Of a stretch of DNA of 64,000 nt, positions 1 through 64,000 are shown piece by piece. A program made the position numbers and the translations under genes. A model generated the notes under the pieces. That model saw only the letters and a list, made by a program, of their open reading frames with translations. It searched no databases and was not told where the DNA came from. Each line of letters starts with the position of its first letter. Positions within the stretch are counted from its first letter, which is position 1. The stretch lies in NCBI GenBank assembly GCA_964016885.1, contig OZ024742.1:272304001-272368000 (forward strand), given 5' to 3'. This stretch comes from Eledone cirrhosa (taxonomy: Eukaryota).

Positions 1-84
1 ACAATGATACACACGCACACACACGTACTTGTTTATTTATTCAGGTGTGTATGTATCCATACATCGACAAAGGATCATATGGCG

Positions 85-218
85 AAAGAGAGAGATAAAG
101 CGAGAGAGAGAGAGAGAAAGAGAGAGAAATATAAAGAGAGCGAGAGAGAAAGAGAGAGAGATAGAGAGAGAGAAAGAGATAGATAGAGAGAGAGATAGAG
201 AGCGAGAGAGAGAGAGAG
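85..218. repeat. (AG)n microsatellite
   Basis: Imperfect AG dinucleotide run; explains the RE-rich ORFs at 4..274. Confidence 0.95.
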
Positions 219-1018
219 TGGGGGGGGGGGGGTTGATTGATCCATCTTCATTTCCTGAATTGAATTCTGTATAATTTCTTGTCAGTGAAGTATAAAATAG
301 TTTGGGATATATAAAGTATTAAGGTAATGTCGGGTAATCTAAGGAAAATCGAAATCTTAGGAATGTTTGAATTTGTTTTGTTAAGAGTAGTTAACATTGC
401 TTTACGAGTAAATTGTTCATTCCTTACTAAAGCTAGTGTCGTTACATAATTGGTTGTATATGGTTGTTGGGGAAATAAAGGATATATCATTCAACCTGAT
501 TGGTCCCTTGCCCTATTGTTAAATAGTATAAATTTGATTAAGTGCCCAGAAATGGAAGGGGATTATCAAATCCTGTCTCCAATTGTTGCAAATGAGAATA
601 AAGTGCACCAATCATAATTGTTAGATGTTATAATGTGGATATATTACAAGCGTGACAAAGGGAATCTATTCGACGATTAATTTGAAAACTGAAAATTTAA
701 AGCGATGTGAATAATGCGCTAACAGAAATCTGAAGCTGTTTTTTTTTTATATGGACGCACACGCAGACGCGAACAAGTGTTCATGTATGTATGCGTGGAC
801 GTGTGTATATATATAGAGAGCTTCATTTGATTTACTTCGTTGAGATGAAATACCGATGTGATTGAATACGTCATTTGAATTGCATTGAATGAGAAAGCCA
901 AAGAGATTCTGGCGACAGGTTGTAAATTATAACATGTACCAGATCATTCTTAAGGGTATACGCATGTTTATTAGAATATATCTATCATTTACACACATAC
1001 ACACACGCACACACACAA

Positions 1019-1049
<31 letters not shown>

Positions 1050-1176
1050 TACACCAACGCACGCACATACACACACACACACATATCCTTATGTTTAAAA
1101 CAAGCGACTCCCTGTTAGATTCATTCAAATATCCATATATATGAATATATATATATATGCATATATATATATATCG

Positions 1177-2228
1177 ATTATGCATTGTTGCATAATATAT
1201 GCAGACGGAGGGTGCAGTGCACCTTACTGCTGCATTGAGTGTGGCTGAAACTCGAGTCCGGGAACTATTATAGGCACCCGTTTTACGTGTGTTGTATTGA
1301 AGCGAATAACTAAGTGTATACTCTGGGAATGTATCTTATATTGCCCATTGAGTACGCTGAGATACAACCGGTCCTGGAATTGATAAATATGCTGGGTCCG
1401 TCAACTCCTTATTATTATTATCTCCCAACTAGCGGACTAATGAGAGTAAGTTAAACAATTGTTCACTTTTTTTTAATTTTTGTTTTGTTTTGACATGGGC
1501 TCTAATTTCCTGCTATTTTATCTCTCACTCTTTTAAGTTGTGAAATAGACTGGTTTTATGCACGCGGCTGCCGCATTTCAGCTCGTTACTATATATCGCT
1601 CTATAATATATAACGGCATTTAAAGTCCGTTAAAGGTTCTTTGCACAACCATTGTTACTATCACTTTCCTCTAGCTATGGGACTTGGAGATTTGAGCCGA
1701 ATGCTAACATTCTATTATACATCGATGTGGGACTGCTATTTCTAATAACCATCTTTTCACCTCTTATTAATTTGTGTGTGAGAAACGTTGGCTGAGAGAT
1801 TTTGACGGGAACGAAAAGATTTGTTTTCTATTCTCCCGCCACAACTAAAGTTTGTAAATCGGTGGCTAGTCGAGGGACAGGGTCGTATCTAAATCCAGTT
1901 GCTAATCGCTTTAGTGTCGGCCGTCACAAACAGTCATGGACGGCATGGGCTGGGGTTTGGATTCTGTCGATCGATTGGTTATTGATTAGTCAATACTCGC
2001 TGATGAAGCCGCATATGCTGATTATGCATTGTTGGAAAATGTATGCAGACTCAGGGTTCATTGCACCTTACTGCTGCATTAGGTGTGGCCGAAACTCGAG
2101 TCCGGGAACTATTATAGGCACCTGTTTTACGTGTGTTTTATTGAAGCGAATAACTATATGTATACTCTATTGAGAACGCTGAGATACAACCGGTACTGTC
2201 ATTGATAGATGTGCTGGGTCCGTGAACT

Positions 2229-2232
<4 letters not shown>
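1177..2232 (+). mobile_element. Non-coding HHR-bearing element with ~220-bp direct terminal repeat (pLTR-like, 844-bp period)
   Basis: 1177-1410 repeats 2020-2232 (GAAACTCGAGTC at 1247 and 2091); flanked by (TA)n; no credible ORF. Confidence 0.7.
1996..2106 (+). ncRNA. Type I hammerhead ribozyme with extended stem II
   Basis: CTCG-CTGATGA(2000-2006)-AGCCGCAT..~70 nt..GTGTGGCC-GAAACTCGAGTC-CGGG; palindromic stem III ACTCGAGT, GUC site. Confidence 0.7.
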
Positions 2233-2324
<92 letters not shown>

Positions 2325-2407
2325 CAGGTAAACAGAAATAACAACACAATCGGTTCTGTATATGGAAAGAATATATTAGGTTAACACTTGAAATAGCAGG
2401 AAAGGGG

Positions 2408-2443
2408 TCTTGATGATTCGGACGCTAGTCCTTCATCAGAAGA
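2408..2443 (-). ncRNA. Degenerate minimal hammerhead ribozyme
   Basis: Minus strand TCTT-CTGATGA-AGGAC TAGC GTCC-GAATCATC-AAGA; stems I and II pair, GAAACGTC-like segment has two changes. Confidence 0.5.
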
Positions 2444-2869
2444 AAGAATGATAAATTAGAAAGATTGAAGGGACAGGTGTGGTGGAATTAGAGAAAAATG
2501 TTTTCAGATAAAAATAGCAGGTTCATTTATGTTGCCTTCTCTTGGAAAACTCTAACGGTAAGAAGGTTAAGAACACATAGTCCATAAGACGAGATTTATA
2601 TAAATTGATTTGGCCGCTGTCCTTAAGAAAAGAAGTATATTCTGAGTAAATGGATTAGACCTAAGTAACAGTTCTAGAATTATATTTAAATACACAGTCT
2701 ATTTTGTATATCAAGGAAATTGGGTTCTTGAAGTTAGCTTGTAAATTTTTTTTTTTATATAAATATTTCGTATCTCCAAAGAAATACGGTTTTAGGAAGC
2801 CGTAGCTATCCAAACACCGGGGGTGGGGGCTAACGCCCTCTGGTGATGTCCAGATGAAGCAAGGAGGAC

Positions 2870-2915
2870 AACTGTCTATGCATTTCAGGTTTAACTGGCC
2901 TTCGTCAGGACGGTT
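2870..2915 (-). ncRNA. Hammerhead ribozyme, family A
   Basis: AACCGTC-CTGACGA-AGG..CCT-GAAATGCATA-GACAGTT (one stem I mismatch). Confidence 0.75.
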
Positions 2916-3198
2916 CCTCCCACCGCTTGCGACTGCTGGACTAGAAGACAGGCGAGAATATATATTTTTCTCGTCTGTGTAAATGAGGTGATTAATGACA
3001 TTTGCATATGAAACTGCATAAGTTGGCTCAACGTATAATAAAAAAGAAATAGGATTTCGCTTCAAGCATAGCTTCATACAATATGTATAAATATTTCGTC
3101 TCTCCAAAGAAATACGGTTTTAGGAAGCCGTAGCTATGCAAACGCCGGGGGGGGGGGGATATCGCTCACTGGTGATATTCAGCAGAAGAAAAGGGGAC

Positions 3199-3245
3199 AA
3201 CCATGTATGCATTTCAGGCTTAACTGGCCTTCGTCAGGACGGTCC
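3199..3245 (-). ncRNA. Hammerhead ribozyme, family A (weakened stem I)
   Basis: GACCGTC-CTGACGA-AGGC..GCCT-GAAATGCATA-CATGGTT. Confidence 0.65.
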
Positions 3246-3362
3246 CTCCCACCGCTTGCGATTGCTGGACTAGAAGACAGGCGAGAATATATACTTTTCT
3301 CGTCTGTGTAAATGAGGTGATTAATGACATTTGCATATGAAGCTGCATAAGTTGGTGGGAGG

Positions 3363-3408
3363 GACCGTCCTGACGAAGGCCAGTTAAGCCTGAAATGCAT
3401 AGACGGTT
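3363..3408 (+). ncRNA. Hammerhead ribozyme, family A (intact)
   Basis: GACCGTC-CTGACGA-AGGC CAGTTAA GCCT-GAAATGCATA-GACGGTT; palindromic stem III ATGCAT; predicted AUA cleavage after 3401. Confidence 0.88.
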
Positions 3409-3865
3409 ATCCTCCTTGCTTGTGCTGGACATCACCAGAGGGCGTTAGTCCTAACCCCCTCCCCACGGTGTTTGCATAGCTACGGATTCCTAAATCCGTA
3501 TTTCTTTGGAGATACGAAATATTTATACATATTGTATAAAGCTATGCTTGAAGCGAAATCCTATTTCTATTTTTCTTCTATTTTTCTTCAATCTTGACTG
3601 TAGTCACGCAAGAGATACCTCCCCTGATCTTACCATTTGATTAAAAAAACCAAAACAAATTCAACTAATTCTTAAATTACCTGCCTCTCTTATGATATAA
3701 TTGTGAAACGATATAACAATGAAACCCAGCCGGCCCTCCTTATTATTTTTTTTCTTTCTTATGTCAAGCTGGATTCTATCTTGAGTTAAAAACCCCAAAT
3801 AGACCCTTATAATCAAAATAGCTCAAGGAAAAAACGTTTTCCGAACCTTATAATATAATATATAA

Positions 3866-4050
3866 TTGTTTCTACATTTGACACAAGGCCAGCAATTACC
3901 AAGTACATTACTGTACTTTATTTTATCGACTCCGTAAGGATGAAAGGAAAGTGAAACTCGGCGGGATTTGAACTTAGACGGTAAAGGGAGGTAACTATGC
4001 TGGAATGCATGGCGTCCGACTCTCTACCGATACTGCCAATCCACCGCCTT
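3866..4050 (-). mobile_element. tRNA-derived SINE
   Basis: A-box-like TGGCAGTATCGG, B-box GTTCAAATCC, conserved CCTTTCATCCTTACGG..TCGATAAAATAAAGTAC core; same family as 38005, 41972, 46974, 51466, 55926. Confidence 0.85.
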
Positions 4051-4393
4051 ATATTATAATATATAATAAAGAGAGACAAGCACAGATATATATATACATA
4101 TATGCGTTCAAATCCCAAGGGACGTTATAAGGCTCGGATTTTTTTTTATTCTTTGAGCTATTTTAATTATAAGGGACTATTGTGAGTTTATAACACAACA
4201 TATACTTTTTATAAACTAGCTCCTAAAAAGTTGGCGAGCTTTAAATGTCGAGTGAATATGGCTTCTATGTTCAATAACATACGTTTTACTTGACCCGCTA
4301 GGCACGGAATACCATGTGTATTTTTTTCTCTCTTAAAACACGCGCATAATTTAGTCTTCTAACCTATTTAGGAGTGAAGGGATTAGTAATCTC

Positions 4394-4474
4394 CACATCC
4401 ACTGAAGAGCCATCGGATTTGTAATTCACTCCGCCTATTTGCGAAACATTCATCCCAAAAGCTGTCTGGATGTG
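4394..4474 (+). ncRNA. Type I hammerhead ribozyme
   Basis: CACATCCA-CTGAAGA-GC..CGGA..TCCG..GC-GAAACA..TGTC-TGGATGTG; perfect 8-bp stem I, GUC at 4464-4466. Confidence 0.8.
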
Positions 4475-4638
4475 ATAGTTACAATAATTCGATTTGTAAT
4501 TCTTAATATATCCTTTTAATTGAGTCTAACAAACCGTATTATTCCTAGATAGGGTTTTCTTCACCCTGGTGGTTTAAAGTCCCTTGTGATTTGAACACAT
4601 CTATGTATATATTTGTCTTTGTCTCTCTTTAATATATG

Positions 4639-4812
<174 letters not shown>

Positions 4813-6042
4813 ATCGAGATGGAATTGAGGGTATATATTGACGAACATAGTGAGTTCAATTACATTCCCAATGCTAAGGTAATATTAGTCAATATTGTCC
4901 ATGTAAAGTCCACATACAATACATTATCCATACGTTTTCGGATGAAGTAAGAGGGAGGGGGAGGGGGGGCTCGATACCTGGCCTCTTTGCGAAATGCCGG
5001 TTGTTTTGAATAGTAGTTAGATGGTAAAAATCTCTCACATTTGCGCCTGCGCAGAACTTTGGAGGAAATTAGTGCTCACAACGAAACGGGCAAAGGCTAT
5101 AAGAACAACATCTTTGCCGTTCCTTTGTCACTTTAAATGAGATTGCCGCGAGACCGTAACATTAATATCTATGACGCTGTCTGATGAGATCACGCACTGG
5201 TTCGGCAGAATCACGTGGCCACTGCAGTGGTAATGCTGCAGTTATAGTCAACACCAGCAACAAGAAGAGAAAGAGAGAAAGCGATAAACAAATAAGTGAA
5301 GACTTCTCTATATATATGTATGTAAACCATGTTATTTTATACCATATTCTTATTAATATACGACTTAATTCCAATATAAATTGTATTATACACTTCCGTT
5401 ACATGTAGACGTCCCCGTGGCTGAAACCAGTACGGTAGATTACATATTTATAAGTTTATAGATCAATATTTTGCTGTTATTCTATGAGAAAATACAATTA
5501 GCATTTTCTATTTCTGTTGTACCTTTTTACAATTATATACACACAAACACACACACGCACACACACATATATATATAATTTGCTAGCATTGATATGCATC
5601 TGTGTGTATATAAATGTTACTAGATATAAATTCCTTATAATTATCTCCAATTCATTTGTCGAGCAATATTTGGCCATGACTGCTACTATGGTAGTAAGCT
5701 GGCCGCTGTCTTAATAACCACTCGCTTTCCACTGATTGACCTCGATGTCACGTGATTGATTCTTTTTGAATTTGCCACAGACGTAGAGGCAGTGATTTTC
5801 TCAATGGCTTGGAATCCAGTCCACGCTTCGCTATTTCCATTCCACTGAATTATTTTTTTAATAAGTTTCCAGTGTCCTCGCTATGCCTGGAGACCTATAC
5901 GGAAAAAGACTTTCCTGATGACGGAATGATTTTCTATATGTTTCTTCGGAAAATATATTTACTCCATTCCAGAATCTAATTAGTTGGAAGTGATTTTTTA
6001 GTAAGTAAGTTAATTTTATAATTTTCTTATTTTACGTCTCTC

Positions 6043-6167
<125 letters not shown>

Positions 6168-6287
6168 GAGGGAGAGAGGGAGAGAGAGGGAGGTATATCA
6201 CTGGAAGGTAATATCCGTAGTGGTAGAGCACTCTGTGCATGGGACGAGTTAGGTAGATTTTGTAACACAACAGTTAGTTCACCATAG

Positions 6288-6325
6288 CGAGAACAATTGT
6301 TTCACCATAGCGGATCTTCAGCTCG
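6288..6325 (-). ncRNA. Minimal hammerhead ribozyme in PLE 3' UTR
   Basis: CGAG-CTGAAGA-TCC GCTAT GGT-GAAACAATTGTT-CTCG; palindromic stem III ACAATTGT; ~170 nt downstream of the GIY-YIG stop on the same strand. Confidence 0.78.
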
Positions 6326-6493
6326 TAATGGTCATGGTTATACGAGACAGGAAGGACAACCGTATGAACGTGCATGCACAGAAACGGTCAATTCACCCAG
6401 GCAATGCAAACATGCGGGCGAGAGGTGTAAGGGAGATAACTGCGAAAGTCCGAAAGGTTCCAGTTGATAAGAACATTACGATTTTACTGTTAT

Positions 6494-7205
6494 TCAATCC
6501 AGAGCTTTGTAGTTATGTAAGAGTGGTTTCCAGAAATGTGGACAGCATGTGATGATTTCATTACTTGAGTTTAGGTAATCGCTATTGCGTAATCTCTTTA
6601 GAATTGTTATCCGTTCAACAATACATAGTCCACAAGACGGATTGCCCCTTGCATATGGATTGGACTTGGTGATGTCTTTCCATTGAATGGAATACTCTAT
6701 ACTTGAGACCTTGAGGGACCATACGTGTCTAACGAGTTTAGTGAATGATCGTGTGTCCGGGTACCTAAAGGTCGACTGATGATTCAGGAAGCGTTCCTTA
6801 AATCGGGCCTCCGCCATACGCACATAAGATTTGACATTCTGTGGTTTATTTGGTCAGTTGGAAGTGACCATAGCTTCATAAACTACAGCGGGTCTGTTGC
6901 ATTGCTGTTGGAGGGGACAAGATTTAGGCTTTCGGCAAGAGCACCCTGGTGGGATGTTGATTTTAGGGCTGTTGGTGATGTGGGCCTTCATATTCTTAGC
7001 GCAGAAGTACTCTAGTTTTAAGTGTATCTGATAAAGATGGAACGGTATTTGTGACCTATGGGAACGTGTCTATCTAAGAGGGCTAAAACTGTTTTTCTTA
7101 CATTAGTATTAATGTTGAGTGATAAGTGAGGAGAGAACCTGATAGTTTGTCTATTGTTAGGCTTTCTTTTCTTATTGCCGTTGACGTTAGTGGGAGAGTA
7201 AGAAA
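6494..7205 (-). pseudogene. Penelope-like element (Naiad-like) Cys-rich linker and GIY-YIG endonuclease, disrupted
   Basis: CSCRKPKSCPLQQQC..AVVY..YV(R)MAEARFKERFLNH..CGLC..E..LN..CCPH; one in-frame stop. Confidence 0.85.
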
Positions 7206-7209
7206 GATC

Positions 7210-7661
7210 ACAAGGTAGACTTTACTTCTAGTCCCACGTGTAGACTACTAAACGCGGCACACACGGATATTGGACTAGTCAGTAAGCCTATACTTAGACA
7301 CATAGTTAAGGCCATTAAGACCAAGTCCAACCTGTCCCAGTGGGATAATAGCGACTCCGTCATTAAGTGGTTTAAATCCTTCAAATCCAAAAAAGCGATG
7401 TTCACGCAATTCGACATTGTAGTGTTTTACCCGTCGATCTCAGAGACTCTGTTAAACAAAGCGTTGGGCATTGCTACCACTTACACTACCATCCATGATT
7501 TAGACAAGGAAATCATCGCTCACTGCCGGAAAACCCTCCTCTTCAACAACGGAGTAGCCTGGGCAAAGAAGTCAACCACCTCAAAACTATTCGACGTCTC
7601 CATGGGATTGTTTGACAGTGCTGACGTCTGCGACTTGGTTGGCCTATTTATTTTAGAATAA
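7210..7661 (+). pseudogene. Penelope-like element (Naiad-like) RT fragment, inverted relative to its 3' part
   Basis: FTQFDIVVFYPSIS..FDVSMGLFDSADVCDLVGLFIL. Confidence 0.85.
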
Positions 7662-8745
7662 AAGCGAACGGACCCGCTCTGAGTATGTGCCTGTAGACTG
7701 AGGAGTGGGAAAATTGCGACAGGGCACTTGCCCTGGTGGTCAGGGGTTCATGGCCTTTTGGTGTGGTTTTCGCCACGAGTGACACTCGGTGGTTTCCCCC
7801 TTTTTGGGTAATTTTTGTTATTTGAATTTTTTTTATTTCTAGTCCAATTTTGTTATAACCTGTTTACACGACAAAAACCCACTTGTATCTTCCTGTACTA
7901 TCCAGGAAGGTCTCTAATGTTATTCTTTGTGATAGCCCACGGCCTATGGATAACTTCCAGAAATACCTGGCCTAGCAGTTCTACCGGGGAGCGTTGCCGG
8001 TTCGAGATAAGCTCTAATGGCACAGAAGAGCCGTCAGCCGATTATTTCCGAGATGTGAGCAGAACGACGAAACCGTCGTGCACGCACTCGATCTGTGCCC
8101 GAGCATTGCTGGCTTGTGGAGCAGTTGCTGTCGCGTGTAGGACCGATCTGGTTATCGACTGAGTCCATCGTGCAGAAGATCTCACCGTCTTCCTCCGAGG
8201 AGGAAGGCCAGGCGGTTTTCATCTGCCTGGTGGCTATGGCGAAAGAGATTGTGTGCTAGACAAGGTTGAAAGTGTTAAAGACAGACACTTTCCTCTTCAG
8301 CGAATCCCTGATTAACTTTTTCAAGTTTCACTTGAAGAGGAGAATACGGGTGGAGAGGCAAGTGCTGCCTACTAGCAAGTTTGTTCAAAGGTGGGTGAAT
8401 GTAGCGAGAATGTCAGAGTGAGCGGTACCGCTCTGAATATACGCTTGTAGTTTGAGGAATAGGAAAAACATTGAGAGGGGGCGCTTGGCCTGGTGGTCAG
8501 TGTGGCCATGGTCTTTTGTGTGGTTTTCGCTACGAGTAACCCTCGGAGTTTCCCCCTATTGGGGAATGTTTCATTGTTTCAATTTTCATTGTTATTGTCT
8601 ATATATATATATATATATGTTTCTGTCTTTTTTTTCTTTTCTTATATAAATAATAAAAATCTTTACATGCACAAAAAGCCCACATCGTACCGTCCTGTAG
8701 CGTCCTGTGCCGTCTGTAATGTTTTTCTTGATGTCAGAAAATCAT
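7662..8745 (+). mobile_element. Tx1/L1-type LINE 3' fragments (extra 3' UTR piece, then ORF2 zinc-knuckle region and 3' UTR)
   Basis: Homologous to the 28548-29270 minus copy (VRDKL..PRC..DET..HAL..CP; AVFICLVAMAK); ends in an ATT tail. Confidence 0.8.
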
Positions 8746-8749
8746 TATT

Positions 8750-10570
8750 ATTAGTATTGTTCTTTGAGTCATTGATGTTAGTTAACTGGAAAGTTTGTTG
8801 AAATGAATATCAAGCCACTACCTGCAGCCCCAGATATTCAGGACGTATCGGAGGGTTCTTGCTGTTCCCAGCAAGCATGCCTTTTTAAGTGTTGCAAAAA
8901 GCGGGGCGGGACGTATTTTCTTTAACCATCCTTGGAAACTCTTTGAGATAGTACCTAGTGCGCCTATGACAATCGGGACCACGTTGACTTCATGGCAGTT
9001 CCAAATCATTGTTACCTCCCAGTTTAAGTCCTGGTATCTGTTAATTTTCTCCCTCTCCTTCTCTTGCACTCTCGTGTCGAATGGGCAGACTACATCCACA
9101 ATCAGGCACGATTTTTTTCCTTGTCCAAAACCACCAAGTCAGGTCTATTATGTTTCAGTTTCTTGTCCGTCTGTATCTTAAAATCCCACAATACCTTCAC
9201 CTGATCGTTTTCTATCACCGACTCTGGCTTATGCTCATACCACTTCTCAGAGTGTGGGAAATTGTTAACTTTGCATAGGTGCCAGTGGATCACCCTGCCC
9301 ATCACATCATGTCTCCAACCTTTATAATGAGTCTGGGCTATGTCTTTGCACTCGGATACAATGTGAGCCACAGTCTCATCACTCTGTCTCCATAGATCCT
9401 ACACAGTGGGCTAGCCTCCACCTTGTAAATATGGTGTTTCACCCACTTCGTTTTTAGTGCCTGCTCTTACGCAGCCATTAGCATTCCTTCTGTAGCCTTT
9501 TTAAGGTCTCCTCTTTTCAACCAGTTTCAAGTCTGTGGATCTCTAAATTCAGTTTTCTCAAAGAAGGTACTATGAAGGGATTTTTCATGAAGGTTGCTCT
9601 TCCTGATTGTTGTTATTTCCTCCTTGGACATCCCCTGGTCTATTGTTCTCTCCTTCAGTACAATTCTGAGCATTGGCTCCCTACTATCAGACACATATTT
9701 GTGTCGGTTGTTTTTCTCCATCTGAACACAGTCATCTATGCTGATAAGACCTCTTCCACCTTCAGATCTCCTTCAATAGAGTCTATCGACATCACTCCTC
9801 TTGTGGGACATGTTGTATATAGTAAATAGCTTCCTAGTCTTCCTATCCATTTCTTTTTGTTCAGCAACATTCCATTTCAGAATTCCTTCACTGTACCTAA
9901 TAATAGACACAGCTCGGTAATTTGCTGCACTTATGGCATTCCTACTGTTCAGATGTGACTTTAATACGCTCCTTACTCTGCGAATTTATTCAGATCTTAT
10001 CAATTCCTTCATTTTGTTTTTGTTCTTGATGTCATCTGCCTCCAGAACACCTAAATATCTGTATCCTTCTTCAGAGTCAATTTCCTTTATCATCTCACCT
10101 GTTGGTACCTGGATTCCGTTGCTTCTGCTCAATTTACCCCTCTACATCACAAGGACTCCACACTTACTAATACCAAATTGCATACATATATCATTGCTGA
10201 AAATACGGACAGTGTCAACCAACTCCTTCTCACTCTTCCCGAAGAGCTTAAGATCATCCATGAAGAGGAGGTGATTGATGGTAAGCTCTCCCTTTCCCAA
10301 CTTGTATCCTGCTCTCACTTTTCGCAGTATAATGGTCTGGGGGGTTCAGGGCAAGGATAACCAACAGAGGGGACAAACTATCTCCCTGGAAGATACCCCT
10401 CTTGATCTTCACGACTCCCAGTGATTCCCCACCCGATGTTAACTCTGTTTTCCAGGACTTCATACATGTGCTCAACAACTGTCTGATGTTATATGCCACC
10501 GTGAAGATATCTAGGCTTTTGGATATCCAAGAAATAGGCACCATGTCGAATGCCTTTTTGTAATCAACCT
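8750..10570 (-). mobile_element. R4/Dong-type non-LTR retrotransposon (RT, CCHC, restriction-like endonuclease), 5'-truncated and disrupted
   Basis: RGIFQGDSLSPLL, FMDDLK, HIVSEC..RHD, NRPDLVV.DKEK, EREKINRYQDL, VVPIVIGALG; (TAA)-type tail. Confidence 0.9.
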
Positions 10571-11399
10571 TTAAATGTCTCGGCAGAAGTCATGGCAGCA
10601 AAGGAGAGAACTTTAAAATATCTCCGTTGCTGCCAACAACGGTGTCGGGGGAAGACACATCACCAGCAGCAACAGGAAATGAAACAGCACTATTGACAAC
10701 AAGGAGTATTAAGTCCACTCAGGTTGTCGTTCAAACAAGCTCTGCAAAACCTCCATCCTTTGAAACATATACTTTCAGAGCAAAACACACACAGCCGTAA
10801 ACACATTCCAACTCCCCTCTGAGACAGAGTCACAAGACACCAGTTCCTTCACGTCTCTGAGTGAAGAGGAGGGGAACCCTAAAAACCTAAAAAGCAAAAA
10901 ATGAAACCACAAAAATAAAAATAAAAGTTCAGTTTCACACACATCAACAAGCACACAAAACACCCTTTCAGCAAATACAGACAAACCTACAGCAACACCA
11001 ACTTCACAACTGTCAACAAGTACAAGTCAACACAAATAAAAGAGAACACACGCAGACACAAGCAACAACAGACACAACAAACTTCGTGTTACTAAGGAGG
11101 GCAAAAAAAAAGACATGAGGGGGCCCCTGGGAAAGAGGGAGAGATTTTGGCAGCTGCACCATCAAAGGACACCAAACTGTGGATGCTAATACATACTTAC
11201 AACAATATTAGTGAGAGCTTTCCCTTCATCATGGAGACCCTTAATGTAAAATGGACGAGCAGGCTCCTAAAGGGGTTCCTAATTATTCTTCTTTTCGTAT
11301 CCTCGAAGCATGTGGTTATATGACAGTTTCCCATTTCTTTACACAGTCTTTTGCATTATTATTTAAATTATGCGAGATCTTTTAAGCTGCACTGGTTGG

Positions 11400-12640
11400 G
11401 TAGTAGAGGGTAAACAAAGCAGTGCTATATGATATGGTCCTCCTCTCCGCATTCAAAGATGGTTGGGCCGGTCTTGTAGACCCATCTGGCCATTCCTGTC
11501 AGGCGGTTGCGTGTCTTCCACTGGACCCATGGTGCTTCTGACCCAGGAGGGGAGTTATTCTCTAGCTTTCTTGTCCATAGCTGTAGTCTCGTTTGTTCCT
11601 AAGTAGTTGTTAGGGGCTGGACATGGCTGAGGAAGCTTCTCCTTGACTTCAGTCGTTGGGCTGGAGGTGATAGCCTTTGTGATCTCTACTCGGCTTGCTG
11701 CTTCCCGTCTCACATCTGCAGGGGCAATGCCACAGAGGAGAAGTAGGTTGTTCGGGTTGGTAGGCTTCAAGCAACCAGTGATCAAACGGCAGGTGTTGTT
11801 GAACGCTGGATCTCGTTTACCGGCATGGGTTGATCTCTCCCAAACAGGACAGGCGTACTCCGCAGAAGGATACCACTGGGCCAAGGCAGTACATGTTAGT
11901 GTGTGTGCTGTGGTTCCCCATTTGTAGTTGGTCAGTTTCCGTAGGATGTTTTTCCGGGAGCTGACTTTCAATTTGTTGTTTTTGATGTGTTTCTTGAATG
12001 AGGGGGAGCGGTCCATGGTTACGCTAAGGTGTACATGATTTGTGCAGTTCTCAATGTGATGTTAAGAGGTCGGTTGGCTTCCTGGTTCCTGAGATGGAAC
12101 GAGCAGGCTTCAGTCTTCGCAGGTTTGTGTGCAGGTGGTTACTCTCGTAGTATTGGAGTAGCTAATCCAGGGCTGTGTTAAGGTTTGCTTCTACTGCTTC
12201 GAACGCACTCTCTTGGGATGTAACACAGCGGTTGTCAGCGTAGATGAACCGCTCAGTGTTCTGGTGTATTTGCTGGTCATTGATGTAGGTGATATATAGT
12301 ATTACACTACCTTGAGGTAAGCCGTTCCTTTGTCGTCGCCAAAGACTTTGCTTGTTGTTCAGGGTAACATTTGAAGCGCCTGTCTTTCAAGAGGGCTCCA
12401 ATGAGGTCTGCGAGTGCCAGGTCCTTTGTCAGCTCCAAGATCTTTTTCAGGAGGAGGCGATGGCTCACCGCAGTGTCATATGCGGCCGACAGATCAACAA
12501 AGACGGCTCCTGTTACTTGTCCGTTCTGAAAGCCATCTTCAATGTGCTGAGTGAGATTCAGAAATTGGCTTGTTGTGGATTTGCCAGGTCGGAATCCAGG
12601 TTGTGGGGGGATGATGGATGGTTCAACAACTGGTTCCCAA
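11400..12640 (-). mobile_element. Vingi/Ingi-type LINE RT and C-terminal fragment
   Basis: GFRPGKSTTSQ..HIEDGFQ..GAVFVDLSAAYDT, YADN, AEYACPVWERSTH..RLITGCLKPT..GIAP. Confidence 0.8.
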
Positions 12641-12749
12641 TTGAAACACACCAATCATAGAGGTCAAACCACCCGACCTCCACAAGAGTCCGGGAGGGAA
12701 ATAAACGTTTGCTCTCTCTCCTTTAGCCTACCGACATTACTATATTAAG

Positions 12750-13930
12750 TGTAGGATGTTTAAATGTTCCTCACCTGAGGCCATCCTGGAAGTTGGCTAA
12801 CATGCTCAACGACTTCAGCTCGCTAGAAATGGAGGTAATTGCCGTCAGCGAGACCAGGATTTCCGAAACGCACACACTAGCCCCCTTTTTTTACGACTAT
12901 CAGATCTTCCCATTTCTTTGTCGGTGAGGAATCGGAGATTGAGTGGCAGTGCTGTTTAGGAAAGGCCTGGAGCTCGTGGTGAGATCGATCTTCCAGGACC
13001 CGGACGGTACGTTGGTCTTCCTGGACGTGTACAATTCCAAAGGTGGGTCCTTTAGACTATCGGACAGGTACGAACTTGATCTCCCGAATATGCCAGTGTG
13101 GACATGGACAATTTGCATCGGGTCATCCAGATCGTATCTACATAGAGTATTTTGTAGTTAAATAGATAGTTCTAGCCAAGGTTGTCCACAATTCAAAATA
13201 GTCGACTACACAGACCACAAATTCGTGACCTGCGTGGTGGATATTAGATAGGCTTCATAGACATGGACCCGTCTACTGGAAGCTAAAAACGTCGTTGACA
13301 TAGTACAAAGCCTATAGATTCTGGATTAACGAACAAGTTAAGAGGGCGTTGACAGGGGCATCGTCAACAAAAAATGGTGGTTCGCCCTGAAAAGGGAGAT
13401 TAGAATGGAGTCCATAAGGTTTAGTAGGCGTTAATAATAGAGGAAAATAGAACAGAGGGAGAACTAGTTAGAAAATAAGTCGAGGCGCTTAGTAAAGGCA
13501 TCGCTTCCAACATGTTTGCGGCGAAATTGTCACTCGACTTCAACGCGAAGCACGAATGCTGCGTTGTCAGAGCCAGGGCTCGTGCTCTCAGAAACGTGGG
13601 GACAAAAGCAGTTCGACCGGCCCGAGTGGCGGGGGTGCGACGCGGAAGCCAAGCCACGATCCGGTCTTTGACGTACAATGATGGGCGCATGTTACTCGAA
13701 CCCGAGCAAATGTGTGCGGCGTTTCAGCGTACTTCGCTCAGATGTTCGGGGGGAGTGGTGGGTCGGATCACATGATGGACATTAGCGCCTACCTGGACGG
13801 CCTGCCGCGGCTCTCCGCCACCGAGGCGTAGGGTTACGAAAGGCCGATAACAGCCACTGAAATACGGGTAGCAATGACTGATTAACGATGGGTAAATCGC
13901 TTGGTTTGGATGGTGTTCCCTACGAGCAAG
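12750..13930 (+). mobile_element. Tx1/L1-type LINE ORF2 N-terminal (APE) fragment, degenerate
   Basis: CLNV.., AVSETR, TDHK, GP.YWKL, and a KS.G.DG.PYE-like motif, with many stops and frameshifts. Confidence 0.65.
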
Positions 13931-14329
13931 AATGGGGCTTATTTCCAAGCCATTCTTCGCTTAGATGGCATTTTTGACCTCTTGATTGAACCTTCTGGAT
14001 GTAGTCCTTCTGCTATCCGGCGCCACACCAAGCCTCTTTCGCTTGTAGCCTTTAATAGATGTAGCAGAATCAGTTTAGCTGGACTAGCGCCACTCAGTCT
14101 CAAGTTTCTTAATTTGATCAGCGAAATCTCTGAATTCGGATGCAATAACAGTCAGTTTTGAGGGCTTCTTTGGAATTAGGATATAATAGTATCTGCATAA
14201 CGGGTCTTGGTCTCTTTATTCCCTCACGCTTCCGACTTTATCCTGCAGATTCACTGGACCGACCTGTATTGATGGCTACTTTGGCTTTGGGTTGACTCAA
14301 GTTTCACATAACGCGATGGTGAACACGAT

Positions 14330-14950
14330 TTTGTACAGGAACAACCAGCACATATTCGAAGGGATAAGAAAAATATCAAAATCAATTGTTGACATCCGTC
14401 CCTGACTCCCCTGATACCATGTATATTTAAGAATGATTCTGTGTTGGGAGAAGTTGTTCAGCTAGAAAACGGGTCGCAGGTGAAGGATAGCTATACGTCC
14501 ACCTGATATGATTATTAATTGCGACATATGCAGGTGGCTGCCAATCGAATAAGTAACGCCGGACCAACAGCGTTAATTTGCTTCGGGAGATGACGCAATT
14601 GGTGTACCCTGTAGCTCCCCAAAAAACTCTTACGATCCATTGATGCAGCTATGACGAAGCCCGTAATGTGCGTCATTAAAGAGCCTAGTCTTCGCGTGAA
14701 TAAACCATTAAAACTCCAAGATGGTGAGAGGAACACAAAGAAACTTGCTACATCGTCGTTTCCGCGGGTTAACAAGTGACGCATTCAGGCCTTAAGTAGA
14801 GTGGCCTGTTCGAGATATATATTGTAGTCTCCATTTCATACCTCAGAGAGCAGGTCCTGCGACCTGTTCTCTGGGGCGTTGGATAGGTGAACAAAGATTT
14901 CGTATCTCAAAAGCCCAAAAGGGGTTTGGAATCGAGCAAACCTTGGCAAT
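14330..14950 (-). mobile_element. Probable Gypsy-type LTR retrotransposon RT relic
   Basis: FQTPFGLLRY..LSNAP and RKSFLG motifs on the minus strand; heavily decayed. Confidence 0.4.
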
Positions 14951-15449
14951 ATATTCTTTTATTTTAAATTAAATTATTCATCCAAAGGGATTGGATATAT
15001 TCTGGTATTACGTGGATGTAATTTTCCTACAGTTAATTTAAGGATTTCAACAGAAATTATTGTATGAACATAGTAGACACGGCGTAATACGACAATGCAA
15101 ATAGCGGAATAAAATGATCTGCCACAAACAATATATGGTAGAATGGATGATAAAGATGATGGTTATGATGACTGCAATGGTGGTGTTGGTGTTTGTGGTT
15201 AGTAGTTGTGTTGGTTAAAATATTATGTGAGGTGGTAATAAATTATAGGTTGAAATATGGCATAATGAATAAACAAATCAACGAAAATGGTGGTGAGGCA
15301 AAACGCAGATCATGTTATTAATAACTACAAATTTTGTTTTTAGACATAAATCTATGTTACTAATGATAATGTCATTGCTAATATTACATGTAATCATATA
15401 ACAAGGGAGAACTGTAACAAATTTAATCTGCATGTTTGATTTGACGCAT

Positions 15450-15575
15450 AGAGTTACGGCCCTTGGCATACTGAATTCAAATCCCGCCGAGGTTAACTTT
15501 GCATTCCATCCTTACGGGTCGATAAAATAAATTACCAGTAATGTACTGGCCTTGTGCCAATAGTAGAAACAATTA
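15450..15575 (+). mobile_element. tRNA-derived SINE, 5'-truncated
   Basis: TTCAAATCCCGCCGAGGTTAACTTTGC..CATCCTTACGGGTCGATAAAATAAA..GGCCTTGTGCCAA..TAGAAACAAT. Confidence 0.8.
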
Positions 15576-16744
15576 TAATGTGACAACCTAGTCATATTTA
15601 TTCATGTTTGTGATTATAAAGATGGCGATAAAGCCAAATAAGAAAATGATGAGAATTGGGTTATTTAAGATGAAGATGATCATGATTGATAATGTTGATG
15701 TTGCTGTTATTTGTCGCGTCGGTGGTGCTAAGCGTGGCGTCGATTTTGGTGGTGGGTCATTTGATGGTGGTGGTGTTGGTTCTGGTCGTGATGATGATGT
15801 TGATGATTGAGTATGATGACAGAGAATTGTGTTGTCCAAATGATGATGATAATGAGAGAGATAATGACGATGAAGATGATGGCAATGAGGCGAAGGACAA
15901 GGAAGACAATGGTGATGATGGCAGATGTTGATTTTTGTAAATGTGTTACTTAGGAAGATGATGATGATGCGGCTGGTGGATGTTGTCATAATGATACTGA
16001 TAATGACGAAAATGATGGAAGTGATTTTGATGATGATGCATTCCATAGTAATGGAGACGACGGGAGTGTAAGGAGGACAAGTGTTAGCTGTACATGATGA
16101 ATATCTAGCCATACCCAAAATAAAATCAACTCTAAACAAAACATAATCAAAATAGTAAATATCAATAGCAGTACAACCCATTACCTGACCATAATTTTCC
16201 AAGTACTATATACTTGACAAAAACATAATATATCAATAGATATGTCGAAGTGAAGAGGCCGAGTCCGCACTGTGGTCATAAGCCAGTGATTAATAGCTTA
16301 CCAAATATATGGATTGCGAAATCAGACCGCTAGCAAAACAGAATACCCAGATTGGAAATAATAACTATCACATTATCTGCACCACCGTACCACCGGCATT
16401 TAATACATACTGTTGCTTAAGTAAACTGAAAACTTCGCCAAGCTATCTCTAACTCAACAAGACCAACGCCTGAACAAAATCAACCATTGGAGGCCCTTAG
16501 CAGCGTGGTCACAAACCTTGTTCTCCATATTGTTTTACTTTCCTCAAAAGCAATTGAAACCACATGTTTTTTTTTTTAATATCCGCAAGTCGAAACCGCT
16601 GTTAAACCAAACTGTTAATATAAATACTAATCATCCATATAATGGATGCATTGATTTCATTTTCATTTCGATTGCTCCTACCTACATCTGTATACATATT
16701 CTTACAAGTGAAGTTATTCTTTTCCATTTTACAAATATACATAT

Positions 16745-17694
16745 AAATATATCAACTAGAAATTGATTGACATATATATATATATATATAAATTAACATA
16801 TGAAACAATCACAGGGAATACTTTGTAAAGTGCGTAAGCACACACAGCTAGTTAGTTAACTAATTAAAGTTTAACTAGAACTTTAAATATAGACACATTT
16901 TAAAATGATTAATCTTCCTTGTATATATGTCATTAAAGAAATATATTTCAACATCATTCGATCGGTAAATCGCAGTAGTCAAATCCGAATGTTCAGCAAG
17001 GGAGAATATTTAACTATTTGTGTTTACACAGCAAATGCAAATCTGCGAATAACTAGCGGCACGTGTTGCATTTTTTTTTAAATACACACCTCGTACCAGC
17101 GTCATCCCAGCAACATCGACAACTAGAAATAGCAACCCATTCATTTCAACTGAGTTAGCTCTACAATTAAGGGGCCGTATATATATATATATATATATAT
17201 ATCCCAAATTAAATTGAGGGTGTCATGTCCGAGAGACATGCGCCATATCCACTGTAGAATATGCTCCAAGATTCGAATGAATAGATCCGAGCATTTTATA
17301 TCAACAAGATATTGATTGACATATATATATATATCTAAAATAAACATATGAAACAATCACAGGGAATAATATGTAAGAGCGTGTGAGCACACATAGCTAG
17401 GTGGTAACTAATTAAAGTTTAACTAGAACTTTAAAAATAGATATCTTATTAATTGATTAATCTTACTTGTATATATTCCATTAAAGAGATATATTTCACC
17501 ATCAATCGATCGGTAAATCACAGTAGTCAAATCCCAGATTTTCAACAATTTTAATGTGAATACATTCAAGGAAGACTAGTCTTTTAAAAAGGTATCTATA
17601 TTTAAAGTTCTAGTTAAACTTTATTTAGTTACCTACCTAGCTGTGGTTTGCTTACACGCTTTACAAATTATTCCCTGTGATTGCTTCATATGTT

Positions 17695-17772
<78 letters not shown>

Positions 17773-17884
17773 TAAGGGTGTCATGTCCGAGAGACATGCG
17801 CCATATCCACTGTAGACCATGCCCAAAGCTCTTCCAATGAATATATCCGAGCTTTTTATATCAACTAGACATTGATTGTCATAT

Positions 17885-17981
<97 letters not shown>

Positions 17982-18731
17982 ATAATAATAATAATCAGCG
18001 ATTTTATATATAATAATAATAATAAGCAGCGATTCTTTGCTTAAACTTTAATCTGTTATTTTAATAAATATATATATATATATCAATCAATTTCTAGTTG
18101 ATATAAAATGCTCGGATGTATTCATTGGAATCTTTGAGCATATTCTACAGTGGATATGGTGCATGTCTCTCGGACATGACACCCTTAATTTAATTTGGGA
18201 TATATATATACGGCCGCTTATTTGTAGAGCTAACTCAGTTGAAATTACTGGGTTGCTATTTCTAGTTGTCGATAATCCTATTCACGCCACTGGGATGACG
18301 CTGGTACGTGGTGTGTATTTAAAAAAAATGCAACACGTGCTGCTAGTCATTCACAGATTTGCATTTGCTGTGTAAACACAGATAGTTAAATGTTCTCAAT
18401 TGTGGAAATCCGAATTCGACTACTGTGATTTACCGATCGATTGATGGTGAAAAATATTTCTTTAATGAAATATATACAAGGAAGATTAATTATTTTAAAA
18501 GGTATTTATATTTAAAGTTCTACATAAACTTTAATTAGTTACCTACCTAGATGTGTGCTTACACACTTTACAAATTATTCCCTGTGATTGTTTCATATGT
18601 TTATTTTTTATATATTATTATATGACAATCAATGTCTAGTTGATATAAAAAGCTCGGATATATTCATTGGAAGAGCTTTGGGCATGGTCTACAGTGGATA
18701 TGGCGCATGTCTCTCGGACATGACACCCTTA

Positions 18732-18735
<4 letters not shown>
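16745..18735. mobile_element. Cluster of a ~543-bp non-coding structured repeat in tandem and inverted copies
   Basis: CAATCAAT..CTAGTTGATATAAAA at 18084 and 18627; reverse-complement copies at 16745-17580 and 17770-17885; (TA)n flanks. Confidence 0.8.
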
Positions 18736-18810
<75 letters not shown>

Positions 18811-18861
18811 CATAATAAAATAACAGGAGGCCAGACTGGTGAAATTCCTTACAGGTTTATT

Positions 18862-18919
18862 ATACTATGAACATTTCAATGACCGTGTTCAGTATGAACC
18901 CGGTGATATCATCAGGTAT
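18862..18919 (-). ncRNA. Type I hammerhead ribozyme
   Basis: ATAC-CTGATGA-TATCACCGGGTTCA TAC TGAACACGGTCATT-GAAATGTTCATA-GTAT; AUA site. Confidence 0.78.
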
Positions 18920-19589
18920 TCGGTATATATATATATATATATTTGTGTTTTTGGTGCATACGTTCCTGTGTGTGCGGCTACACGTGTCGCGCGGGTTTAT
19001 GTCCGTGAGCATGTGTGTATATGTGCGTGTAAGTATATGCATGCATGGCGAGTGTTTTCCCGTATTCATTTGTATGTACGTATATAGATGTTTGTATGTA
19101 TATCTAAACAATAATAAAGTAAGGAACGCGAGTCTGTGTACGGTTTATAATTGTTGATCGCATTAGTAAAATAATCAATGAATATTACATAATTTATCTA
19201 CTAAATTGTGTGGCTGTAGATTAAATATATTTTATTATATATTTAAAGATTCACTTCTTTAACATTTTCAAATGTCAACACTTCCGGTTAGCGAACACCT
19301 AAATAAACATACATGTATTTCCGTCACTAATTTTCTCTTAATGCAGTTTATATATAATATTGTCTCTTTTTAATGTATCATGTATTACGTTAATGATTAC
19401 ATAAGAGAGTGTAACACAGTCTTCGTTCAATGTCTGTGTATATTGTCAATTACGATTTTATTTTATCTATCATATCTACATGCATATATACTTGCGTTTA
19501 AAATCAATATACAGACTACACCTGCCAGCAGAAAACCACCCGAAGGGTGTTAATTCTGCTAGTATTTAAGAATTATTATTACTTTTAGG

Positions 19590-20051
19590 ATTTTAATAAC
19601 CTCTGTCATTTTCGTTCTACTAATTTATTTACATTATTCTTAACTCCGAAGCAGAGAATCATTCGGTTTCCTAAATAGAATATTAGTCTACGATTCCATT
19701 TATACCATAAGCGTGGTGTTGTGTTTGCGTGTAATTGTTCTCATCGCTCCACATAACGACGGATTATATTCGCTTTTTCCGTTCATTGCCAGGGAACGCT
19801 TCACGAACCATAGTATCGTTATCTTGTTTTCCTACGGTTGCAACGTTTTTCAAAATAATTCCTCCTGCGTTCACTGATTGATTTGTTTAGTTCCAGAAGA
19901 TCCCGTTAAAGATGAAAGCAGCAATTTTTGCTTAAGCTTTAATCTGTTATTTTAATAAATATTTGCTCTAGGGTTCTTATATAATTGATATATATTTATC
20001 CTTATATTTTTATCCTTATCTTTGGATTTTAGTCTTCACATTTATTATTAT

Positions 20052-20060
<9 letters not shown>
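19590..20060 (+). mobile_element. Solo 3'-UTR copy of the Naiad-like PLE family at 20978-24620
   Basis: Clear similarity to 24150-24620 including the CAGAAGA..GAAAGCA motif. Confidence 0.75.
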
Positions 20061-20093
<33 letters not shown>

Positions 20094-20297
20094 ATAATAA
20101 TAGATTTGAGTAATTGCTGGCCTTGTGCCAAAAGTAGAAATAATTATTTGGAGCGGTGAAAACAATAACACGCGAAGACAAAACCACGTTTATGGTACAA
20201 ATGGTATAAATTAAAAGCATTTAGAAGATCTTACGCTATTATGTTTAGAGCAGTGACAGTGTCACTTACTTCAATCTTCAGCAAACAGCGGAGATAA

Positions 20298-20342
20298 AGC
20301 TGACAGAGTTCTGTTTCGACCTTGTTGGTACTTATCAAAGCT
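20298..20342 (-). ncRNA. Hammerhead ribozyme, U3-A8 core variant
   Basis: AGCT-TTGATAA-GTACC AACAA GGTC-GAAACAGAACTCTGTC-AGCT. Confidence 0.7.
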
Positions 20343-20605
20343 AAACTACTCCGCCTGTCTGCTGAAAATCATGAACGTTTGATTCTTATAGAATTCCAGT
20401 AATAATCAGCTTTTAATTAAGCATACAGTGTATTGCAAAATACACTATATATATATTCATATATATATCGCTATTTCAGAGCACCATTTCTAATTTTCAA
20501 TGTTTGCTTGACCGGCAACTGATCTGTATAATCAGTTCCTAATTATTACTGGAATTCTATAAGAATCAAACATTCATGATTTTCAGCAGAGAGGCGGAGT
20601 AGTTT

Positions 20606-20648
20606 AGCTTTGATAAGTACCAACAAATACGAAACAGAGCTGTCAGCT
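20606..20648 (+). ncRNA. Hammerhead ribozyme, U3-A8 core variant
   Basis: AGCT-TTGATAA-GTA..TAC-GAAACAGAGCTGTC-AGCT; GUC at 20642-20644. Confidence 0.75.
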
Positions 20649-20797
20649 TTATCTCCCCTGTTTGCTGAAAATTCAAGTAAGTAACACTGTCACTGCTCTA
20701 ATAACAATAGCGTAAAGTCTTCAAAAGGCTTTTAATTAAGCATACAGTGTATTGGAAAATACACTATATATATACATTATTATATGTATATATATAT

Positions 20798-20843
20798 AGC
20801 TCTGACGAATCCTACGGTTTGGTAAGGAAGAAACATTGTAAGC
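20798..20843 (+). ncRNA. Minimal hammerhead ribozyme
   Basis: GCT-CTGACGA-ATCCT..AGGAA-GAAACATTGTA-AGC; 3-bp stem I, GUA site. Confidence 0.6.
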
Positions 20844-20885
20844 CAATAAAAATCTTTTTATGTTGTAGACGCTCTTGTGTTTCTT

Positions 20886-20981
<96 letters not shown>

Positions 20982-22029
20982 ATAATAATAAATTTGAAGA
21001 ATAAAATCCAAAGGGGGCTCGATAAGGATAAATATATATCAAATATATAAGAACCGTAGAGCAAATATTTATTAAAATAACAGATTAAAATGTAAGCAAA
21101 AATCGCTGCTTTCACCCTTAACCGGATCTTCTGAAACTAACAAAGTCAATCTGTAAACGCAGAAGTGGATATTTCAAAAAACGTTGCACCCGGAGCAAGA
21201 CAGGAAGACGATACTTTGGTTCGTGGAAACGTTCGCTGGCAAAGAACGGGAAAAAACGATAATACGTCATTAATAGGAGCGGTGAAAAACAATTACGCGC
21301 AGACAGAACCACGTTTGTGCTATAAAAGAGGTCGTAGACTAATGTTCTCTTAGGTGGTTCTTAGAGACGTTCTCAGGCAATGAACGAAAAAAAACGAAGA
21401 TAAAACGTCATATGTGGAGCGCAGAGAACAATAGCACGCAAAGACAAAACCACGTAAATGGTATAGCAGAAGTCGTAGACTAAAATTCTAACTAGGAGAC
21501 CGAATGAATCTCCGCTAAAGAGTTAGGAACAAAGTAAATCAATACAATACAGAAGTAATAGAAATAAATAAATACATACACGCAAACAAATACGTACATA
21601 CACAAGCATACGCAAAACACTTACCATAGGTATACAAAGCCACGCACATATAAATATGTGTGTGTGTGTATGCGTGTATACAAAATAAATAAATAATTAT
21701 ATAAACGTATATAAATAAATAAATACGTATATAACAAGCGCACACACATACCTACATGTAAATACACGAGTGTTCGGAGACGTATGTCAACCAAACATGA
21801 AGTACACATATACGCGCACCCTACATACGTACGAACCTGCATACTCACACAGACGCAAAACTCCCGTATACACATAGCCAAACCATATGTACGAGAATAT
21901 ATAAAAATATACGCCATAACAATCAAATATACGTACGAGAAGGTATACGTAACTTCACAAAACATACGGGTAATAAATACTTACCTATGCAAATAAGTAA
22001 TGGTATAAACAAAACATATACTTAGCTGC

Positions 22030-23602
22030 CACTTTACCCTGAAGGATCACAAATTTAATTATCCGAACAACCTCTCTATTCGGCTTATTAACCCTACGAA
22101 GTCCGATTTAGGTAGACTTAGTAAAAGGATTCTTGATAGAATTATACCTTAAATTAGAAGTTTGGCCCCTCTTGCATTGTGGAACAATTCTTTCGCGGTG
22201 ATTGATTGGTTCAACGGCATATTTAACAAGGAACATTGCCGTTTTATCCAATTCGACATCAACAATTACTACTCCTCCATCACTTTACCACTTCTCCTTA
22301 GAGCTATCAATTTCGTTAACACACTCACAGTGGTTAAGGATTTCGAAGTTGGTGTCATCCTCAATGCCCGAAAGTCGGTGATTAATTTCGACGACTCTAT
22401 TTGGATTAAAAAATCCAATTGTACCCCATTCGACGTGAGTATGAGCTCCAGTGATTCTGCGGAACTTACTGATCTTATCGGCCTTTTCCTTATTTTCTCT
22501 ATCAAGGACGAATTCCCCAACGCGGGTGGAGGTTTGTATCGTGACGATGGTCTTTTGGCCATGACTAAGTGCGGACCTCGTGCTTGCGACAGGTTCAGAA
22601 AAGAACTCACAGCCTTCTTTAAAGTCTTCAACCTCTCTATACAGGTTGAGGCCAATCTCTCGTTCGTTAATTACCTCGAAGTTACCCTCAATTTATTGAA
22701 TGGGTTTATTACCCGTATAGAAAGCCGAATGATACGCTTAATTACATAAGTATGCATTCCAACCATCCTGCCAGCATAACCAAGAACCTGGTAAGAAACG
22801 TTTCGTTGAGGATTTCCCGTCTTTCCACCAACGAGCGTATTTTCAACGACCATTCCAATTATTACAATGAAGTTCTTGCTCGAAGTGGATTTGTCGATAA
22901 GGTAGCATATACAGAGTACGAAATTAGACCTAGAAGAAATAGATCCCGTCGCATTTGTTGGTATAACCCACCATATAATATGGAGGTGGCCACACCATTA
23001 GCTACGATCTTTCTTTCCCTTATTACGAAGCATTTTCCCCCTACACATAAATATAGTAAAATTTTTAATAGAAATACTATTAAAATTTCTTACTCTAAGA
23101 CTACTAACCTTGCACATAACATCACAGCTTTAAATTTAGCTAAACTACCTAGCCGTAGGAACACGTGCAACCCTGTAGTTAGTACTAACTGTAATTGTAG
23201 GAATCGGGTTGATTGCCCCCTATCCGGGAAATGCCTCTCTAGTAACATTGTCTACAAATGTAAGGTTGTAACACCCACATCCCGTAGGGCCAAATTGGGT
23301 TAACCGCCAATAGATTAGAGCAGCGTCTTTACATGCATACACATTCCTTTCGTTACCCTCTAAGAAGGAATATGACATCACTTTCAGCTTATATCTGGAG
23401 TCTAAAAGACAACCACACCCAATATAAGTTACACTGGGAGATCCTAGCTAGGGCTAGATCGTATAACGGAAATAAAAGACCATGTTACCTCTGCGCCGCT
23501 GAGGCCCTGGAAATACTCTACGCCACAGACCATATCTTAAACAAAAAATCTAAGGCAATTTCGGCTTGTAAACATAAATTGCACAACAGTTTCCTGTATT
23601 AG
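22030..23602 (+). pseudogene. PLE reverse transcriptase and GIY-YIG endonuclease (frameshifted)
   Basis: FIQFDINNYYSSI, FDVSMSSSDSAELTDLIG, LYRDDGL, WYNPPY, CNCRNRVDCPLSGKC..NIVY, CYLC..E, ACKH. Confidence 0.9.
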
Positions 23603-24550
23603 AGCCCCACGTTATACCCTAACGGATAGTACGATCTATACGTGGATATTTTACGTCTTGGTGTGGGAGCTAAGTATATGTTTTGTTTATACCATTACTT
23701 ATTTGCATAGATAAGTATTTATTACCCGTATGTTTTGTGAAGGTACGTATACCTTTTCGTACGTATATTTGATTGTTATGGCGTATATTTTTATATATTC
23801 TGGTACATATGGTTTGGCTATGTATATACGGGAGTTTTGCGTCTGTGGGAGTATGCAGGTTCGTACGTATGTAGGGTGCGCGTATATGTGTACTTCATGT
23901 TTGGTTGACATACGTCTCCGAACACTCGTGTATTTACATGTAGGTATGTGTGTGCGCTTGTTATATACGTATTTATTTATTTATATACGTTTATATAATT
24001 ATTTATTTATTTGTATACACGCATACCCACACACACATGTTTATATGTGCGTGGTTTGTATACCTATGGTAAGTGTTTTGCGTATGCTTGTGTATGTACG
24101 TATTTGTTTGCGTGTATGTATTTATTTATTTCTACTACTTCTGTATTGTATTTATTTACTTTGTTCCTAACTCTGTAGCGGAGATTCATTCGGTCTCCTA
24201 GTTAGAATTTTAGTCTACGACTTCTGCTATACCATTTACGTGGTTATGTCTTTGCGTGCTATTTTTCTCCACGTTCCACATATGACGTTTTATCTTCGTT
24301 TTTTTCGTTCATTGCCAGAGAACGTCTCTATGAGCCACCTAAGAGAACATTAGTCTACGAACTCTTTTATACCATAAACGTGGTTCTGTCTTTGCACGTA
24401 ATTGTTTTCCTATTAATGACGTATTATATTCGTTTTTTCCCGTTCTTTGCCAGCGAACGTTTCCACAAACCAAAGTATCGTCTTCCTGTCTTCCTCCGGT
24501 TGCAACGTTTTTTGAAATATCCACTTCTGCGTTTACAGATTGACTTTGTT

Positions 24551-24601
24551 AGTTTCAGAAGATCCCGTTAAGGGTGAAAGCAGCGATTCTTTGCTTAAAC
24601 T
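24551..24601 (+). ncRNA. Hammerhead-like motif with A4 core variant (CAGAAGA)
   Basis: AGTTT-CAGAAGA-TCCC GTTAA GGGT-GAAAGCA..TGCTT-AAACT; same core at 19894, ~21130 (minus) and 58797. Confidence 0.62.
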
Positions 24602-25110
24602 TTAATCTGTTATTTTAATATATATATATATATATATAAATTATAGAGGTTTACATATATACATAAACTAGACAGACACATAGATATACATATGTCCGTT
24701 TTCGCAAGCATTCACGATGTGGCTCAATGACGAATTAATTAATTTAACAATCACACTCAGAGCAATATATAAAGTAAGTCTATAGAATCATTTCGTAAAA
24801 CATATACAGTATTTCCTCTCTCAATCAGCATAATCACCACATAACAAATCAATTAAACGAGGCTATAAGTTTAAAATGTATCTATGAAGAAACAAGAGAT
24901 CAAAAAATAATAGCTATTTTATCCGCGATCCACAGCCTCAGAAGATTTACCTACTATTTCTAATAGCCCGTAGAAATTGACTAGACATACAGTTAACCAT
25001 ACACAATTAGGTACAAAATCAAAGTTAGAAGAAAATACACTGTGACCTTACGTTATTGTTATTAGAGCAGTGACAGTGTCACTTCAATTTTCAGCAAACA
25101 GGGGAGATAA

Positions 25111-25153
25111 AGCTGACAGCTCTGTTTCGTACTTTTTTATACTTATCAAAGCT
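25111..25153 (-). ncRNA. Hammerhead ribozyme, U3-A8 core variant
   Basis: AGCT-TTGATAA-GTAT AAAAAA GTAC-GAAACAGAGCTGTC-AGCT. Confidence 0.75.
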
Positions 25154-27739
25154 AAACTACTCCGCCTCTCTGCTGAAAATCACGAATGTTGGATTCTTAT
25201 AGAATTCCAGTTTTATATACTCCCGTAAGGTTGAGTAAAGCTTTAGGCAGTATTCGGCTGCGCTCTCTAGCAACCAGACGACTCGCCGTCAGGCACCAAT
25301 CACAAGCTTTCTGACTTGACAACTGGCCATGACAATTCTTATTCATTTTGATTTCGTTTCTGGCGTGGATCATTTAAGATAAATCTTTGTCCAATTGAGT
25401 TTGTTTCCTGATGATTTCGAAACTCGTTTATTTATCCATGATCGGATATTTCCAAAAAGCGAATGAACCTCCGGGGGTAGAAACATGATTCTGGTATGTC
25501 TATGTACATTTGTTGTTCTAACCTTGATTTTGTACCTAATTGTGTATGGTTAACTATATGTCTAGTCAATTTATACGGGCTATTAGAAATACTAGGTAAA
25601 TCTTCTGTGGCTGTTGATCGCGGATAAAATAGGTATCATTTATTCATCTATTTTTTCTTCATAGGTACATTTTAAAATTATAGCCACGTTTAATTGATTT
25701 TTTTGTGTGGTTGATTATGCTGATTGGGAGAAAAAATAGTGCATATATTTTATCAAATATTTCTATGGACTTACATTCTTATATATATATATAAGAAAGT
25801 AAGTCCATAGAATCATTTGATAAAACAAACACAAAAATGTACGTAGGATCGTCAAACACACGTATCGGAACGCACATACACCCAGAGCAAACACGAACAT
25901 TCATCGAAACCCCTAAATGTAAATAATTATTTTCTTTTTTAGCACAAGGTCAGTAATTATCCCAGTGCATTGCTGGTGCTTTATTTTATCGACTCCGTAA
26001 ATATGATGCGCTTGGGTAACAGAGCGAACAATAAACAAATCATCAAGTGGACAAGACCATCGGATTCCAATCTCGTAAAAAATTATATTCATAAACAACG
26101 AAGGAAATCATAAACTAAATGTCTATATTAGAACTAAGACATCTGCCATAATCCCTACTTCAGACATATTCCATGTATCCCAATCCCTAATATGCTCTAA
26201 GTATATGTATGGGGATGACGGACTTTTTCAAGCTGCATCTGTCACATTATGCAGTTTTTGTATAAGAATAGACATTAAAAAATAACATATTACCAGTAGG
26301 CACTCCAAACCCATTACATAATAAACCTTGCTTCACCCTCTCCCATATATCCTTGACATTAAACCATCAAACACTTCCACAAGATGACGTGATGTCGCGG
26401 ACCGGGAAGTCAAATAAAACATAATATACATATTCGAATGTGAAACATAATTTAGAGTAAATAAAATACTAAGCTATTCAAGGAGACTAATAAAAACCTA
26501 GTTCATATTCCGTAACCTAAAAAACAAAATAAAAATAAAGAAAATACTCAATTTATTAACAAAGAAGCGAAATGAATCCACGAGGAAAAATATTAATATG
26601 ATCTAAGAAAATACTATAACCAAAACGCGATGCAAAAATTGGCATCTTAATGACATTAAATTCGGTCTGAGTTCAAACCACGCCGAAGTTAACGTTGCCT
26701 TTCACCTTAAGGGGTCGATAAAATAAAGCACCAGTAATGCACTGGGATAATTGGTGGCCTTGTGCCAAGAGTAGAAACAATATTTAATATAAAATAAACA
26801 TAATATATACACTCGAATTTAAACCACGATTAAGATAAAATAAAATATATATGTATCTACAAGTTTTCAGCTACTTAATCAGAGTTTTGCGAAAAATATT
26901 AACGAAACAAGACTTAGCCATCTTCATTGTTTGGCGCTTGCCGACAACGTGAGTGAGTCAGCATTTGGCACTATTTTCTAATATCGCTGGTCAATTAACT
27001 GTTAATGAAAACAGCAATAATGGCTTACATACATTTTCAGTATGTCATCATAGCATAAAGTTATATGTTCTTCGAATTCAATGTAAAATTGCACAACCCT
27101 TACTTATCTCTATGTATATATTATATTGGGTTTAAGTGGAAGTTGTAGCTGCCATATTTTAGGTACTAATTGCTTGAGGCAATAAAAAAGCACTCAATGG
27201 ATCGAGAAGCTAAACATTATCAGCCTTAGTAAAACACAACAGTTAAAAAGTATGACACCAAGAGAAACGGCCGAATGAACTTATACAACAACGATAAATA
27301 CAAAAGGCTTGAATACAATTCTGGACCAACTCATGTCGATTAAATTAGATGGAAATCGACAAAAATCGTTAATAAATTTCCTAGAACACTTGAAGTTACA
27401 TCATAAGTTGCGTAATACATATGCAAATAAGGCATGTACCTCCATTATGGAACTAGAGTTCCCCCCGTCCTCCGCAGGTATTTTCCCCTTGCATAATCCA
27501 AAATTCGGTCAGTTGACATAGTAGTAATTATATCTGTGTCGTCAAGTAATCTTTCTTAAAAGAAGAGATCACATTTGCGGGACTGTTGGTTGTATTTTCA
27601 GGGTGTGAGAACAAAGGGATACTCTCATACTCAAAACAAAACATTTCCACCAGCCTTTGTAAACAAAAGTAACTAACAAATTATCGTTTGTATATAAGAA
27701 GCAAGGAGAATAATAATGATAATGATAATAATAATAATA

Positions 27740-28519
27740 GATCCACAGACATGTAACTGGTTAAAAAGAGGAGACTTAAAAAAGATACAGAAGGAATGCT
27801 AATGGCTGCGCAAGAGCAAGCCCTCAGAACGAAGTGGGTGAAACACCATATTTACAAGGAGGAGGTTAGCTCTCTGTGTAGGATATATGGAGAGAGAGAG
27901 AGAGGAGACTGCGGCTCACATTGTATCCGAGTGTAAACACCTAGACAGACTCACTATAAAGACTGGAGACATGATGTGATAGGCAGGGTGATCCACTGGC
28001 ATCTATGCAAAGTAAAAAAATTACCACATTCTGAAAAGTGGTATGAGCATAATCCAGAGTCGGTGATAGAAAACGATCAGGTGAAGGTGCTATGGGATTT
28101 TAGGATACAGACGGACAAGAAACTGGAACAAATTAGACCTGACCTGGTGGTTTTAATAAAGGAAAAAAATCGTGTCTGATTGTAGATGTAGCCTGCCTAT
28201 TTGACATGAGAGTGCAAGAAAAGGAGAAGGGGAAAATTAACCAATACCAGGACTTAAAGAGGGAGTTAAAAAGTATTCGGAACTGCCATGAAATCAAGGT
28301 CGTCCCGATTGACATACGCGCACTAGGTACTCTCTCAAAGAGTTTCCAAGGATGGTTGAAGAAGATTAGTCCAGCCCCGCTTTTTGGAACACTTCAAAAC
28401 GCATGCTTGCTGGAAACAGCAAGAAATCTGCGATACGTTCTGAATATCTGAGGTTGCAGGTAGCGTCTTGATATTGATTTCAACAAACATTCCAGTTAAA
28501 TTAATAAGACTCAAAGAAC

Positions 28520-28547
<28 letters not shown>
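27740..28547 (+). mobile_element. R4/Dong-type LINE 3' fragment in (TAA)n
   Basis: AAQEQALRT, RHDVIGRVIHWHLC, RPDLVV; same family as 8750-10570; (AAT)n on both flanks. Confidence 0.9.
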
Positions 28548-28550
<3 letters not shown>

Positions 28551-30040
28551 TTTTCTTTATTAACCACAAGGGTTTACACAAAGTAGACATTAAGTACAGT
28601 ACATGACAAAAGAGGACGGTACAAAAGGACATTTCTGCGTGTGAAAAAACAAAAAAAAACGAGCATGTAAAAATAGAACAATGAAAAAATTCCCCAATAG
28701 GGGGGACAGCTCCGAGGGACATTCGTGGAGAAAGCCCATTAACAAGCCACAGTGATCCTGACCACCAGGGCAAGTGTCCTCTCCCAGTTTTCCACTTTTA
28801 ATTTACAGAGACATACTCAGAGTAGGCCCATTCACTCGGGCCATTCTTGCATCTCCCACCTATCTTTCAACAAAATGCTGAGAATATAGCACTTCCATCT
28901 CTACCCTGATTTTCCTTTTCAAATGAAATTTGAAACAGTCAATCAGGGCATCACCGAAGAGGTAAGTGCTCGTCTTTAGCCCTTTCAAACGTGTCCCCCA
29001 TACTATATCTTTCGCCATGGCCACCAGACAGATAAAAACTGCCTGCCCTTCCCGGCTAAAGGAGGAGGGCGGGGCCATCCTCACGATCGACTCAGCTGAT
29101 AGCCAGATCCGTCCTACACGCGACAGCAGGTGGTCGACATTAACCCATAAGTAAGCAAGGCTCGGACATTGGACGAGTGCGTGCAGGAGGGTTTCGTCGA
29201 CCTGCGCGCATCTCGGACATGCCCGGGTGACGGCACCTGCATGCCTGTAGAGTTTATCCCGAACTTGCAAAGCTCCTCGGTAGCACTGCTAGACACCTAG
29301 CAATTTATTGGTCCGTCCATCCAGCGCCCGACGACGCTGTTGAACGGCATGGACCTGCCTCTCCAGGTAACGAACTTCAGGCCCACTGAATTTTCCTGGT
29401 TGATCATTGCTCCTGTCACCGCTTCGTATTCTCTTAGTGTATTGCCGATTGCCTCGATGTGTTTGGCGTTCGACACCACTACGGTGACATCGTCCGCATA
29501 TGCTGACACGGATCTTCCTATCCTACTTCGCGCGGGGCGCCCCTCAACGTCTCCAGTTTGTGCAGAAATGGCTCGAGAATCAATACGTACAAGAAGGAAG
29601 AGAGTAGACATCCTTGGCGGACCGAGCGCATGATGTTGAACGGTTCCAAAAAGTAATCGTTCACTCTCACCACAGAGCAAATGTCGCTGTGCATGGCAGC
29701 GATCCAGCCTCTGAAGACGGGCCCAAAGCCAGCCGCCTTCAGGACTGCCGCTAGGTAAAGATGGTTGACCATATCGAAAGCTTTCGACTGATCTAAAGTA
29801 ATCAAGGACCCACCCGTGCCAGGTTCCCTACCTACCCTCTCTACGATGTATCGCATGAGGTGGAGGTTGTCGTGGTTGGATCTGTCGGGAATGGCGCATG
29901 ATTGCGCCTCTCCCACCAGACGACAAACGACAAGTGCCAACCTCTTTGCTAGCACCATGGCCAAAATCTTGAACTCTGTGTTTAGCAGTGTTATGGGCCT
30001 GAAATTATCTATGTTAACCACCTTATCTATGTTATCCCCG
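28548..30040 (-). mobile_element. Tx1/L1-type LINE (RT to 3' end), disrupted
   Basis: NFRPITLLNTEFKILA, LDQSKAFD, VRQGC, SAYADDVTV, CPRC..ET..HALVQC; AATAAA then ATT tail. Confidence 0.9.
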
Positions 30041-30445
30041 ATGTGCAAATTGGGCTGCTCAGTCGTTAATATGCATAAGGAAAGAATATACCTTCAGACG
30101 TTCAACCATCTGGCAGGAAGGTATACGATGCTGACGATAGCTTATAAGCTTGAAACTAGTACATCGTTCCTGTGTCGATGTTAAACAAAAAGGTGACGTG
30201 GTTGCCTAAACACTGTACGGCGAAATTCGGGCTGTTTGTTTGTTTACAAACAAACAAACCGAGCCTTATAATAAATGTTCGGTAAACCGATACGTGCATA
30301 TATGTATGTGTGCATGTATGTATATATATACATACTACTGTACGTATGTATACATATATGTATGTAAGTATACATAAATACATACTTACATTCAAGTATG
30401 TGCCGTACTAAGAGTGAGAAATGAAATTTCCTTACATTCTATTCC
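30041..30445 (+). mobile_element. Retrozyme-like family B unit
   Basis: Homologous to the 420-bp unit at 44903-46190; ends in (TA)n. Confidence 0.8.
30125..30167 (+). ncRNA. Hammerhead ribozyme, family B (intact)
   Basis: ACGATG-CTGACGA-TAGCT TATA AGCTT-GAAACTAGTA-CATCGT; perfect 6-bp stem I, palindromic ACTAGT, GUA cleavage after 30161. Confidence 0.88.
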
Positions 30446-30450
30446 ATTTA

Positions 30451-30698
<248 letters not shown>

Positions 30699-31469
30699 TT
30701 TTGCGAGGTTTTTTATATGAAATCGTGTGTCGAAACAGATATTGTTATATTTGGGGAGGGTCATATTTGCGTAATATTGCCAGAATTAATAACAGAACAC
30801 ACTCACTGTTTGGTTGGTTTTCGCTTCTCGCTGTCTTTTATATATATATATCTGCGATCTAACTTACTCGGTCCTCAATGTTGCCATTGACTGACCGGCG
30901 GTCAAAAATAATACAGATACAATATAGACAAACACATATATATATAGTTTACATAATTTACATAAATCTTTCGTTGCACATCTGCAACATCGTCAGTGGT
31001 GTTATATTCATTGTTCCTCCTGTTGTGTTGTATGTCTACGCCATTTTTTTTTTTTTTTTTTGTTCAGTCTGTCTATATATTTATTTATTTATTTGCTTGT
31101 TTGTTTATCTTATTTTATTTTGTCTTCTTTGCGCATGCGTTTGCGTGTGTGTATAGTGTTATGTGTGATGTGTGACTAGTGTGTATAGTGTTGTGTCTGC
31201 TGGGTGACTAGTGTGTGTTTATGTGCTTGTGTATGTATTTATTTATCTTATTTTATTTATTTTATTTAATTTACTTATTTATTTATACTTCTCTTAGGTC
31301 AGTGTTGTTTGTTTGGGTGTTGTTGTTGTTCCACTCATTCTTTCTGTTTAGCTTTGGTCTTCTAATTTCTATTTCACTGGCCTCTCTGATTTGCCTATCT
31401 GCTGGGTCATTCCTATGTTTAGATATTATTCTAATTTCTATGTTGTCTATGTTACCGTCATGTTGTTGT

Positions 31470-32543
31470 CTAGCATGTTCGTATAGTACTGACCCGTTTT
31501 TTCGTCCTTTTAGTTCCCCCCCAGTGTTGGTCTATCCTTTCACCTATGCTACGAGCTGTCTCACCTATGTATGTTGTTGTCGTGTTTCTGCAAGTACCCT
31601 CTGTACATCTTATGCTATAGACTACGTTTCTAGTTTTACAGTTTATCCGGGGGTTCACCTTACATATGATACATTTCCTATTGGTACAGTGGGTTTTCTT
31701 AAAAGGGTAGGTTTTGCTGATCAGGGATTTTATGGTGGTTCCTGGCTTTTCTACCACCTTTATTTTTAAGTGGGTCTTTCTCGGGGCCTTTCTACACTGG
31801 TTAGCTAATTTCCCTCCAGGGGTGGCGTCCACAAACATGACACTCTGATATCTCTGGTTGTCGTACCATGATGTGGCCTTCCCTATCTTATGTCTAGCCC
31901 TATCTAAGCTATTCCATGATTTGCTCCTGTATAGTGAGCAAATTCCTTTCATGTCCAGTTCTATGAGGGTCTTATTCTTTTCCATGGCTCCTTCGTATAC
32001 TCTGACTCTGTCTCTTTGGTTGTAGCCAGAGAACTGCATGCGGTTGATGAAGTGTTGGATGTGTCCTTCCATTTCTGTTGGGTCGCACATGCTGGACACA
32101 TTCTTCATCACTCGTACCAAATCTGCGATCAGAATATTAAACTTAGCACTACTGGACATTGCTGAGTTTTTGAGTATCAGGTATTTGGAGGCCATGGGTT
32201 TAGCATAGTGTGAGTGGAGAATTTGGGCTCTCTCGTCTATAGTGTTAATCCAGAGTTCTGTGTCTAATACAGGTAGTCTATTGTTAGGGTGTTTGGAAGG
32301 GAAGTCTATAGTTACAGTTATACTCTGGTGTATGGAATTAGCTATCTGCTGGATGCTTTCCATCGTGCTACGTTCTAAATCAAACTTGTTAGTGCTCTCT
32401 AGTGGGGGTGTTCTTATAACTATGTTGATATCGTCTACATAACGAGAGTACATGATGAGGTCTATGGAGCTTTCATTAAGGAGGAGATCTTTAAGTCTCC
32501 TTTCCCACCATACCATGAAAAGGTTGGCAACATCACCAGCTAT
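31470..32543 (-). pseudogene. Inverted partial copy of PLE RT/GIY-YIG
   Basis: Same protein as 33293 onward with a few substitutions and a G7 vs G6 frameshift near 31520. Confidence 0.9.
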
Positions 32544-32544
32544 C

Positions 32545-34552
32545 CTCAACGCTCACATGATGATGTGGACTGACATCCTAAAGCCAAGCAGACGCACTGC
32601 CAACAACTTCCAGGCGTCTAACAATGGCATACCACGCTTGTATGGGCTCCGCAAAGACCACAAGACAGTCGACGACCCGACAACAGGACCACCAACAAGA
32701 CCTGTATGCGGAGCTAATATAGCTAGCAACTACAGGATCTCCTACTTCCTCTCAATGGTTATACGCCCCATAATCAAGATGTCCCCAGATGTATGTGAAA
32801 GTACAGAGGACCTCCTCAGCAGAATCAGTGAGTGCAACAAAAACAGGAGCCTATCCAACTGCATAATAGGCAGCATGGATGTGGTGTCACTGTACCCATC
32901 CATTAACATTGATTTTGCTGTGAAAATCATGTGTGGAGATGATCATTGAGAGTGAGGTGGAGTTCTGCGACGTCGACACAGACGAACTGGGCCTCCTACT
33001 TAGACTTACCTACGACACTGACTACCTAGACAGCCATGACCTTAGATGTTTCTGCCCTAGTAGACCTATAAGAGGTAGACCCCCCACCATAACCTCAATG
33101 GCTAAAAAGACTCCCATAGGAAGGTGGATTGGGTGGACCAAAGCTATACGGACCCCCCAAAACACTGATCAGGTAAGAAAAATGGTCGCACATGCATTAG
33201 GGGCTAGTATCAAAACTACCCTAAAGGGCCACATATTTAAGTTCAATGAGAAAATCTACACCCAAAATGAGGGAGCAGCCATCGGCGTCAGCATAGCTGG
33301 TGATGTTGCCAACCTTTTCATGGTATGGTGGGAAAGGAGACTTAAAGATCTCCTCCTTAATGAAAGCTCCATAGACCTCATCATGTACTCTCGTTATGTA
33401 GACGATATCAATATAGTTATAAGAACACCCCCACTAGAGAGCACTAACAAGTTTGATTTAGAACGTAGCACGATGGAAAGCATCCAGCAGATAGCTAATT
33501 CCATACACCAGAGTATAACTGTAACTATAGACTTCCCTTCCAAACACCCTAACAATAGACTACCTGTATTAGACACAGAACTCTGGATTAACACTATAGA
33601 CGAGAGAGCCCAAATTCTCCACTCACACTATGCTAAACCCATGGCCTCCAAATACCTGATACTCAAAAACTCAGCAATGTCCAGTAGTGCTAAGTTTAAT
33701 ATCCTGATCGCAGATTTGGTACGAGTGATGAAGAATGTGTCCAGCATGTGCGACCCAACAGAAATGGAAGGACACATCCAACACTTCATCAACCGCATGC
33801 AGTTCTCTGGCTACAACCAAAGAGATAGAGTCAGAGTATACGAAGGAGCCATGGAAAAGTATAAGACCCTCATAGAACTGGACATGAAAGGAATTTGCCC
33901 ACTATACAGGAGCAAATCATGGAATAGCTTAGATAGGGCTAGACATAAGATAGGGAAGGCCACATCACGGTACGACAACCAGAGATATCAGAGTGTCATG
34001 TTTGTGGACGCCACCCCTGGAGGGAAATTAGCTAACCAGTGTAGAAAGGCCCTGAGAAAGACCCACTTAAAAATAAAGGTGGTAGAAAAGCCAGGAACCA
34101 CCATAAAATCCCTGATCAGCAAAACCTACCCTTTTAAGAAAACCCACTGTACCAATAGGAAATGTATCATATGTAAGGTGAACCCCCGGATAAACTGTAA
34201 AACTAGAAACGTAGTCTATAGCATAAGATGTACAGAGGGTACTTGCAGAAACACGACAACAACATACATAGGTGAGACAGCTCGTAGCATAGGTGAAAGG
34301 ATAGACCAACACTGGGGGGAACTAAAAGGACGAAAAAACGGGTCAGTACTATACGAACATGCTAGACAACAACATGACGGTAACATGAACAACATAGAAA
34401 TTAGAATAATATCTAAACATAGGAATGACCCAGCAGATAGGCAAATCAGAGAGGCCAGTGAAATAGAAATTAGAAGACCAAAGCTAAACAGAAAGAATGA
34501 GTGGAACAACAACAACACCCAAACAAACAACACTGACCTAAGAGAAGTATAA
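32545..34552 (+). CDS. PLE polyprotein (RT plus C-terminal GIY-YIG), 5'-truncated, one frameshift near 32930
   Basis: PRLYGLRKDHK..TRPV..GSMDVVSLYPSI / GAAIG..ANLFM..YSRYVDDI..LPVLD..CxxxxCxxC..NVVY..C..YIGETARSIGERIDQH..REA..PKLN. Confidence 0.92.
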
Positions 34553-34838
34553 ATAAATAAGTAAATTAAATAAAATAAATAAAATAAGATAAATAAATAC
34601 ATACACAAGCACATAAACACACACTAGTCACCCAGCAGACACAACACTATACACACTAGTCACACATCACACATAACACTATATACACACGCAAACGCAT
34701 GCGCAAAGAAGACAAAATAAAATAAGATAAACAAACAAGCAAATAAATAAATAAATATATAGACAGACTGAACAAAAAAAAAAAAAAAAAAAATGGCGTA
34801 GACATACAACACAACAGGAGGAACAATGAATATAACAC

Positions 34839-34876
34839 CACTGACGATGTTGCAGATGTGCAACGAAAGATTTATG
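34839..34876 (+). ncRNA. Hammerhead-like core in PLE 3' UTR (mirror copy ~30960-30997 minus)
   Basis: CTGACGA-T GTTGCA GATG TGCAAC-GAAAGATTTA; strong stem II but only ~2 bp of stem I. Confidence 0.45.
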
Positions 34877-35121
34877 TAAATTATGTAAACTATATATATA
34901 TGTGTTTGTCTATATTGTATCTGTATTATTTTTGACCGCCGGTCAGTCAATGGCAACATTGAGGACCGAGTAAGTTAGATCGCAGATATATATATATATA
35001 TAAAAGACAGCGAGAAGCGAAAACCAACCAAACAGTGAGTGTGTCCTGTTATTAATTCTGGCAATATTACGCAAATATGACCCTCCCCAAATATAACAAT
35101 ATATATATATATATATATATA

Positions 35122-35958
35122 AAGTATGTACACGTACATACATATATGTATACGGACGTACAGTAGTATGTATATATATATACATACATGCACACATATA
35201 TATGTACGTATGGATTCACCGAACATTTGTTATAATGCTCGGTGTATTTGTAAACAAACATCCCGTATTAAGCCGTAGTGTCTAGCAACCATCGTTGCTC
35301 GTTTGTTCAACACTAACAAAGGAACGCTGTACTAGTTTCAAGCTTATTAGCTATCGTCAGCAACGTATACCTTCCTGACAGTTTGTTGAACGTATATACT
35401 TACCTTATGCATATTAACTGCTGAGTAGCCCAATGTGCATATCGAGTGGATTAATCGGCCGGATGCAGCGAAAACGATAAACGGAAAAAATGAAACGAAA
35501 TTTCATTTCCCACTCTTAGTACGGCTGTTACTTAAATATAAGTATGTATACGTACACGATTAACCCACTCGATATGCAAATTGGGCTACTCAGCCGTTAA
35601 TATGCATAAGGTAAGTATATACGTTCAACAATCTGGCAGGAAGGTATACGTTGCTGACGATAGCTAATAAGCTTGAAACTAGTTAAGCGTTCCTTTGTCA
35701 GTGTTGAACAAACGAGCAATGATGGTTGCTAGACACTACGGCTTAATACGGATGTTTGTTTACAAACACACCGAGCATTATAACAAATGTTCGGTCAATC
35801 CATACGTACATATATATATGTGTGCATGTATGTATATATATATACAGACTACTGTACGTCTGTATACATATATGTATGTACGTGTACAAACTTATATTTA
35901 AGTAACAGCCGTACTAAGAGTGTGAAATGAAATTTCGTTTAAATTTTTTCCGTTTATA
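35122..35958. mobile_element. Retrozyme-like family B fold-back pair
   Basis: Minus unit 35122-35556 (intact HHR 35324-35366) abutting plus unit 35560-35958 (HHR 35648-35690). Confidence 0.85.
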
Positions 35959-35999
35959 TATATATATATGTATATATACATATATTTATTTATTTATTT

Positions 36000-36223
36000 A
36001 ATTGAAAAAGTGGAGAATAACATTGTCAACAGTACAAAAAAGGGGATTTTTTTGAAACATGTTTCCGAAGATCCAATAGAGTTAACATCATATTTAAAAT
36101 TGAGTGGCACTGCTTTTAGTTTTCAGCAATTTTTAGACAACTCCATCAGTGAAACAATTGTTAGACTGCAAATAAATCTCCTTTTTTGTACTGTTGACCA
36201 GGTTATTCTCCACTTTTTCAATT
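36000..36223. repeat. MITE-like element / ~50-bp terminal inverted repeats
   Basis: ATTGAAAAAGTGGAGAATAAC..GTCAACAGTACAAAAAAGG at 36001 and its reverse complement ending 36222. Confidence 0.75.
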
Positions 36224-36463
36224 TTATTACTCCAAGATAAACTTACATAGGAATACAAGTGAAATCATAAACTCGTCATCTACGTAAACCTCTTGTTGAA
36301 TCAAGCAACGCCGTAAGCTAAAACTATTCATATTAAGAAGTATTCACAACCTATAATTGGATTACCTATAACGATATTTTGTTATCCTTTATACACATAT
36401 ATATATGCTTACAAATATATATGCTTATATATATATAAATATGCTTATATACATACACACACA

Positions 36464-36588
<125 letters not shown>

Positions 36589-37261
36589 AAATAAGATGCT
36601 GAGGTTACATTTATCGTTTAATCATAATAATTATTTCTACGGTACTCCATGCAATAGAGATGTCCTTCATGCATTTGCTGTTGATTATGAGAACGGTTTC
36701 CTCAGATGAAGATCGATATATTTGATACGTCGCTTGCAGGAAAACATATATATATATATGTATGTATATATGTATGTACATATAAAAGATATAAGATAAA
36801 GAATGGATTAATACTAGACTGGATGATTGAATGATTGACTAAAGAAATAGACATGTGAAACAAGCAATAATAAATGAAATAACGAAAAGAGAAAAAAAAA
36901 ATGTTATCGACATTATTTTCGGAAATTTAGCAAACTAACGAACGTAGCCACTCAGCTATTGATTATATTAAATAACAAATGTGATTTTCTCCTGGTTATT
37001 TTTTATGATCCTCTTAGTTAATATATATGAATCATTTAAGAAAGAGAACATACGTACATTAAATCATGCTTTGTTCCCTAATTACATTACAGCTAATGTT
37101 TGAAAATCATCAGCGAACTTAATTTGTTTACGGTTGTTAATTTTGCTGTCTTCATATTTTTTCTCATATTTTCTACGTCCAAAAATGTATTCTATATTAC
37201 ATGTTTTATGCTGCATCCACCTCCACATCCTCCCACAGTTTCTTCCTTCTCTATACATGAA

Positions 37262-37262
37262 T

Positions 37263-37297
<35 letters not shown>

Positions 37298-37311
37298 GAT
37301 GCTGCTCCTAT

Positions 37312-37352
<41 letters not shown>

Positions 37353-37450
37353 TTACTACTACTGCTACAGCTACTACTACTAATACTACTAATGTTGCTG
37401 CTGCTGCTACCACTACTACTACTACTACTACCACTACTACTACTACTACT
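37262..37450. repeat. (ACT)n microsatellite
   Basis: Direct reading; source of the poly-S/T/L/V ORFs. Confidence 0.95.
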
Positions 37451-38004
37451 TTCAATGACATAACTCTTAATACTTAGAAATACAAAAATAGATCTCATGC
37501 GGCTGTGAGTAAAGGATTATTATAAATTATATAACCAAGCTATATTCGATAATATATTGCAATATGTTGTACATTCTTGCAATTTGAATTAAGTTTCCAA
37601 ATATGAATTATTTACTATAGTAATTCTAGATAAGAACATATGTTAATGTGTTTATTAGTATATAATATTATCAATTTAATATTATTTGATATAACCTAAC
37701 ATTAGTTCGAGTGTAAAATGTTGCATTCTCCTCTAGATACAACTAGTTTGATCAGTATGTTCCAATCGTATATGAACTTTTAAGCTATCATATTTGTCAT
37801 CTATTTATTTCCGTTTACACTTTTGGTTAAAAACACATTATAACTGATTAGATTAGTGTAAGTCTTTTGATAAAATAAGTTACTGCCATCATGTTTTTGT
37901 TGTGTATCACCACCTTAATGGATGCGTTAAATTAAATTCTGTTCTTCCTCAGTTCTCATTGTAAGAATTTTGCTTTTTAATTGATAGTTGTTATTATTGT
38001 TTTT

Positions 38005-38195
38005 ACGGTGGTGGATTGGCAGTATCGGTAGAGAGTCGGACGTCATGTTTTGCATCAAAGAGTTACGGCCCTTTATGATCTGAGTTCAAATCCTGCCGAG
38101 GTTAACTTTGCCTTTCATCCTTACGGGGTCGATAAAATAAAGTACCAGTAATGCTCTGGATAATTGCTGGCCTTGTGCCAAAAGTAGAAACAATT
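38005..38195 (+). mobile_element. tRNA-derived SINE, full length
   Basis: TGGCAGTATCGG A-box, GAGTTCAAATCC B-box, conserved core and tail. Confidence 0.88.
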
Positions 38196-39204
38196 ATTGT
38201 TTTCTTATTATTTGCACTGCTTGACTATATATTCGGTACGTTGAACTATATATCAAAATGTTTCCGAATAAAATGTTACCGATTTCTATATTTTCACAAT
38301 TGTTACTGCAAAACTTAACAGTGATAGATCCGTTTTACTGAGGACAAGTGAACACTTTTAATGAGAAAAAGTGTAAACGTGCACTGGAAAATATGTCACA
38401 CTTAGTTTATATTATTTGTTTCCACAAATGATATATTCAACTTATTTTATCACTCATGTGATCGTGATTGGGTGATATATGCACCATATGGTATTTGTAT
38501 GATACATCTTATTTGATTTAATTCTCTTAATCTAATAAATGATATAAATTTGAAGTCATCAGGTTTTTTCAGCTCTCTTTTTTCAATATGAAGCATTTTC
38601 AATTTGTTTTATTAAATTTTCAATAAAAGAGTAATTTGATGAAGAATTTTGTTGTTTTTGTAAAAAAAAAAAATGGCATATTCATAACCGGTACATATTT
38701 TCTAGTTCTAGTTTATTCATTTCTTTATGCCCATGACAACCGATCGATCAAATTCACTTCGCATATTCATTGAAGATTCCATAATAAATTGCTTTTATTT
38801 TATCTTTGTCAGAAGTTACTAGATTCTCTGTCTTTTATTTTCTATTTGATACAAGTTATTGCTTTGTGTAAGCCATGAAACTGGACTTTTGTTTCTATAT
38901 TTCATATTATCTGACGTGAAGCCGCATAAGTATATATGCATAAGATGTTAATTCATGTTCTCTTATGAAAATTATCCATTTCAATATTCATTTACCCCTA
39001 GGTTTTTTTATGAGATAAACAATGGGTTCATATACGTTGAAGGTTACCAGATTTAATTCAATTTTAGATGGTCTGTTTAACAATAAACGAACCCTGTGTA
39101 AATATATTGGTGGCAGACAAAACTTTTCGTCATTCATTGAGCAATAGCATTTTGAAAGGCAAACAAATAATTTTTTCTACATTTGGCACAAGACCAGCAA
39201 ATAT

Positions 39205-41175
39205 CCCAGTGCATAACTGGCCGAAGCGACTAAGTTGGAGGCGGAGAACGTGTCTCAGCAGGTGATGTCCCAGATGAGGATCTACTTTCTTTGAATGGGA
39301 AGAGGGTGATTCCGTCGCGCTGCTTGCCATATCCTCGGTGAAGACCTGTTGACTCCAGCTGAGATGGAAAGACAGCTGCGTCCAGGCTTCATTTGAATAT
39401 GTCGGGCGAACCGGTCTGCGCTCTGCTGGCAAGACAGAGGGTGCAGGGCGAACTTCTCAACAACCGCCCTATCCCACAGTTGCATTTATGTGGCTCACAC
39501 AGGTGGAGGACAAGGAGTTGAACTACTCCGATGCGACTGCACTCGTTTTAAAAGAAGGGCATCGGTTCATGAGGAGGAGAGCACCAGATTGAGCAACGCG
39601 CCGCTGTTGGGCTGAGAAGCAGAGCGGAGGCAGGTGACGCGGTGTTGGTCCAAGCTAGACTTGTTTTACTTGACAGAAGACCTACAATTGATGTCGTCCC
39701 ATTTATGTTCGACCATTGTATCATAGGGGATAGAGAGGCCTTTGCCTGTACAGTAAGCCAGAGCCTGTTCTATCTTAGGGACCAGGCCAGTTACCACCAT
39801 CTGGCCGAGAAACTCAGTAACGAGAGAGTGACAGGAGGAGATAGAGAAGTGGTAGGCAGATAAAGCTAGTTCCGAAGCTGATCGGATCCGAGGCCACTGA
39901 ACATCACTGGCAGTGTCGTTTGTTACCAGCCTATGCTGTCGAAACATTCATTGCAGATGTGTTCCGCTCAGTGTCGAATGATGGCCTCAAGTTCCCCGAG
40001 AATATCTACATGGAGTTGGCAAGGTGCACCGCGTAGCGTGAATGTGAGTTTGGGGAGGGCGAAATAGTTCCTCACGAGGAAGAGCGTGGGATAAGCGTCA
40101 ATGAGAGGCAGCCTATCTGCTAATAGTGACAAATCCATGTCCTTGGCCTGAAGGCATTTTCTTATGGCATTCGGGAGAATGGCGAAGCCGAGAATGCATG
40201 TGGCGTCCTTTGGTATCACACGAGCCCCAGTGAGTATGAGATGGGTGCAGAGTACTGCCTCGCGGAATTCGGCCTCTCCGTATCTGATGTTTGTCACGTC
40301 AGACAACGTTTGGGCTGATGTCAAGTCCAAGCAGTTTAGACCTGAGATGATTTGTTGAAGCTCGTCAACTACCGCCACAGCCGGGCCACCAGGCGTTGTG
40401 TTGTGACGGACCGACCGAGCTACCTCGTCTACTGCAGGCGCAAATAGGGGCAAGCCTAGTGAGTCCCCCTGCTGGAACCTGTGGTGGAAGTAACTCTTAG
40501 GTCGGCGGCCATGAGCGAGTTGCGTGTCTTGTATGAAAGGTGAACGAGTGTGTAGATGGCGAGGGGCTCGTCTGAGAAATATCTCTAGGACGTGATCACG
40601 TCTAACGTTGTGGAAGGCGTTAGTCATATCCAGCTTTACGAGGAGGTGGGGTGACGAGGGAGGCGCGTGATCTATGAAGCGTCTGGCCGCATGTACTGTG
40701 GCCTCACAACCGCACTTGAGTCCCCCTCCGTGCTGGTCAGGGCTTAGCACCTCCCTCAGGTCATTTTTAATTGATTTGCAAGGTATCTTGGCTCCAAGTT
40801 GTCGGAAGACGTTACCCACCACGATGGAGCCGATGCCTCAGTCATTCTTCCTCAGTGTGGTCAAGCGGGCTGAGAAGAAAAGTTCGTAGGCATGGCTGGG
40901 CAAGTTTGTGAGGAGGAGACAGTTGGTGAGGGCTGTTAATGATTGCTGCCGTCGGGCCCTTGCTTCCGCTGTGAGAGACGAGATGAGGGATCGGAGGTGA
41001 CCGGGGCGCAAGCCGTCTACTCCGCCACTGCTGCTACCAGGAGAAGATCTGATGGCGGCTACCACGTCCTCGCAGCACACTGCCGTGAAGAGATTGGTGT
41101 CTGGGGTCGGTACGTCCCCGATATAGACAGGAGGGTCCGAATGTGTGGGGCGATATGCTGACAAATCTTTCGATG
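39205..41175 (-). mobile_element. CRE-type non-LTR retrotransposon, disrupted
   Basis: SSGGVDGLRPGHL, GCEATVHAARRF, VKLDMTNAFHNVRRD, QQGDSLG.PLF. Confidence 0.82.
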
Positions 41176-41229
41176 TTGGACGGAGCAATGTATTCGGATA
41201 AATAGTGCTAAATAGTAACCATTCAATGT

Positions 41230-41525
41230 GGCAGTAGGCCTCCCCCATTTGCTCGTGCTCCCAAATCTTCTATTCATTATGTTCATAAACAAGATTGTCA
41301 TGCACAACCGTGATGGAAATTGTGTCAGGACTGGTAGGTGTCGAATCTGTCTACTGGAATTTGCAGACGTCATGATATTACTTAACTCGACAGTAAGTGA
41401 TGTCCGACTTGATAGGTTTGATGTCGAGTGCTGCATTCTACATGTAAAAGGAGTTCCACTGATGCAGTTAGAGATGTTTAAGTATGAGGGGTCCGTGTTC
41501 GCGAGTCATGGGAGACAAGTGACTC
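41230..41525 (+). mobile_element. RTE-type LINE RT relic
   Basis: LLFIMFINKI..CLLEFAD, FKYEGSVF. Confidence 0.55.
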
Positions 41526-41612
41526 TAATTATGTACAATAATTGTAGGAGTTGGCGCAGTAAGACGTGACCGGGGTGCAAGCCGACTAATTCGCCACTGC
41601 TGCTACCAGGAG

Positions 41613-41614
41613 GA

Positions 41615-41649
<35 letters not shown>

Positions 41650-41731
41650 AGAAGAAGAAGAAGAAGAAGAAGAAGAAGAAGAAGAAGAAGAAGAAGAAGA
41701 AGAAGAAGAAGAAGAAGAACAACAACAACAA

Positions 41732-41762
<31 letters not shown>

Positions 41763-41766
41763 AACA

Positions 41767-41797
<31 letters not shown>

Positions 41798-41845
41798 CAA
41801 CATCAACGTCAGCAACAACAACGAAAACAACAACAACAACAATAA
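41613..41845. repeat. Compound (AAG)n(AAC)n(AGC)n microsatellite
   Basis: Direct reading. Confidence 0.95.
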
Positions 41846-41971
41846 CTTCCAGTAACTACTTCTATCACCTGATTCGAAATAATACCTAGTGCTCCTCTGA
41901 CAGTGGCGAATCCTTTCCAGTACTCAATTTAGATCCTGGTAAATATTATCATCATTAATATTATAAATATT

Positions 41972-42170
41972 ATGGCGGTGGTTTGGTAGTATCGGCAGAG
42001 CGTCAGATACCATGCTTTGCAGCGCAGAGATATGGCTGTTTACGTTAGGAGTTCAAATCCCGCCCACCTTAGCTTTAACTTTCATTTTTGCGGGTTGGAA
42101 TAAATAAAGCGCCAGTAATCGACGTTCCCTCCTCCCAATTTGCTGGCCTTATACCTATAGTAGAAATCAT
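41972..42170 (+). mobile_element. tRNA-derived SINE
   Basis: Same head, B-box GAGTTCAAATCC and tail as other copies. Confidence 0.8.
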
Positions 42171-42269
42171 TGTTATTATTACAATTATTGTCCGTAACGC
42201 TTTTGTTCCGGCAGATTTTACAGCGACACGATACCAAAAGAGGAAGCCATAACCAATGACCAAAGGTAC

Positions 42270-44690
42270 TTTCGGTCATTCCTTCTACTTCAACTTTCCA
42301 ATATGTTTCTTAAAGTTTTTTCTGTTACCATCAAGGCTGTTTTCTGCAACAATCCTGTCCCGATGGTATTTCATTGCTTCTCAAACCATGCATCCCACCC
42401 TCTACTCTCAGTGTGCGAACTCCAATCGGTAACACTTCTATGTGAACCAATCTAGCAATGTTGTCATGCCTGCCCTTGTAATCTTTCTGATCAAGCATCT
42501 TACATTCACTAATAATGTGGTTTATTGCCTCACCTTTCTCACGACATTGTTCTTTGATAGAAAGCAACTAATGCAGTCAGGTGTTTTCCTTTTTATTGGT
42601 CTTTCACAATTCCTTTGAACTGCTTGACCAATATTTTGTGCGTGCACAGGAACGAGAAAAACCAGAAATGGGACACCCTATCTCTACCATATTTCCAATT
42701 ATAAGCTTTATTGAGTGCCATAGTTGAGTCTGCTATTAAGATGTCTTCTTATACTTGGTATTGTAAATTTGTGTCGGAATTTCCAAGTGACTAATGCAAA
42801 CTACATTAGCATTAAATGACTTCTCATCATTCCAAATCTTTCTTCAAAAGTGTTCAACTTCTTCAATGGAAGGAAGGTCATCAATAACTATTTTCACTTT
42901 CCCTATTTCTCTACAGAATAACTTGGTATTGAAGGTGAACATCTTATTTAGCCTGTAGAAGTGGTTTCGCTTCTCTAATCTGCGCATTCTTTCGGACTTT
43001 ACTGGGACTTTTTGTTTCAAAGATTTGTTTGTTGATATTAGTACTTCTCTAGGTAAAATCCATATTTTCTCTTTAGCTTTCTATCCTTTCTGAATGTTTC
43101 ATCATTTTCAGTGATTAGCACATTCAGTAAAGATATTTTCGCTCCCATTAGGCGAATCACCTTTTCAATAATACTTCTCAAAATTGATTTATTTTTGAGG
43201 AGTAGAATTGAAAAGGGGATTAGAATTTTCCCAGGTAACTCACTTTCACAATTAATTTTTTGCATAGCTTTAATATCCTTTTCAACCGAAGTTCGTCAAC
43301 CCAAACTCAGTTGAATTAGATGCTGAAACAGTCATGTATGAAATTGAACAGGAGAAACTTATGAATAATTACGGATTAATAAGGGGTCTAGCATTCAGCA
43401 TGCAAGTATCAATGAGAGGGTAAAAAGGATTGTTACAGGACAGTACGCCCAGTACTGAGATCAGAACTAAATGCTCATAACAAGGAGTTAACCATAAATT
43501 ACTTGGCAGTTCCAGTTATCATTCATAGTTACGGTGTGCTAAATTGGAATATGAGTGAAATTAAAAGAAGCGACACTACAATCCGTAAGTTACTGGCTTG
43601 TAATAGGATGCACCACCCGAAAGCAGATGTGGATCGTCTTTACCTTCCGAGAACTCAAGGAGGCCGTGGACTGATCTAATTTGAACTTACCTACACGACC
43701 ACCACTATTGGACTGAACAAATACCCTGAAACAACACACGGCTGTTTGCTGAAACTCGTTGAAAACCATGAGAGACGTGAGGAGATTCATTTTATCTTGA
43801 AGGACCGCAAAAATACGCTTCTGATCTCAGGCTTGATAACCAAGTAGGACAGGCTAAGGAAACTCTTGGAATGATGCTGCTAAGCTTATGAAATTAATGG
43901 CAAAAGCAAAAGGGCAAGAACAATTATCATCAAAGTAGGAGCAGCAGCCTCTGCATGGCAAATATTTGGCCCGAAGCAAAGAAGCTGACATTGACCAAAA
44001 GCACACACATCAGTGGCTACGTAGCTCAGAGCTAAAAGCAACGTGAAAAGGCCAAGATCAAAGCTTTTTGACATGGAATTACCAGGCCAATATGATAAGA
44101 AATGGAATGAATAAAAAGTACAGATTCTGCAATGATGAGATTGAAACAAGAGGTCACTTTGTTTCTGGATGTACGATTTTAGCCCCAGTAGAATACAAAT
44201 ATAGACATGACAGAGTTAGCCAATATCTGCACTGCGTGATATGTTGACATTATAAAATCAAAGTTGCTGACAAGTGGTACAATCATCACCCTGAGGCTGT
44301 AATTGAAGGAGGAAAATTAACGTTTGTTTAGGACTATCCTGTCCATAACGACCGGACCATGAACAACTAATATACCAGATATCATTGTAAAAGACCAACA
44401 TAATGAGATCTGTATAATTATTAATATGAGCATCCCATATGATCACACTATTGCGGCAAAAGAATTGACAAGGTAAGAAAACATAAAGATCTGCTCATCG
44501 AAATTGAAAAAAAAGTGTGACACCCCAAGGCCGTTACAATAACGGTGACTGTAGCAGTTATGGGAATGATCAGGATAGGAACATAAGAGTATTTGAGAAT
44601 GGTTCCTGGTTTACCCTTTCTGCAAGATGTGCAAAACATTATTTTAACTGGTATTGAGTAGAGCACTATCTCTGTGATAATGATATACTT
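42270..44690. mobile_element. Old R4/Dong-like LINE fragments (minus 42270-43300, plus 43310-44690)
   Basis: CREKGEAINHIISECK..YKGRHDNIARLVH (minus); HPKADVDRLYLPRTQGGRGL, RHDRV, PDIIVKD (plus). Confidence 0.7.
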
Positions 44691-44819
44691 CAATGCATGT
44701 ATGTGTAGATGAGTGTGTATGTGTCTGGGTGTGTGCGCGCGCAAGCATGGATATCTTCTATTTATATGAATATGTATGTGTGTGTATATATGTATATGTA
44801 TATATGTGTGTGTATGTGC

Positions 44820-44902
<83 letters not shown>

Positions 44903-44906
<4 letters not shown>

Positions 44907-46330
44907 TATGTACACGTACATACATATATGCATACAGATGTACAGTAGTATGTATATATACATACATGCACACATATATATATTTGTACGTATGGATTCA
45001 CCGAACATTTATTATGATGCTCGGTGTGTTTGTAAACAAACATCCCGTATTAAGCCGTTGCTCGTTTGTTCAACACTGACAAATGAACGCTGTACTAGTT
45101 TCAAGCTTATTAACTATCGTCAACAACCTATACCTTCCTGCCAGATTGTTCAACGTATATACTTACCTTATGCATATTAACGGCTGAGTAGCCCAAGTTG
45201 CATATCGAGTGGGTTAATCGGCCGAGTGCACCGAAAACGATAAACGGAAAAAATGAAACGAAATTTCATTTCCGACTCTTAGTACGGCTGTTACTTAAAT
45301 ATAAGTATGTACACGTACATACATATATGCATACAGACGTACAGTAGTATGTATATATATATACATACATGCACACATGTATATATGTACGTATGGATTC
45401 ACCGAACATTTATTATAATCCTCGGTGTGTTTGTAAACAAACATCCCGTATTAAGCCGTGGTGTCTAGCAACCATCGTTGCTCGTTTGTACAACACTGAA
45501 AAAGGAACGCTGTACTAGTTTCAAGCTTATTAGCTATCTTCAGCAACGTATACCTTCCTGCCAGATTGTTGAACGTATATACTTACCTTATGCATATTAA
45601 CTGCTGAGTAGCCCAATTTGCATATAGTGTGGGTTAATCGGCCGGGTGCACCGATAACGATAAACGGAAGAAATGAAACGAAATTCCATTTCCCAGTCTT
45701 AGTACGGCTGTTACTTAAATATAAGTATGTACACGTACATACATATATGCATACAGACGTACAGTAGTATGTATATATATATACATACATGCACACATAT
45801 ATATATGTACGTATAGATTTACCGAACATTTATTATAATGCTCGGTGTGTTTGTAAATAAACATCCCGTATTAAGCCGTAGTGTCTAGCAACCATCGTTG
45901 CTCGTTTGTTCAACACTGACAAACGAACGCTGTACTAGTTTCAAGCTTATTAACTATCGTCAGCAATGTATAACTTCCTGCCAGATTGTTGAACGTATAT
46001 ACTTACCTTATGCATATTAACGGCTGAGTAGCCCAATTTGCATATCGAGTGGGTTAATCGGCCGGGTGCACCGAAAACGATAAACGGAAAAATTGAAACG
46101 AAATTTCATTTCCCACTCTTAGAACGGCTGTTACTTAAATATAAGTATGTACACGTACATACATATATGTATACAGACGTACAGTATATATATATATAAT
46201 ACGGGATGTTTGTTTACAAACACACCGAGCATTATAATAAATGTTCGGTGAATCCATGCGTACATATATATATATGTGTTAATGTATGTATATATATATA
46301 CATACTACTGTACGTATGTATGCATATATG
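44903..46330 (-). mobile_element. Retrozyme-like family B: three tandem 420-bp units plus short inverted arm
   Basis: HHRs at 45087-45129, 45507-45549, 45927-45969 spaced exactly 420; 46195-46330 inverted. Confidence 0.9.
45507..45549 (-). ncRNA. Hammerhead ribozyme, family B
   Basis: ACGTTG-CTGAAGA-TAGCT AATA AGCTT-GAAACTAGTA-CAGCGT. Confidence 0.85.
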
Positions 46331-46973
46331 GCGGCGGGGATATACGTGCGTGTGTGTAAGCTGTAAATTAAAATCAATGTGGTGTGTTAGCTGGCTTACT
46401 AATGTATACCGTGAGTTTACTTGCACTAGGTGTCAGGAAGACAGTCGGTATATGACGGAAACAATACTAAATGAAAAAGAAAACAATAAAACTTGTAATA
46501 ATAATAATGTTAGTAGAGATTATTAACAATTTTTTTCAAATTTATTGAATGTTAATAGAAGGATAGACATAAAATGATTTGCATCACTCCAGGAAGCCAT
46601 AGTGCTATCATATTTATATACTGTTTTATACTTGATGTTCGAGTAAACCAAATTATGGAAACCAGTGCCGGAAGAAATCGATGTGAACATAACGAAATAT
46701 GTCACAAACGTACAAAATCAAGTCCCCATTTTCAGACAACAAAAGATTCCACCGCATGATGCACGTTGTATGAATGCCTTTGGGGAGTCAGATTACAAAA
46801 AGAAATGCTGGAAAATTTAAATTTCGAACATTTTATATTATACACAAAGTGGCCTAGTTTTAAAGAAATACGAATACAAACGCGAAGAATCTACAAGTGT
46901 GAAGAGAATCTGACTCTTATGTCAAAACTGAGTTTTCTGTCATCATTGATATTATATTGAAGATATTATATTA

Positions 46974-47165
46974 TGGCGGTGGGTTGGCCGTATCGGTAGA
47001 GGGTAGGACGCCATGCTTTGCAGCAAAGAGATACCGCCCTTTACGATATCAGTTCAAATCCCGCCAAGATTAACTTTGCCTTTCATCCTTACGGGGGCCG
47101 AATAAATAAAGTACAGTAATGCAGTGGGGTAATTGCTTGTCTTGAACCAAAAGTAGAAATAATTA
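46974..47165 (+). mobile_element. tRNA-derived SINE
   Basis: Same family core CCTTTCATCCTTACGGGG. Confidence 0.85.
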
Positions 47166-49370
47166 TATTAGAATTAAGACCACAATTGTAAGGCATGAAG
47201 ATTACACTCATAGCAAATAACATACGTGAATGGGTTCGCATATCATCAAGAATAATAAAAGTAAGTTTGAATGCAGATGGTATTGTAGCTGTTATGCAGC
47301 ACCTCCTGATTGATCGACAAAGTAAGACCACCACGTATTAAGGTAATAAATTGCAATTTGAAGGCAAAAGGTTAGAGGTGATAAGAGCTTATTATGCGTA
47401 CTCTTTGATGAAGTAAGTTTTTAAAAATGAAACGTATTTCAAGGATTAGTGGGCTTATTACATTATATTAATCGTACAGAGTCTATTCCATCCCGGTAAG
47501 AAAATGGAAATAGACGAAACATGACGCTGGTCGGGAAAAATTCCATCTCCAAAATCTGGAAACGCTTCTTGATTGAAGCCCAAACTTTATGTTTTGGGAT
47601 ACGCAGAAAAACAGATTGAAGATGATATGGTTTCCATTGATCTTAGTGAAGGGGAAAGCAGGTGAATATTGCTCTGGAGAACCGCAAATCCACCAGGTAT
47701 CGAAACAGGGCATCATCATGTTTAAAATAAACTTCGAGAGCCACCATTTGCAAATAAGTAAAATTATGAATTTCAGTATTTAATTGAGGAGTATTTTAAA
47801 CATGACTTGAACGTCAATAAATCAGTATGAACTCCTAATCCTGTTGGTAAAATGCAATATTTATCAGTTCTGTCTGACTTAGTAACATGAAGAATTCAAC
47901 ACTATTTATAATTCTTTTTTACTGTTTGGAAACGAAAGAAAGGATAGCAATCATGGTCATTCAGAACTCACAATCTATGTCCGATGGAAGGAATCGTAGC
48001 GGTGATCCTTAAACCTCACATTTCTCTGATGTTCTTGCAAGAGTGAACTCCGCTAAAGACATTCGATTTAATAGTTTTTAGTAAACACCATTGTGGACAA
48101 TTACGTCTCCTATGCAATATCTCATGTTGCAAAGAGCATTCCGAAACACTGAAGGTTATATTATCCTCTGCACTTACAATTAGACTAAACTTTAGGTATT
48201 GTCTGTGGCGGAATTTTAACGATACTGAATGGATAAAATGTGTATTTATTTTACACGGAACTCAACTGCATTGCACGGAAATTATGAATGAATACTTCAA
48301 GTTATTTGTGGTCTACTCAAATATCTCTCGTCCTAAGGGAATGCATAAAGCTCATGTTCCTGTCTCCTTTCATTCGCACATAAATCAACATATATTTCTC
48401 ACTAACGATCTCAGTTACCGGAGGAAAGAACTTCTGGTTTAAATCAATGGTCATCCTTCATACATATATTACACCACCCCATATTCAATAAGTTCAATGA
48501 TGCCACAGAATGATCATTTATTTAAAGTTGATGCTCCAGCGTAGACTTAGCTCTGTCAGTGTAACAAAACCCCAACAAAACCTGAAGAAATTAAGATATA
48601 AAATATTAGCTATGAATAGAATGATCATTTGGATTGATCAATACTATGGTAAAATCTAAAGAGAAAATACATAATAAACAATATTATATGTCAGAAAGAA
48701 AATAAAGAATATTCGACAAAACATATGCATTAATATGTATTATTTTATGTCTTAAATATTCGGGTGGCAGTATTTTAAACTACGCTGCATTTGTGATCTC
48801 ATAAAAAAATAACACAAATTCATAAATAAAAGCATGAGAAGTAAATACGTTCACTATTAAACTGGACATAATCACGAAATACGTTGATTATTTTCGGAAA
48901 TAATTTAAATACTACAAATTCAGATTTTAATTACCATTAGAGATTTATAGTGTATTGGAAATTATTTCTTTGTATTATTGTATTTTACTTTCTGAGCGTA
49001 TTATAGAAATCTTGTCATAACTGAAACGAATGAATGGCACTAAATAGGATTAATTTAAAAGTGACGTATATTTAATTCGTATATAAACATTTCAGTAAAA
49101 GAGAAAGGGATGGATGTGGAATAAACAACAGAACAATAATTAAATAAAACAAGAGAATCTCAAAATCAGCCGAAAAATGGAAAACTGACATAAAGATTGG
49201 TAAAAACTTCATAAATTACAAACATTGTGATTGTTTTGAGCGTGTATTATATTTGAAATATTAAATAGGGATTAGACTAACGTATCCATAATAGAAACGC
49301 ATAGACTTTCACATATTAATGTACTTGTATAGGTTTTCTCACACACAGACACAGGAACACAGGCAAACAC

Positions 49371-49434
<64 letters not shown>

Positions 49435-49959
49435 ACTATTTCTCTATTACGTGTTCCAGCCGACAGGTTGAGGCCATGCAAGAGTAGATATATATATATA
49501 TGTGTGTGTGTGGGGGGGGGGGTATAACGTATGTGTGGGGGGGGGGGTTGTTGATAATATGTTAGTATTGTAAACAAGGGATATCGAACGGAATGAAATA
49601 ATGCTTATCGATTAAAATATGACATTTAATGGCAGAAAAAAATGTAAACATAAGTAATATAAAATCAAATATATGAATAATTATGGGATTTGCCCAATAT
49701 AACAGAATTTCAATATATTGTGACTTACTTGCTATCGTTTTTAAACAATTTAGGTGCCAATAAACAATTTAGGTGCCAATAAACTCGCAGAGTTATGTGT
49801 GTATGCATGCATGAAGATGTCTTCGAAATGGCATATAGTGTATGATATCGACATCAAAGAGAAATTAACTGAATTAATGTTTCATAGATAATAACAGGCT
49901 CTCATAGCAGGATAGAAACACATAAAACAGTAAATAATCAACACGTAAAACCGACCACA

Positions 49960-51240
49960 TAAAATGTGCCTTAAAAAATGGTCCCAAGCACATATTGTTT
50001 CGCTGTATATTTGTTTTCTACCCGATCAACCTTAAATTTCAGGATATGTCTTATACCATATATGTGAGGAAAATTTGATCCGATGGTAGCTCCAGCACAG
50101 CATTTTGTATGTGAAATCCTACTGTGGCTTGCACAAGCAGTTCCAGGGGCAATTTCAATTGGAAATGGATACCTCCCCCCTCCCCCCGAAAACATCCACT
50201 ATACAAACATGACTGAAGATGTTTGCGAATATTAGACGGTGGAAAATGGGAACACAATGACATCCTACCCACACTGGAGACCCAAGGAAGCTGACATAGG
50301 AGGTTATTGTCATGGTCAAAGCGTTTGTTGAACAGAAACAATCACTGCGGAGAAGCCGGTCCTTGGGTCTTTCCACAGATGCATGTAGCAATGGTATCTA
50401 AGAGTATTTTAAGAGATATCCCTGTAGAATACAGACAATAGAGAAGTTTAATGTAGCTGACAAATCCAAGAGAAAGGCATTGACCGCGAAAATGCTAGAG
50501 AGGGAAAATAACAAATTTCTAAATCTTCTTTGGACATCTAATGAAGCCTACTTTCACTTAGAGGGGACGAAACAACTCTAAGAGGAATGTATTCTGGTAA
50601 TAAAAGTAAACCACTGAAAAGGCGGTGAAACATCTCCAATCAGCTAATGTAATGTGATCATTTCCATATTTGCTTGGCCCTTTATTCTTGGTATTACTGG
50701 TATTACTGTTACTGTCACAAAGAAATGTAATGTGGTCGTCCTGGAGGACTCCATAAGGAAGCTAAAAACCATGTACCCATCAATGAGGTATAATTTATGT
50801 TTCCCTCAAGAGTGAGCGGAAAATCTCAAACATCTGATGAGTTGTAAAAATGGCTGAAAGATAAGGTTGAATCTAATTTAAGACACCCGAATTGCATTCT
50901 TTGCGGCTTTCAAAAGTATAGAGTATTTGACAAGAAACCCGGAATCATCCCTGATATAATGGAAAGCACCATGGAGGAAATCAGTGCCATCATTTGGTCT
51001 ATTTGTAAAGACTGTATGCTAAACATCCCCATAAGCCTGAAATAATGTACGCATTCAAATGGGGATCACATGGAACATGTGCTGTAAATCTGAGAAGAAA
51101 GACCTGAAGCTAATGAATCATTGATATATTGTTTTCCATGGTATGATATAAACTGAGTCGCAATGTTATCAAATTTTCGTTAACAAAATGACTAATGTAC
51201 ACAAAAATAAAAATAGGGCCAATTTTTTAGTCACCCTATA
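49960..51240 (+). mobile_element. Tc1/mariner DNA transposon relic
   Basis: WTS(N)EAYFHL first catalytic motif, C-terminal NGDHMEHVL*, degenerate TIRs (..AAAAAATGGTCCC ~49975 / GGGCCAATTTTTTAGTCACCCTATA 51215-51240); ~1.28 kb. Confidence 0.72.
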
Positions 51241-51307
51241 CCCACGCACATCCGTACATACGTCCTACACAGATACACACATCACACATACGTACGCACA
51301 GACACAT

Positions 51308-51370
<63 letters not shown>

Positions 51371-51465
51371 AATAAGAAAGAAAGATAAAGTGAGAACGAG
51401 AGTGCGAAGTGATATATAAGCAAAACGGAAAACACGAGAGAATCACTCATTATTATATGACAGTT

Positions 51466-51640
51466 AGGTGGTGGACTGGCAGTATAGGTAGAGAGTCTGA
51501 CGCCATGTTTTGCAGCAGAGTGTTACGGCCTTTTATGGTCTGAGTTCAAATCGTTGCCTTTCATCCTTACAGGGTCGACAAAATAAAGTACCAGTAATGT
51601 ACAGGATAATTGTTGGCCCTGCGCCAAAAGTAGAACAAAT
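51466..51640 (+). mobile_element. tRNA-derived SINE
   Basis: Same family, small internal deletion. Confidence 0.82.
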
Positions 51641-52294
51641 TATATGAAAGTTAGAAGAATGAAAAATGAAATAAAGGAAACACAATGACGGTAGTAAATG
51701 CTTGGCGTAAAAATGTGCATATCATAACAACACCCACACACGCAAAATCAGACAAGTGACCAAAAAACACACATAAAAGACACGACTACACAAAGACACA
51801 CCAAATAGAATGCATGCACAAAAGCACAAGCGCAAACAGAGAAAAAAAAATAAATAAATAAAACTTTTTAGGAACACAATGGGAGGAAATTTTGAAGAAT
51901 GATAATCACTGAAAATGCTGCATATATATATATATATGACGAAAGAATTTAAGAAACTATATTTCTATTTGCACTTTTAACTGTTGGTCAACCAATGATA
52001 AATATTGATTGCCAGCTAAATTATTTATAGAAATATGAAAATATACTGAAGTGAAAACCAAACCAAAGACGTGGATGTATTTTACTATTTCTCTCTGGAA
52101 ATATTTTGAGATGCCCCCTCCTGAAATATAAAAAAATGTATGTTTCATCACAAGATTTTATATCAAAAATTTGTGAAACAAATACATCGCCCTTTAGGTA
52201 AATGAGTATATGGGAAAAAATTATCTTTTCTCTATAAACTTCACTAGATATGCACATCTCATCTACATTGTTTAATATACATAGACATATATAG

Positions 52295-52845
52295 TAAGTT
52301 TGTTTTAAAACAGCGAGCGAGATTGAAAATAGAAATAGAATAGTTCACCGTTTTTTTTTACTAAAGAAATTTCAGCCTGATAGTGGGTATAGAACCCTCT
52401 AATAAAAGGAAACAGCTGAGTATTGCCGGACATGCTAGTCAAACCCACATCTTTGGTTTTTCAGACCACTGTGCTACAATTACACTAACACATCACCCAT
52501 CTCTATATATTCAAATTAGAAGTTACATTCTTAGCAAGTATGATGAAAAGTAGGTTTGTTTTGAAAGGGTGGGCAAGATTGAAAATAGAAATAGAATATT
52601 TCACCTTTTGTTTTACTAAAGAAATTTTAGCCTGATAGTGGGTTATAGAACCCTCTATTAAAAGGAAAAAGATAAGTATTGTCGGACATTCTAGTCAAAC
52701 CCACATATTTGGTTTTTCAGACCACTGTACTACTATTACACTAACACACTACCCATCTCTATATATTCAAATTAGAAGTTACATTCTTAGCAAGTATGAT
52801 GACAAATAAGTTTGTTTTGAAAGTGTGAGCGAGTTGAATATAGAC
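52295..52845. repeat. ~255-bp tandem duplication containing tRNA-like sequence
   Basis: GATTGAAAATAGAAATAGAATA at 52321 and 52577. Confidence 0.85.
52429..52494 (-). pseudogene. tRNA-Phe(GAA)-like pseudogene (second copy 52685-52750)
   Basis: GATGTGT-TA-GTGTAATTGTAGCAC-AGTGGT CTGAAAA ACCA-AAGATGTGGGTTTGACT-AGCATGTC; acceptor, D and anticodon arms fold, 3' strand of the T stem is missing. Confidence 0.5.
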
Positions 52846-52929
52846 ATGTATAAATACGTATACACCCGACGTACCAGTTTGATTCATTGCGCCGTCCTGC
52901 TGTGACATTGGACAAATCAATAAAGGCAT

Positions 52930-54830
52930 CGTCGATAGGAATTTACCAACAATAACAGGAAAGGTTAAACTCCAGTAATGGTCCAATGCCAACGACGTGA
53001 CTACATGATTCAAGAATATTAATAATAGGAATAGCACCAATTTCATTCAACTAAACATAGTAAATTATCATGCATCCATCTCAGCTGTAATCCTAAATAA
53101 AACACTTATGTTTGTCATTAAATAAAGAGACATTACGAGAGTGGAGGTGAAATTTATTCACACAGCTAGGAAATCCGATATAGTATTTGAGGGACAACTA
53201 TGGATAAGGAAGGAAAGGCCAACTAACTTCGACATCACGATGGGATCCAGTGACTCAGCCCAAGTCACTGACTTCGTGGTATATATATACTTCAAACACT
53301 CCAGATAGAGATACAGGTCATTGGCAGTGGGCTATATCGAAATGTTGCTCTGTTCGCCTTCCTAAGCCACAGCAATAGCCATCTAGAAAGAAGGAAAAAA
53401 GTGTCTAATTCAGCTCTTTAAAAAACTAGGTAGAGAGGACAACAATAAAAGGGTAGTTAACCTAGAATCAGACCTACACTACCCATATCATGAGCCGAAT
53501 GAGAACTTAAAATATGTTAAAGTCGAATCCAACCAGCCTAAATCGGTTATTTGGGCATATGAAGCGTATCATGTTTTATAACCGCACTTTGGGCTAAACG
53601 AATCATAATCGATGACGTTTCCAACCACAAAAAAGATGCCTTAGTTAGAGCAGGCTAAAATGAAGGTACATCATACCTAAACCTAGACGATAGAAACAAC
53701 CATGCGCGAATCCAAACGTATAAACGTATCACCCACCAGCTGTGTTAGTGCAATAACAAATCGAACTATAGAATACTAACCTAATGCGAAATAAACTAAC
53801 TAGGGCAACAACCATGCCGAAACGGGGGAAAGGTGGCTACCAGGAGCATAAACCCCTAAGCGAAAATCCCAACTCCACTCGACTTAGAAAACCACCAGAC
53901 GCCCTAAAGAATGGACCTGAATCTGGAGACCTCAAAGGTCATAACAACTCCGAACCTGAAGTGGAGCCTAGCAGACACCGCAACAACAGATCCAAGGAAT
54001 CCAATAAAAAAGGAAAAGATATTAGTCCAAGAAAAGGTACAAGAGCCAGTCCCATGGATAAATCGTGGTATAAGCCTCCATACTGCACAGGATTACGCAA
54101 TAACTTAGTCTCCCAATTATTTAAAATACTAGACATATCCTTTCATATGATTTCTATAGACATACTATCAAAATGTCTTACTTAACGACTATAAACCTAG
54201 CTCAGAATATAGAAAGAATAGACAAGGATAGAATTAGACAATTACGTAAATTTACTAAAGTTGATAATTTAGTAGAACAACAGCTCAAGATCCAGCAAAA
54301 GCTTTCCCACGTGGCTGACCATACCCGGATTAACCCAGGGGCAGCAACCGCATGATCAAGCGGTACAACGGGCAATCCGGAACTTCTATGTGTACTAACG
54401 CCATGGAGAACAGAACATGCAACTCTAGTACTGCCACCTCATATTCAATAGAAGGGACTTGCCTATCCGAAACATAGTTTATGAATGCAAGATTAGAAGG
54501 AATGATATAATATACACCAACATGGGTGCTACGGAAACAAAATTTAAGGAAAAGCGATATAAACATGTCCATATATTGAAAAGAATGGAAAAGAGTAACA
54601 ACACGACTTTCCCGGAAATAAAAGACACGGAGTATACACTTATTTGATCCTATTTCCAATCAGCTTCCCGTATGCGGGGTGCGATGTTACGCCTGTCCCT
54701 TGTGTACCACGGAAATCATGTAGATAATAAAAAGAGGACCATCGATGATAAATAAAAGGCTGGACCTGATTGACAAGCGTCCTCACCGACACACCAAAAC
54801 CTTCCTGAGGAGATACCGCATGTCGACACC
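52930..54830 (+). pseudogene. Naiad-like PLE RT/GIY-YIG, heavily decayed
   Basis: NFDITMGSSDSAQVTD, WYKPPY, NIVYECKI..MGATETKFKE. Confidence 0.78.
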
Positions 54831-55239
54831 TCTCACTATTTGTGCATTTCCTATACCCATATCATCGGAACCACGCAACTAGGATAGATTAACAGAAGTC
54901 TTCCACATCAGTGCTACTCCTTTATAGATAATCTGTATATACCACCTTACGCACACACTCACGGCAGTGCCGCAATATCTTCATTCAACACTTCTTTAAA
55001 CATTGTCATGTATTAATCTCCCGGTTGCATCCCAAACTGTCCCTGTTATGTTTGCAACCATCCACATGTATAATATGCATTATAATATGTTGAGTTATGC
55101 AATATAATCAATATAGCTACTGTAATGACAAAAACTATGCCCACTGGCGCATATATGAGGATACAAATGCCTGCATACATCATTGGATGTAAATGCATAT
55201 GTATATGTTAGTTTTTGTGTATATACATATGTATATATA

Positions 55240-56292
55240 TAAGTATGTATACGTACAAACATATATGTATACAGCCGTAGAGTAGTATGCATATATATAC
55301 ATACATGCACACATATATATATGTACGTATCTTTTTTACCGAACATTTATTATAATGCTCGGTTTGTTTGTAAACAAACAAACATCCCGAATTAAGCCAT
55401 ACAGTGTTTAGCAACCATGGTCGCCCTTTTGTTCAACACTGACAAAGGAACGATGTACTAGTTTCAAACAGACCGAGCATTATAATAAATGTTCGGTAAA
55501 AACGATACGTACATATATATATATGTGTGCATGTATGTATAAATATACATACTAATGTACGTCTGTATACATATATGTATGAACATATACATTACTTATA
55601 TTTAAGTAACATCCGTACTAAGAGTGAGAAATGAAATTTCGTTTCATTTTTTCCATTTATCGTTTTCGGTGCGCCCAGCCGACTAACTCACTCGATATGC
55701 AAATTAGGCTGCTCAGCCGTTAATATGCATAAGGAAAGTATATACTTTCAGACGTTCATCAACTGGCCGGAATGTATACAATGCTGACGAGAGCTAATAA
55801 GCTTGAAACTAGTACATCGTTCCTTTGTCAGTGTTGAACAAAAGGGCAACGAATGTTGCTAAAAACTGTACGGCTTAATTCGGGCTGTTTCTTTGTTTAC
55901 AAACAAACAGAGCATTATAATAAATTGTTTCTATTTTTAGGCACAAGGCCAATAATTACACAGTGCATTACTGGTACTTTATTTTATCGACCCCGTAAGG
56001 ATGAAAGGCAAAGTCAACCTCGGCAGGGATTTGAACTCAGATCGTAAAGGGACGTAACTATGCTGGAAAGCATGGCGTCCGGCCCTCCACCGATACTGCC
56101 AATCCACCTTGGCATTATAATAAATGTTTGGTAAACACGAAAAGTACACATATATATATATATGTTTGCATGTGTGTATATATATACATACCACTGTACG
56201 TCTGTATACATATATGTCTGCACGTATACATACTTATATTTAAGTAACAGTCGTACTAAGAGTGAGAAATGAAATTTCGTTTCATTTTTTCC
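55240..56292. mobile_element. Retrozyme-like family B fold-back, interrupted by a SINE
   Basis: Minus arm 55240-55466 breaks inside the HHR; plus arm has HHR 55778-55820 (ACAATG-CTGACGA-GAGCT AATA AGCTT-GAAACTAGTA-CATCGT). Confidence 0.85.
55926..56111 (-). mobile_element. tRNA-derived SINE with 14-bp target-site duplication
   Basis: GCATTATAATAAAT at 55912-55925 and 56112-56125. Confidence 0.9.
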
Positions 56293-56331
56293 ATATATAT
56301 ATATATATGTATATATAGATATATATATATT

Positions 56332-56863
56332 ATGTCGGGTCACACTTCAGTGCAACTGGTAACATGTAACCCAGTAGAACCTGTCTCATGGTCGACTCGC
56401 CCGTGACTAAACCGGCAACGCGACCATGTTTACTTGGTGAGGAGGGTGATTTTGGAAACCCTGCAGGACAATAAACAAATCCTGCAAAGGGCGGAAGAAC
56501 TCATGAGAGTCAACGGACATCCAAAAGTGTGTAAATGTGTATATCCAAATGTACCGCGCGGTTAAACCACTATGAGTGAAGGACCCCTAGCCTTGTTCAG
56601 GGCACTCTTCTAGGAGAAGGCAACTCAGGAAACTGGGATAACTCCGATATAAAACCTGCGGCTCAGTAGTTACCGATGATCTTGATCTTTTCTTCTTTTC
56701 GGGTTATAGCTACTGTCGCTCAGAGAGTGGGATTGGCTTAGTGCACAGACTTTCCTAACTTTAAAAAATATATTCACGCACAGTCATTGCACGATATAAT
56801 TAATTAATAATTATTAAAAATGGTATATCGTGCAATGGCCATACTCGATAACGAGGGGGAAGC

Positions 56864-56866
<3 letters not shown>
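56332..56866 (+). mobile_element. Non-coding repeat resembling an RTE-LINE 5' UTR
   Basis: Second copy 60611-61192; GGGC..TCTAGGAGAAGGCAACTC motif; 14-bp hairpin 56785-56837. Confidence 0.6.
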
Positions 56867-56923
<57 letters not shown>

Positions 56924-57317
56924 TGGCTGCCAACTCGTTTTCGAGTACGGCCACTACTCTATATCCATGTAGGAGAACGCCTACCGATGCGCTGACCGAG
57001 TGTGAGATTTTAGTCCAGCCAGCGACTTGAAAACTCTGGTACAAACACTACAATTGTGACAATTATTGACACATAGTGCTGGGCCCATGGTACCATGTGA
57101 CGACAAGTGCAGAGAGATCTCCAGATATAAAGCAATGCCTGGGCAGTGAAGCTTTTATAGTGAGCAAAAGCACTGCACAAAACCAGACCCACTCTCTTAA
57201 CCAGGATGATATTTACACAAAAGAAGAACAAGTAAACATCATTGGATACAATCAGGGTTGCAGGTGTTATATATATATATATATATACACACACATGAGT
57301 ATGTATATGCATATGTT

Positions 57318-57373
<56 letters not shown>

Positions 57374-57425
57374 TACATGTATGTATATATATATATATAT
57401 ATACATACATATACATACATGTATA

Positions 57426-57467
<42 letters not shown>

Positions 57468-58319
57468 AACATATACTTATGCATATACATACTCATGTGT
57501 GTGTATATATATATATATATGATCGTTCCCCTTTGTTATCGAGTATAATATATAATTCTACAAAATCTGAAATCTCCAAACACCTGTCTTAACACTAATT
57601 CTGGGACATTTAACATTTGCCTACATATAATAACCCATGTCCTTTCTTGGCATCAACCCACCATTTTGGACACTTAGCCACCTTGAACACTCTCTTCTTT
57701 TTACACATTCATCACTTATCTTATATTACACCTTGAACACTCTCTCTTACTTTACACACTATCGCCCTTTATCACAACACTTATATTAAGCCCTTATTTT
57801 ATATTACACCTATTTTATTAATTTCTTATTTTTCCTTACTTTTACCTTGAACAATCTCTCTTACTTTACATATTTAACACTTATTTTATTATTTTACTTT
57901 AATTTATTTTATACTTATGTTACACTTATATTATTCACTTATTTACTTCATCTTTTCCTGAACACTCTCTCTTATTTTAGCACCTGGGCCTTTATCACAT
58001 ACATTCAACAACAAACTATATTTATATATTTACATTTATATATTTTATAGCTAAGTACTATGCATAAAGCACTCGTTTTTCCTTGAGTTCTCTTCGAGAA
58101 ATATATATGTATATATGTGTGTGTGTGTGTGTGTGTATGTGTATATGTATGTATATGAGTGTATGTATATATGCGTATACATAAATATAAATAATTTTTT
58201 TTAATATATGTTTATGCGTATGTGTGTATAAAAGTATTTATGTGTGTGGTTATCTGCGTGCATACATTTGTATTTTTGCATGCTTCAATATGTTTTTACT
58301 TACATTGGACACATACATG

Positions 58320-58620
58320 TATGTGCCAAGTCCCCCCAACGCACTTGGTATGCCATCCAGTGCAGCCTGGCCTCAGACACGCTCACGCGGCAGCTGGACC
58401 GGCACCGCCTTGCTTGTTTTCGTGCGGCCTCCAAGTCCCACAATGGTGCCTGGCTCCATGCTCTGCCTTCCTTCTCCACTGGCACGCATCGGCCTTTCCA
58501 GGAGGCTCGGCCTCCGGATCTGCCAGTCACACCAATGTCGCTGCGGTTCCACCGTGGACACTTTCTGCTTCCACCCGCTTTCCTGTCACCACAGTGCCGG
58601 CCGCTTTCCACGCCATGCTG
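58320..58620 (+). mobile_element. CRE-type LINE fragment
   Basis: RLACFRAASKSHNGAWLHALPS; similar to 39540-39640 minus. Confidence 0.6.
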
Positions 58621-58624
58621 AAAA

Positions 58625-58915
58625 CAATTGTGTGTAATTGTTTTACCGCTCCTAATTATGGCGTATTATCTTCATTTTTTCGGTTCTTTGCCAGGGAACG
58701 TTTCCACAAACTAAAGTATCGACTTCCTATATGCCTTCGGTTGTAACGTTTTTCGAAATATTGACTTCTGCGTTCACAGTTTGATATTTTTAGCTTCAGA
58801 AGATCCCGTTAAGTGTGAAAGCAGCGATTATTTGCTTATTTTAATAAATATTTGCTCTACGGTTCTTATACATTTGATATATATTTATCCTTATCGAGCC
58901 CTCTTTGGGTTTTAG
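58625..58915 (+). mobile_element. Solo 3'-UTR copy of the Naiad-like PLE family
   Basis: Similar to 24395-24620 and reverse complement of 21000-21300; CAGAAGA motif at 58797. Confidence 0.78.
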
Positions 58916-58934
58916 TCTGTATTGCGGTGGCATT

Positions 58935-59115
58935 ATAAGTTGAGCCAAATTATGCAGCTTCATATGCAAATGAGATTAATCTCCTCATTTACACAGACGA
59001 GAAAAGTATATATCTCGCCTGTCTTCTAGTCCAGCAGTCGCAAGCGGTGTGAGGGACCGTCCCGACGAAGGCGAGTTAAACCGGAAATGCATAGACGGTT
59101 GTCCCCCTTGCTTCG
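58935..59115 (+). mobile_element. Retrozyme-like family A partial unit
   Basis: Reverse complement of 2860-3030; HHR at 59055-59100 with mutated core CCGACGA. Confidence 0.8.
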
Positions 59116-59706
59116 TATTAGTTTATTTTTCGCACTGGGTGGTTGCTGGCCTTGTGCCTAGGGTAGAAACAATTATTTCGTATTAGTCTCGGGACTCGGA
59201 ATTATTATTTCGTGGTAGGTTCTTTAGTATTTTGGCCCCCCACTTGTTGACCCGTCACCGTAAGATATACTCGGTTGATTACTACTACCTCTTAAAAGGT
59301 TCTCATTATAATTCCGTCCCACCTAGTAAACTTTTCTTTAGTCTAGCAGTACCAGTGAGAGACTTGATAGCTGTCCTGAGGTTATAGTAACCAGACATTT
59401 TTTTTTTATATTTAATTTTTTTTTTAACATTCTCGGTATTTTTCTATATATTTACCCCATATTGTTTTACTTATTGTTTCGACTTCCTCACCATCCCCCT
59501 CCCTAGTATACTTCCTTGACCTCCTGCCCTGCTGTAGTTGGCACTATCAACACACGACTGGGTTTCCTCCACCCCCTCTCCCTCTTTCTTCTACTGGCAG
59601 GTTCAGCTACCCCTTCCTTCCACAAATTGCCATGATAAAAGTATGTGTCTCACCAACAAACTTTTGACCAATCCTTGTGACAATCACTTTTACCATATAT
59701 TGAATT

Positions 59707-59802
59707 ACCCCCTGAGAAGCTCGGCTATTCACATACCGGGATAAAAACTTTCATTTAGTCCAGAATTAGCCGTCGAAACGGCTTGAGCTCAGCCTTCGGG
59801 GT
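59707..59802 (+). ncRNA. Degenerate hammerhead ribozyme
   Basis: ACCCC-CTGAGAA-..CGGCTA..TAGCCG..-GAAACGGCT..AGCCTTC-GGGGT; all three stems pair, core has G8A. Confidence 0.55.
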
Positions 59803-59893
59803 CCTACTCGTTCCTATTACCCCCTCTACTACCCTAAGTATTGAGTATTTTGGTGCGTTATGGTCCACCTGGTTCCTTACCACATTTCCTTCG

Positions 59894-59961
<68 letters not shown>

Positions 59962-60181
59962 GCACTTACATATATGCCTATATATATTAGCTGGATGTGT
60001 GTATGTGTGTGTATATGTATGTACACATATGATTTTCTCTATATTGCTATGTATATTTATATTTTAATATATTATTTTTATTAACATTCTTTTCTTATGT
60101 TTATTTCCCGTTAGTTTTTCCGCCTCACTTCCACTTTTTAACAGATTTTAAATCTCATTTCATATCTTTTATCCATAACAT

Positions 60182-60249
60182 CTCTGTCTGACGACCGATC
60201 CAGGCGTATATTATAATTGTCTGGGATCTAAAAACCTTTGGTAATGGAG
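60182..60249 (+). ncRNA. Degenerate hammerhead ribozyme
   Basis: CTCTGT-CTGACGA-..GATCC AGGCG..TGTCT GGGATC..-AAAACCTTTGGTA-ATGGAG; G12 mutated to A. Confidence 0.55.
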
Positions 60250-60343
60250 TAGCTATATTTTGTTTTGTTCACTTTCTAAATAAATAGCTCCGTACTAATA
60301 GAGCACTCTTTTCTCCATTGCTTTTTTTTCTTCGGAATTACCT

Positions 60344-60409
<66 letters not shown>

Positions 60410-60416
60410 TAATGTA

Positions 60417-60458
<42 letters not shown>

Positions 60459-60461
60459 GTA

Positions 60462-60511
<50 letters not shown>

Positions 60512-60610
60512 CATGTGTGTGTGTGTGATTGTGTGTGTGTGTCTATGTGTGTGTATGCGTGTGTGTATGTGTGCGTGTGTTACTTTGTGTCTGTATTTAT
60601 GTGCGTATAT

Positions 60611-61192
60611 TATGTCGGGTCACTCTTGAGAGCTACTGGTAACATATAACCCAGAAAATCCTGTCGAATGGTCGGGTCGCCAGCCACTAAACTGGCAACC
60701 CCATCAAGATTACTTGGTGAGGAGGATAAATTTGGACACCCTGCAGCACAAAAAAAAAAGCCTGACAAAATGCGGCAAAACCCATAAGATTCAACGGCCA
60801 TCCAAAAATGTGTAAATATGTATATACACATGTACATATACATATGTATGCATATGTGCAGAGACATTGAAATTGTCGTCCTAGATAACCGATCGTGCGG
60901 TTAAACCATTGCGAGTGAAGGAATCCTAGCCTTTGTCAGGGCATTCTTCTAGAAGGCAACTGGGATGACCCGACATAAAACATGCGGCTCAGTTGTTACC
61001 GACGATGTTGGGATTTTTCTCTTTTCCGGTTATAGCTACTGCTCCACAGAGAGTAGAATTGGCTCAGTACAGAGTATTTCAACTATATGAAACAAATATT
61101 CACGCACAGGCATTGCAGAATAGAATTAATCAATAATTATTAATAATGGTATATCGTGCAATGGCCAACCTTGATAACGAGGGGGCAGCCAT
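60611..61192 (+). mobile_element. Second copy of the RTE-5'-UTR-like repeat
   Basis: Collinear with 56332-56866 from TATGTCGGGTCAC to GATAACGAGGGGG. Confidence 0.6.
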
Positions 61193-61649
61193 AATATGAG
61201 TCTGTTCATTTATAAATCTATGTTCGTGCAGGTGTAAGCCCGCTGTCATACATGTCTGCTCATGTACATATCTATGTATACATGTACGGATATGGATCGT
61301 TATGCAATATTGGGGAAATATGTTACTTTATGTTTATATTAATTTATTTGTATATGGATTATCATCAAATAAAACATGTAATATTTAGTATTATACTCTT
61401 ATATTATTGTGTTTTCGTCAATACCAGCATGTCTAGTAACATTATCATTAATATAACTATTACGATTATCATTACCTGTATAATCAGCCAGGAAGACATC
61501 ATTATCACTGACTACACATATGGCTAATATAACGACCAACATATATAGCTAATATTTCTCTATATATTCTCTCATATTCTTTTATATATTCTTACTTTCT
61601 TTAATATATTTTTATATTCTTATTTCATTTCTATAATTTTATTATGAAG

Positions 61650-63560
61650 AAACACAAACACAACATTCTACAGACCTAACTGCAAGTACTAAACAAACTA
61701 CAAAAAGACTCTGCAATAATCATAAAAGAAGCGAACAAAGGTGGAGCAATCATGGACAACAACCACTACCATGATATGGTCCTAGAACAGTTGAATAACG
61801 AGGACGTTTACAGAAAAATCAGCAAAAACGAAGAAAGAAAATCGATGTTTAAAGTAGACAAACTGACGACCAAGTACCAAAACAACCTCACACTAAAGGA
61901 AATCAATTACTTACCCAACTTCGAAATGAAAACCAGCAATTTCTATGGTTTACCGAAGGTTCACAAATCCAGAGAAATCCAAAATAACATAAAAGGAAAA
62001 ACTACATCATATGTTGAAGTACCAAAACCGACAGATTTAAAATGACGCCCAACTGTTGCTGGTCCTGCCTCAAGCACACTAAGCAACCTATTAGACATCA
62101 TACTGAAACCCTTATGCAAAAAGTGCCAAGCCTCATCAAATATGATATGGAATTCTTGAACTATATCTCCCAGAAATTACACCAAGAAACAATCTTAGTC
62201 AGCTTTGACGTAACAAGCTTATATACTAACATCCCACACGACTTAGGAGATGAAACTGTTGACTTCTGGATTACAAAACATCCAGACAACATTTCAGAGA
62301 GATTCCCCAAACAATTTATTTTGGATGGACTCAAACTTGTACTGGATAACAACCACTTCCTTTTTGATAAAGGAACGGCCATGGGTACCAAAGTGGCCCC
62401 AAAATAGGCAACACACGTTATGGGTAACCAGGAGGCAAAATTACATTCCAAACTGCGGGAAACAATCAGTCATAACTTCGTCACCTACATTAATCATAAC
62501 TAGAAAAGCTACCTAGACGACTGCTGCATAATCTGGAATAGAAGCCAAGAAGACCTGCAAAGGATCCATTCCATCATAAACAATCCTCTCGAAAAATAAA
62601 ATTCACCATGGAATGTAATAAAAAGGAACTACCCTTTCTGGATATCCTTGTCATTAAGGAATGGGAAAATATCAAAACGAACTTGTTTTACAAACCAACA
62701 GACACACAAATACTTGAATTTCCGTTCAGCACACCCATTACATACCAAAAGGAACATTCCTTTTAACATGGTAATACACATCTGCACCATAGTAACACAC
62801 CCCACACTATAGGAAAAAATATTATATGAATTAAAAGAGTTTCTTAGGAGACAGGAATATCCGGTGAACCTCATCAATACAGCAATCTCCAAAGCCCAAG
62901 ACATCCCAGTGACAACACTGAGAAAAACAAAGTAACATAATAGAATGGAAAACAGTTATCCCTTTTGTCATCGCTCACAATCCAAGGAACTTCAACATTG
63001 TAAAAGTCGCCAATCAATATCTCCCTATTATCCAGCAGTCCCCTAAAATGAATGCACACATAAAAGACGCACACATTATATATATTAGACGCCAAGCACC
63101 CAACCTAAAGAAACTGCTTACCAAGGCAAAATTTGCGTATAATAATGAAGCAATGCAAGTTAAGAAATGCGGGGACTCTCGATTCAGAATTTGCGAACTC
63201 TTTGAAGAGGGTGGACAACTCTCCTTTAAAAACAACCAGTCTTTCACACTTAATGCAAACATGAACTGCAAAACAAAAAAATTAGTTTACTGTGCAACCT
63301 GCCCACAATGTAAAGAATACTACATTGGGGAAACCAGAACGGGACTACATAACAAAGTTCGAGTACATATACAACAAATTAGAGACTCCTCTGTCAGAAA
63401 CACCACATGCAGTGAACACTTCGCTACATGCGGAAATGGACATTTCACAATTTTCCCCTTCTTTAAGATATGGTCGGACAACGAACACTTCCCAAAATAT
63501 AGAGAAAAATTATTTATTAGCAAATACAAACCACTACTGAACACAAAAAAAGTGATATTC
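61650..63560 (+). pseudogene. PLE (Neptune-like) RT and GIY-YIG, disrupted
   Basis: NFYGLPKVHK, VSFDVTSLYTNIPH, KGTAMGTKVAP, YLDD, LPFLDI, NCKTKKLVYCATCPQCKEYYIGET..PLLN. Confidence 0.88.
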
Positions 63561-64000
63561 CATCTTCAAGCAACGGGATTCTCCCGCTTTCTTTTCTATA
63601 AAATAATCTCATATTGGAAAAGAAAAATAATTGATGACACCCGTAATTTCAAACATTCGATCGCAGAAGAAAAATCCTCAGAGGTACAATAACATTTCTA
63701 TCATTTCCCCTTCCCCACACCAATGTATATATGAACTTAAACACTTGTATAGATGTGTTTTTTTTTATTTATGTGTCTGTAGGTATACAGATATATGTGT
63801 ACATGTTTATGTGTATGTGTGCATATGTGTTTGTATATTTATATGTATGTATGCACGTGCTTATGTGTGAGATAGATATGTGTGAGATGAGTGTATATAT
63901 ATGTATGTGTATGTGTATATGTATATGTGGATATATGTATAATATATTTATATGTATATATATATATGTATATGTAAAAAGTATATATATATATATATAT

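Follow-up and report, generated by a model that had tools for sequence, protein, structure and literature searches.

A Penelope-like insertion footprint on non-coding hammerhead repeats in the genome of Eledone cirrhosa

Non-coding hammerhead repeats share their layout with Penelope-like elements (PLEs) in the 64-kb window of Eledone cirrhosa DNA that was analysed: inverted copies lie head to head, one 3' end is longer than the other, and the outer ends mostly adjoin TA runs. This common layout indicates that a Penelope enzyme likely inserted both, and we consider it highly probable that a PLE protein with reverse transcriptase (RT) and GIY-YIG domains inserted the non-coding units. The earlier note on this DNA had proposed such insertion on the strength of arm polarity; it is well supported by the one-sided tail, the recurring 3' ends and a SINE-like control family, more than by polarity. 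The evidence base is this one window and an indirect test with raw reads.

Arguments on which enzyme spreads the retrozymes of animals still draw on co-occurrence and phylogeny. Mobilization by PLEs has already been proposed with phylogenetic backing, and the accessible text of both papers bases this case on shared hammerheads as well as co-occurrence and phylogeny, and does not draw on insertion footprints (PMC7229834; bioRxiv 10.64898/2026.07.22.740005). Insertion footprints of ORF-less hammerhead repeats were not found as evidence in the published literature, taking the retrozyme papers without their supplements. Our finding supports an idea already in print, each of its ingredients has been published for PLEs, and the advance is incremental. 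A PLE-specific footprint on ORF-less hammerhead units is an independent and cheap test for any assembly. It names exact RNA positions where purified PLE protein should start, so trans-mobilization becomes testable in an existing in vitro assay, and the pairing of one long with one short end bears on how PLE inverted structures form.

Arm polarity, 3' ends and TA flanks

Inverted, 5'-truncated copies are adjacent and head to head at all seven two-armed loci, and 6160-7661 has the same polarity. By self-BLAST, arms at 8/8 named loci meet 5' to 5' with their 3' ends outward, which bears out the polarity first described for them; arm sense was fixed independently by ORFs or hammerhead cores. The one-sided chance of this polarity is 0.004 for the eight loci and 0.031 for the five non-coding loci, which come from only three non-coding and three coding families. 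No tail-to-tail junction was found in the window within families of defined sense. Three inverted pairs absent from the earlier list (16735-17686, 17775-18729, and 24765-25786) were left out of the count because no hammerhead is established in them and their sense is undefined; they may include counter-examples.

Fold-back structures are present at 5/8 non-coding hammerhead loci vs 0/12 copies of the SINE-like control family (Fisher p = 0.0036). The proposal of one insertion rule for coding and non-coding elements therefore describes a frequent outcome, but not a universal one, and for PLEs it has been described before. The same families also have single-arm copies, at 30039-30451, 25044-25211, 58932-59114, 19623-20050, 58628-58918, and 18025-18067.

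At six of the seven two-armed loci, coding and non-coding alike, one 3' end is longer than the other by 27-92 nt. The tails are 45 nt in PLE C, 92 nt in PLE D, 41 nt in family A, 27 nt in family E, and 61 and 56 nt at two family B loci, here called B35 and B55 (35118-35957 and 55238-56294). The single two-armed locus without a long/short pair is 44901-46330 (B44). This asymmetry is the known Penelope "tail", a sharper mark that the earlier note missed. Each family has two recurring positions for its 3' ends, approximately 90-270 nt downstream of where the hammerhead is predicted to cut. In family B, the long and short ends each recur at the same motif at three loci; the long ends of families A and E are known from one or two copies. 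Solo copies also stop at the long end.

The loci had been described as mostly bounded by (TA)n, and (TA)n of at least 6 nt does adjoin 10/14 outer ends, but neither end of 2758-3570. Target site duplications are masked by (TA)n, and visual inspection of A, E, and B44 shows none. Location of the short 3' ends in hairpin loops was considered and rejected, as 13-48% of AT-rich positions do likewise, and no stem-loop above background was found here at the RT start site.

Coding and non-coding families

PLE C and PLE D are predicted EN+ PLEs, with RT followed by a C-terminal GIY-YIG domain in one ORF. The left arm of C (30694..32546, minus strand) is the inverted 3' part of the ORF and the 3' UTR, with its tail at 30694-30738 on (TA)n; this locus had been given as 30741-35101, and its true start is 30694, the tail having been overlooked. 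The right arm (32547..35102, plus strand) has a 5'-truncated RT-thumb-zinc linker-GIY-YIG ORF, a candidate hammerhead at 34841 (a minimal motif with a long helix II and weak helix I), and a short 3' end on (TA)n. The two arms are identical at 1793/1805 aligned bases. C has a weak RVT_1 match (E 0.0018), a YIGET motif read in the ORF, and matches to Atlas clusters with GIY-YIG and RT domains. Its best protein match is an Octopus vulgaris RT-domain protein (67%), and a PDB search returned one weak RT match. Pfam found no GIY-YIG domain in C or D.

PLE D has an inverted 3' UTR as its left arm (20979..22032, minus strand), on (TA)n, with the tail at 20979-21070. Its right arm (22033..24619, plus strand) has a 5'-truncated, frameshifted RT-thumb-endonuclease ORF with a Hydra-type CxCX5C linker and a short 3' end on (TA)n. 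The right-arm 3' UTR has a hammerhead-like core at 24556 (plus strand), in which U4 is replaced by A in 4/4 copies covering the core. An older solo 3' fragment (19623..20050, plus strand) has the same long 3' end as D, on (TA)n. D was assigned from motifs, tblastn matches with J and M, and Atlas. Clade linkers, read by eye against the clade criteria (CX2-5CxxC with CCHH, or Hydra CxCX5C), are Neptune-like in C and Hydra-like in D.

PLE J is more decayed. Its left arm (approximately 6190..7173, minus strand) has a decayed thumb and GIY-YIG region, a 3' UTR, and a hammerhead-like core at 6321, and its outer end adjoins (GA)n/(TA)n. The right arm (7180..7661, plus strand) is an RT fragment from approximately 500 nt upstream of where the left arm starts. 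The polarity claimed for 6160-7661 is correct, but the right boundary, 7661, falls inside the ORF next to a LINE fragment and is no 3' end.

Family A has a left arm (2758..3355, minus strand) of 328-nt units, 1.8 of them in tandem; the arm's type I hammerhead core lies at 2908 and the short 3' end is outermost. Its right arm (3354..3568, plus strand) has a core at 3370 and the tail at 3528-3568, lacks a (TA)n flank, and overlaps the left arm by 2 nt. A solo fragment (58932..59114, plus strand; core at 59062) begins, on its 5' side, immediately behind where the tandem unit has its tail. Family E has a left arm (20209..20409, minus strand) with a U3-A8 hammerhead core at 20338 and a short 3' end. 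Its right arm (20409..20764, plus strand; core at 20610) is one unit of approximately 320 nt with 47 nt of terminal redundancy (1.15 units), and its tail (20738-20764) is followed by (TA)n. A solo fragment of E is at 25044..25211 (minus strand; core at 25149).

Family B has units of 420 nt. At B35, the left arm (35118..35556, minus strand) is 1.05 units with a core at 35360 and a short 3' end on (TA)n, and the right arm (35557..35957, plus strand) has a core at 35654 and the tail at 35897-35957, a long 3' end on (TA)n; the junction is blunt. At B44, listed previously as 44903-46330, the polarity is as described and the arms are very unequal: the left arm (44901..46202, minus strand) has 3.1 head-to-tail units with cores at 45123, 45543, and 45963 and a short 3' end on (TA)n, and the right arm (46197..46330, plus strand) is only 134 nt, stops approximately 22 nt before the short end at a non-TA flank, and shares a 6-nt TA overlap with the left. 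At B55, listed previously as 55240-56292, the polarity also stands, and the right arm (55459..56294, plus strand; approximately 1.5 units; core at 55784; tail at 56239-56294 on (TA)n) contains a previously unmentioned SINE-like copy (55926-56111) with an approximately 14-nt duplication. The B55 left arm (55238..55467, minus strand) is 231 nt with a short 3' end. A solo copy (30039..30451, plus strand; core at 30131) is from a subfamily with an 8-nt insertion and has a long 3' end on (TA)n and no inverted partner.

A hammerhead descriptor scan gave 13 matches scoring at least 18 vs 0-1 in each of eight block shuffles, and it places a type I hammerhead in the units of A, B, and E. In the family B hammerhead, pairing holds in 93.9% of cells and one change is two-sided; 28/500 shuffles do as well, so covariation is weak. 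Rfam gave no match at gathering score, only HH9 at E 4 for family E; microRNA-type matches on TA repeats in Rfam E-value scans of three stretches were set aside as chance. Among eight hammerhead regions, family E alone had significant folding energy (z -4.5). Scanning metagenomes with the hammerheads of B and A yielded 0 loci.

Raw reads from three other samples were used as an indirect test for family B, which makes up approximately 0.5% of the reduced-representation reads. At least five opposite-strand joints, among the 15 of 34 joints listed, are each present in all three runs. The joints carry no printed polarity, and geometry was deduced from amplifiable fragments and the likely enzymes. 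By this reasoning, four of the five would be amplifiable only head to head, and the fifth (45725/45725) is consistent with a tail-to-tail arrangement at the short 3' end, a 4:1 ratio that is non-significant. The window's own three B junctions are absent among the best 15 of 34 joints listed. In run X1, 19 contigs pass from the unit into TA-rich sequence at its short end. Pile-ups of reads at 45615/45618 and 45682/45685 were rejected as element ends; they are AATT sites, taken as library cut sites.

Families A, B, and E could be terminal repeats of autonomous PLEs outside the window, truncated or multimerized on insertion or amplified locally, which we regard as possible though unlikely. Family D, a coding PLE, leaves ORF-less solo fragments in the window. 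Opposite-strand hammerhead pairs 100-700 bp apart have been regarded as probable truncated PLEs, and a U3-A8 core like that of E was reported in the same study (PMC4209133). Local amplification of a PLE terminal repeat has been proposed in the accessible part of a preprint (bioRxiv 10.64898/2026.07.22.740005). The unit junction is seen only once each in E and A, and one A unit has a 120-codon stop-free frame (35/2000 shuffles), but that frame is broken in two other long copies and has no homolog among longer proteins. Stop-free frames in B and E are no longer than in shuffles, and no sequence link of A, B, or E to any PLE was found in the window. For family B, the junction of the tail into the next unit is identical at five places, three loci, and two subfamilies; read depth is maintained across it (in X4, 1267/1687 vs 1292/1664), and no loose end at this point occurs among the 24 of 937 rows listed. 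The reads favour an ORF-less unit for family B, and A and E may be either free retrozymes or terminal repeats of PLEs beyond the window. The terminal-repeat question is one of identity and can be combined with either of the priming models; the conclusion on the enzyme would stand but become trivial.

Insertion mechanism and alternatives

PLE mobilization with priming from both ends of the break is, in our judgment, the best mechanism and a reasonably probable one, though unproven. ORF-less units would be transcribed as multimers or circles, as suggested by the fixed B junction and arms of up to 3.1 units. The protein would cut AT-rich DNA on both strands, and RT would start inside the RNA at two nearby sites, by analogy with a PLE protein that cuts and extends both strands in vitro and has two start sites matching the genomic tail (PMC11167929). 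One break end would start at the distal site and keep the tail, and the other at the proximal, tail-less site. Joining of the two 5'-truncated copies through their truncated ends, overlapping little if at all, would then create the head-to-head junction.

Arms share locus-private variants, which indicates single events: D arms differ by 3.9% vs 14.5-17.7% to other copies, and B55 arms by 7-12% from each other and by mostly 12-19% from other loci. At C, D, and B35, sequence present in each arm is non-collinear in the other, and neither arm of 30694-35102, 20979-24619, or 35118-35957 is explicable as a plain collinear copy of its partner. Priming from both ends, as the earlier note had it, fits these arms and the in vitro activity (PMC11167929), but a trimmed fold-back hairpin gives the same product, and for this reason we grade it below the enzyme assignment.

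In such a fold-back, the same enzyme would prime once, the cDNA (or antisense RNA, PMC3846280) would fold back and copy itself, and the endonuclease would trim one outer end. It gives head-to-head polarity directly and accommodates the shared private variants, the nesting of the shorter arm within the longer at A, E, B44, and B55, and the self-priming-like overlaps at B44 (6 nt) and B55 (9-16 nt). Junction palindromes have been reported (PMC3846280), and the tail has been ascribed to endonuclease-mediated resolution (PMC8557442). However, fold-back fails at C, D, and B35 unless trimmed, and with trimming needs loops of approximately 740 nt (C) and 1630 nt (D). Overlap is just 0-2 nt at three of five measurable named loci (A, E, B35), the solo copies share the long end, and two RT start sites account for the tail without trimming. 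We consider fold-back unlikely.

The start site is equal on both strands in vitro, so the strict long/short pairing is unexplained by that study (PMC11167929). A dimeric Penelope protein might hold one circular or multimeric retrozyme RNA and assign each of two adjacent internal start sites to one chromosome break end, a tentative and rather doubtful proposal. If true, it would explain the inversion, the strictly one-sided tail, and retrotransposition of a circle without a free 3' end, and the tail would serve generally to identify any RNA that Penelope machinery carries.

It is improbable that the inversions arose at the DNA level (through fold-back during repair at AT-rich repeats) or from independent insertions in a single TA run, with units moved by a LINE or other enzyme. 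(TA)n is self-complementary, LINE fragments occur in the window, and 17775-17890 and 18614-18729, between long TA runs, are identical at 126/126 positions, with other copies differing by 9-14%. However, these processes predict neither the polarity bias nor the one-sided tail, junctions lie exactly within element copies and lack a TA spacer save the overlap in B44, and the SINE-like family has no fold-backs. Assembly or library chimeras are very improbable: no long read or contig spanning a window junction was seen and X1 contigs have none of the five listed opposite-strand joints, but the arms differ by approximately 1-12% and in length and end position, and the same family B fold-back joints turn up repeatedly in the raw reads from three other samples.

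Comparison with known systems

In LINE-1 twin priming, two primers at one break produce an inversion whose 3'-ward ends both face outward; the second of these primers anneals internally, and the arms are non-overlapping. The arms here start at terminal sites and overlap widely at seven loci, and 6160-7661 alone is compatible with twin priming.

Published accounts of PLEs already describe the tail, (TA)n targeting, and inversion in head-to-head form (PMC3846280, PMC8557442), and head-to-head is the most frequent arrangement of PLEs (PMC3846280). Insertion units of EN+ PLEs have an inverted 5'-truncated head-to-head copy, a one-ended tail, a terminal hammerhead, and (TA)n targets that hide target duplications, and C and D, with candidate hammerheads, fit directly (PMC3846280, PMC8557442). 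Unlike those units, the footprint here is also on ORF-less tandem units, and tails are 27-92 nt rather than the 30-40 bp described. Poseidon PAc of Anolis similarly has AT-rich targets, two internal starts bounding the tail, and 3' ends away from the hammerhead cut (PMC11167929). Its start site is equal across strands in vitro, whereas the loci here, known from sequence, pair one long with one short end at 6/7.

Families A, B, and E, known here as DNA, resemble metazoan non-LTR retrozymes as described in the accessible text of PMC7229834 and bioRxiv 10.64898/2026.07.22.740005. They have head-to-tail units of approximately 320-420 nt, a type I hammerhead (in A and B with a short helix III and palindromic loop), apparently no ORF that is conserved, co-existing PLEs, and, as measured for B, high abundance.

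Polarity of the paired arms

Three coding Penelope-like elements (PLEs), C (30694-35102), D (20979-24619) and J (about 6190-7661), and three ORF-less hammerhead tandem families, A, B and E (units of 328, 420 and about 320 nt, respectively), lie in AT-rich animal DNA (window GC 37%). Among named proteins, one from Octopus vulgaris is nearest to element C (67%). Self-comparison recovered all inverted pairs named in the earlier note, and polarity is head-to-head, with 3' ends outward, at all eight named loci. Sense was fixed by ORF or hammerhead, without recourse to the polarity rule. The right arms of C and D carry plus-strand RT-endonuclease frames, and type I hammerhead motifs of A, B and E are on the minus strand in left arms and the plus strand in right arms; two short B arms without a full core were oriented from homology. 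The hammerhead scan gave 13 matches scoring at least 18, compared with 0-1 per shuffle in eight shuffles. The family E core is of the U3-A8 type, a reported variant (PMC4209133, excerpt). The one-sided chance of eight head-to-head loci in eight is 0.004, and for the five non-coding loci it is 0.031, with few families behind these counts. At J (6160-7661 in the earlier note) the claimed polarity agrees, but its right end, next to a LINE fragment, falls within the ORF some 500 nt upstream of the left arm start, and this locus therefore informs on polarity only.

Three other inverted pairs (16735-17686, 17775-18729 and 24765-25786), whose sense is not established, stand outside the polarity count; they would conform if each end that abuts TA were a 3' end, but that argument is circular. 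A further ORF-less tandem family, the fourth, occupies 16735-18729; its unit measures about 548 nt, it forms two fold-backs, and one side is extended by about 45 nt. It has no clear hammerhead, only a core one base short, and it may be a PLE passenger that is decayed or lacks a ribozyme. Segments 17775-17890 and 18614-18729 are identical at 126/126 bases, inverted, between long (TA)n runs, and other copies of the family are 9-14% different; this identity would come from a local inverted duplication that is recent, from conversion or from an artefact of the assembly. The pair at 24765-25786 has 270-nt inverted arms (87%) whose outer ends carry TA. Between them lie part of a family E copy and some 300 nt of different sequence, and a third piece of 47 nt lies beyond a TA run; this may be a MITE or a PLE-type fold-back. 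Small imperfect hairpins (71-86%) at 36000-36223, 43155-43221 and 56785-56837 were assigned to no hammerhead or PLE family.

Two further PLE remnants are on the plus strand (52850-54900 and 61640-64000, the latter continuing past the window edge), with no inverted arm detected; one is related to D and J, and one has a Pfam GIY-YIG match. Family D has a hammerhead-like core (24556, 21130, 19900 and 58808) in which A replaces U4 in all four covering copies, so its master element may have a ribozyme that is variant or dead. Right after the family E insertion, at 20802-20845 (+), lies another, weaker hammerhead-like core that matches no family in the window.

Tails, targets and junctions

When outer ends were aligned in sense orientation, one was longer than the other at six of the seven two-armed loci. 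These tails measure 45 nt in C, 92 in D, 41 in A, 27 in E, and 61 and 56 in the family B fold-backs at 35118-35957 and 55238-56294. Six mixed long/short pairs in six have a chance of 0.016 at even odds per end, leaving out the seventh locus (44901-46330, family B), where the right arm ends about 22 nt early and the flank is non-TA. The short end of family B has the same motif at three loci, as does its long end (one a solo copy); in family D, 20050 is a second instance of the long end and 18067 of the short end. End positions of A and E come from one or two copies each. The earlier note described units mostly bounded by (TA)n; this holds for 10 of 14 outer ends (at least 6 nt of (TA)n) and not for the other four.

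In A, B and E, the distance from the predicted hammerhead cut to the 3' ends downstream of it is about 90-270 nt, suggesting that copying started within the RNA and not at the cleaved end. Several 5' starts (30039, 35557, 58932 and a read joint at 45654) fall just behind the long 3' end position, which puts them about one unit from the start site; a single turn round a circular RNA, or a fixed start of the RNA, would give such positions. From 30039 to 35957, a solo B copy, PLE C and a B fold-back are consecutive, with only (TA)n between them. This row is repeated insertion into one microsatellite, and 3' ends of different families thus stand tail to tail.

Shared variants mark the arms of a locus as products of single events. 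One private variant is common to both arms at 35118-35957, and another to all four pieces at 44901-46330. Arms differ by 7-12% at 55238-56294, compared with mostly 12-19% to other loci, and by 3.9% in D, compared with 14.5-17.7% to two longer D fragments elsewhere. Junction overlap is 2 nt in A, 1 in E, and 0, 6 and about 9-16 nt in the B fold-backs at 35118-35957, 44901-46330 and 55238-56294; in C and D, both outside this count, it is measurable only with a further copy. Adjacent inverted pairs occur at 0/12 SINE-like copies (our own label, based on their size and an approximately 14-nt duplication) versus 5/8 A/B/E loci (Fisher p = 0.0036). Inverted family B arms begin near unit position 45854-45873 in two window loci and three read joints, and this near-palindromic stretch is a possible junction hotspot.

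Possible independence of the non-coding families, and read evidence

The tail-to-next-unit junction of family B is identical at five places in three loci and two subfamilies, which is not what local amplification would give. In A and E the unit junction was observed once each, so these families may be terminal repeats of PLEs outside the window. Neither B nor E has an unusual open frame. Family A has, in one unit, a 120-codon stop-free frame (2760-3119, minus strand; 35/2000 shuffles) spanning nearly a whole unit. The unit length, 328 nt, differs by one base from a multiple of three, the frame is broken in the other long copies, and no homolog was found among longer proteins; chance, overlap with a PLE ORF and a once endless frame on a circle are all candidate explanations.

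One permuted B unit (45480-45900) was compared with contigs of sequencing run X1 and with raw reduced-representation reads of three other samples, in which 67,907, 64,388 and 57,254 reads matched, of about 12.5 million per sample. Among the best 15 of 34 joints listed, five switch strand; all five were present in every raw run and absent from X1. None of the three B junctions of the window is in those 15. Read output carries no joint polarity, and geometry was obtained by fragment modelling. Molecules end at AATT sites and first mates begin near the single CATG site, from which we inferred two library enzymes. Given these putative enzymes, only head-to-head geometry gives, for four of the joints, a fragment whose two ends come from different enzymes; the model matches the observed side length (40) of the first exactly and requires an extra AATT of the second subfamily for the remaining three. 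The fifth joint (45725/45725), at the short 3' end, matches tail-to-tail (side 38). Modelled visibilities of head and tail joints are similar (0.17/0.11 and 0.05/0.09 in the two subfamilies), indicating small detection bias, and the 4:1 ratio is not significant. Nineteen X1 contigs exit the B unit at 45719, the short end, into TA-rich sequence. The long end is not among the best 24 of 937 loose ends listed and read depth is flat across it, which suggests that reads there come mostly from ORF-less tandems.

Mobilisation and comparison with known elements

A PLE protein, once purified, was shown to cut AT-rich DNA and to extend both of its strands, with reverse transcription starting at two internal sites that flank the genomic tail (PMC11167929, excerpt). 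Layout, tails, shared variants and tandem units are direct observations. The earlier note probably named the right enzyme in attributing insertion of the non-coding hammerhead units to PLEs. Its second proposal, priming from both ends of the break, is the reading that we favour, as somewhat more likely than not. Both break ends would then serve as primers on the RNA, the distal site being used by one and the proximal site by the other, before the truncated copies were joined. A fold-back whose template arm was trimmed later would give the same product, and A (2758-3568), E (20209-20764), 44901-46330 and 55238-56294 do not discriminate between the two; it would require loops of about 740 nt in C and 1630 nt in D, and we consider it unlikely. 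An untrimmed fold-back is ruled out by C, D and 35118-35957, where each arm carries sequence not collinear in the other.

PLEs have been called strong candidates (PMC7229834, excerpt), and a recent preprint (bioRxiv 10.64898/2026.07.22.740005) argues from co-occurrence and phylogeny; in its available text, a term search found "tail" absent and "inverted" solely within a reference. The available parts of PMC8969392 and PMC8490949 add nothing on footprints, and our literature search, thin for subscription journals, found no work naming the enzyme from insertion footprints of ORF-less hammerhead repeats. Hammerhead pairs on opposite strands, 100-700 bp apart, have been described (PMC4209133, excerpt). 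Of the PLE arrangements, head-to-head is the commonest; one of the inverted repeats may bear a tail, unrelated sequence can be carried in trans by the terminal repeats, and antisense self-priming has been put forward (PMC3846280, excerpt). An inverted truncated copy, a one-sided 30-40-bp tail and (TA)n targets are also reported in PLEs, together with non-autonomous Chlamys elements (PMC8557442, excerpt). The observation followed up here is correct and stronger than first stated, and these footprints are a modest new argument for the already published PLE hypothesis.

Follow-up and report, generated by a model that had tools for sequence, protein, structure and literature searches.

A Penelope-like element (PLE) of Eledone cirrhosa carries in its terminal repeat a hammerhead-like fold in which position 4 of the core is an A, and this A4 is the consensus state of the repeat family. 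U4 is normally invariant in hammerhead cores. We consider the A4-consensus hammerhead to be a weak or nearly silent ribozyme, likely unneeded for the copying of the element, and give this reading a probability of about 0.55.

The A4 motif and its copies

Within the window (the whole analysed stretch, 64,000 nucleotides) the pattern CAGAAGA-N(3-30)-GAAA has six matches, four of which, at 19894(+), 21110-21133(-), 24556(+) and 58797(+), belong to one repeat family; the other two, at 2437 and 24939, were rejected as unrelated in sequence to this family. The first-pass annotation had placed a CAGAAGA core in four copies of a PLE 3' end; all four cores were borne out (the minus-strand one at 21133), and the location proved to be the 3' terminal repeat of a PLE that by its motifs is of the Hydra clade. 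The best preserved copy is organised as follows.

24535..24610, plus strand: whole motif, type I hammerhead-like fold with A at core position 4, including distal stem I
24535..24543, plus strand: 5' arm of distal stem I, 9 bp with 24602-24610 (predicted pair probabilities 0.76-1.0), then a 7-nt bulge, 24544-24550
24551..24555, plus strand: 5' arm of stem I, 5 bp with 24597-24601 (from sequence and descriptor)
24556..24562, plus strand: core C3-A4-G5-A6-A7-G8-A9, with A4 at 24557; identical in 4/4 copies, every alternative below 2% in X1
24563..24575, plus strand: stem II, with a U10.1.U11.1 mismatch, three C-G pairs and a 5-nt loop; arms 24564-24566/24572-24574
24576..24596, plus strand: G12-A13-A14, stem III and U17 (24596)

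Three helices thus surround the core of the 24556 copy, open at stem I (5+9 bp; 3 bp plus U.U; 5 bp), and the earlier statement that stems I, II and III all pair in this copy is confirmed by the sequence and by a hammerhead descriptor. Stem III has 5 bp (24579-24583/24591-24595), among them A15.1-U16.1 and G15.2-C16.2, and a 7-nt loop, and the triplet C-U-U at 24594-24596 places the predicted cut between 24596 and 24597. CUU is a slow hammerhead cleavage triplet. The pairs and bases C3-G8, G5, A6, A9, G12, A13, A14, A15.1-U16.1 and H17 are present in 4/4 copies, so that the first reading of an intact C3, G5, A6, G8, A9 and GAAA, with A at position 4 and a CUU site, stands; U at position 4 is absent, with A in 4/4 copies and in the consensus of run X1 described below. 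Two features had escaped that reading: the U.U that opens stem II, and the 9-bp distal stem I (24535-24543/24602-24610), in whose 5' arm all alternative letters stay below 2% in X1.

When the descriptor was left free at position 4 it matched the 24556 copy and four U4 motifs in the window, compared with 0.01 matches per shuffled window (100 shuffles), and a chance fold was rejected on this ground. A shifted core register was rejected since C3-G8, G5, A6 and A9 are obtained only in the present one, coding constraint on inspection, as each of the three frames meets a stop within about 20 codons, and sequencing or assembly error because four copies and independent runs carry A4. Folding z-scores of the whole motif, between -0.24 and -0.95, were uninformative. 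Rfam gave no match at gathering score anywhere in the window, canonical hammerheads included, and a search of 24300-24800 up to E 10 gave 7 matches, none to a hammerhead family.

Besides the terminal repeats of the host element, the family is represented by three pieces.

19674..20060, plus strand: older copy, truncated at its 5' side and about 82% alike to that at 24556; core with A4 at 19894, pairing of stem II broken
58628..58918, plus strand: older copy, truncated at its 5' side and about 86% alike to that at 24556; core with A4 at 58797, stem I without its deleted 3' arm
18024..18071, plus strand: fifth fragment, from stem III to the copy end, without core

A self-BLAST that made no use of the core recovered the same four copies together with the fragment at 18024-18071. 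The count of four given earlier must nevertheless be lowered to three independent copies, since those at 21133 and 24556 flank one insertion as its two ends (97.5% alike); the copies at 19894 and 58797 are 79-86% alike to these two and to each other. Every stem is intact in the 24556 copy but not in the other three, in all of which stem II is broken and of which the 58797 copy lacks the 3' arm of stem I. Among the window copies 4/6 stem II positions vary, each change breaking a pair, and the arms of stem III are invariant. The AGCTT and AAGCT arms that had been pointed out both occur, but they lie in different copies and are unseen at 2% in X1, and they were rejected as covariation; two-sided changes among the A4 copies number 0 in 22 pairs (5 rows, few independent copies). 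The core is better kept than its surroundings, with 0/15 core and 36/130 flank positions varying among the window copies (Fisher p 0.02). All five window pieces extend at least 20 nt beyond the predicted cut: two stop about 20 nt past this point and three some 90-110 nt past it, and these ends resemble the optional PLE tail. Canonical PLE copies also extend past the cut site, so the run-through does not single the A4 family out.

For the state of the family at large, runs X1, X4, X7 and X21, four among 20 listed, were compared over 24340-24616 at 80% likeness with a reporting floor of 2%. A sample of about 1 in 100 raw reads of X21 gave none on this stretch, which carries no weight. Run X1 yielded 11,400 contigs, 8,030 of them at least 95% alike, which suggests a large and young family. 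The 25 letter differences reported for X1 include one at 25% nine bases away from 24557 and none at 24557 itself. A4 is the family consensus, and the CUGAAGA consensus that would have spoken against the first annotation did not appear. Since the X1 contigs are depth-weighted, under-report indels and changes near contig ends, and may come from a species other than that of the window, they give the consensus and not an exact share. Runs X4 (12 contigs) and X7 (3 contigs), too thin to weigh, are not listed as differing at 24557 either. Probably a single source copy acquired A4 and passed it on to its descendants. In X1 the unpaired positions 24534, 24544 and 24548 vary at 11-25%, against less than 2% in the adjacent stems; for paired and core positions taken together, the lower variation compared with flank and loops does not reach significance (p about 0.06). 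The repeat (24200-24615) is also found in part in public runs of 15 differently labelled organisms and in two metagenomes, an occurrence that does not distinguish host range, horizontal transfer and contamination.

The window contains at least five distinct hammerhead-bearing repeat families, and at gathering score Rfam detects none of them. A second family, with a U3-A8 core, lies at 20610(+), 20338(-) and 25149(-), with an inverted pair at 20209-20737; in its stem I arms it resembles the older A4 copies. At 30131(+), 35360(-), 35654(+), 45543(-), 45963(-) and 55784(+) are canonical hammerheads with a U.U opening and a palindromic stem III, which belong to a retrozyme-like family that forms 420-bp tandem repeats, with an array at 45056-46202. 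Further canonical families are found at 3370(+), 3237(-) and 2908(-), at 6321(-), and at 20802(+). Other retroelement pieces occupy 7191-7661(+), 31470-34552(-), 62922-63692(+) and 29297-30093(-); among them are a second Hydra-like reverse transcriptase (RT) with 57% to L023, an RT-nuclease ORF duplicated at 99% (30739-32546 vs 33290-35102), a GIY-YIG domain and, by eye, a LINE-like RT.

Host element and related hammerheads

The A4 motif at 24535-24610 lies in the direct terminal repeat of an element with the following parts.

20980..22032, minus strand: inverted 5'-truncated terminal-repeat copy with tail and with the A4 core at 21133; approximate at the 20980 end (the inverted repeat itself spans 21065-22032)
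21970..23600, plus strand: 5'-truncated PLE ORF, broken by frameshifts and a stop; ends approximate
23663..24625, plus strand: direct 3' terminal repeat (pLTR), ending in (TA)n, 95% identical to the inverted copy over 974 columns

The ORF encodes an RT (YRDD), a CxCx5C linker and a C-terminal nuclease region with CxxC and CxH. Pfam left the ORF pieces unrecognised; the RT is 38-51% identical to full-length relatives and about 35-51% to any relative found, the only named one being from Argonauta (38%), and both linker and nuclease can be aligned with P0003. A tree of 51 RT pieces puts the element together with P0001, P0002, P0003 and P0005 (support 100/99) and the related loci examined in the sister group; this tree holds only related loci and unnamed proteins, and the Hydra-clade assignment rests on motifs. 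Marks of the Hydra clade given in section 11 of PMC8557442 are the CxCx5C linker, the CxxC/CxH nuclease motifs, (TA)n insertion and the pLTR. At the N-terminus the nearest proteins, P0001-P0003, have RWR and DKT and the Hydra mark is RWK and DKT; the window copy is 5'-truncated. By its motifs we class the element as a Hydra-clade PLE. On the sense strand of 21901-24640 the A4 motif is the sole hammerhead-like core, and no canonical hammerhead was found in this part of the pLTR element. Upstream of the motif the terminal repeat has a diverged internal duplication of about 140 bp (24204-24328 and 24344-24463, 75% alike).

To place the motif among its relatives the best 80 of 324 were taken, which amount to 79 PLE loci, and together with 4 viral ones 83 loci were scanned. 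The position-4-free descriptor gave 55 matches in 48 of these 83 loci: 52 with C3-U4-G8, two with U3-U4-A8 and one with A4. The A4 match, in L062, was taken as chance, being U3-A8, antisense and with loops of about 40 nt, and U4 is found in 52/52 C3-G8 motifs within this sample. Twenty non-redundant motifs of the relatives, with a 7-nt stem III insert, show strong covariation, and a covariance model of these canonical relatives finds 24548-24605 with 18.3 bits (E 0.0027), which ranks eighth among the 29 matches with E of at most 5, alongside the window's canonical motifs; the three damaged A4 copies were not detected by the same model. This match and an adjoining GCTC/GAGC hairpin lead us to regard the motif as the clade's terminal-repeat hammerhead. 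A degenerate version of the motif was absent from the metagenome and prokaryote genome contigs searched, four viral matches were rejected for being without stems, and no PLE relative was found in viral contigs.

The comparison with the clade separates what is ordinary in the motif from what is not. The stem II opening is non-standard (U.U) in 15/20 aligned relatives, and the 26 Hydra rows in File S2 of PMC8557442 have the U.U opening in 14/26 and U17 in 10/26; both features are ordinary for the clade, and the first-pass view of U17 and its CUU site as a deviation does not hold. The hammerheads described for Hydra-clade PLEs (PMC8557442) also share with the A4 family a type I fold at the 3' terminal repeat, a proximal stem I of 4-7 bp, (TA)n targets, the CxCx5C linker and CxxC/CxH. 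Three features appear particular to the A4 family. The same 26 rows have U4 (CUGA) in 26/26 and A4 in 0/26; they have G at 16.2 in 26/26, and the pair 15.2-16.2 is C-G in 20/20 aligned relatives, so that the G15.2-C16.2 of the A4 family is a two-sided swap; and the 5-bp stem III with its 7-nt loop is longer than the short near-palindrome of the Hydra hammerheads. In the supplement of PMC8557442 the A4 family's motif is absent. The minimal PLE hammerheads of Cervera and De la Pena 2014 (PMC4209133) resemble the A4 family in their pLTR location, in the low activity to be expected and in having family-level variants, but differ in that the core variant described for them in the part covered is U3-A8, with no change at position 4, and that they are without stem III and work as dimers.

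The hairpin GCTC/GAGC(A/C)C occurs in relatives between the hammerhead and the ORF start, usually twice, with 26 found vs 0.39 in shuffled sequence across 14 loci (L006, L011, L034, L037, L038, L040, L050, L056, L072, L073, L075, L076, L081, L082). In the A4 family this hairpin follows the hammerhead motif and lies close to the ends of the copies.

58854-58901, plus strand: GCTC/GAGC tail hairpin of the 58628..58918 copy
21062-21015, minus strand: GCTC/GAGC tail hairpin of the inverted copy

From its conservation the hairpin is a candidate signal for RT start or protein binding, and in this clade it is a better candidate for recognition than the hammerhead fold.

Expected activity of the A4 core and alternative readings

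If the motif is a weak or nearly silent ribozyme, A4 would act in two ways. It would disturb the turn at positions 4-5, and it is predicted to lengthen a competing helix in which the end of stem I and C3/A4 pair with U11.1 and GAAA, an A4-U11.1 pair being possible. U4 sits at the sharp turn of the hammerhead core (PMC11300833) and contacts the A6-N7 phosphate, and U4C considerably lowers activity in vitro (PMC3088659). In a study of all single and double mutants of one hammerhead (PMC9901934), the CUGA region has low activity except for the C3/G8 swap; its supplement contains no per-mutant values. ViennaRNA gives the competing helix 0.20-0.41 with A4 vs 0.01-0.03 with U4 in two shorter contexts, and it vanishes in the longest context tried. 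Two results count against the weak-ribozyme reading here: in short contexts A4 is predicted to reduce the hammerhead fold only about twofold, and by the same measure none of 20 canonical relatives folds better than the native motif (2.95-11.45 vs 2.8 kcal/mol).

Slow cleavage would cost the element little, since the RT would begin on uncut RNA further downstream, close to or at the tail hairpin. A known case is the anole Poseidon element PAc (Frangieh et al. 2024, PMC11167929), in which reverse transcription begins downstream of the cut site on uncut RNA, core mutants leave in vitro insertion unaffected, and templates cut to +20 of the ORF were still inserted, C3 and G8 preceding the start codon. 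PAc is like the A4 element in having a terminal-repeat hammerhead upstream of a tail and copies that pass the cut site; it differs in belonging to another PLE clade and in that canonical C3-G8-dependent cleavage, assisted by protein, was shown there, cleavage of the A4 motif being a prediction. Naiad PLEs lack a canonical hammerhead and yet attain high copy numbers (PMC8557442). In favour of a weak ribozyme we count the passage of all five window pieces beyond the cut, the insertion of core-mutant anole PLE and the abundance of Naiad; against it we count the better preservation of core than flank (p 0.02) and the retention of the 9-bp distal stem I and the 5-bp stem III. The first-pass annotation had offered three options, a new tolerated variant, an attenuated ribozyme and a dead fold retained for RT recognition, of which the attenuated ribozyme fits best and the tolerated variant keeps its place.

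The tolerated variant would be a working natural U4A hammerhead, in which the bulged long stem I, the monomer-type stem III and possibly a protein stabilise the core and tandem transcripts are usefully cleaved, and we regard it as tentative and rather unlikely. The invariance of the core among the window copies (p 0.02), the structured positions being quieter than bulge and flank in X1, and the otherwise intact core letters agree with it, as does the swap at 15.2-16.2, which points to selection on the fold at some time, perhaps before A4. In a second organism, one contig (depth about 4) seems to have retained CAGAAGA next to an altered loop II. Rescue of an A4 ribozyme may be possible, because the anole PLE hammerhead cleaves only with protein (PMC11167929), a precedent for protein-assisted cleavage, and because a viroid with a U4C ribozyme works in vivo and supports infection (Perreault et al. 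2011, PMC3088659). The viroid and the natural core variants of that paper resemble the present case in that a position-4 change was tolerated once in nature and the U10.1-U11.1 mismatch is known, but U4C is a pyrimidine swap in one viroid variant and the A4 family has a purine fixed in many copies. Several results weigh against useful cleavage: no two-sided change is found among the A4 copies, 4/6 stem II positions vary in the window copies so as to break pairs, copies of a young family share letters by descent, and in the mutant scan a second change gave no rescue in this region of low activity (PMC9901934). The evidence on selection for the fold is thus mixed.

How new a natural U4A hammerhead would be was looked into in the literature. 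Among the papers listed none was found by title and abstract, though figures 5 and S7 of PMC3088659 may list one; the supplement text searched for PMC4209133 and PMC3088659 gave none, the Perreault text being poorly searchable. No activity value for U4A was found in the texts covered, and the covered portions of PMC7151607, PMC11014351, PMC7229834, PMC6765202 and PMC544870 have no bearing on U4A. That the family is the first natural one to cleave with adenine at position 4, with the loss of the U4 contact offset and the motif kept under selection in a highly successful retroelement, seems to us doubtful. Variants of PLE hammerheads are reportedly also the subject of Lunse 2017 and Arkhipova 2017, which may bear on the novelty of a natural U4A.

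A dead fold kept for another job, either recognition by the RT/nuclease protein or use as a splice acceptor, is improbable. A conserved core without covariation would fit a sequence-level constraint, and A4 makes the junction of stem I and core, TTTCAG, acceptor-like, six bases after the TAG at the opening of stem I. In D. virilis the intron of Penelope extends to the 5' end of helix I (PMC4209133), donor-like sites occur in the repeat at 23741, 23942 and 24068, and YAG lies at most 10 nt before the core in 22 of 38 listed motifs, which are related and partly redundant. The intron is a prediction from sequence, though, and such short sites are common by chance. RT recognition is disfavoured by the anole PLE, which according to the covered part of PMC11167929 needs neither core nor cleavage for in vitro insertion, and by the tail hairpin, the better conserved recognition candidate (26 vs 0.39 shuffled).

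Least probable of all is a conformational switch, in which an A4-U11.1 pair, or a slipped stem II with A9-U11.1, would hold the core inactive until it is freed by the protein or by an adjacent repeat. In the 24556 copy the minimum-energy fold does pair 24553-24557 with 24575-24579, and over the window copies the slipped stem II has a slight advantage (87.5% vs 66.7% of cells paired), but for the 24556 copy slippage costs 1.4 kcal/mol in stability, the competing helix is gone in the longest context, the independent copies are only three, and nothing points to regulation.

Meaning for PLE hammerheads

The role of hammerheads in PLEs is debated, with cleavage dispensable in vitro in one study and the ribozymes seen as possible passengers in another paper. 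A multi-copy family with a fixed change in the conserved core is a natural test of this role. If the A4 RNA is active, search descriptors assume too narrow a core consensus, and if this were indeed the first cleaving A4 family, the consensus of the hammerhead core would be widened and searches based on CUGA would miss whole families. If the A4 RNA is dead, strong amplification of PLEs is possible in the absence of cleavage, with the fold retained.

Follow-up and report, generated by a model that had tools for sequence, protein, structure and literature searches.

Animal non-LTR retrozymes, the closest described relatives of the repeat reported here, are tandem, low-GC, ORF-less units of a few hundred bases that each carry a type I hammerhead (PMC7229834; bioRxiv 10.64898/2026.07.22.740005). 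The class is further characterized by self-cleaving RNA, by expression as linear and circular monomers and by the lack of LTRs, a primer-binding site and a polypurine tract. They co-occur with Penelope-type elements (PLEs), and mobilization by PLEs was proposed in both sources; in these accounts the mover of animal retrozymes and the circles as true intermediates are proposed rather than demonstrated. PLE insertions show 5′ truncation, often accompanied by a second copy that is inverted and likewise truncated, and a tail of 30-40 bp is borne by just one of the ends; (TA)n is a preferred target of the Naiads (Craig et al. 2021, PMC8557442). On AT-rich DNA, the purified protein of a lizard PLE nicks each of the two strands and extends them, and in vitro its reverse transcription starts at two positions within the RNA, one at each border of the tail (Frangieh et al. 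2024, PMC11167929).

Here we analysed a 64,000-nt stretch (the window; contig C3:272304001-272368000) of the 3.0-Gb genome of Eledone cirrhosa, which contains several insertions of a 420-nt repeat, Family B. With a probability that we put at about 0.75, Family B is a non-coding animal non-LTR retrozyme residing in (TA)n, where a PLE likely inserted it by means of its reverse transcriptase and GIY-YIG endonuclease. We infer PLE mobilization because the Family B footprint matches published PLE insertions and start sites. Like the described retrozymes, Family B has a type I hammerhead in each unit, tandem units within ~150-450 bp with GC below 50% and no coding capacity, and it also co-occurs with PLEs. 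It represents a new sequence family within the animal non-LTR retrozymes. Earlier publications cover the class, the proposed role of PLEs and the tail mechanism, and the gain lies in supporting evidence rather than in a new system.

The focal locus is a tandem repeat at 44897-46330 (period 420, 2.7 copies, 93% matches; GC 0.35 over 44001-46000), and its RNA-sense strand is the minus strand. Monomer positions run from the base 3′ of the predicted GUA cut, position 1 (window 45932), to position 420 (window 45513). This predicted cut-to-cut monomer (45513..45932, minus) is strongly structured, with a folding z of -5.9 as a linear molecule, -7.7 as a circle and -3.1 once the TA/CA hairpin is left out. 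The main arm (44897..46202, minus) makes ~3.1 turns of the unit, is 5′-truncated at monomer 149 and has its 3′ end at monomer 217, where it runs into (TA)n; the adjoining (TA)41 microsatellite (44822..44904) is likely the target of the insertion. An inverted arm on the plus strand (46197..46330, monomer 60 to 191) meets the main arm head to head with a 6-nt overlap and ends at 191, before the 273 customary in partner arms. The 56 nt that separate the two fixed 3′ ends (the "tail", monomer 218-273) are present here as an internal copy at 45660..45715 on the minus strand.

The initial annotation described an exact 420-nt array with three hammerheads whose stem I ends lie at 45927, 45507 and 45087. 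Our both-strand motif scan confirmed the period and the motifs; the spacing is exact, and the sequence is not, the units being 93-94% identical. Outside the TA hairpin the units differ pairwise by 4.5-6.9% and have 0-1 private variants in common, and the last unit carries a 19-nt deletion that reduces the spacing to 401. A length of 420 nt had been placed at the upper size range of animal retrozymes; it is not extreme beside the 51-972 bp of Li et al. 2026 (bioRxiv 10.64898/2026.07.22.740005). The claimed lack of an ORF stood, the frames overlapping the locus being of low complexity only, and ORF inspection found no reverse transcriptase or GIY-YIG frame in the 420-nt unit. Family B had very high depth in three contig runs from one sample, and no piece of these runs spans the focal array or its junction.

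Three further loci reported for the window were also recovered. At 30041..30451 (plus) lies a single arm of the second subfamily, which runs from monomer 308 to 273, ends in (TA)n and has its core at 30131. The insertion at 35114..35957 is two-armed, with a minus arm at 35114-35556 (194 to 217) and a plus arm at 35557-35957 (293 to 273), both terminating in (TA)n. A second two-armed insertion, at 55234..56298, consists of a minus arm at 55234-55467 that ends at 217 and a plus arm at 55459-56298 that ends at 273, and is interrupted at 55926-56111 by a ~190-nt insert. The head-to-head inverted arm at 46197-46330 and the two-armed nature of the 35-kb and 55-kb loci were not mentioned in the initial annotation. 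The same ~190-nt insert, putatively SINE-like, occurs again at L014:1236-1426, both times near monomer 92-108; the commonest apparent 5′ end in our end map (8 of 236 arms) is position 96. The insert could mark a target hot spot or a composite subfamily.

The type I motif of Family B comprises a 6-bp stem I, CUGANGA, a 4-bp stem II with a basal U.U, and GAA, with A-CUAG-U-A as stem III and cut site. Scanning both strands of the window gave seven cores, at 45963, 45543, 45123 and 35360 on the minus strand and at 30131, 35654 and 55784 on the plus strand. Of the focal motifs, all on the minus strand, the first (45927..45969) has a CUGACGA core with C3 at 45963 and a predicted cut at 45933/45932, the second (45507..45549) a CUGAAGA core with C3 at 45543 and a predicted cut at 45513/45512, and the third (45087..45129) is a C3U variant (C3 position 45123) predicted to be impaired. 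Changes at C3 impair hammerheads; a C3G hammerhead mutant was assayed in PMC11167929. In the copy at 35654, GUA is replaced by GUU and the first stem I pair is broken.

Variation at N7 and a single C3U copy, at 45123, were found as reported earlier, and so were two subtypes that differ on both sides of stem I: 98 of 103 units of one have U.G where 53 of 59 of the other have A-U; this covariation concerns one pair and hence a single event. Searching the whole window with Rfam at gathering thresholds returned no match. At E<=10 over 44900-46400 there were 112 matches, every one below its own gathering score and none to a hammerhead; most were miRNA models on the TA/CA hairpin, and we dismissed them as compositional. 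The hammerhead call therefore rests on the consensus core and stem pairing. In the folding of five 71-nt hammerhead stretches z ranged between 0 and -2.1, which does not make the minimal motif a stability outlier. Of 167 units, 146 retain an intact core (115 of 132 without the pattern-picked loci), with stems I and II paired, and the two subfamilies, which diverge at 34 of 420 positions, show no difference within the 35-nt core region (p 0.046). Core conservation and the stem I pair change are modest evidence of selection in the active lineage.

Stem III is a single A-U pair closing a palindromic CUAG loop, with a computed energy of +5.4 kcal/mol within the monomer compared with -4.8 to -6.8 as an intermolecular duplex. 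The weak helix III with its palindromic tetraloop and the U.U at the base of helix II each have a counterpart in one axolotl retrozyme family. Where an axolotl motif has a palindromic tetraloop on a one-pair helix III, or carries a U.U in helix II, it cleaves better in dimeric form (PMC7229834). From these energetics and the axolotl precedent it may fairly be inferred that Family B would cleave as dimers via the ACUAGU palindrome. Because in vitro cleavage failed for 8 of 9 Xenopus retrozyme dimers (bioRxiv 10.64898/2026.07.22.740005), hammerhead activity in Family B is predicted rather than guaranteed.

Exact matches to a 31-nt core pattern number 11,115 genome-wide, with none for the reversed control, and the copies are spread over many contigs with a median arm of ~300-450 nt; units outside the focal locus measure ~420-450 nt. 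When the core pattern was given another stem II it had 2 matches, against 1 in the control. The portrayal of Family B as a retrozyme-like, ORF-less and abundant hammerhead retroelement is supported.

For the end map, fetched loci were aligned to the 420-nt monomer, and overlapping duplicate loci, matches to the TA/CA hairpin only, short or low-identity matches and arms cut by a locus edge were left out of the counts. The hammerhead-picked set comprised 83 non-overlapping loci and three window loci; the larger set of 236 arms combined hammerhead-picked loci with 70 end-picked loci, arms split at expanded TA loops being merged. The 3′ ends of these 236 non-redundant arms lie near 217 in 104 cases, near 273 in 92 and elsewhere in 40, so that 196 of 236, in a set that includes end-picked loci, fall in two windows covering 34 of the 420 positions. 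Among hammerhead-picked loci, 107 of 139 3′ ends lie at 205-220 or 262-275 (30 of 420 positions), and TA-rich DNA follows 74 of these 107 canonical ends compared with 5 of the 32 others. Exact junctions of an end with (TA)n occur 3,434 times genome-wide for the 217 end and 3,143 times for the 273 end, and controls gave none. The two sites are 56 nt apart. Arrays had been said to start and stop at different phases of the unit. This is true of the 5′ ends, which are scattered across the whole unit, and not of the 3′ ends, which are fixed at ~217 and ~273; permuted phases consequently fail as proof of reverse transcription around a circle, only the 5′ truncation being variable.

The two ends are also paired. 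Both outer ends are canonical in 55 of the 75 head-to-head pairs, and 53 of these 55 combine one 217 with one 273 end, the other two being 217/217 and none 273/273 (binomial p 4e-14 against 0.5). The 35-kb and 55-kb loci of the window obey this rule; at least one end is non-canonical in the other 20 pairs, which include the focal locus (217 and 191). Private (non-majority) variants common to opposite arms occur at 0.97 and 0.83 per 100 sites in the two subfamilies, compared with 0.13 and 0.21 between loci, and these variants indicate that a single source, rather than two separate insertion events, gave rise to both arms of an insertion. The sharing may alternatively result from gene conversion between inverted arms. 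All 37 junctions among those listed are unique, the flanks of 65 unpaired arms have no family-wide 5′ upstream sequence in common, and no LTR-like layout was seen in the end maps. Target-site duplications of animal non-LTR retrozymes, when present, exceed 4 bp; in Family B the ends merge with (TA)n, which masks any such duplication.

In the mechanism that we propose, the 420-nt unit would be transcribed and a PLE protein, probably acting as a dimer, would nick a (TA)n target on both strands. Each of the resulting DNA ends would serve as primer for copying one shared RNA, beginning at either of two internal sites that lie 56 nt from each other, and the two truncated cDNAs would be joined head to head. 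The template was likely something other than the cut linear monomer; we lean towards a ligated 420-nt circle, freed by hammerheads that likely cleave as dimers, with the odds against an uncut multimer close to even. Some long arrays were likely extended later through DNA-level duplication.

Frames that combine reverse transcriptase and GIY-YIG are present in this genome, with long ones of 796 and 938 aa. Several PLE families with such frames (636-938 aa) occur as near-identical copies, which suggests recent PLE activity, and contain hammerhead-like motifs in their 3′ regions. The window itself contains a PLE at ~30695-35110, called from motifs read by eye, as Pfam gave no match for its frames (31470-32552 minus and 32443-34552 plus). 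It consists of two inverted arms, with a hammerhead-like motif near 34843 and a ~45-nt tail on the left arm only, and both its ends lie in (TA)n that also contains Family B ends. This PLE has the same two-ended form as the Family B insertions.

No autonomous PLE with Family B as its terminal repeat was found among 103 PLE loci (60 GIY-YIG loci and 43 further loci, the latter set also containing 2 Family B arrays), which are a small sample of the 10,595-35,919 PLE candidates. Four candidate parents (L115, L145, L163 and L187) were rejected, since their Family B match beyond the TA hairpin is absent from other members of their families, and are read as separate insertions. Between Family B ends and the PLE frames near them at L003, L031, L039, L070 and L076 lie TA runs or unrelated DNA, and these cases were attributed to shared TA hot spots, a reading made base by base except for L003. 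At L008 Family B directly adjoins a PLE fragment, at a non-canonical end. At L273 (G000:C1:63204000-63213400) a short fragment with a 217 end stands head to head with a 5′-truncated arm of the 796-aa PLE family, and the 9.4-kb region contains no further Family B match; this single case could be a chimeric insertion from two RNAs. Another head-to-head junction of a PLE and Family B, at L059/L060, occurs twice, in inverted orientation.

As to the template, the predicted cut has 5 of 236 5′ ends no more than 6 nt away, compared with 6.7 expected, and because 5′ ends do not pile up at position 1 the template was likely a circle or an uncut multimer and likely not a cut monomer. Among end-picked loci the cut site is crossed by 56 of 89 canonical arms, 8 of which cross it twice. 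In favour of a circle, first and last turns in the larger subfamily differ by 2.7% (30 arms) and the two arms on the same turn by 3.4% (15 pairs; Mann-Whitney p 0.18), and first and last turns have 0.87 private variants per 100 sites in common, against 0.13 between loci. The second, smaller subfamily speaks against a circle, with 7.5% between first and last turns (7 arms) compared with 5.4% between arms (10 pairs). So do opposite arms, which have fewer common variants on different turns (0.42 per 100 sites) than on the same turn (0.97). The first 30 loci were additionally chosen for closeness to the query. On the side of a circle, predicted circular folding of two units gave z of -7.7 and -4.5 (40 shuffles). 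The focal array, whose units differ by 4.5-6.9% with 0-1 private variants in common, bears no sign of a single circular template. Together we give a circular template about even odds.

A different kind of periodicity is seen at L170 (G000:C1:19312500-19320000), where the period of 842 nt spans two units and alternate internal units are identical at scored sites. Neighbouring units there differ by 4.8% and the first unit is unlike both. Copying around a dimeric circle was rejected because the first unit differs from the later ones, and by its sequence L170 is likely a recent DNA-level duplication.

Duplication of this kind is what satellite DNA, arising through unequal crossover and DNA-level duplication and bearing an incidental hammerhead-like motif, would display, and it does affect some arrays, L170 for one, while L018 repeats a truncated block. 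Crossover is not, however, expected to give fixed 3′ ends, TA targets and pairing in 53 of 55 cases, and the copies are short arms dispersed over many contigs; the end map has already largely refuted the satellite reading, which we regard as extremely improbable. The two-armed insertions recall instead twin priming, which yields head-to-head arms, and LINE-type reverse transcriptase fragments do occur in the window, so that Family B might be a SINE-like passenger of an ordinary LINE. Twin priming leaves the inverted arm with an outer end at some variable internal point, whereas in Family B both outer ends are fixed and complementary in type; moreover, each of them is internal to a circularly permuted unit, and a poly(A) end is lacking. 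Passage by a LINE is therefore very improbable. Against PLE mobilization itself stand the lack of a parent among the 103 PLE loci and a tail of 56 nt compared with the 30-40 nt published.

Within PLE mobilization, the most specific account has a PLE dimer prime synthesis from the two ends of a (TA)n break, at two fixed sites of a single 420-nt RNA circle made by the hammerhead, with rolling-circle copying through the ligated junction, and we give it somewhat less than an even chance. Its competitor parts ways with it at the template step only: the same PLE machinery would use an uncut linear array transcript or an orphan PLE terminal repeat, and the hammerhead would be an inherited passenger. 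In the lizard PLE, hammerhead mutants left insertion unchanged and unprocessed RNA was the main substrate (PMC11167929), which favours a template of this kind, as do the in vitro failure of most Xenopus retrozyme dimers (bioRxiv 10.64898/2026.07.22.740005), the weak stem III of Family B, the heterogeneity of the focal units and the existence of long potential source arrays (L022, L026). However, turns in the larger subfamily are no more divergent than arms (2.7% vs 3.4%) and are linked by private variants (0.87 vs 0.13 per 100). Read-through transcripts of ordinary copies would carry flanking sequence, so a shared 5′ flank would be expected at times; the 37 listed junctions are nevertheless all unique, and the 65 unpaired arms show no family-wide 5′ flank. 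We hold a linear template to be plausible at worse than even odds. The focal locus, with an inverted arm ending at 191 and heterogeneous units, is atypical and counts against the mechanism that we propose. If the circular account is true, rolling-circle target-primed reverse transcription would tie the retrozyme circle directly to PLE enzymes.

Compared with published retrozymes, Family B adds the fixed 217/273 ends and the rule of one of each; among the papers listed by our searches of a largely open-access literature, no title or opening abstract describes mapped insertion ends of animal retrozymes. The expression, cleavage and circles of Family B are predictions. In Xenopus, 24 of 57 families match known elements, nearly all of them PLEs (bioRxiv 10.64898/2026.07.22.740005), whereas Family B has no sister PLE repeat among the 103 loci. 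The main text of an octopus repeat annotation (PMC13282606) makes no mention of hammerheads, ribozymes or retrozymes.

With endonuclease-bearing PLEs (PMC8557442; PAc, PMC11167929) Family B shares 5′ truncation, here with fixed 3′ ends, an inverted truncated copy, a tail at one end and AT-rich or (TA)n targets. It further resembles PAc in having the hammerhead upstream of two reverse transcription start sites, which in Family B are putative, and a cDNA start away from the hammerhead cut (PMC11167929). It differs from these PLEs in having neither the reverse transcriptase nor the GIY-YIG frame of an autonomous element, a closed 420-nt permutation, a 56-nt rather than 30-40-nt tail, and ends 217 and 273 nt downstream of the predicted cut. 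Non-autonomous Chlamys PLEs such as MRC1 (PMC8557442) are likewise non-coding and form multicopy head-to-tail insertions through PLE machinery, as is likely for Family B; MRC1-type elements resemble their autonomous partner at the 3′ end, whereas Family B has none among the 103 loci. Most Chlamys lack canonical hammerheads (PMC8557442), and Family B has one. Family B thereby provides a quantitative footprint that points toward PLE enzymes, in the form of two fixed ends, the 53/55 rule and no stop at the cut, and it names two candidate priming sites, 217 and 273, that are open to direct test with purified PLE protein.

Several minor features accompany these results. CUGAUGA cores with G at stem I position 387 (L081, L086 and L163) suggest more subfamilies. 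A perfect splice-donor-like AAG/GTAAGT lies upstream of the hammerhead in the larger subfamily (window 45580-45590, minus; monomer ~344-353), in place of which the other subfamily has AAG/GAAAGT; introns are possible within PLE terminal repeats (PMC8557442). The window also contains a second hammerhead repeat at 2758-3590, with a 329-nt unit, cores at 2908, 3237 and 3370 and a stem III with a UGCA loop, which has the head-to-head two-arm form of Family B and an extra tail on one arm only. At 52293-52844 there is a 256-nt tandem repeat of 2.2 copies.
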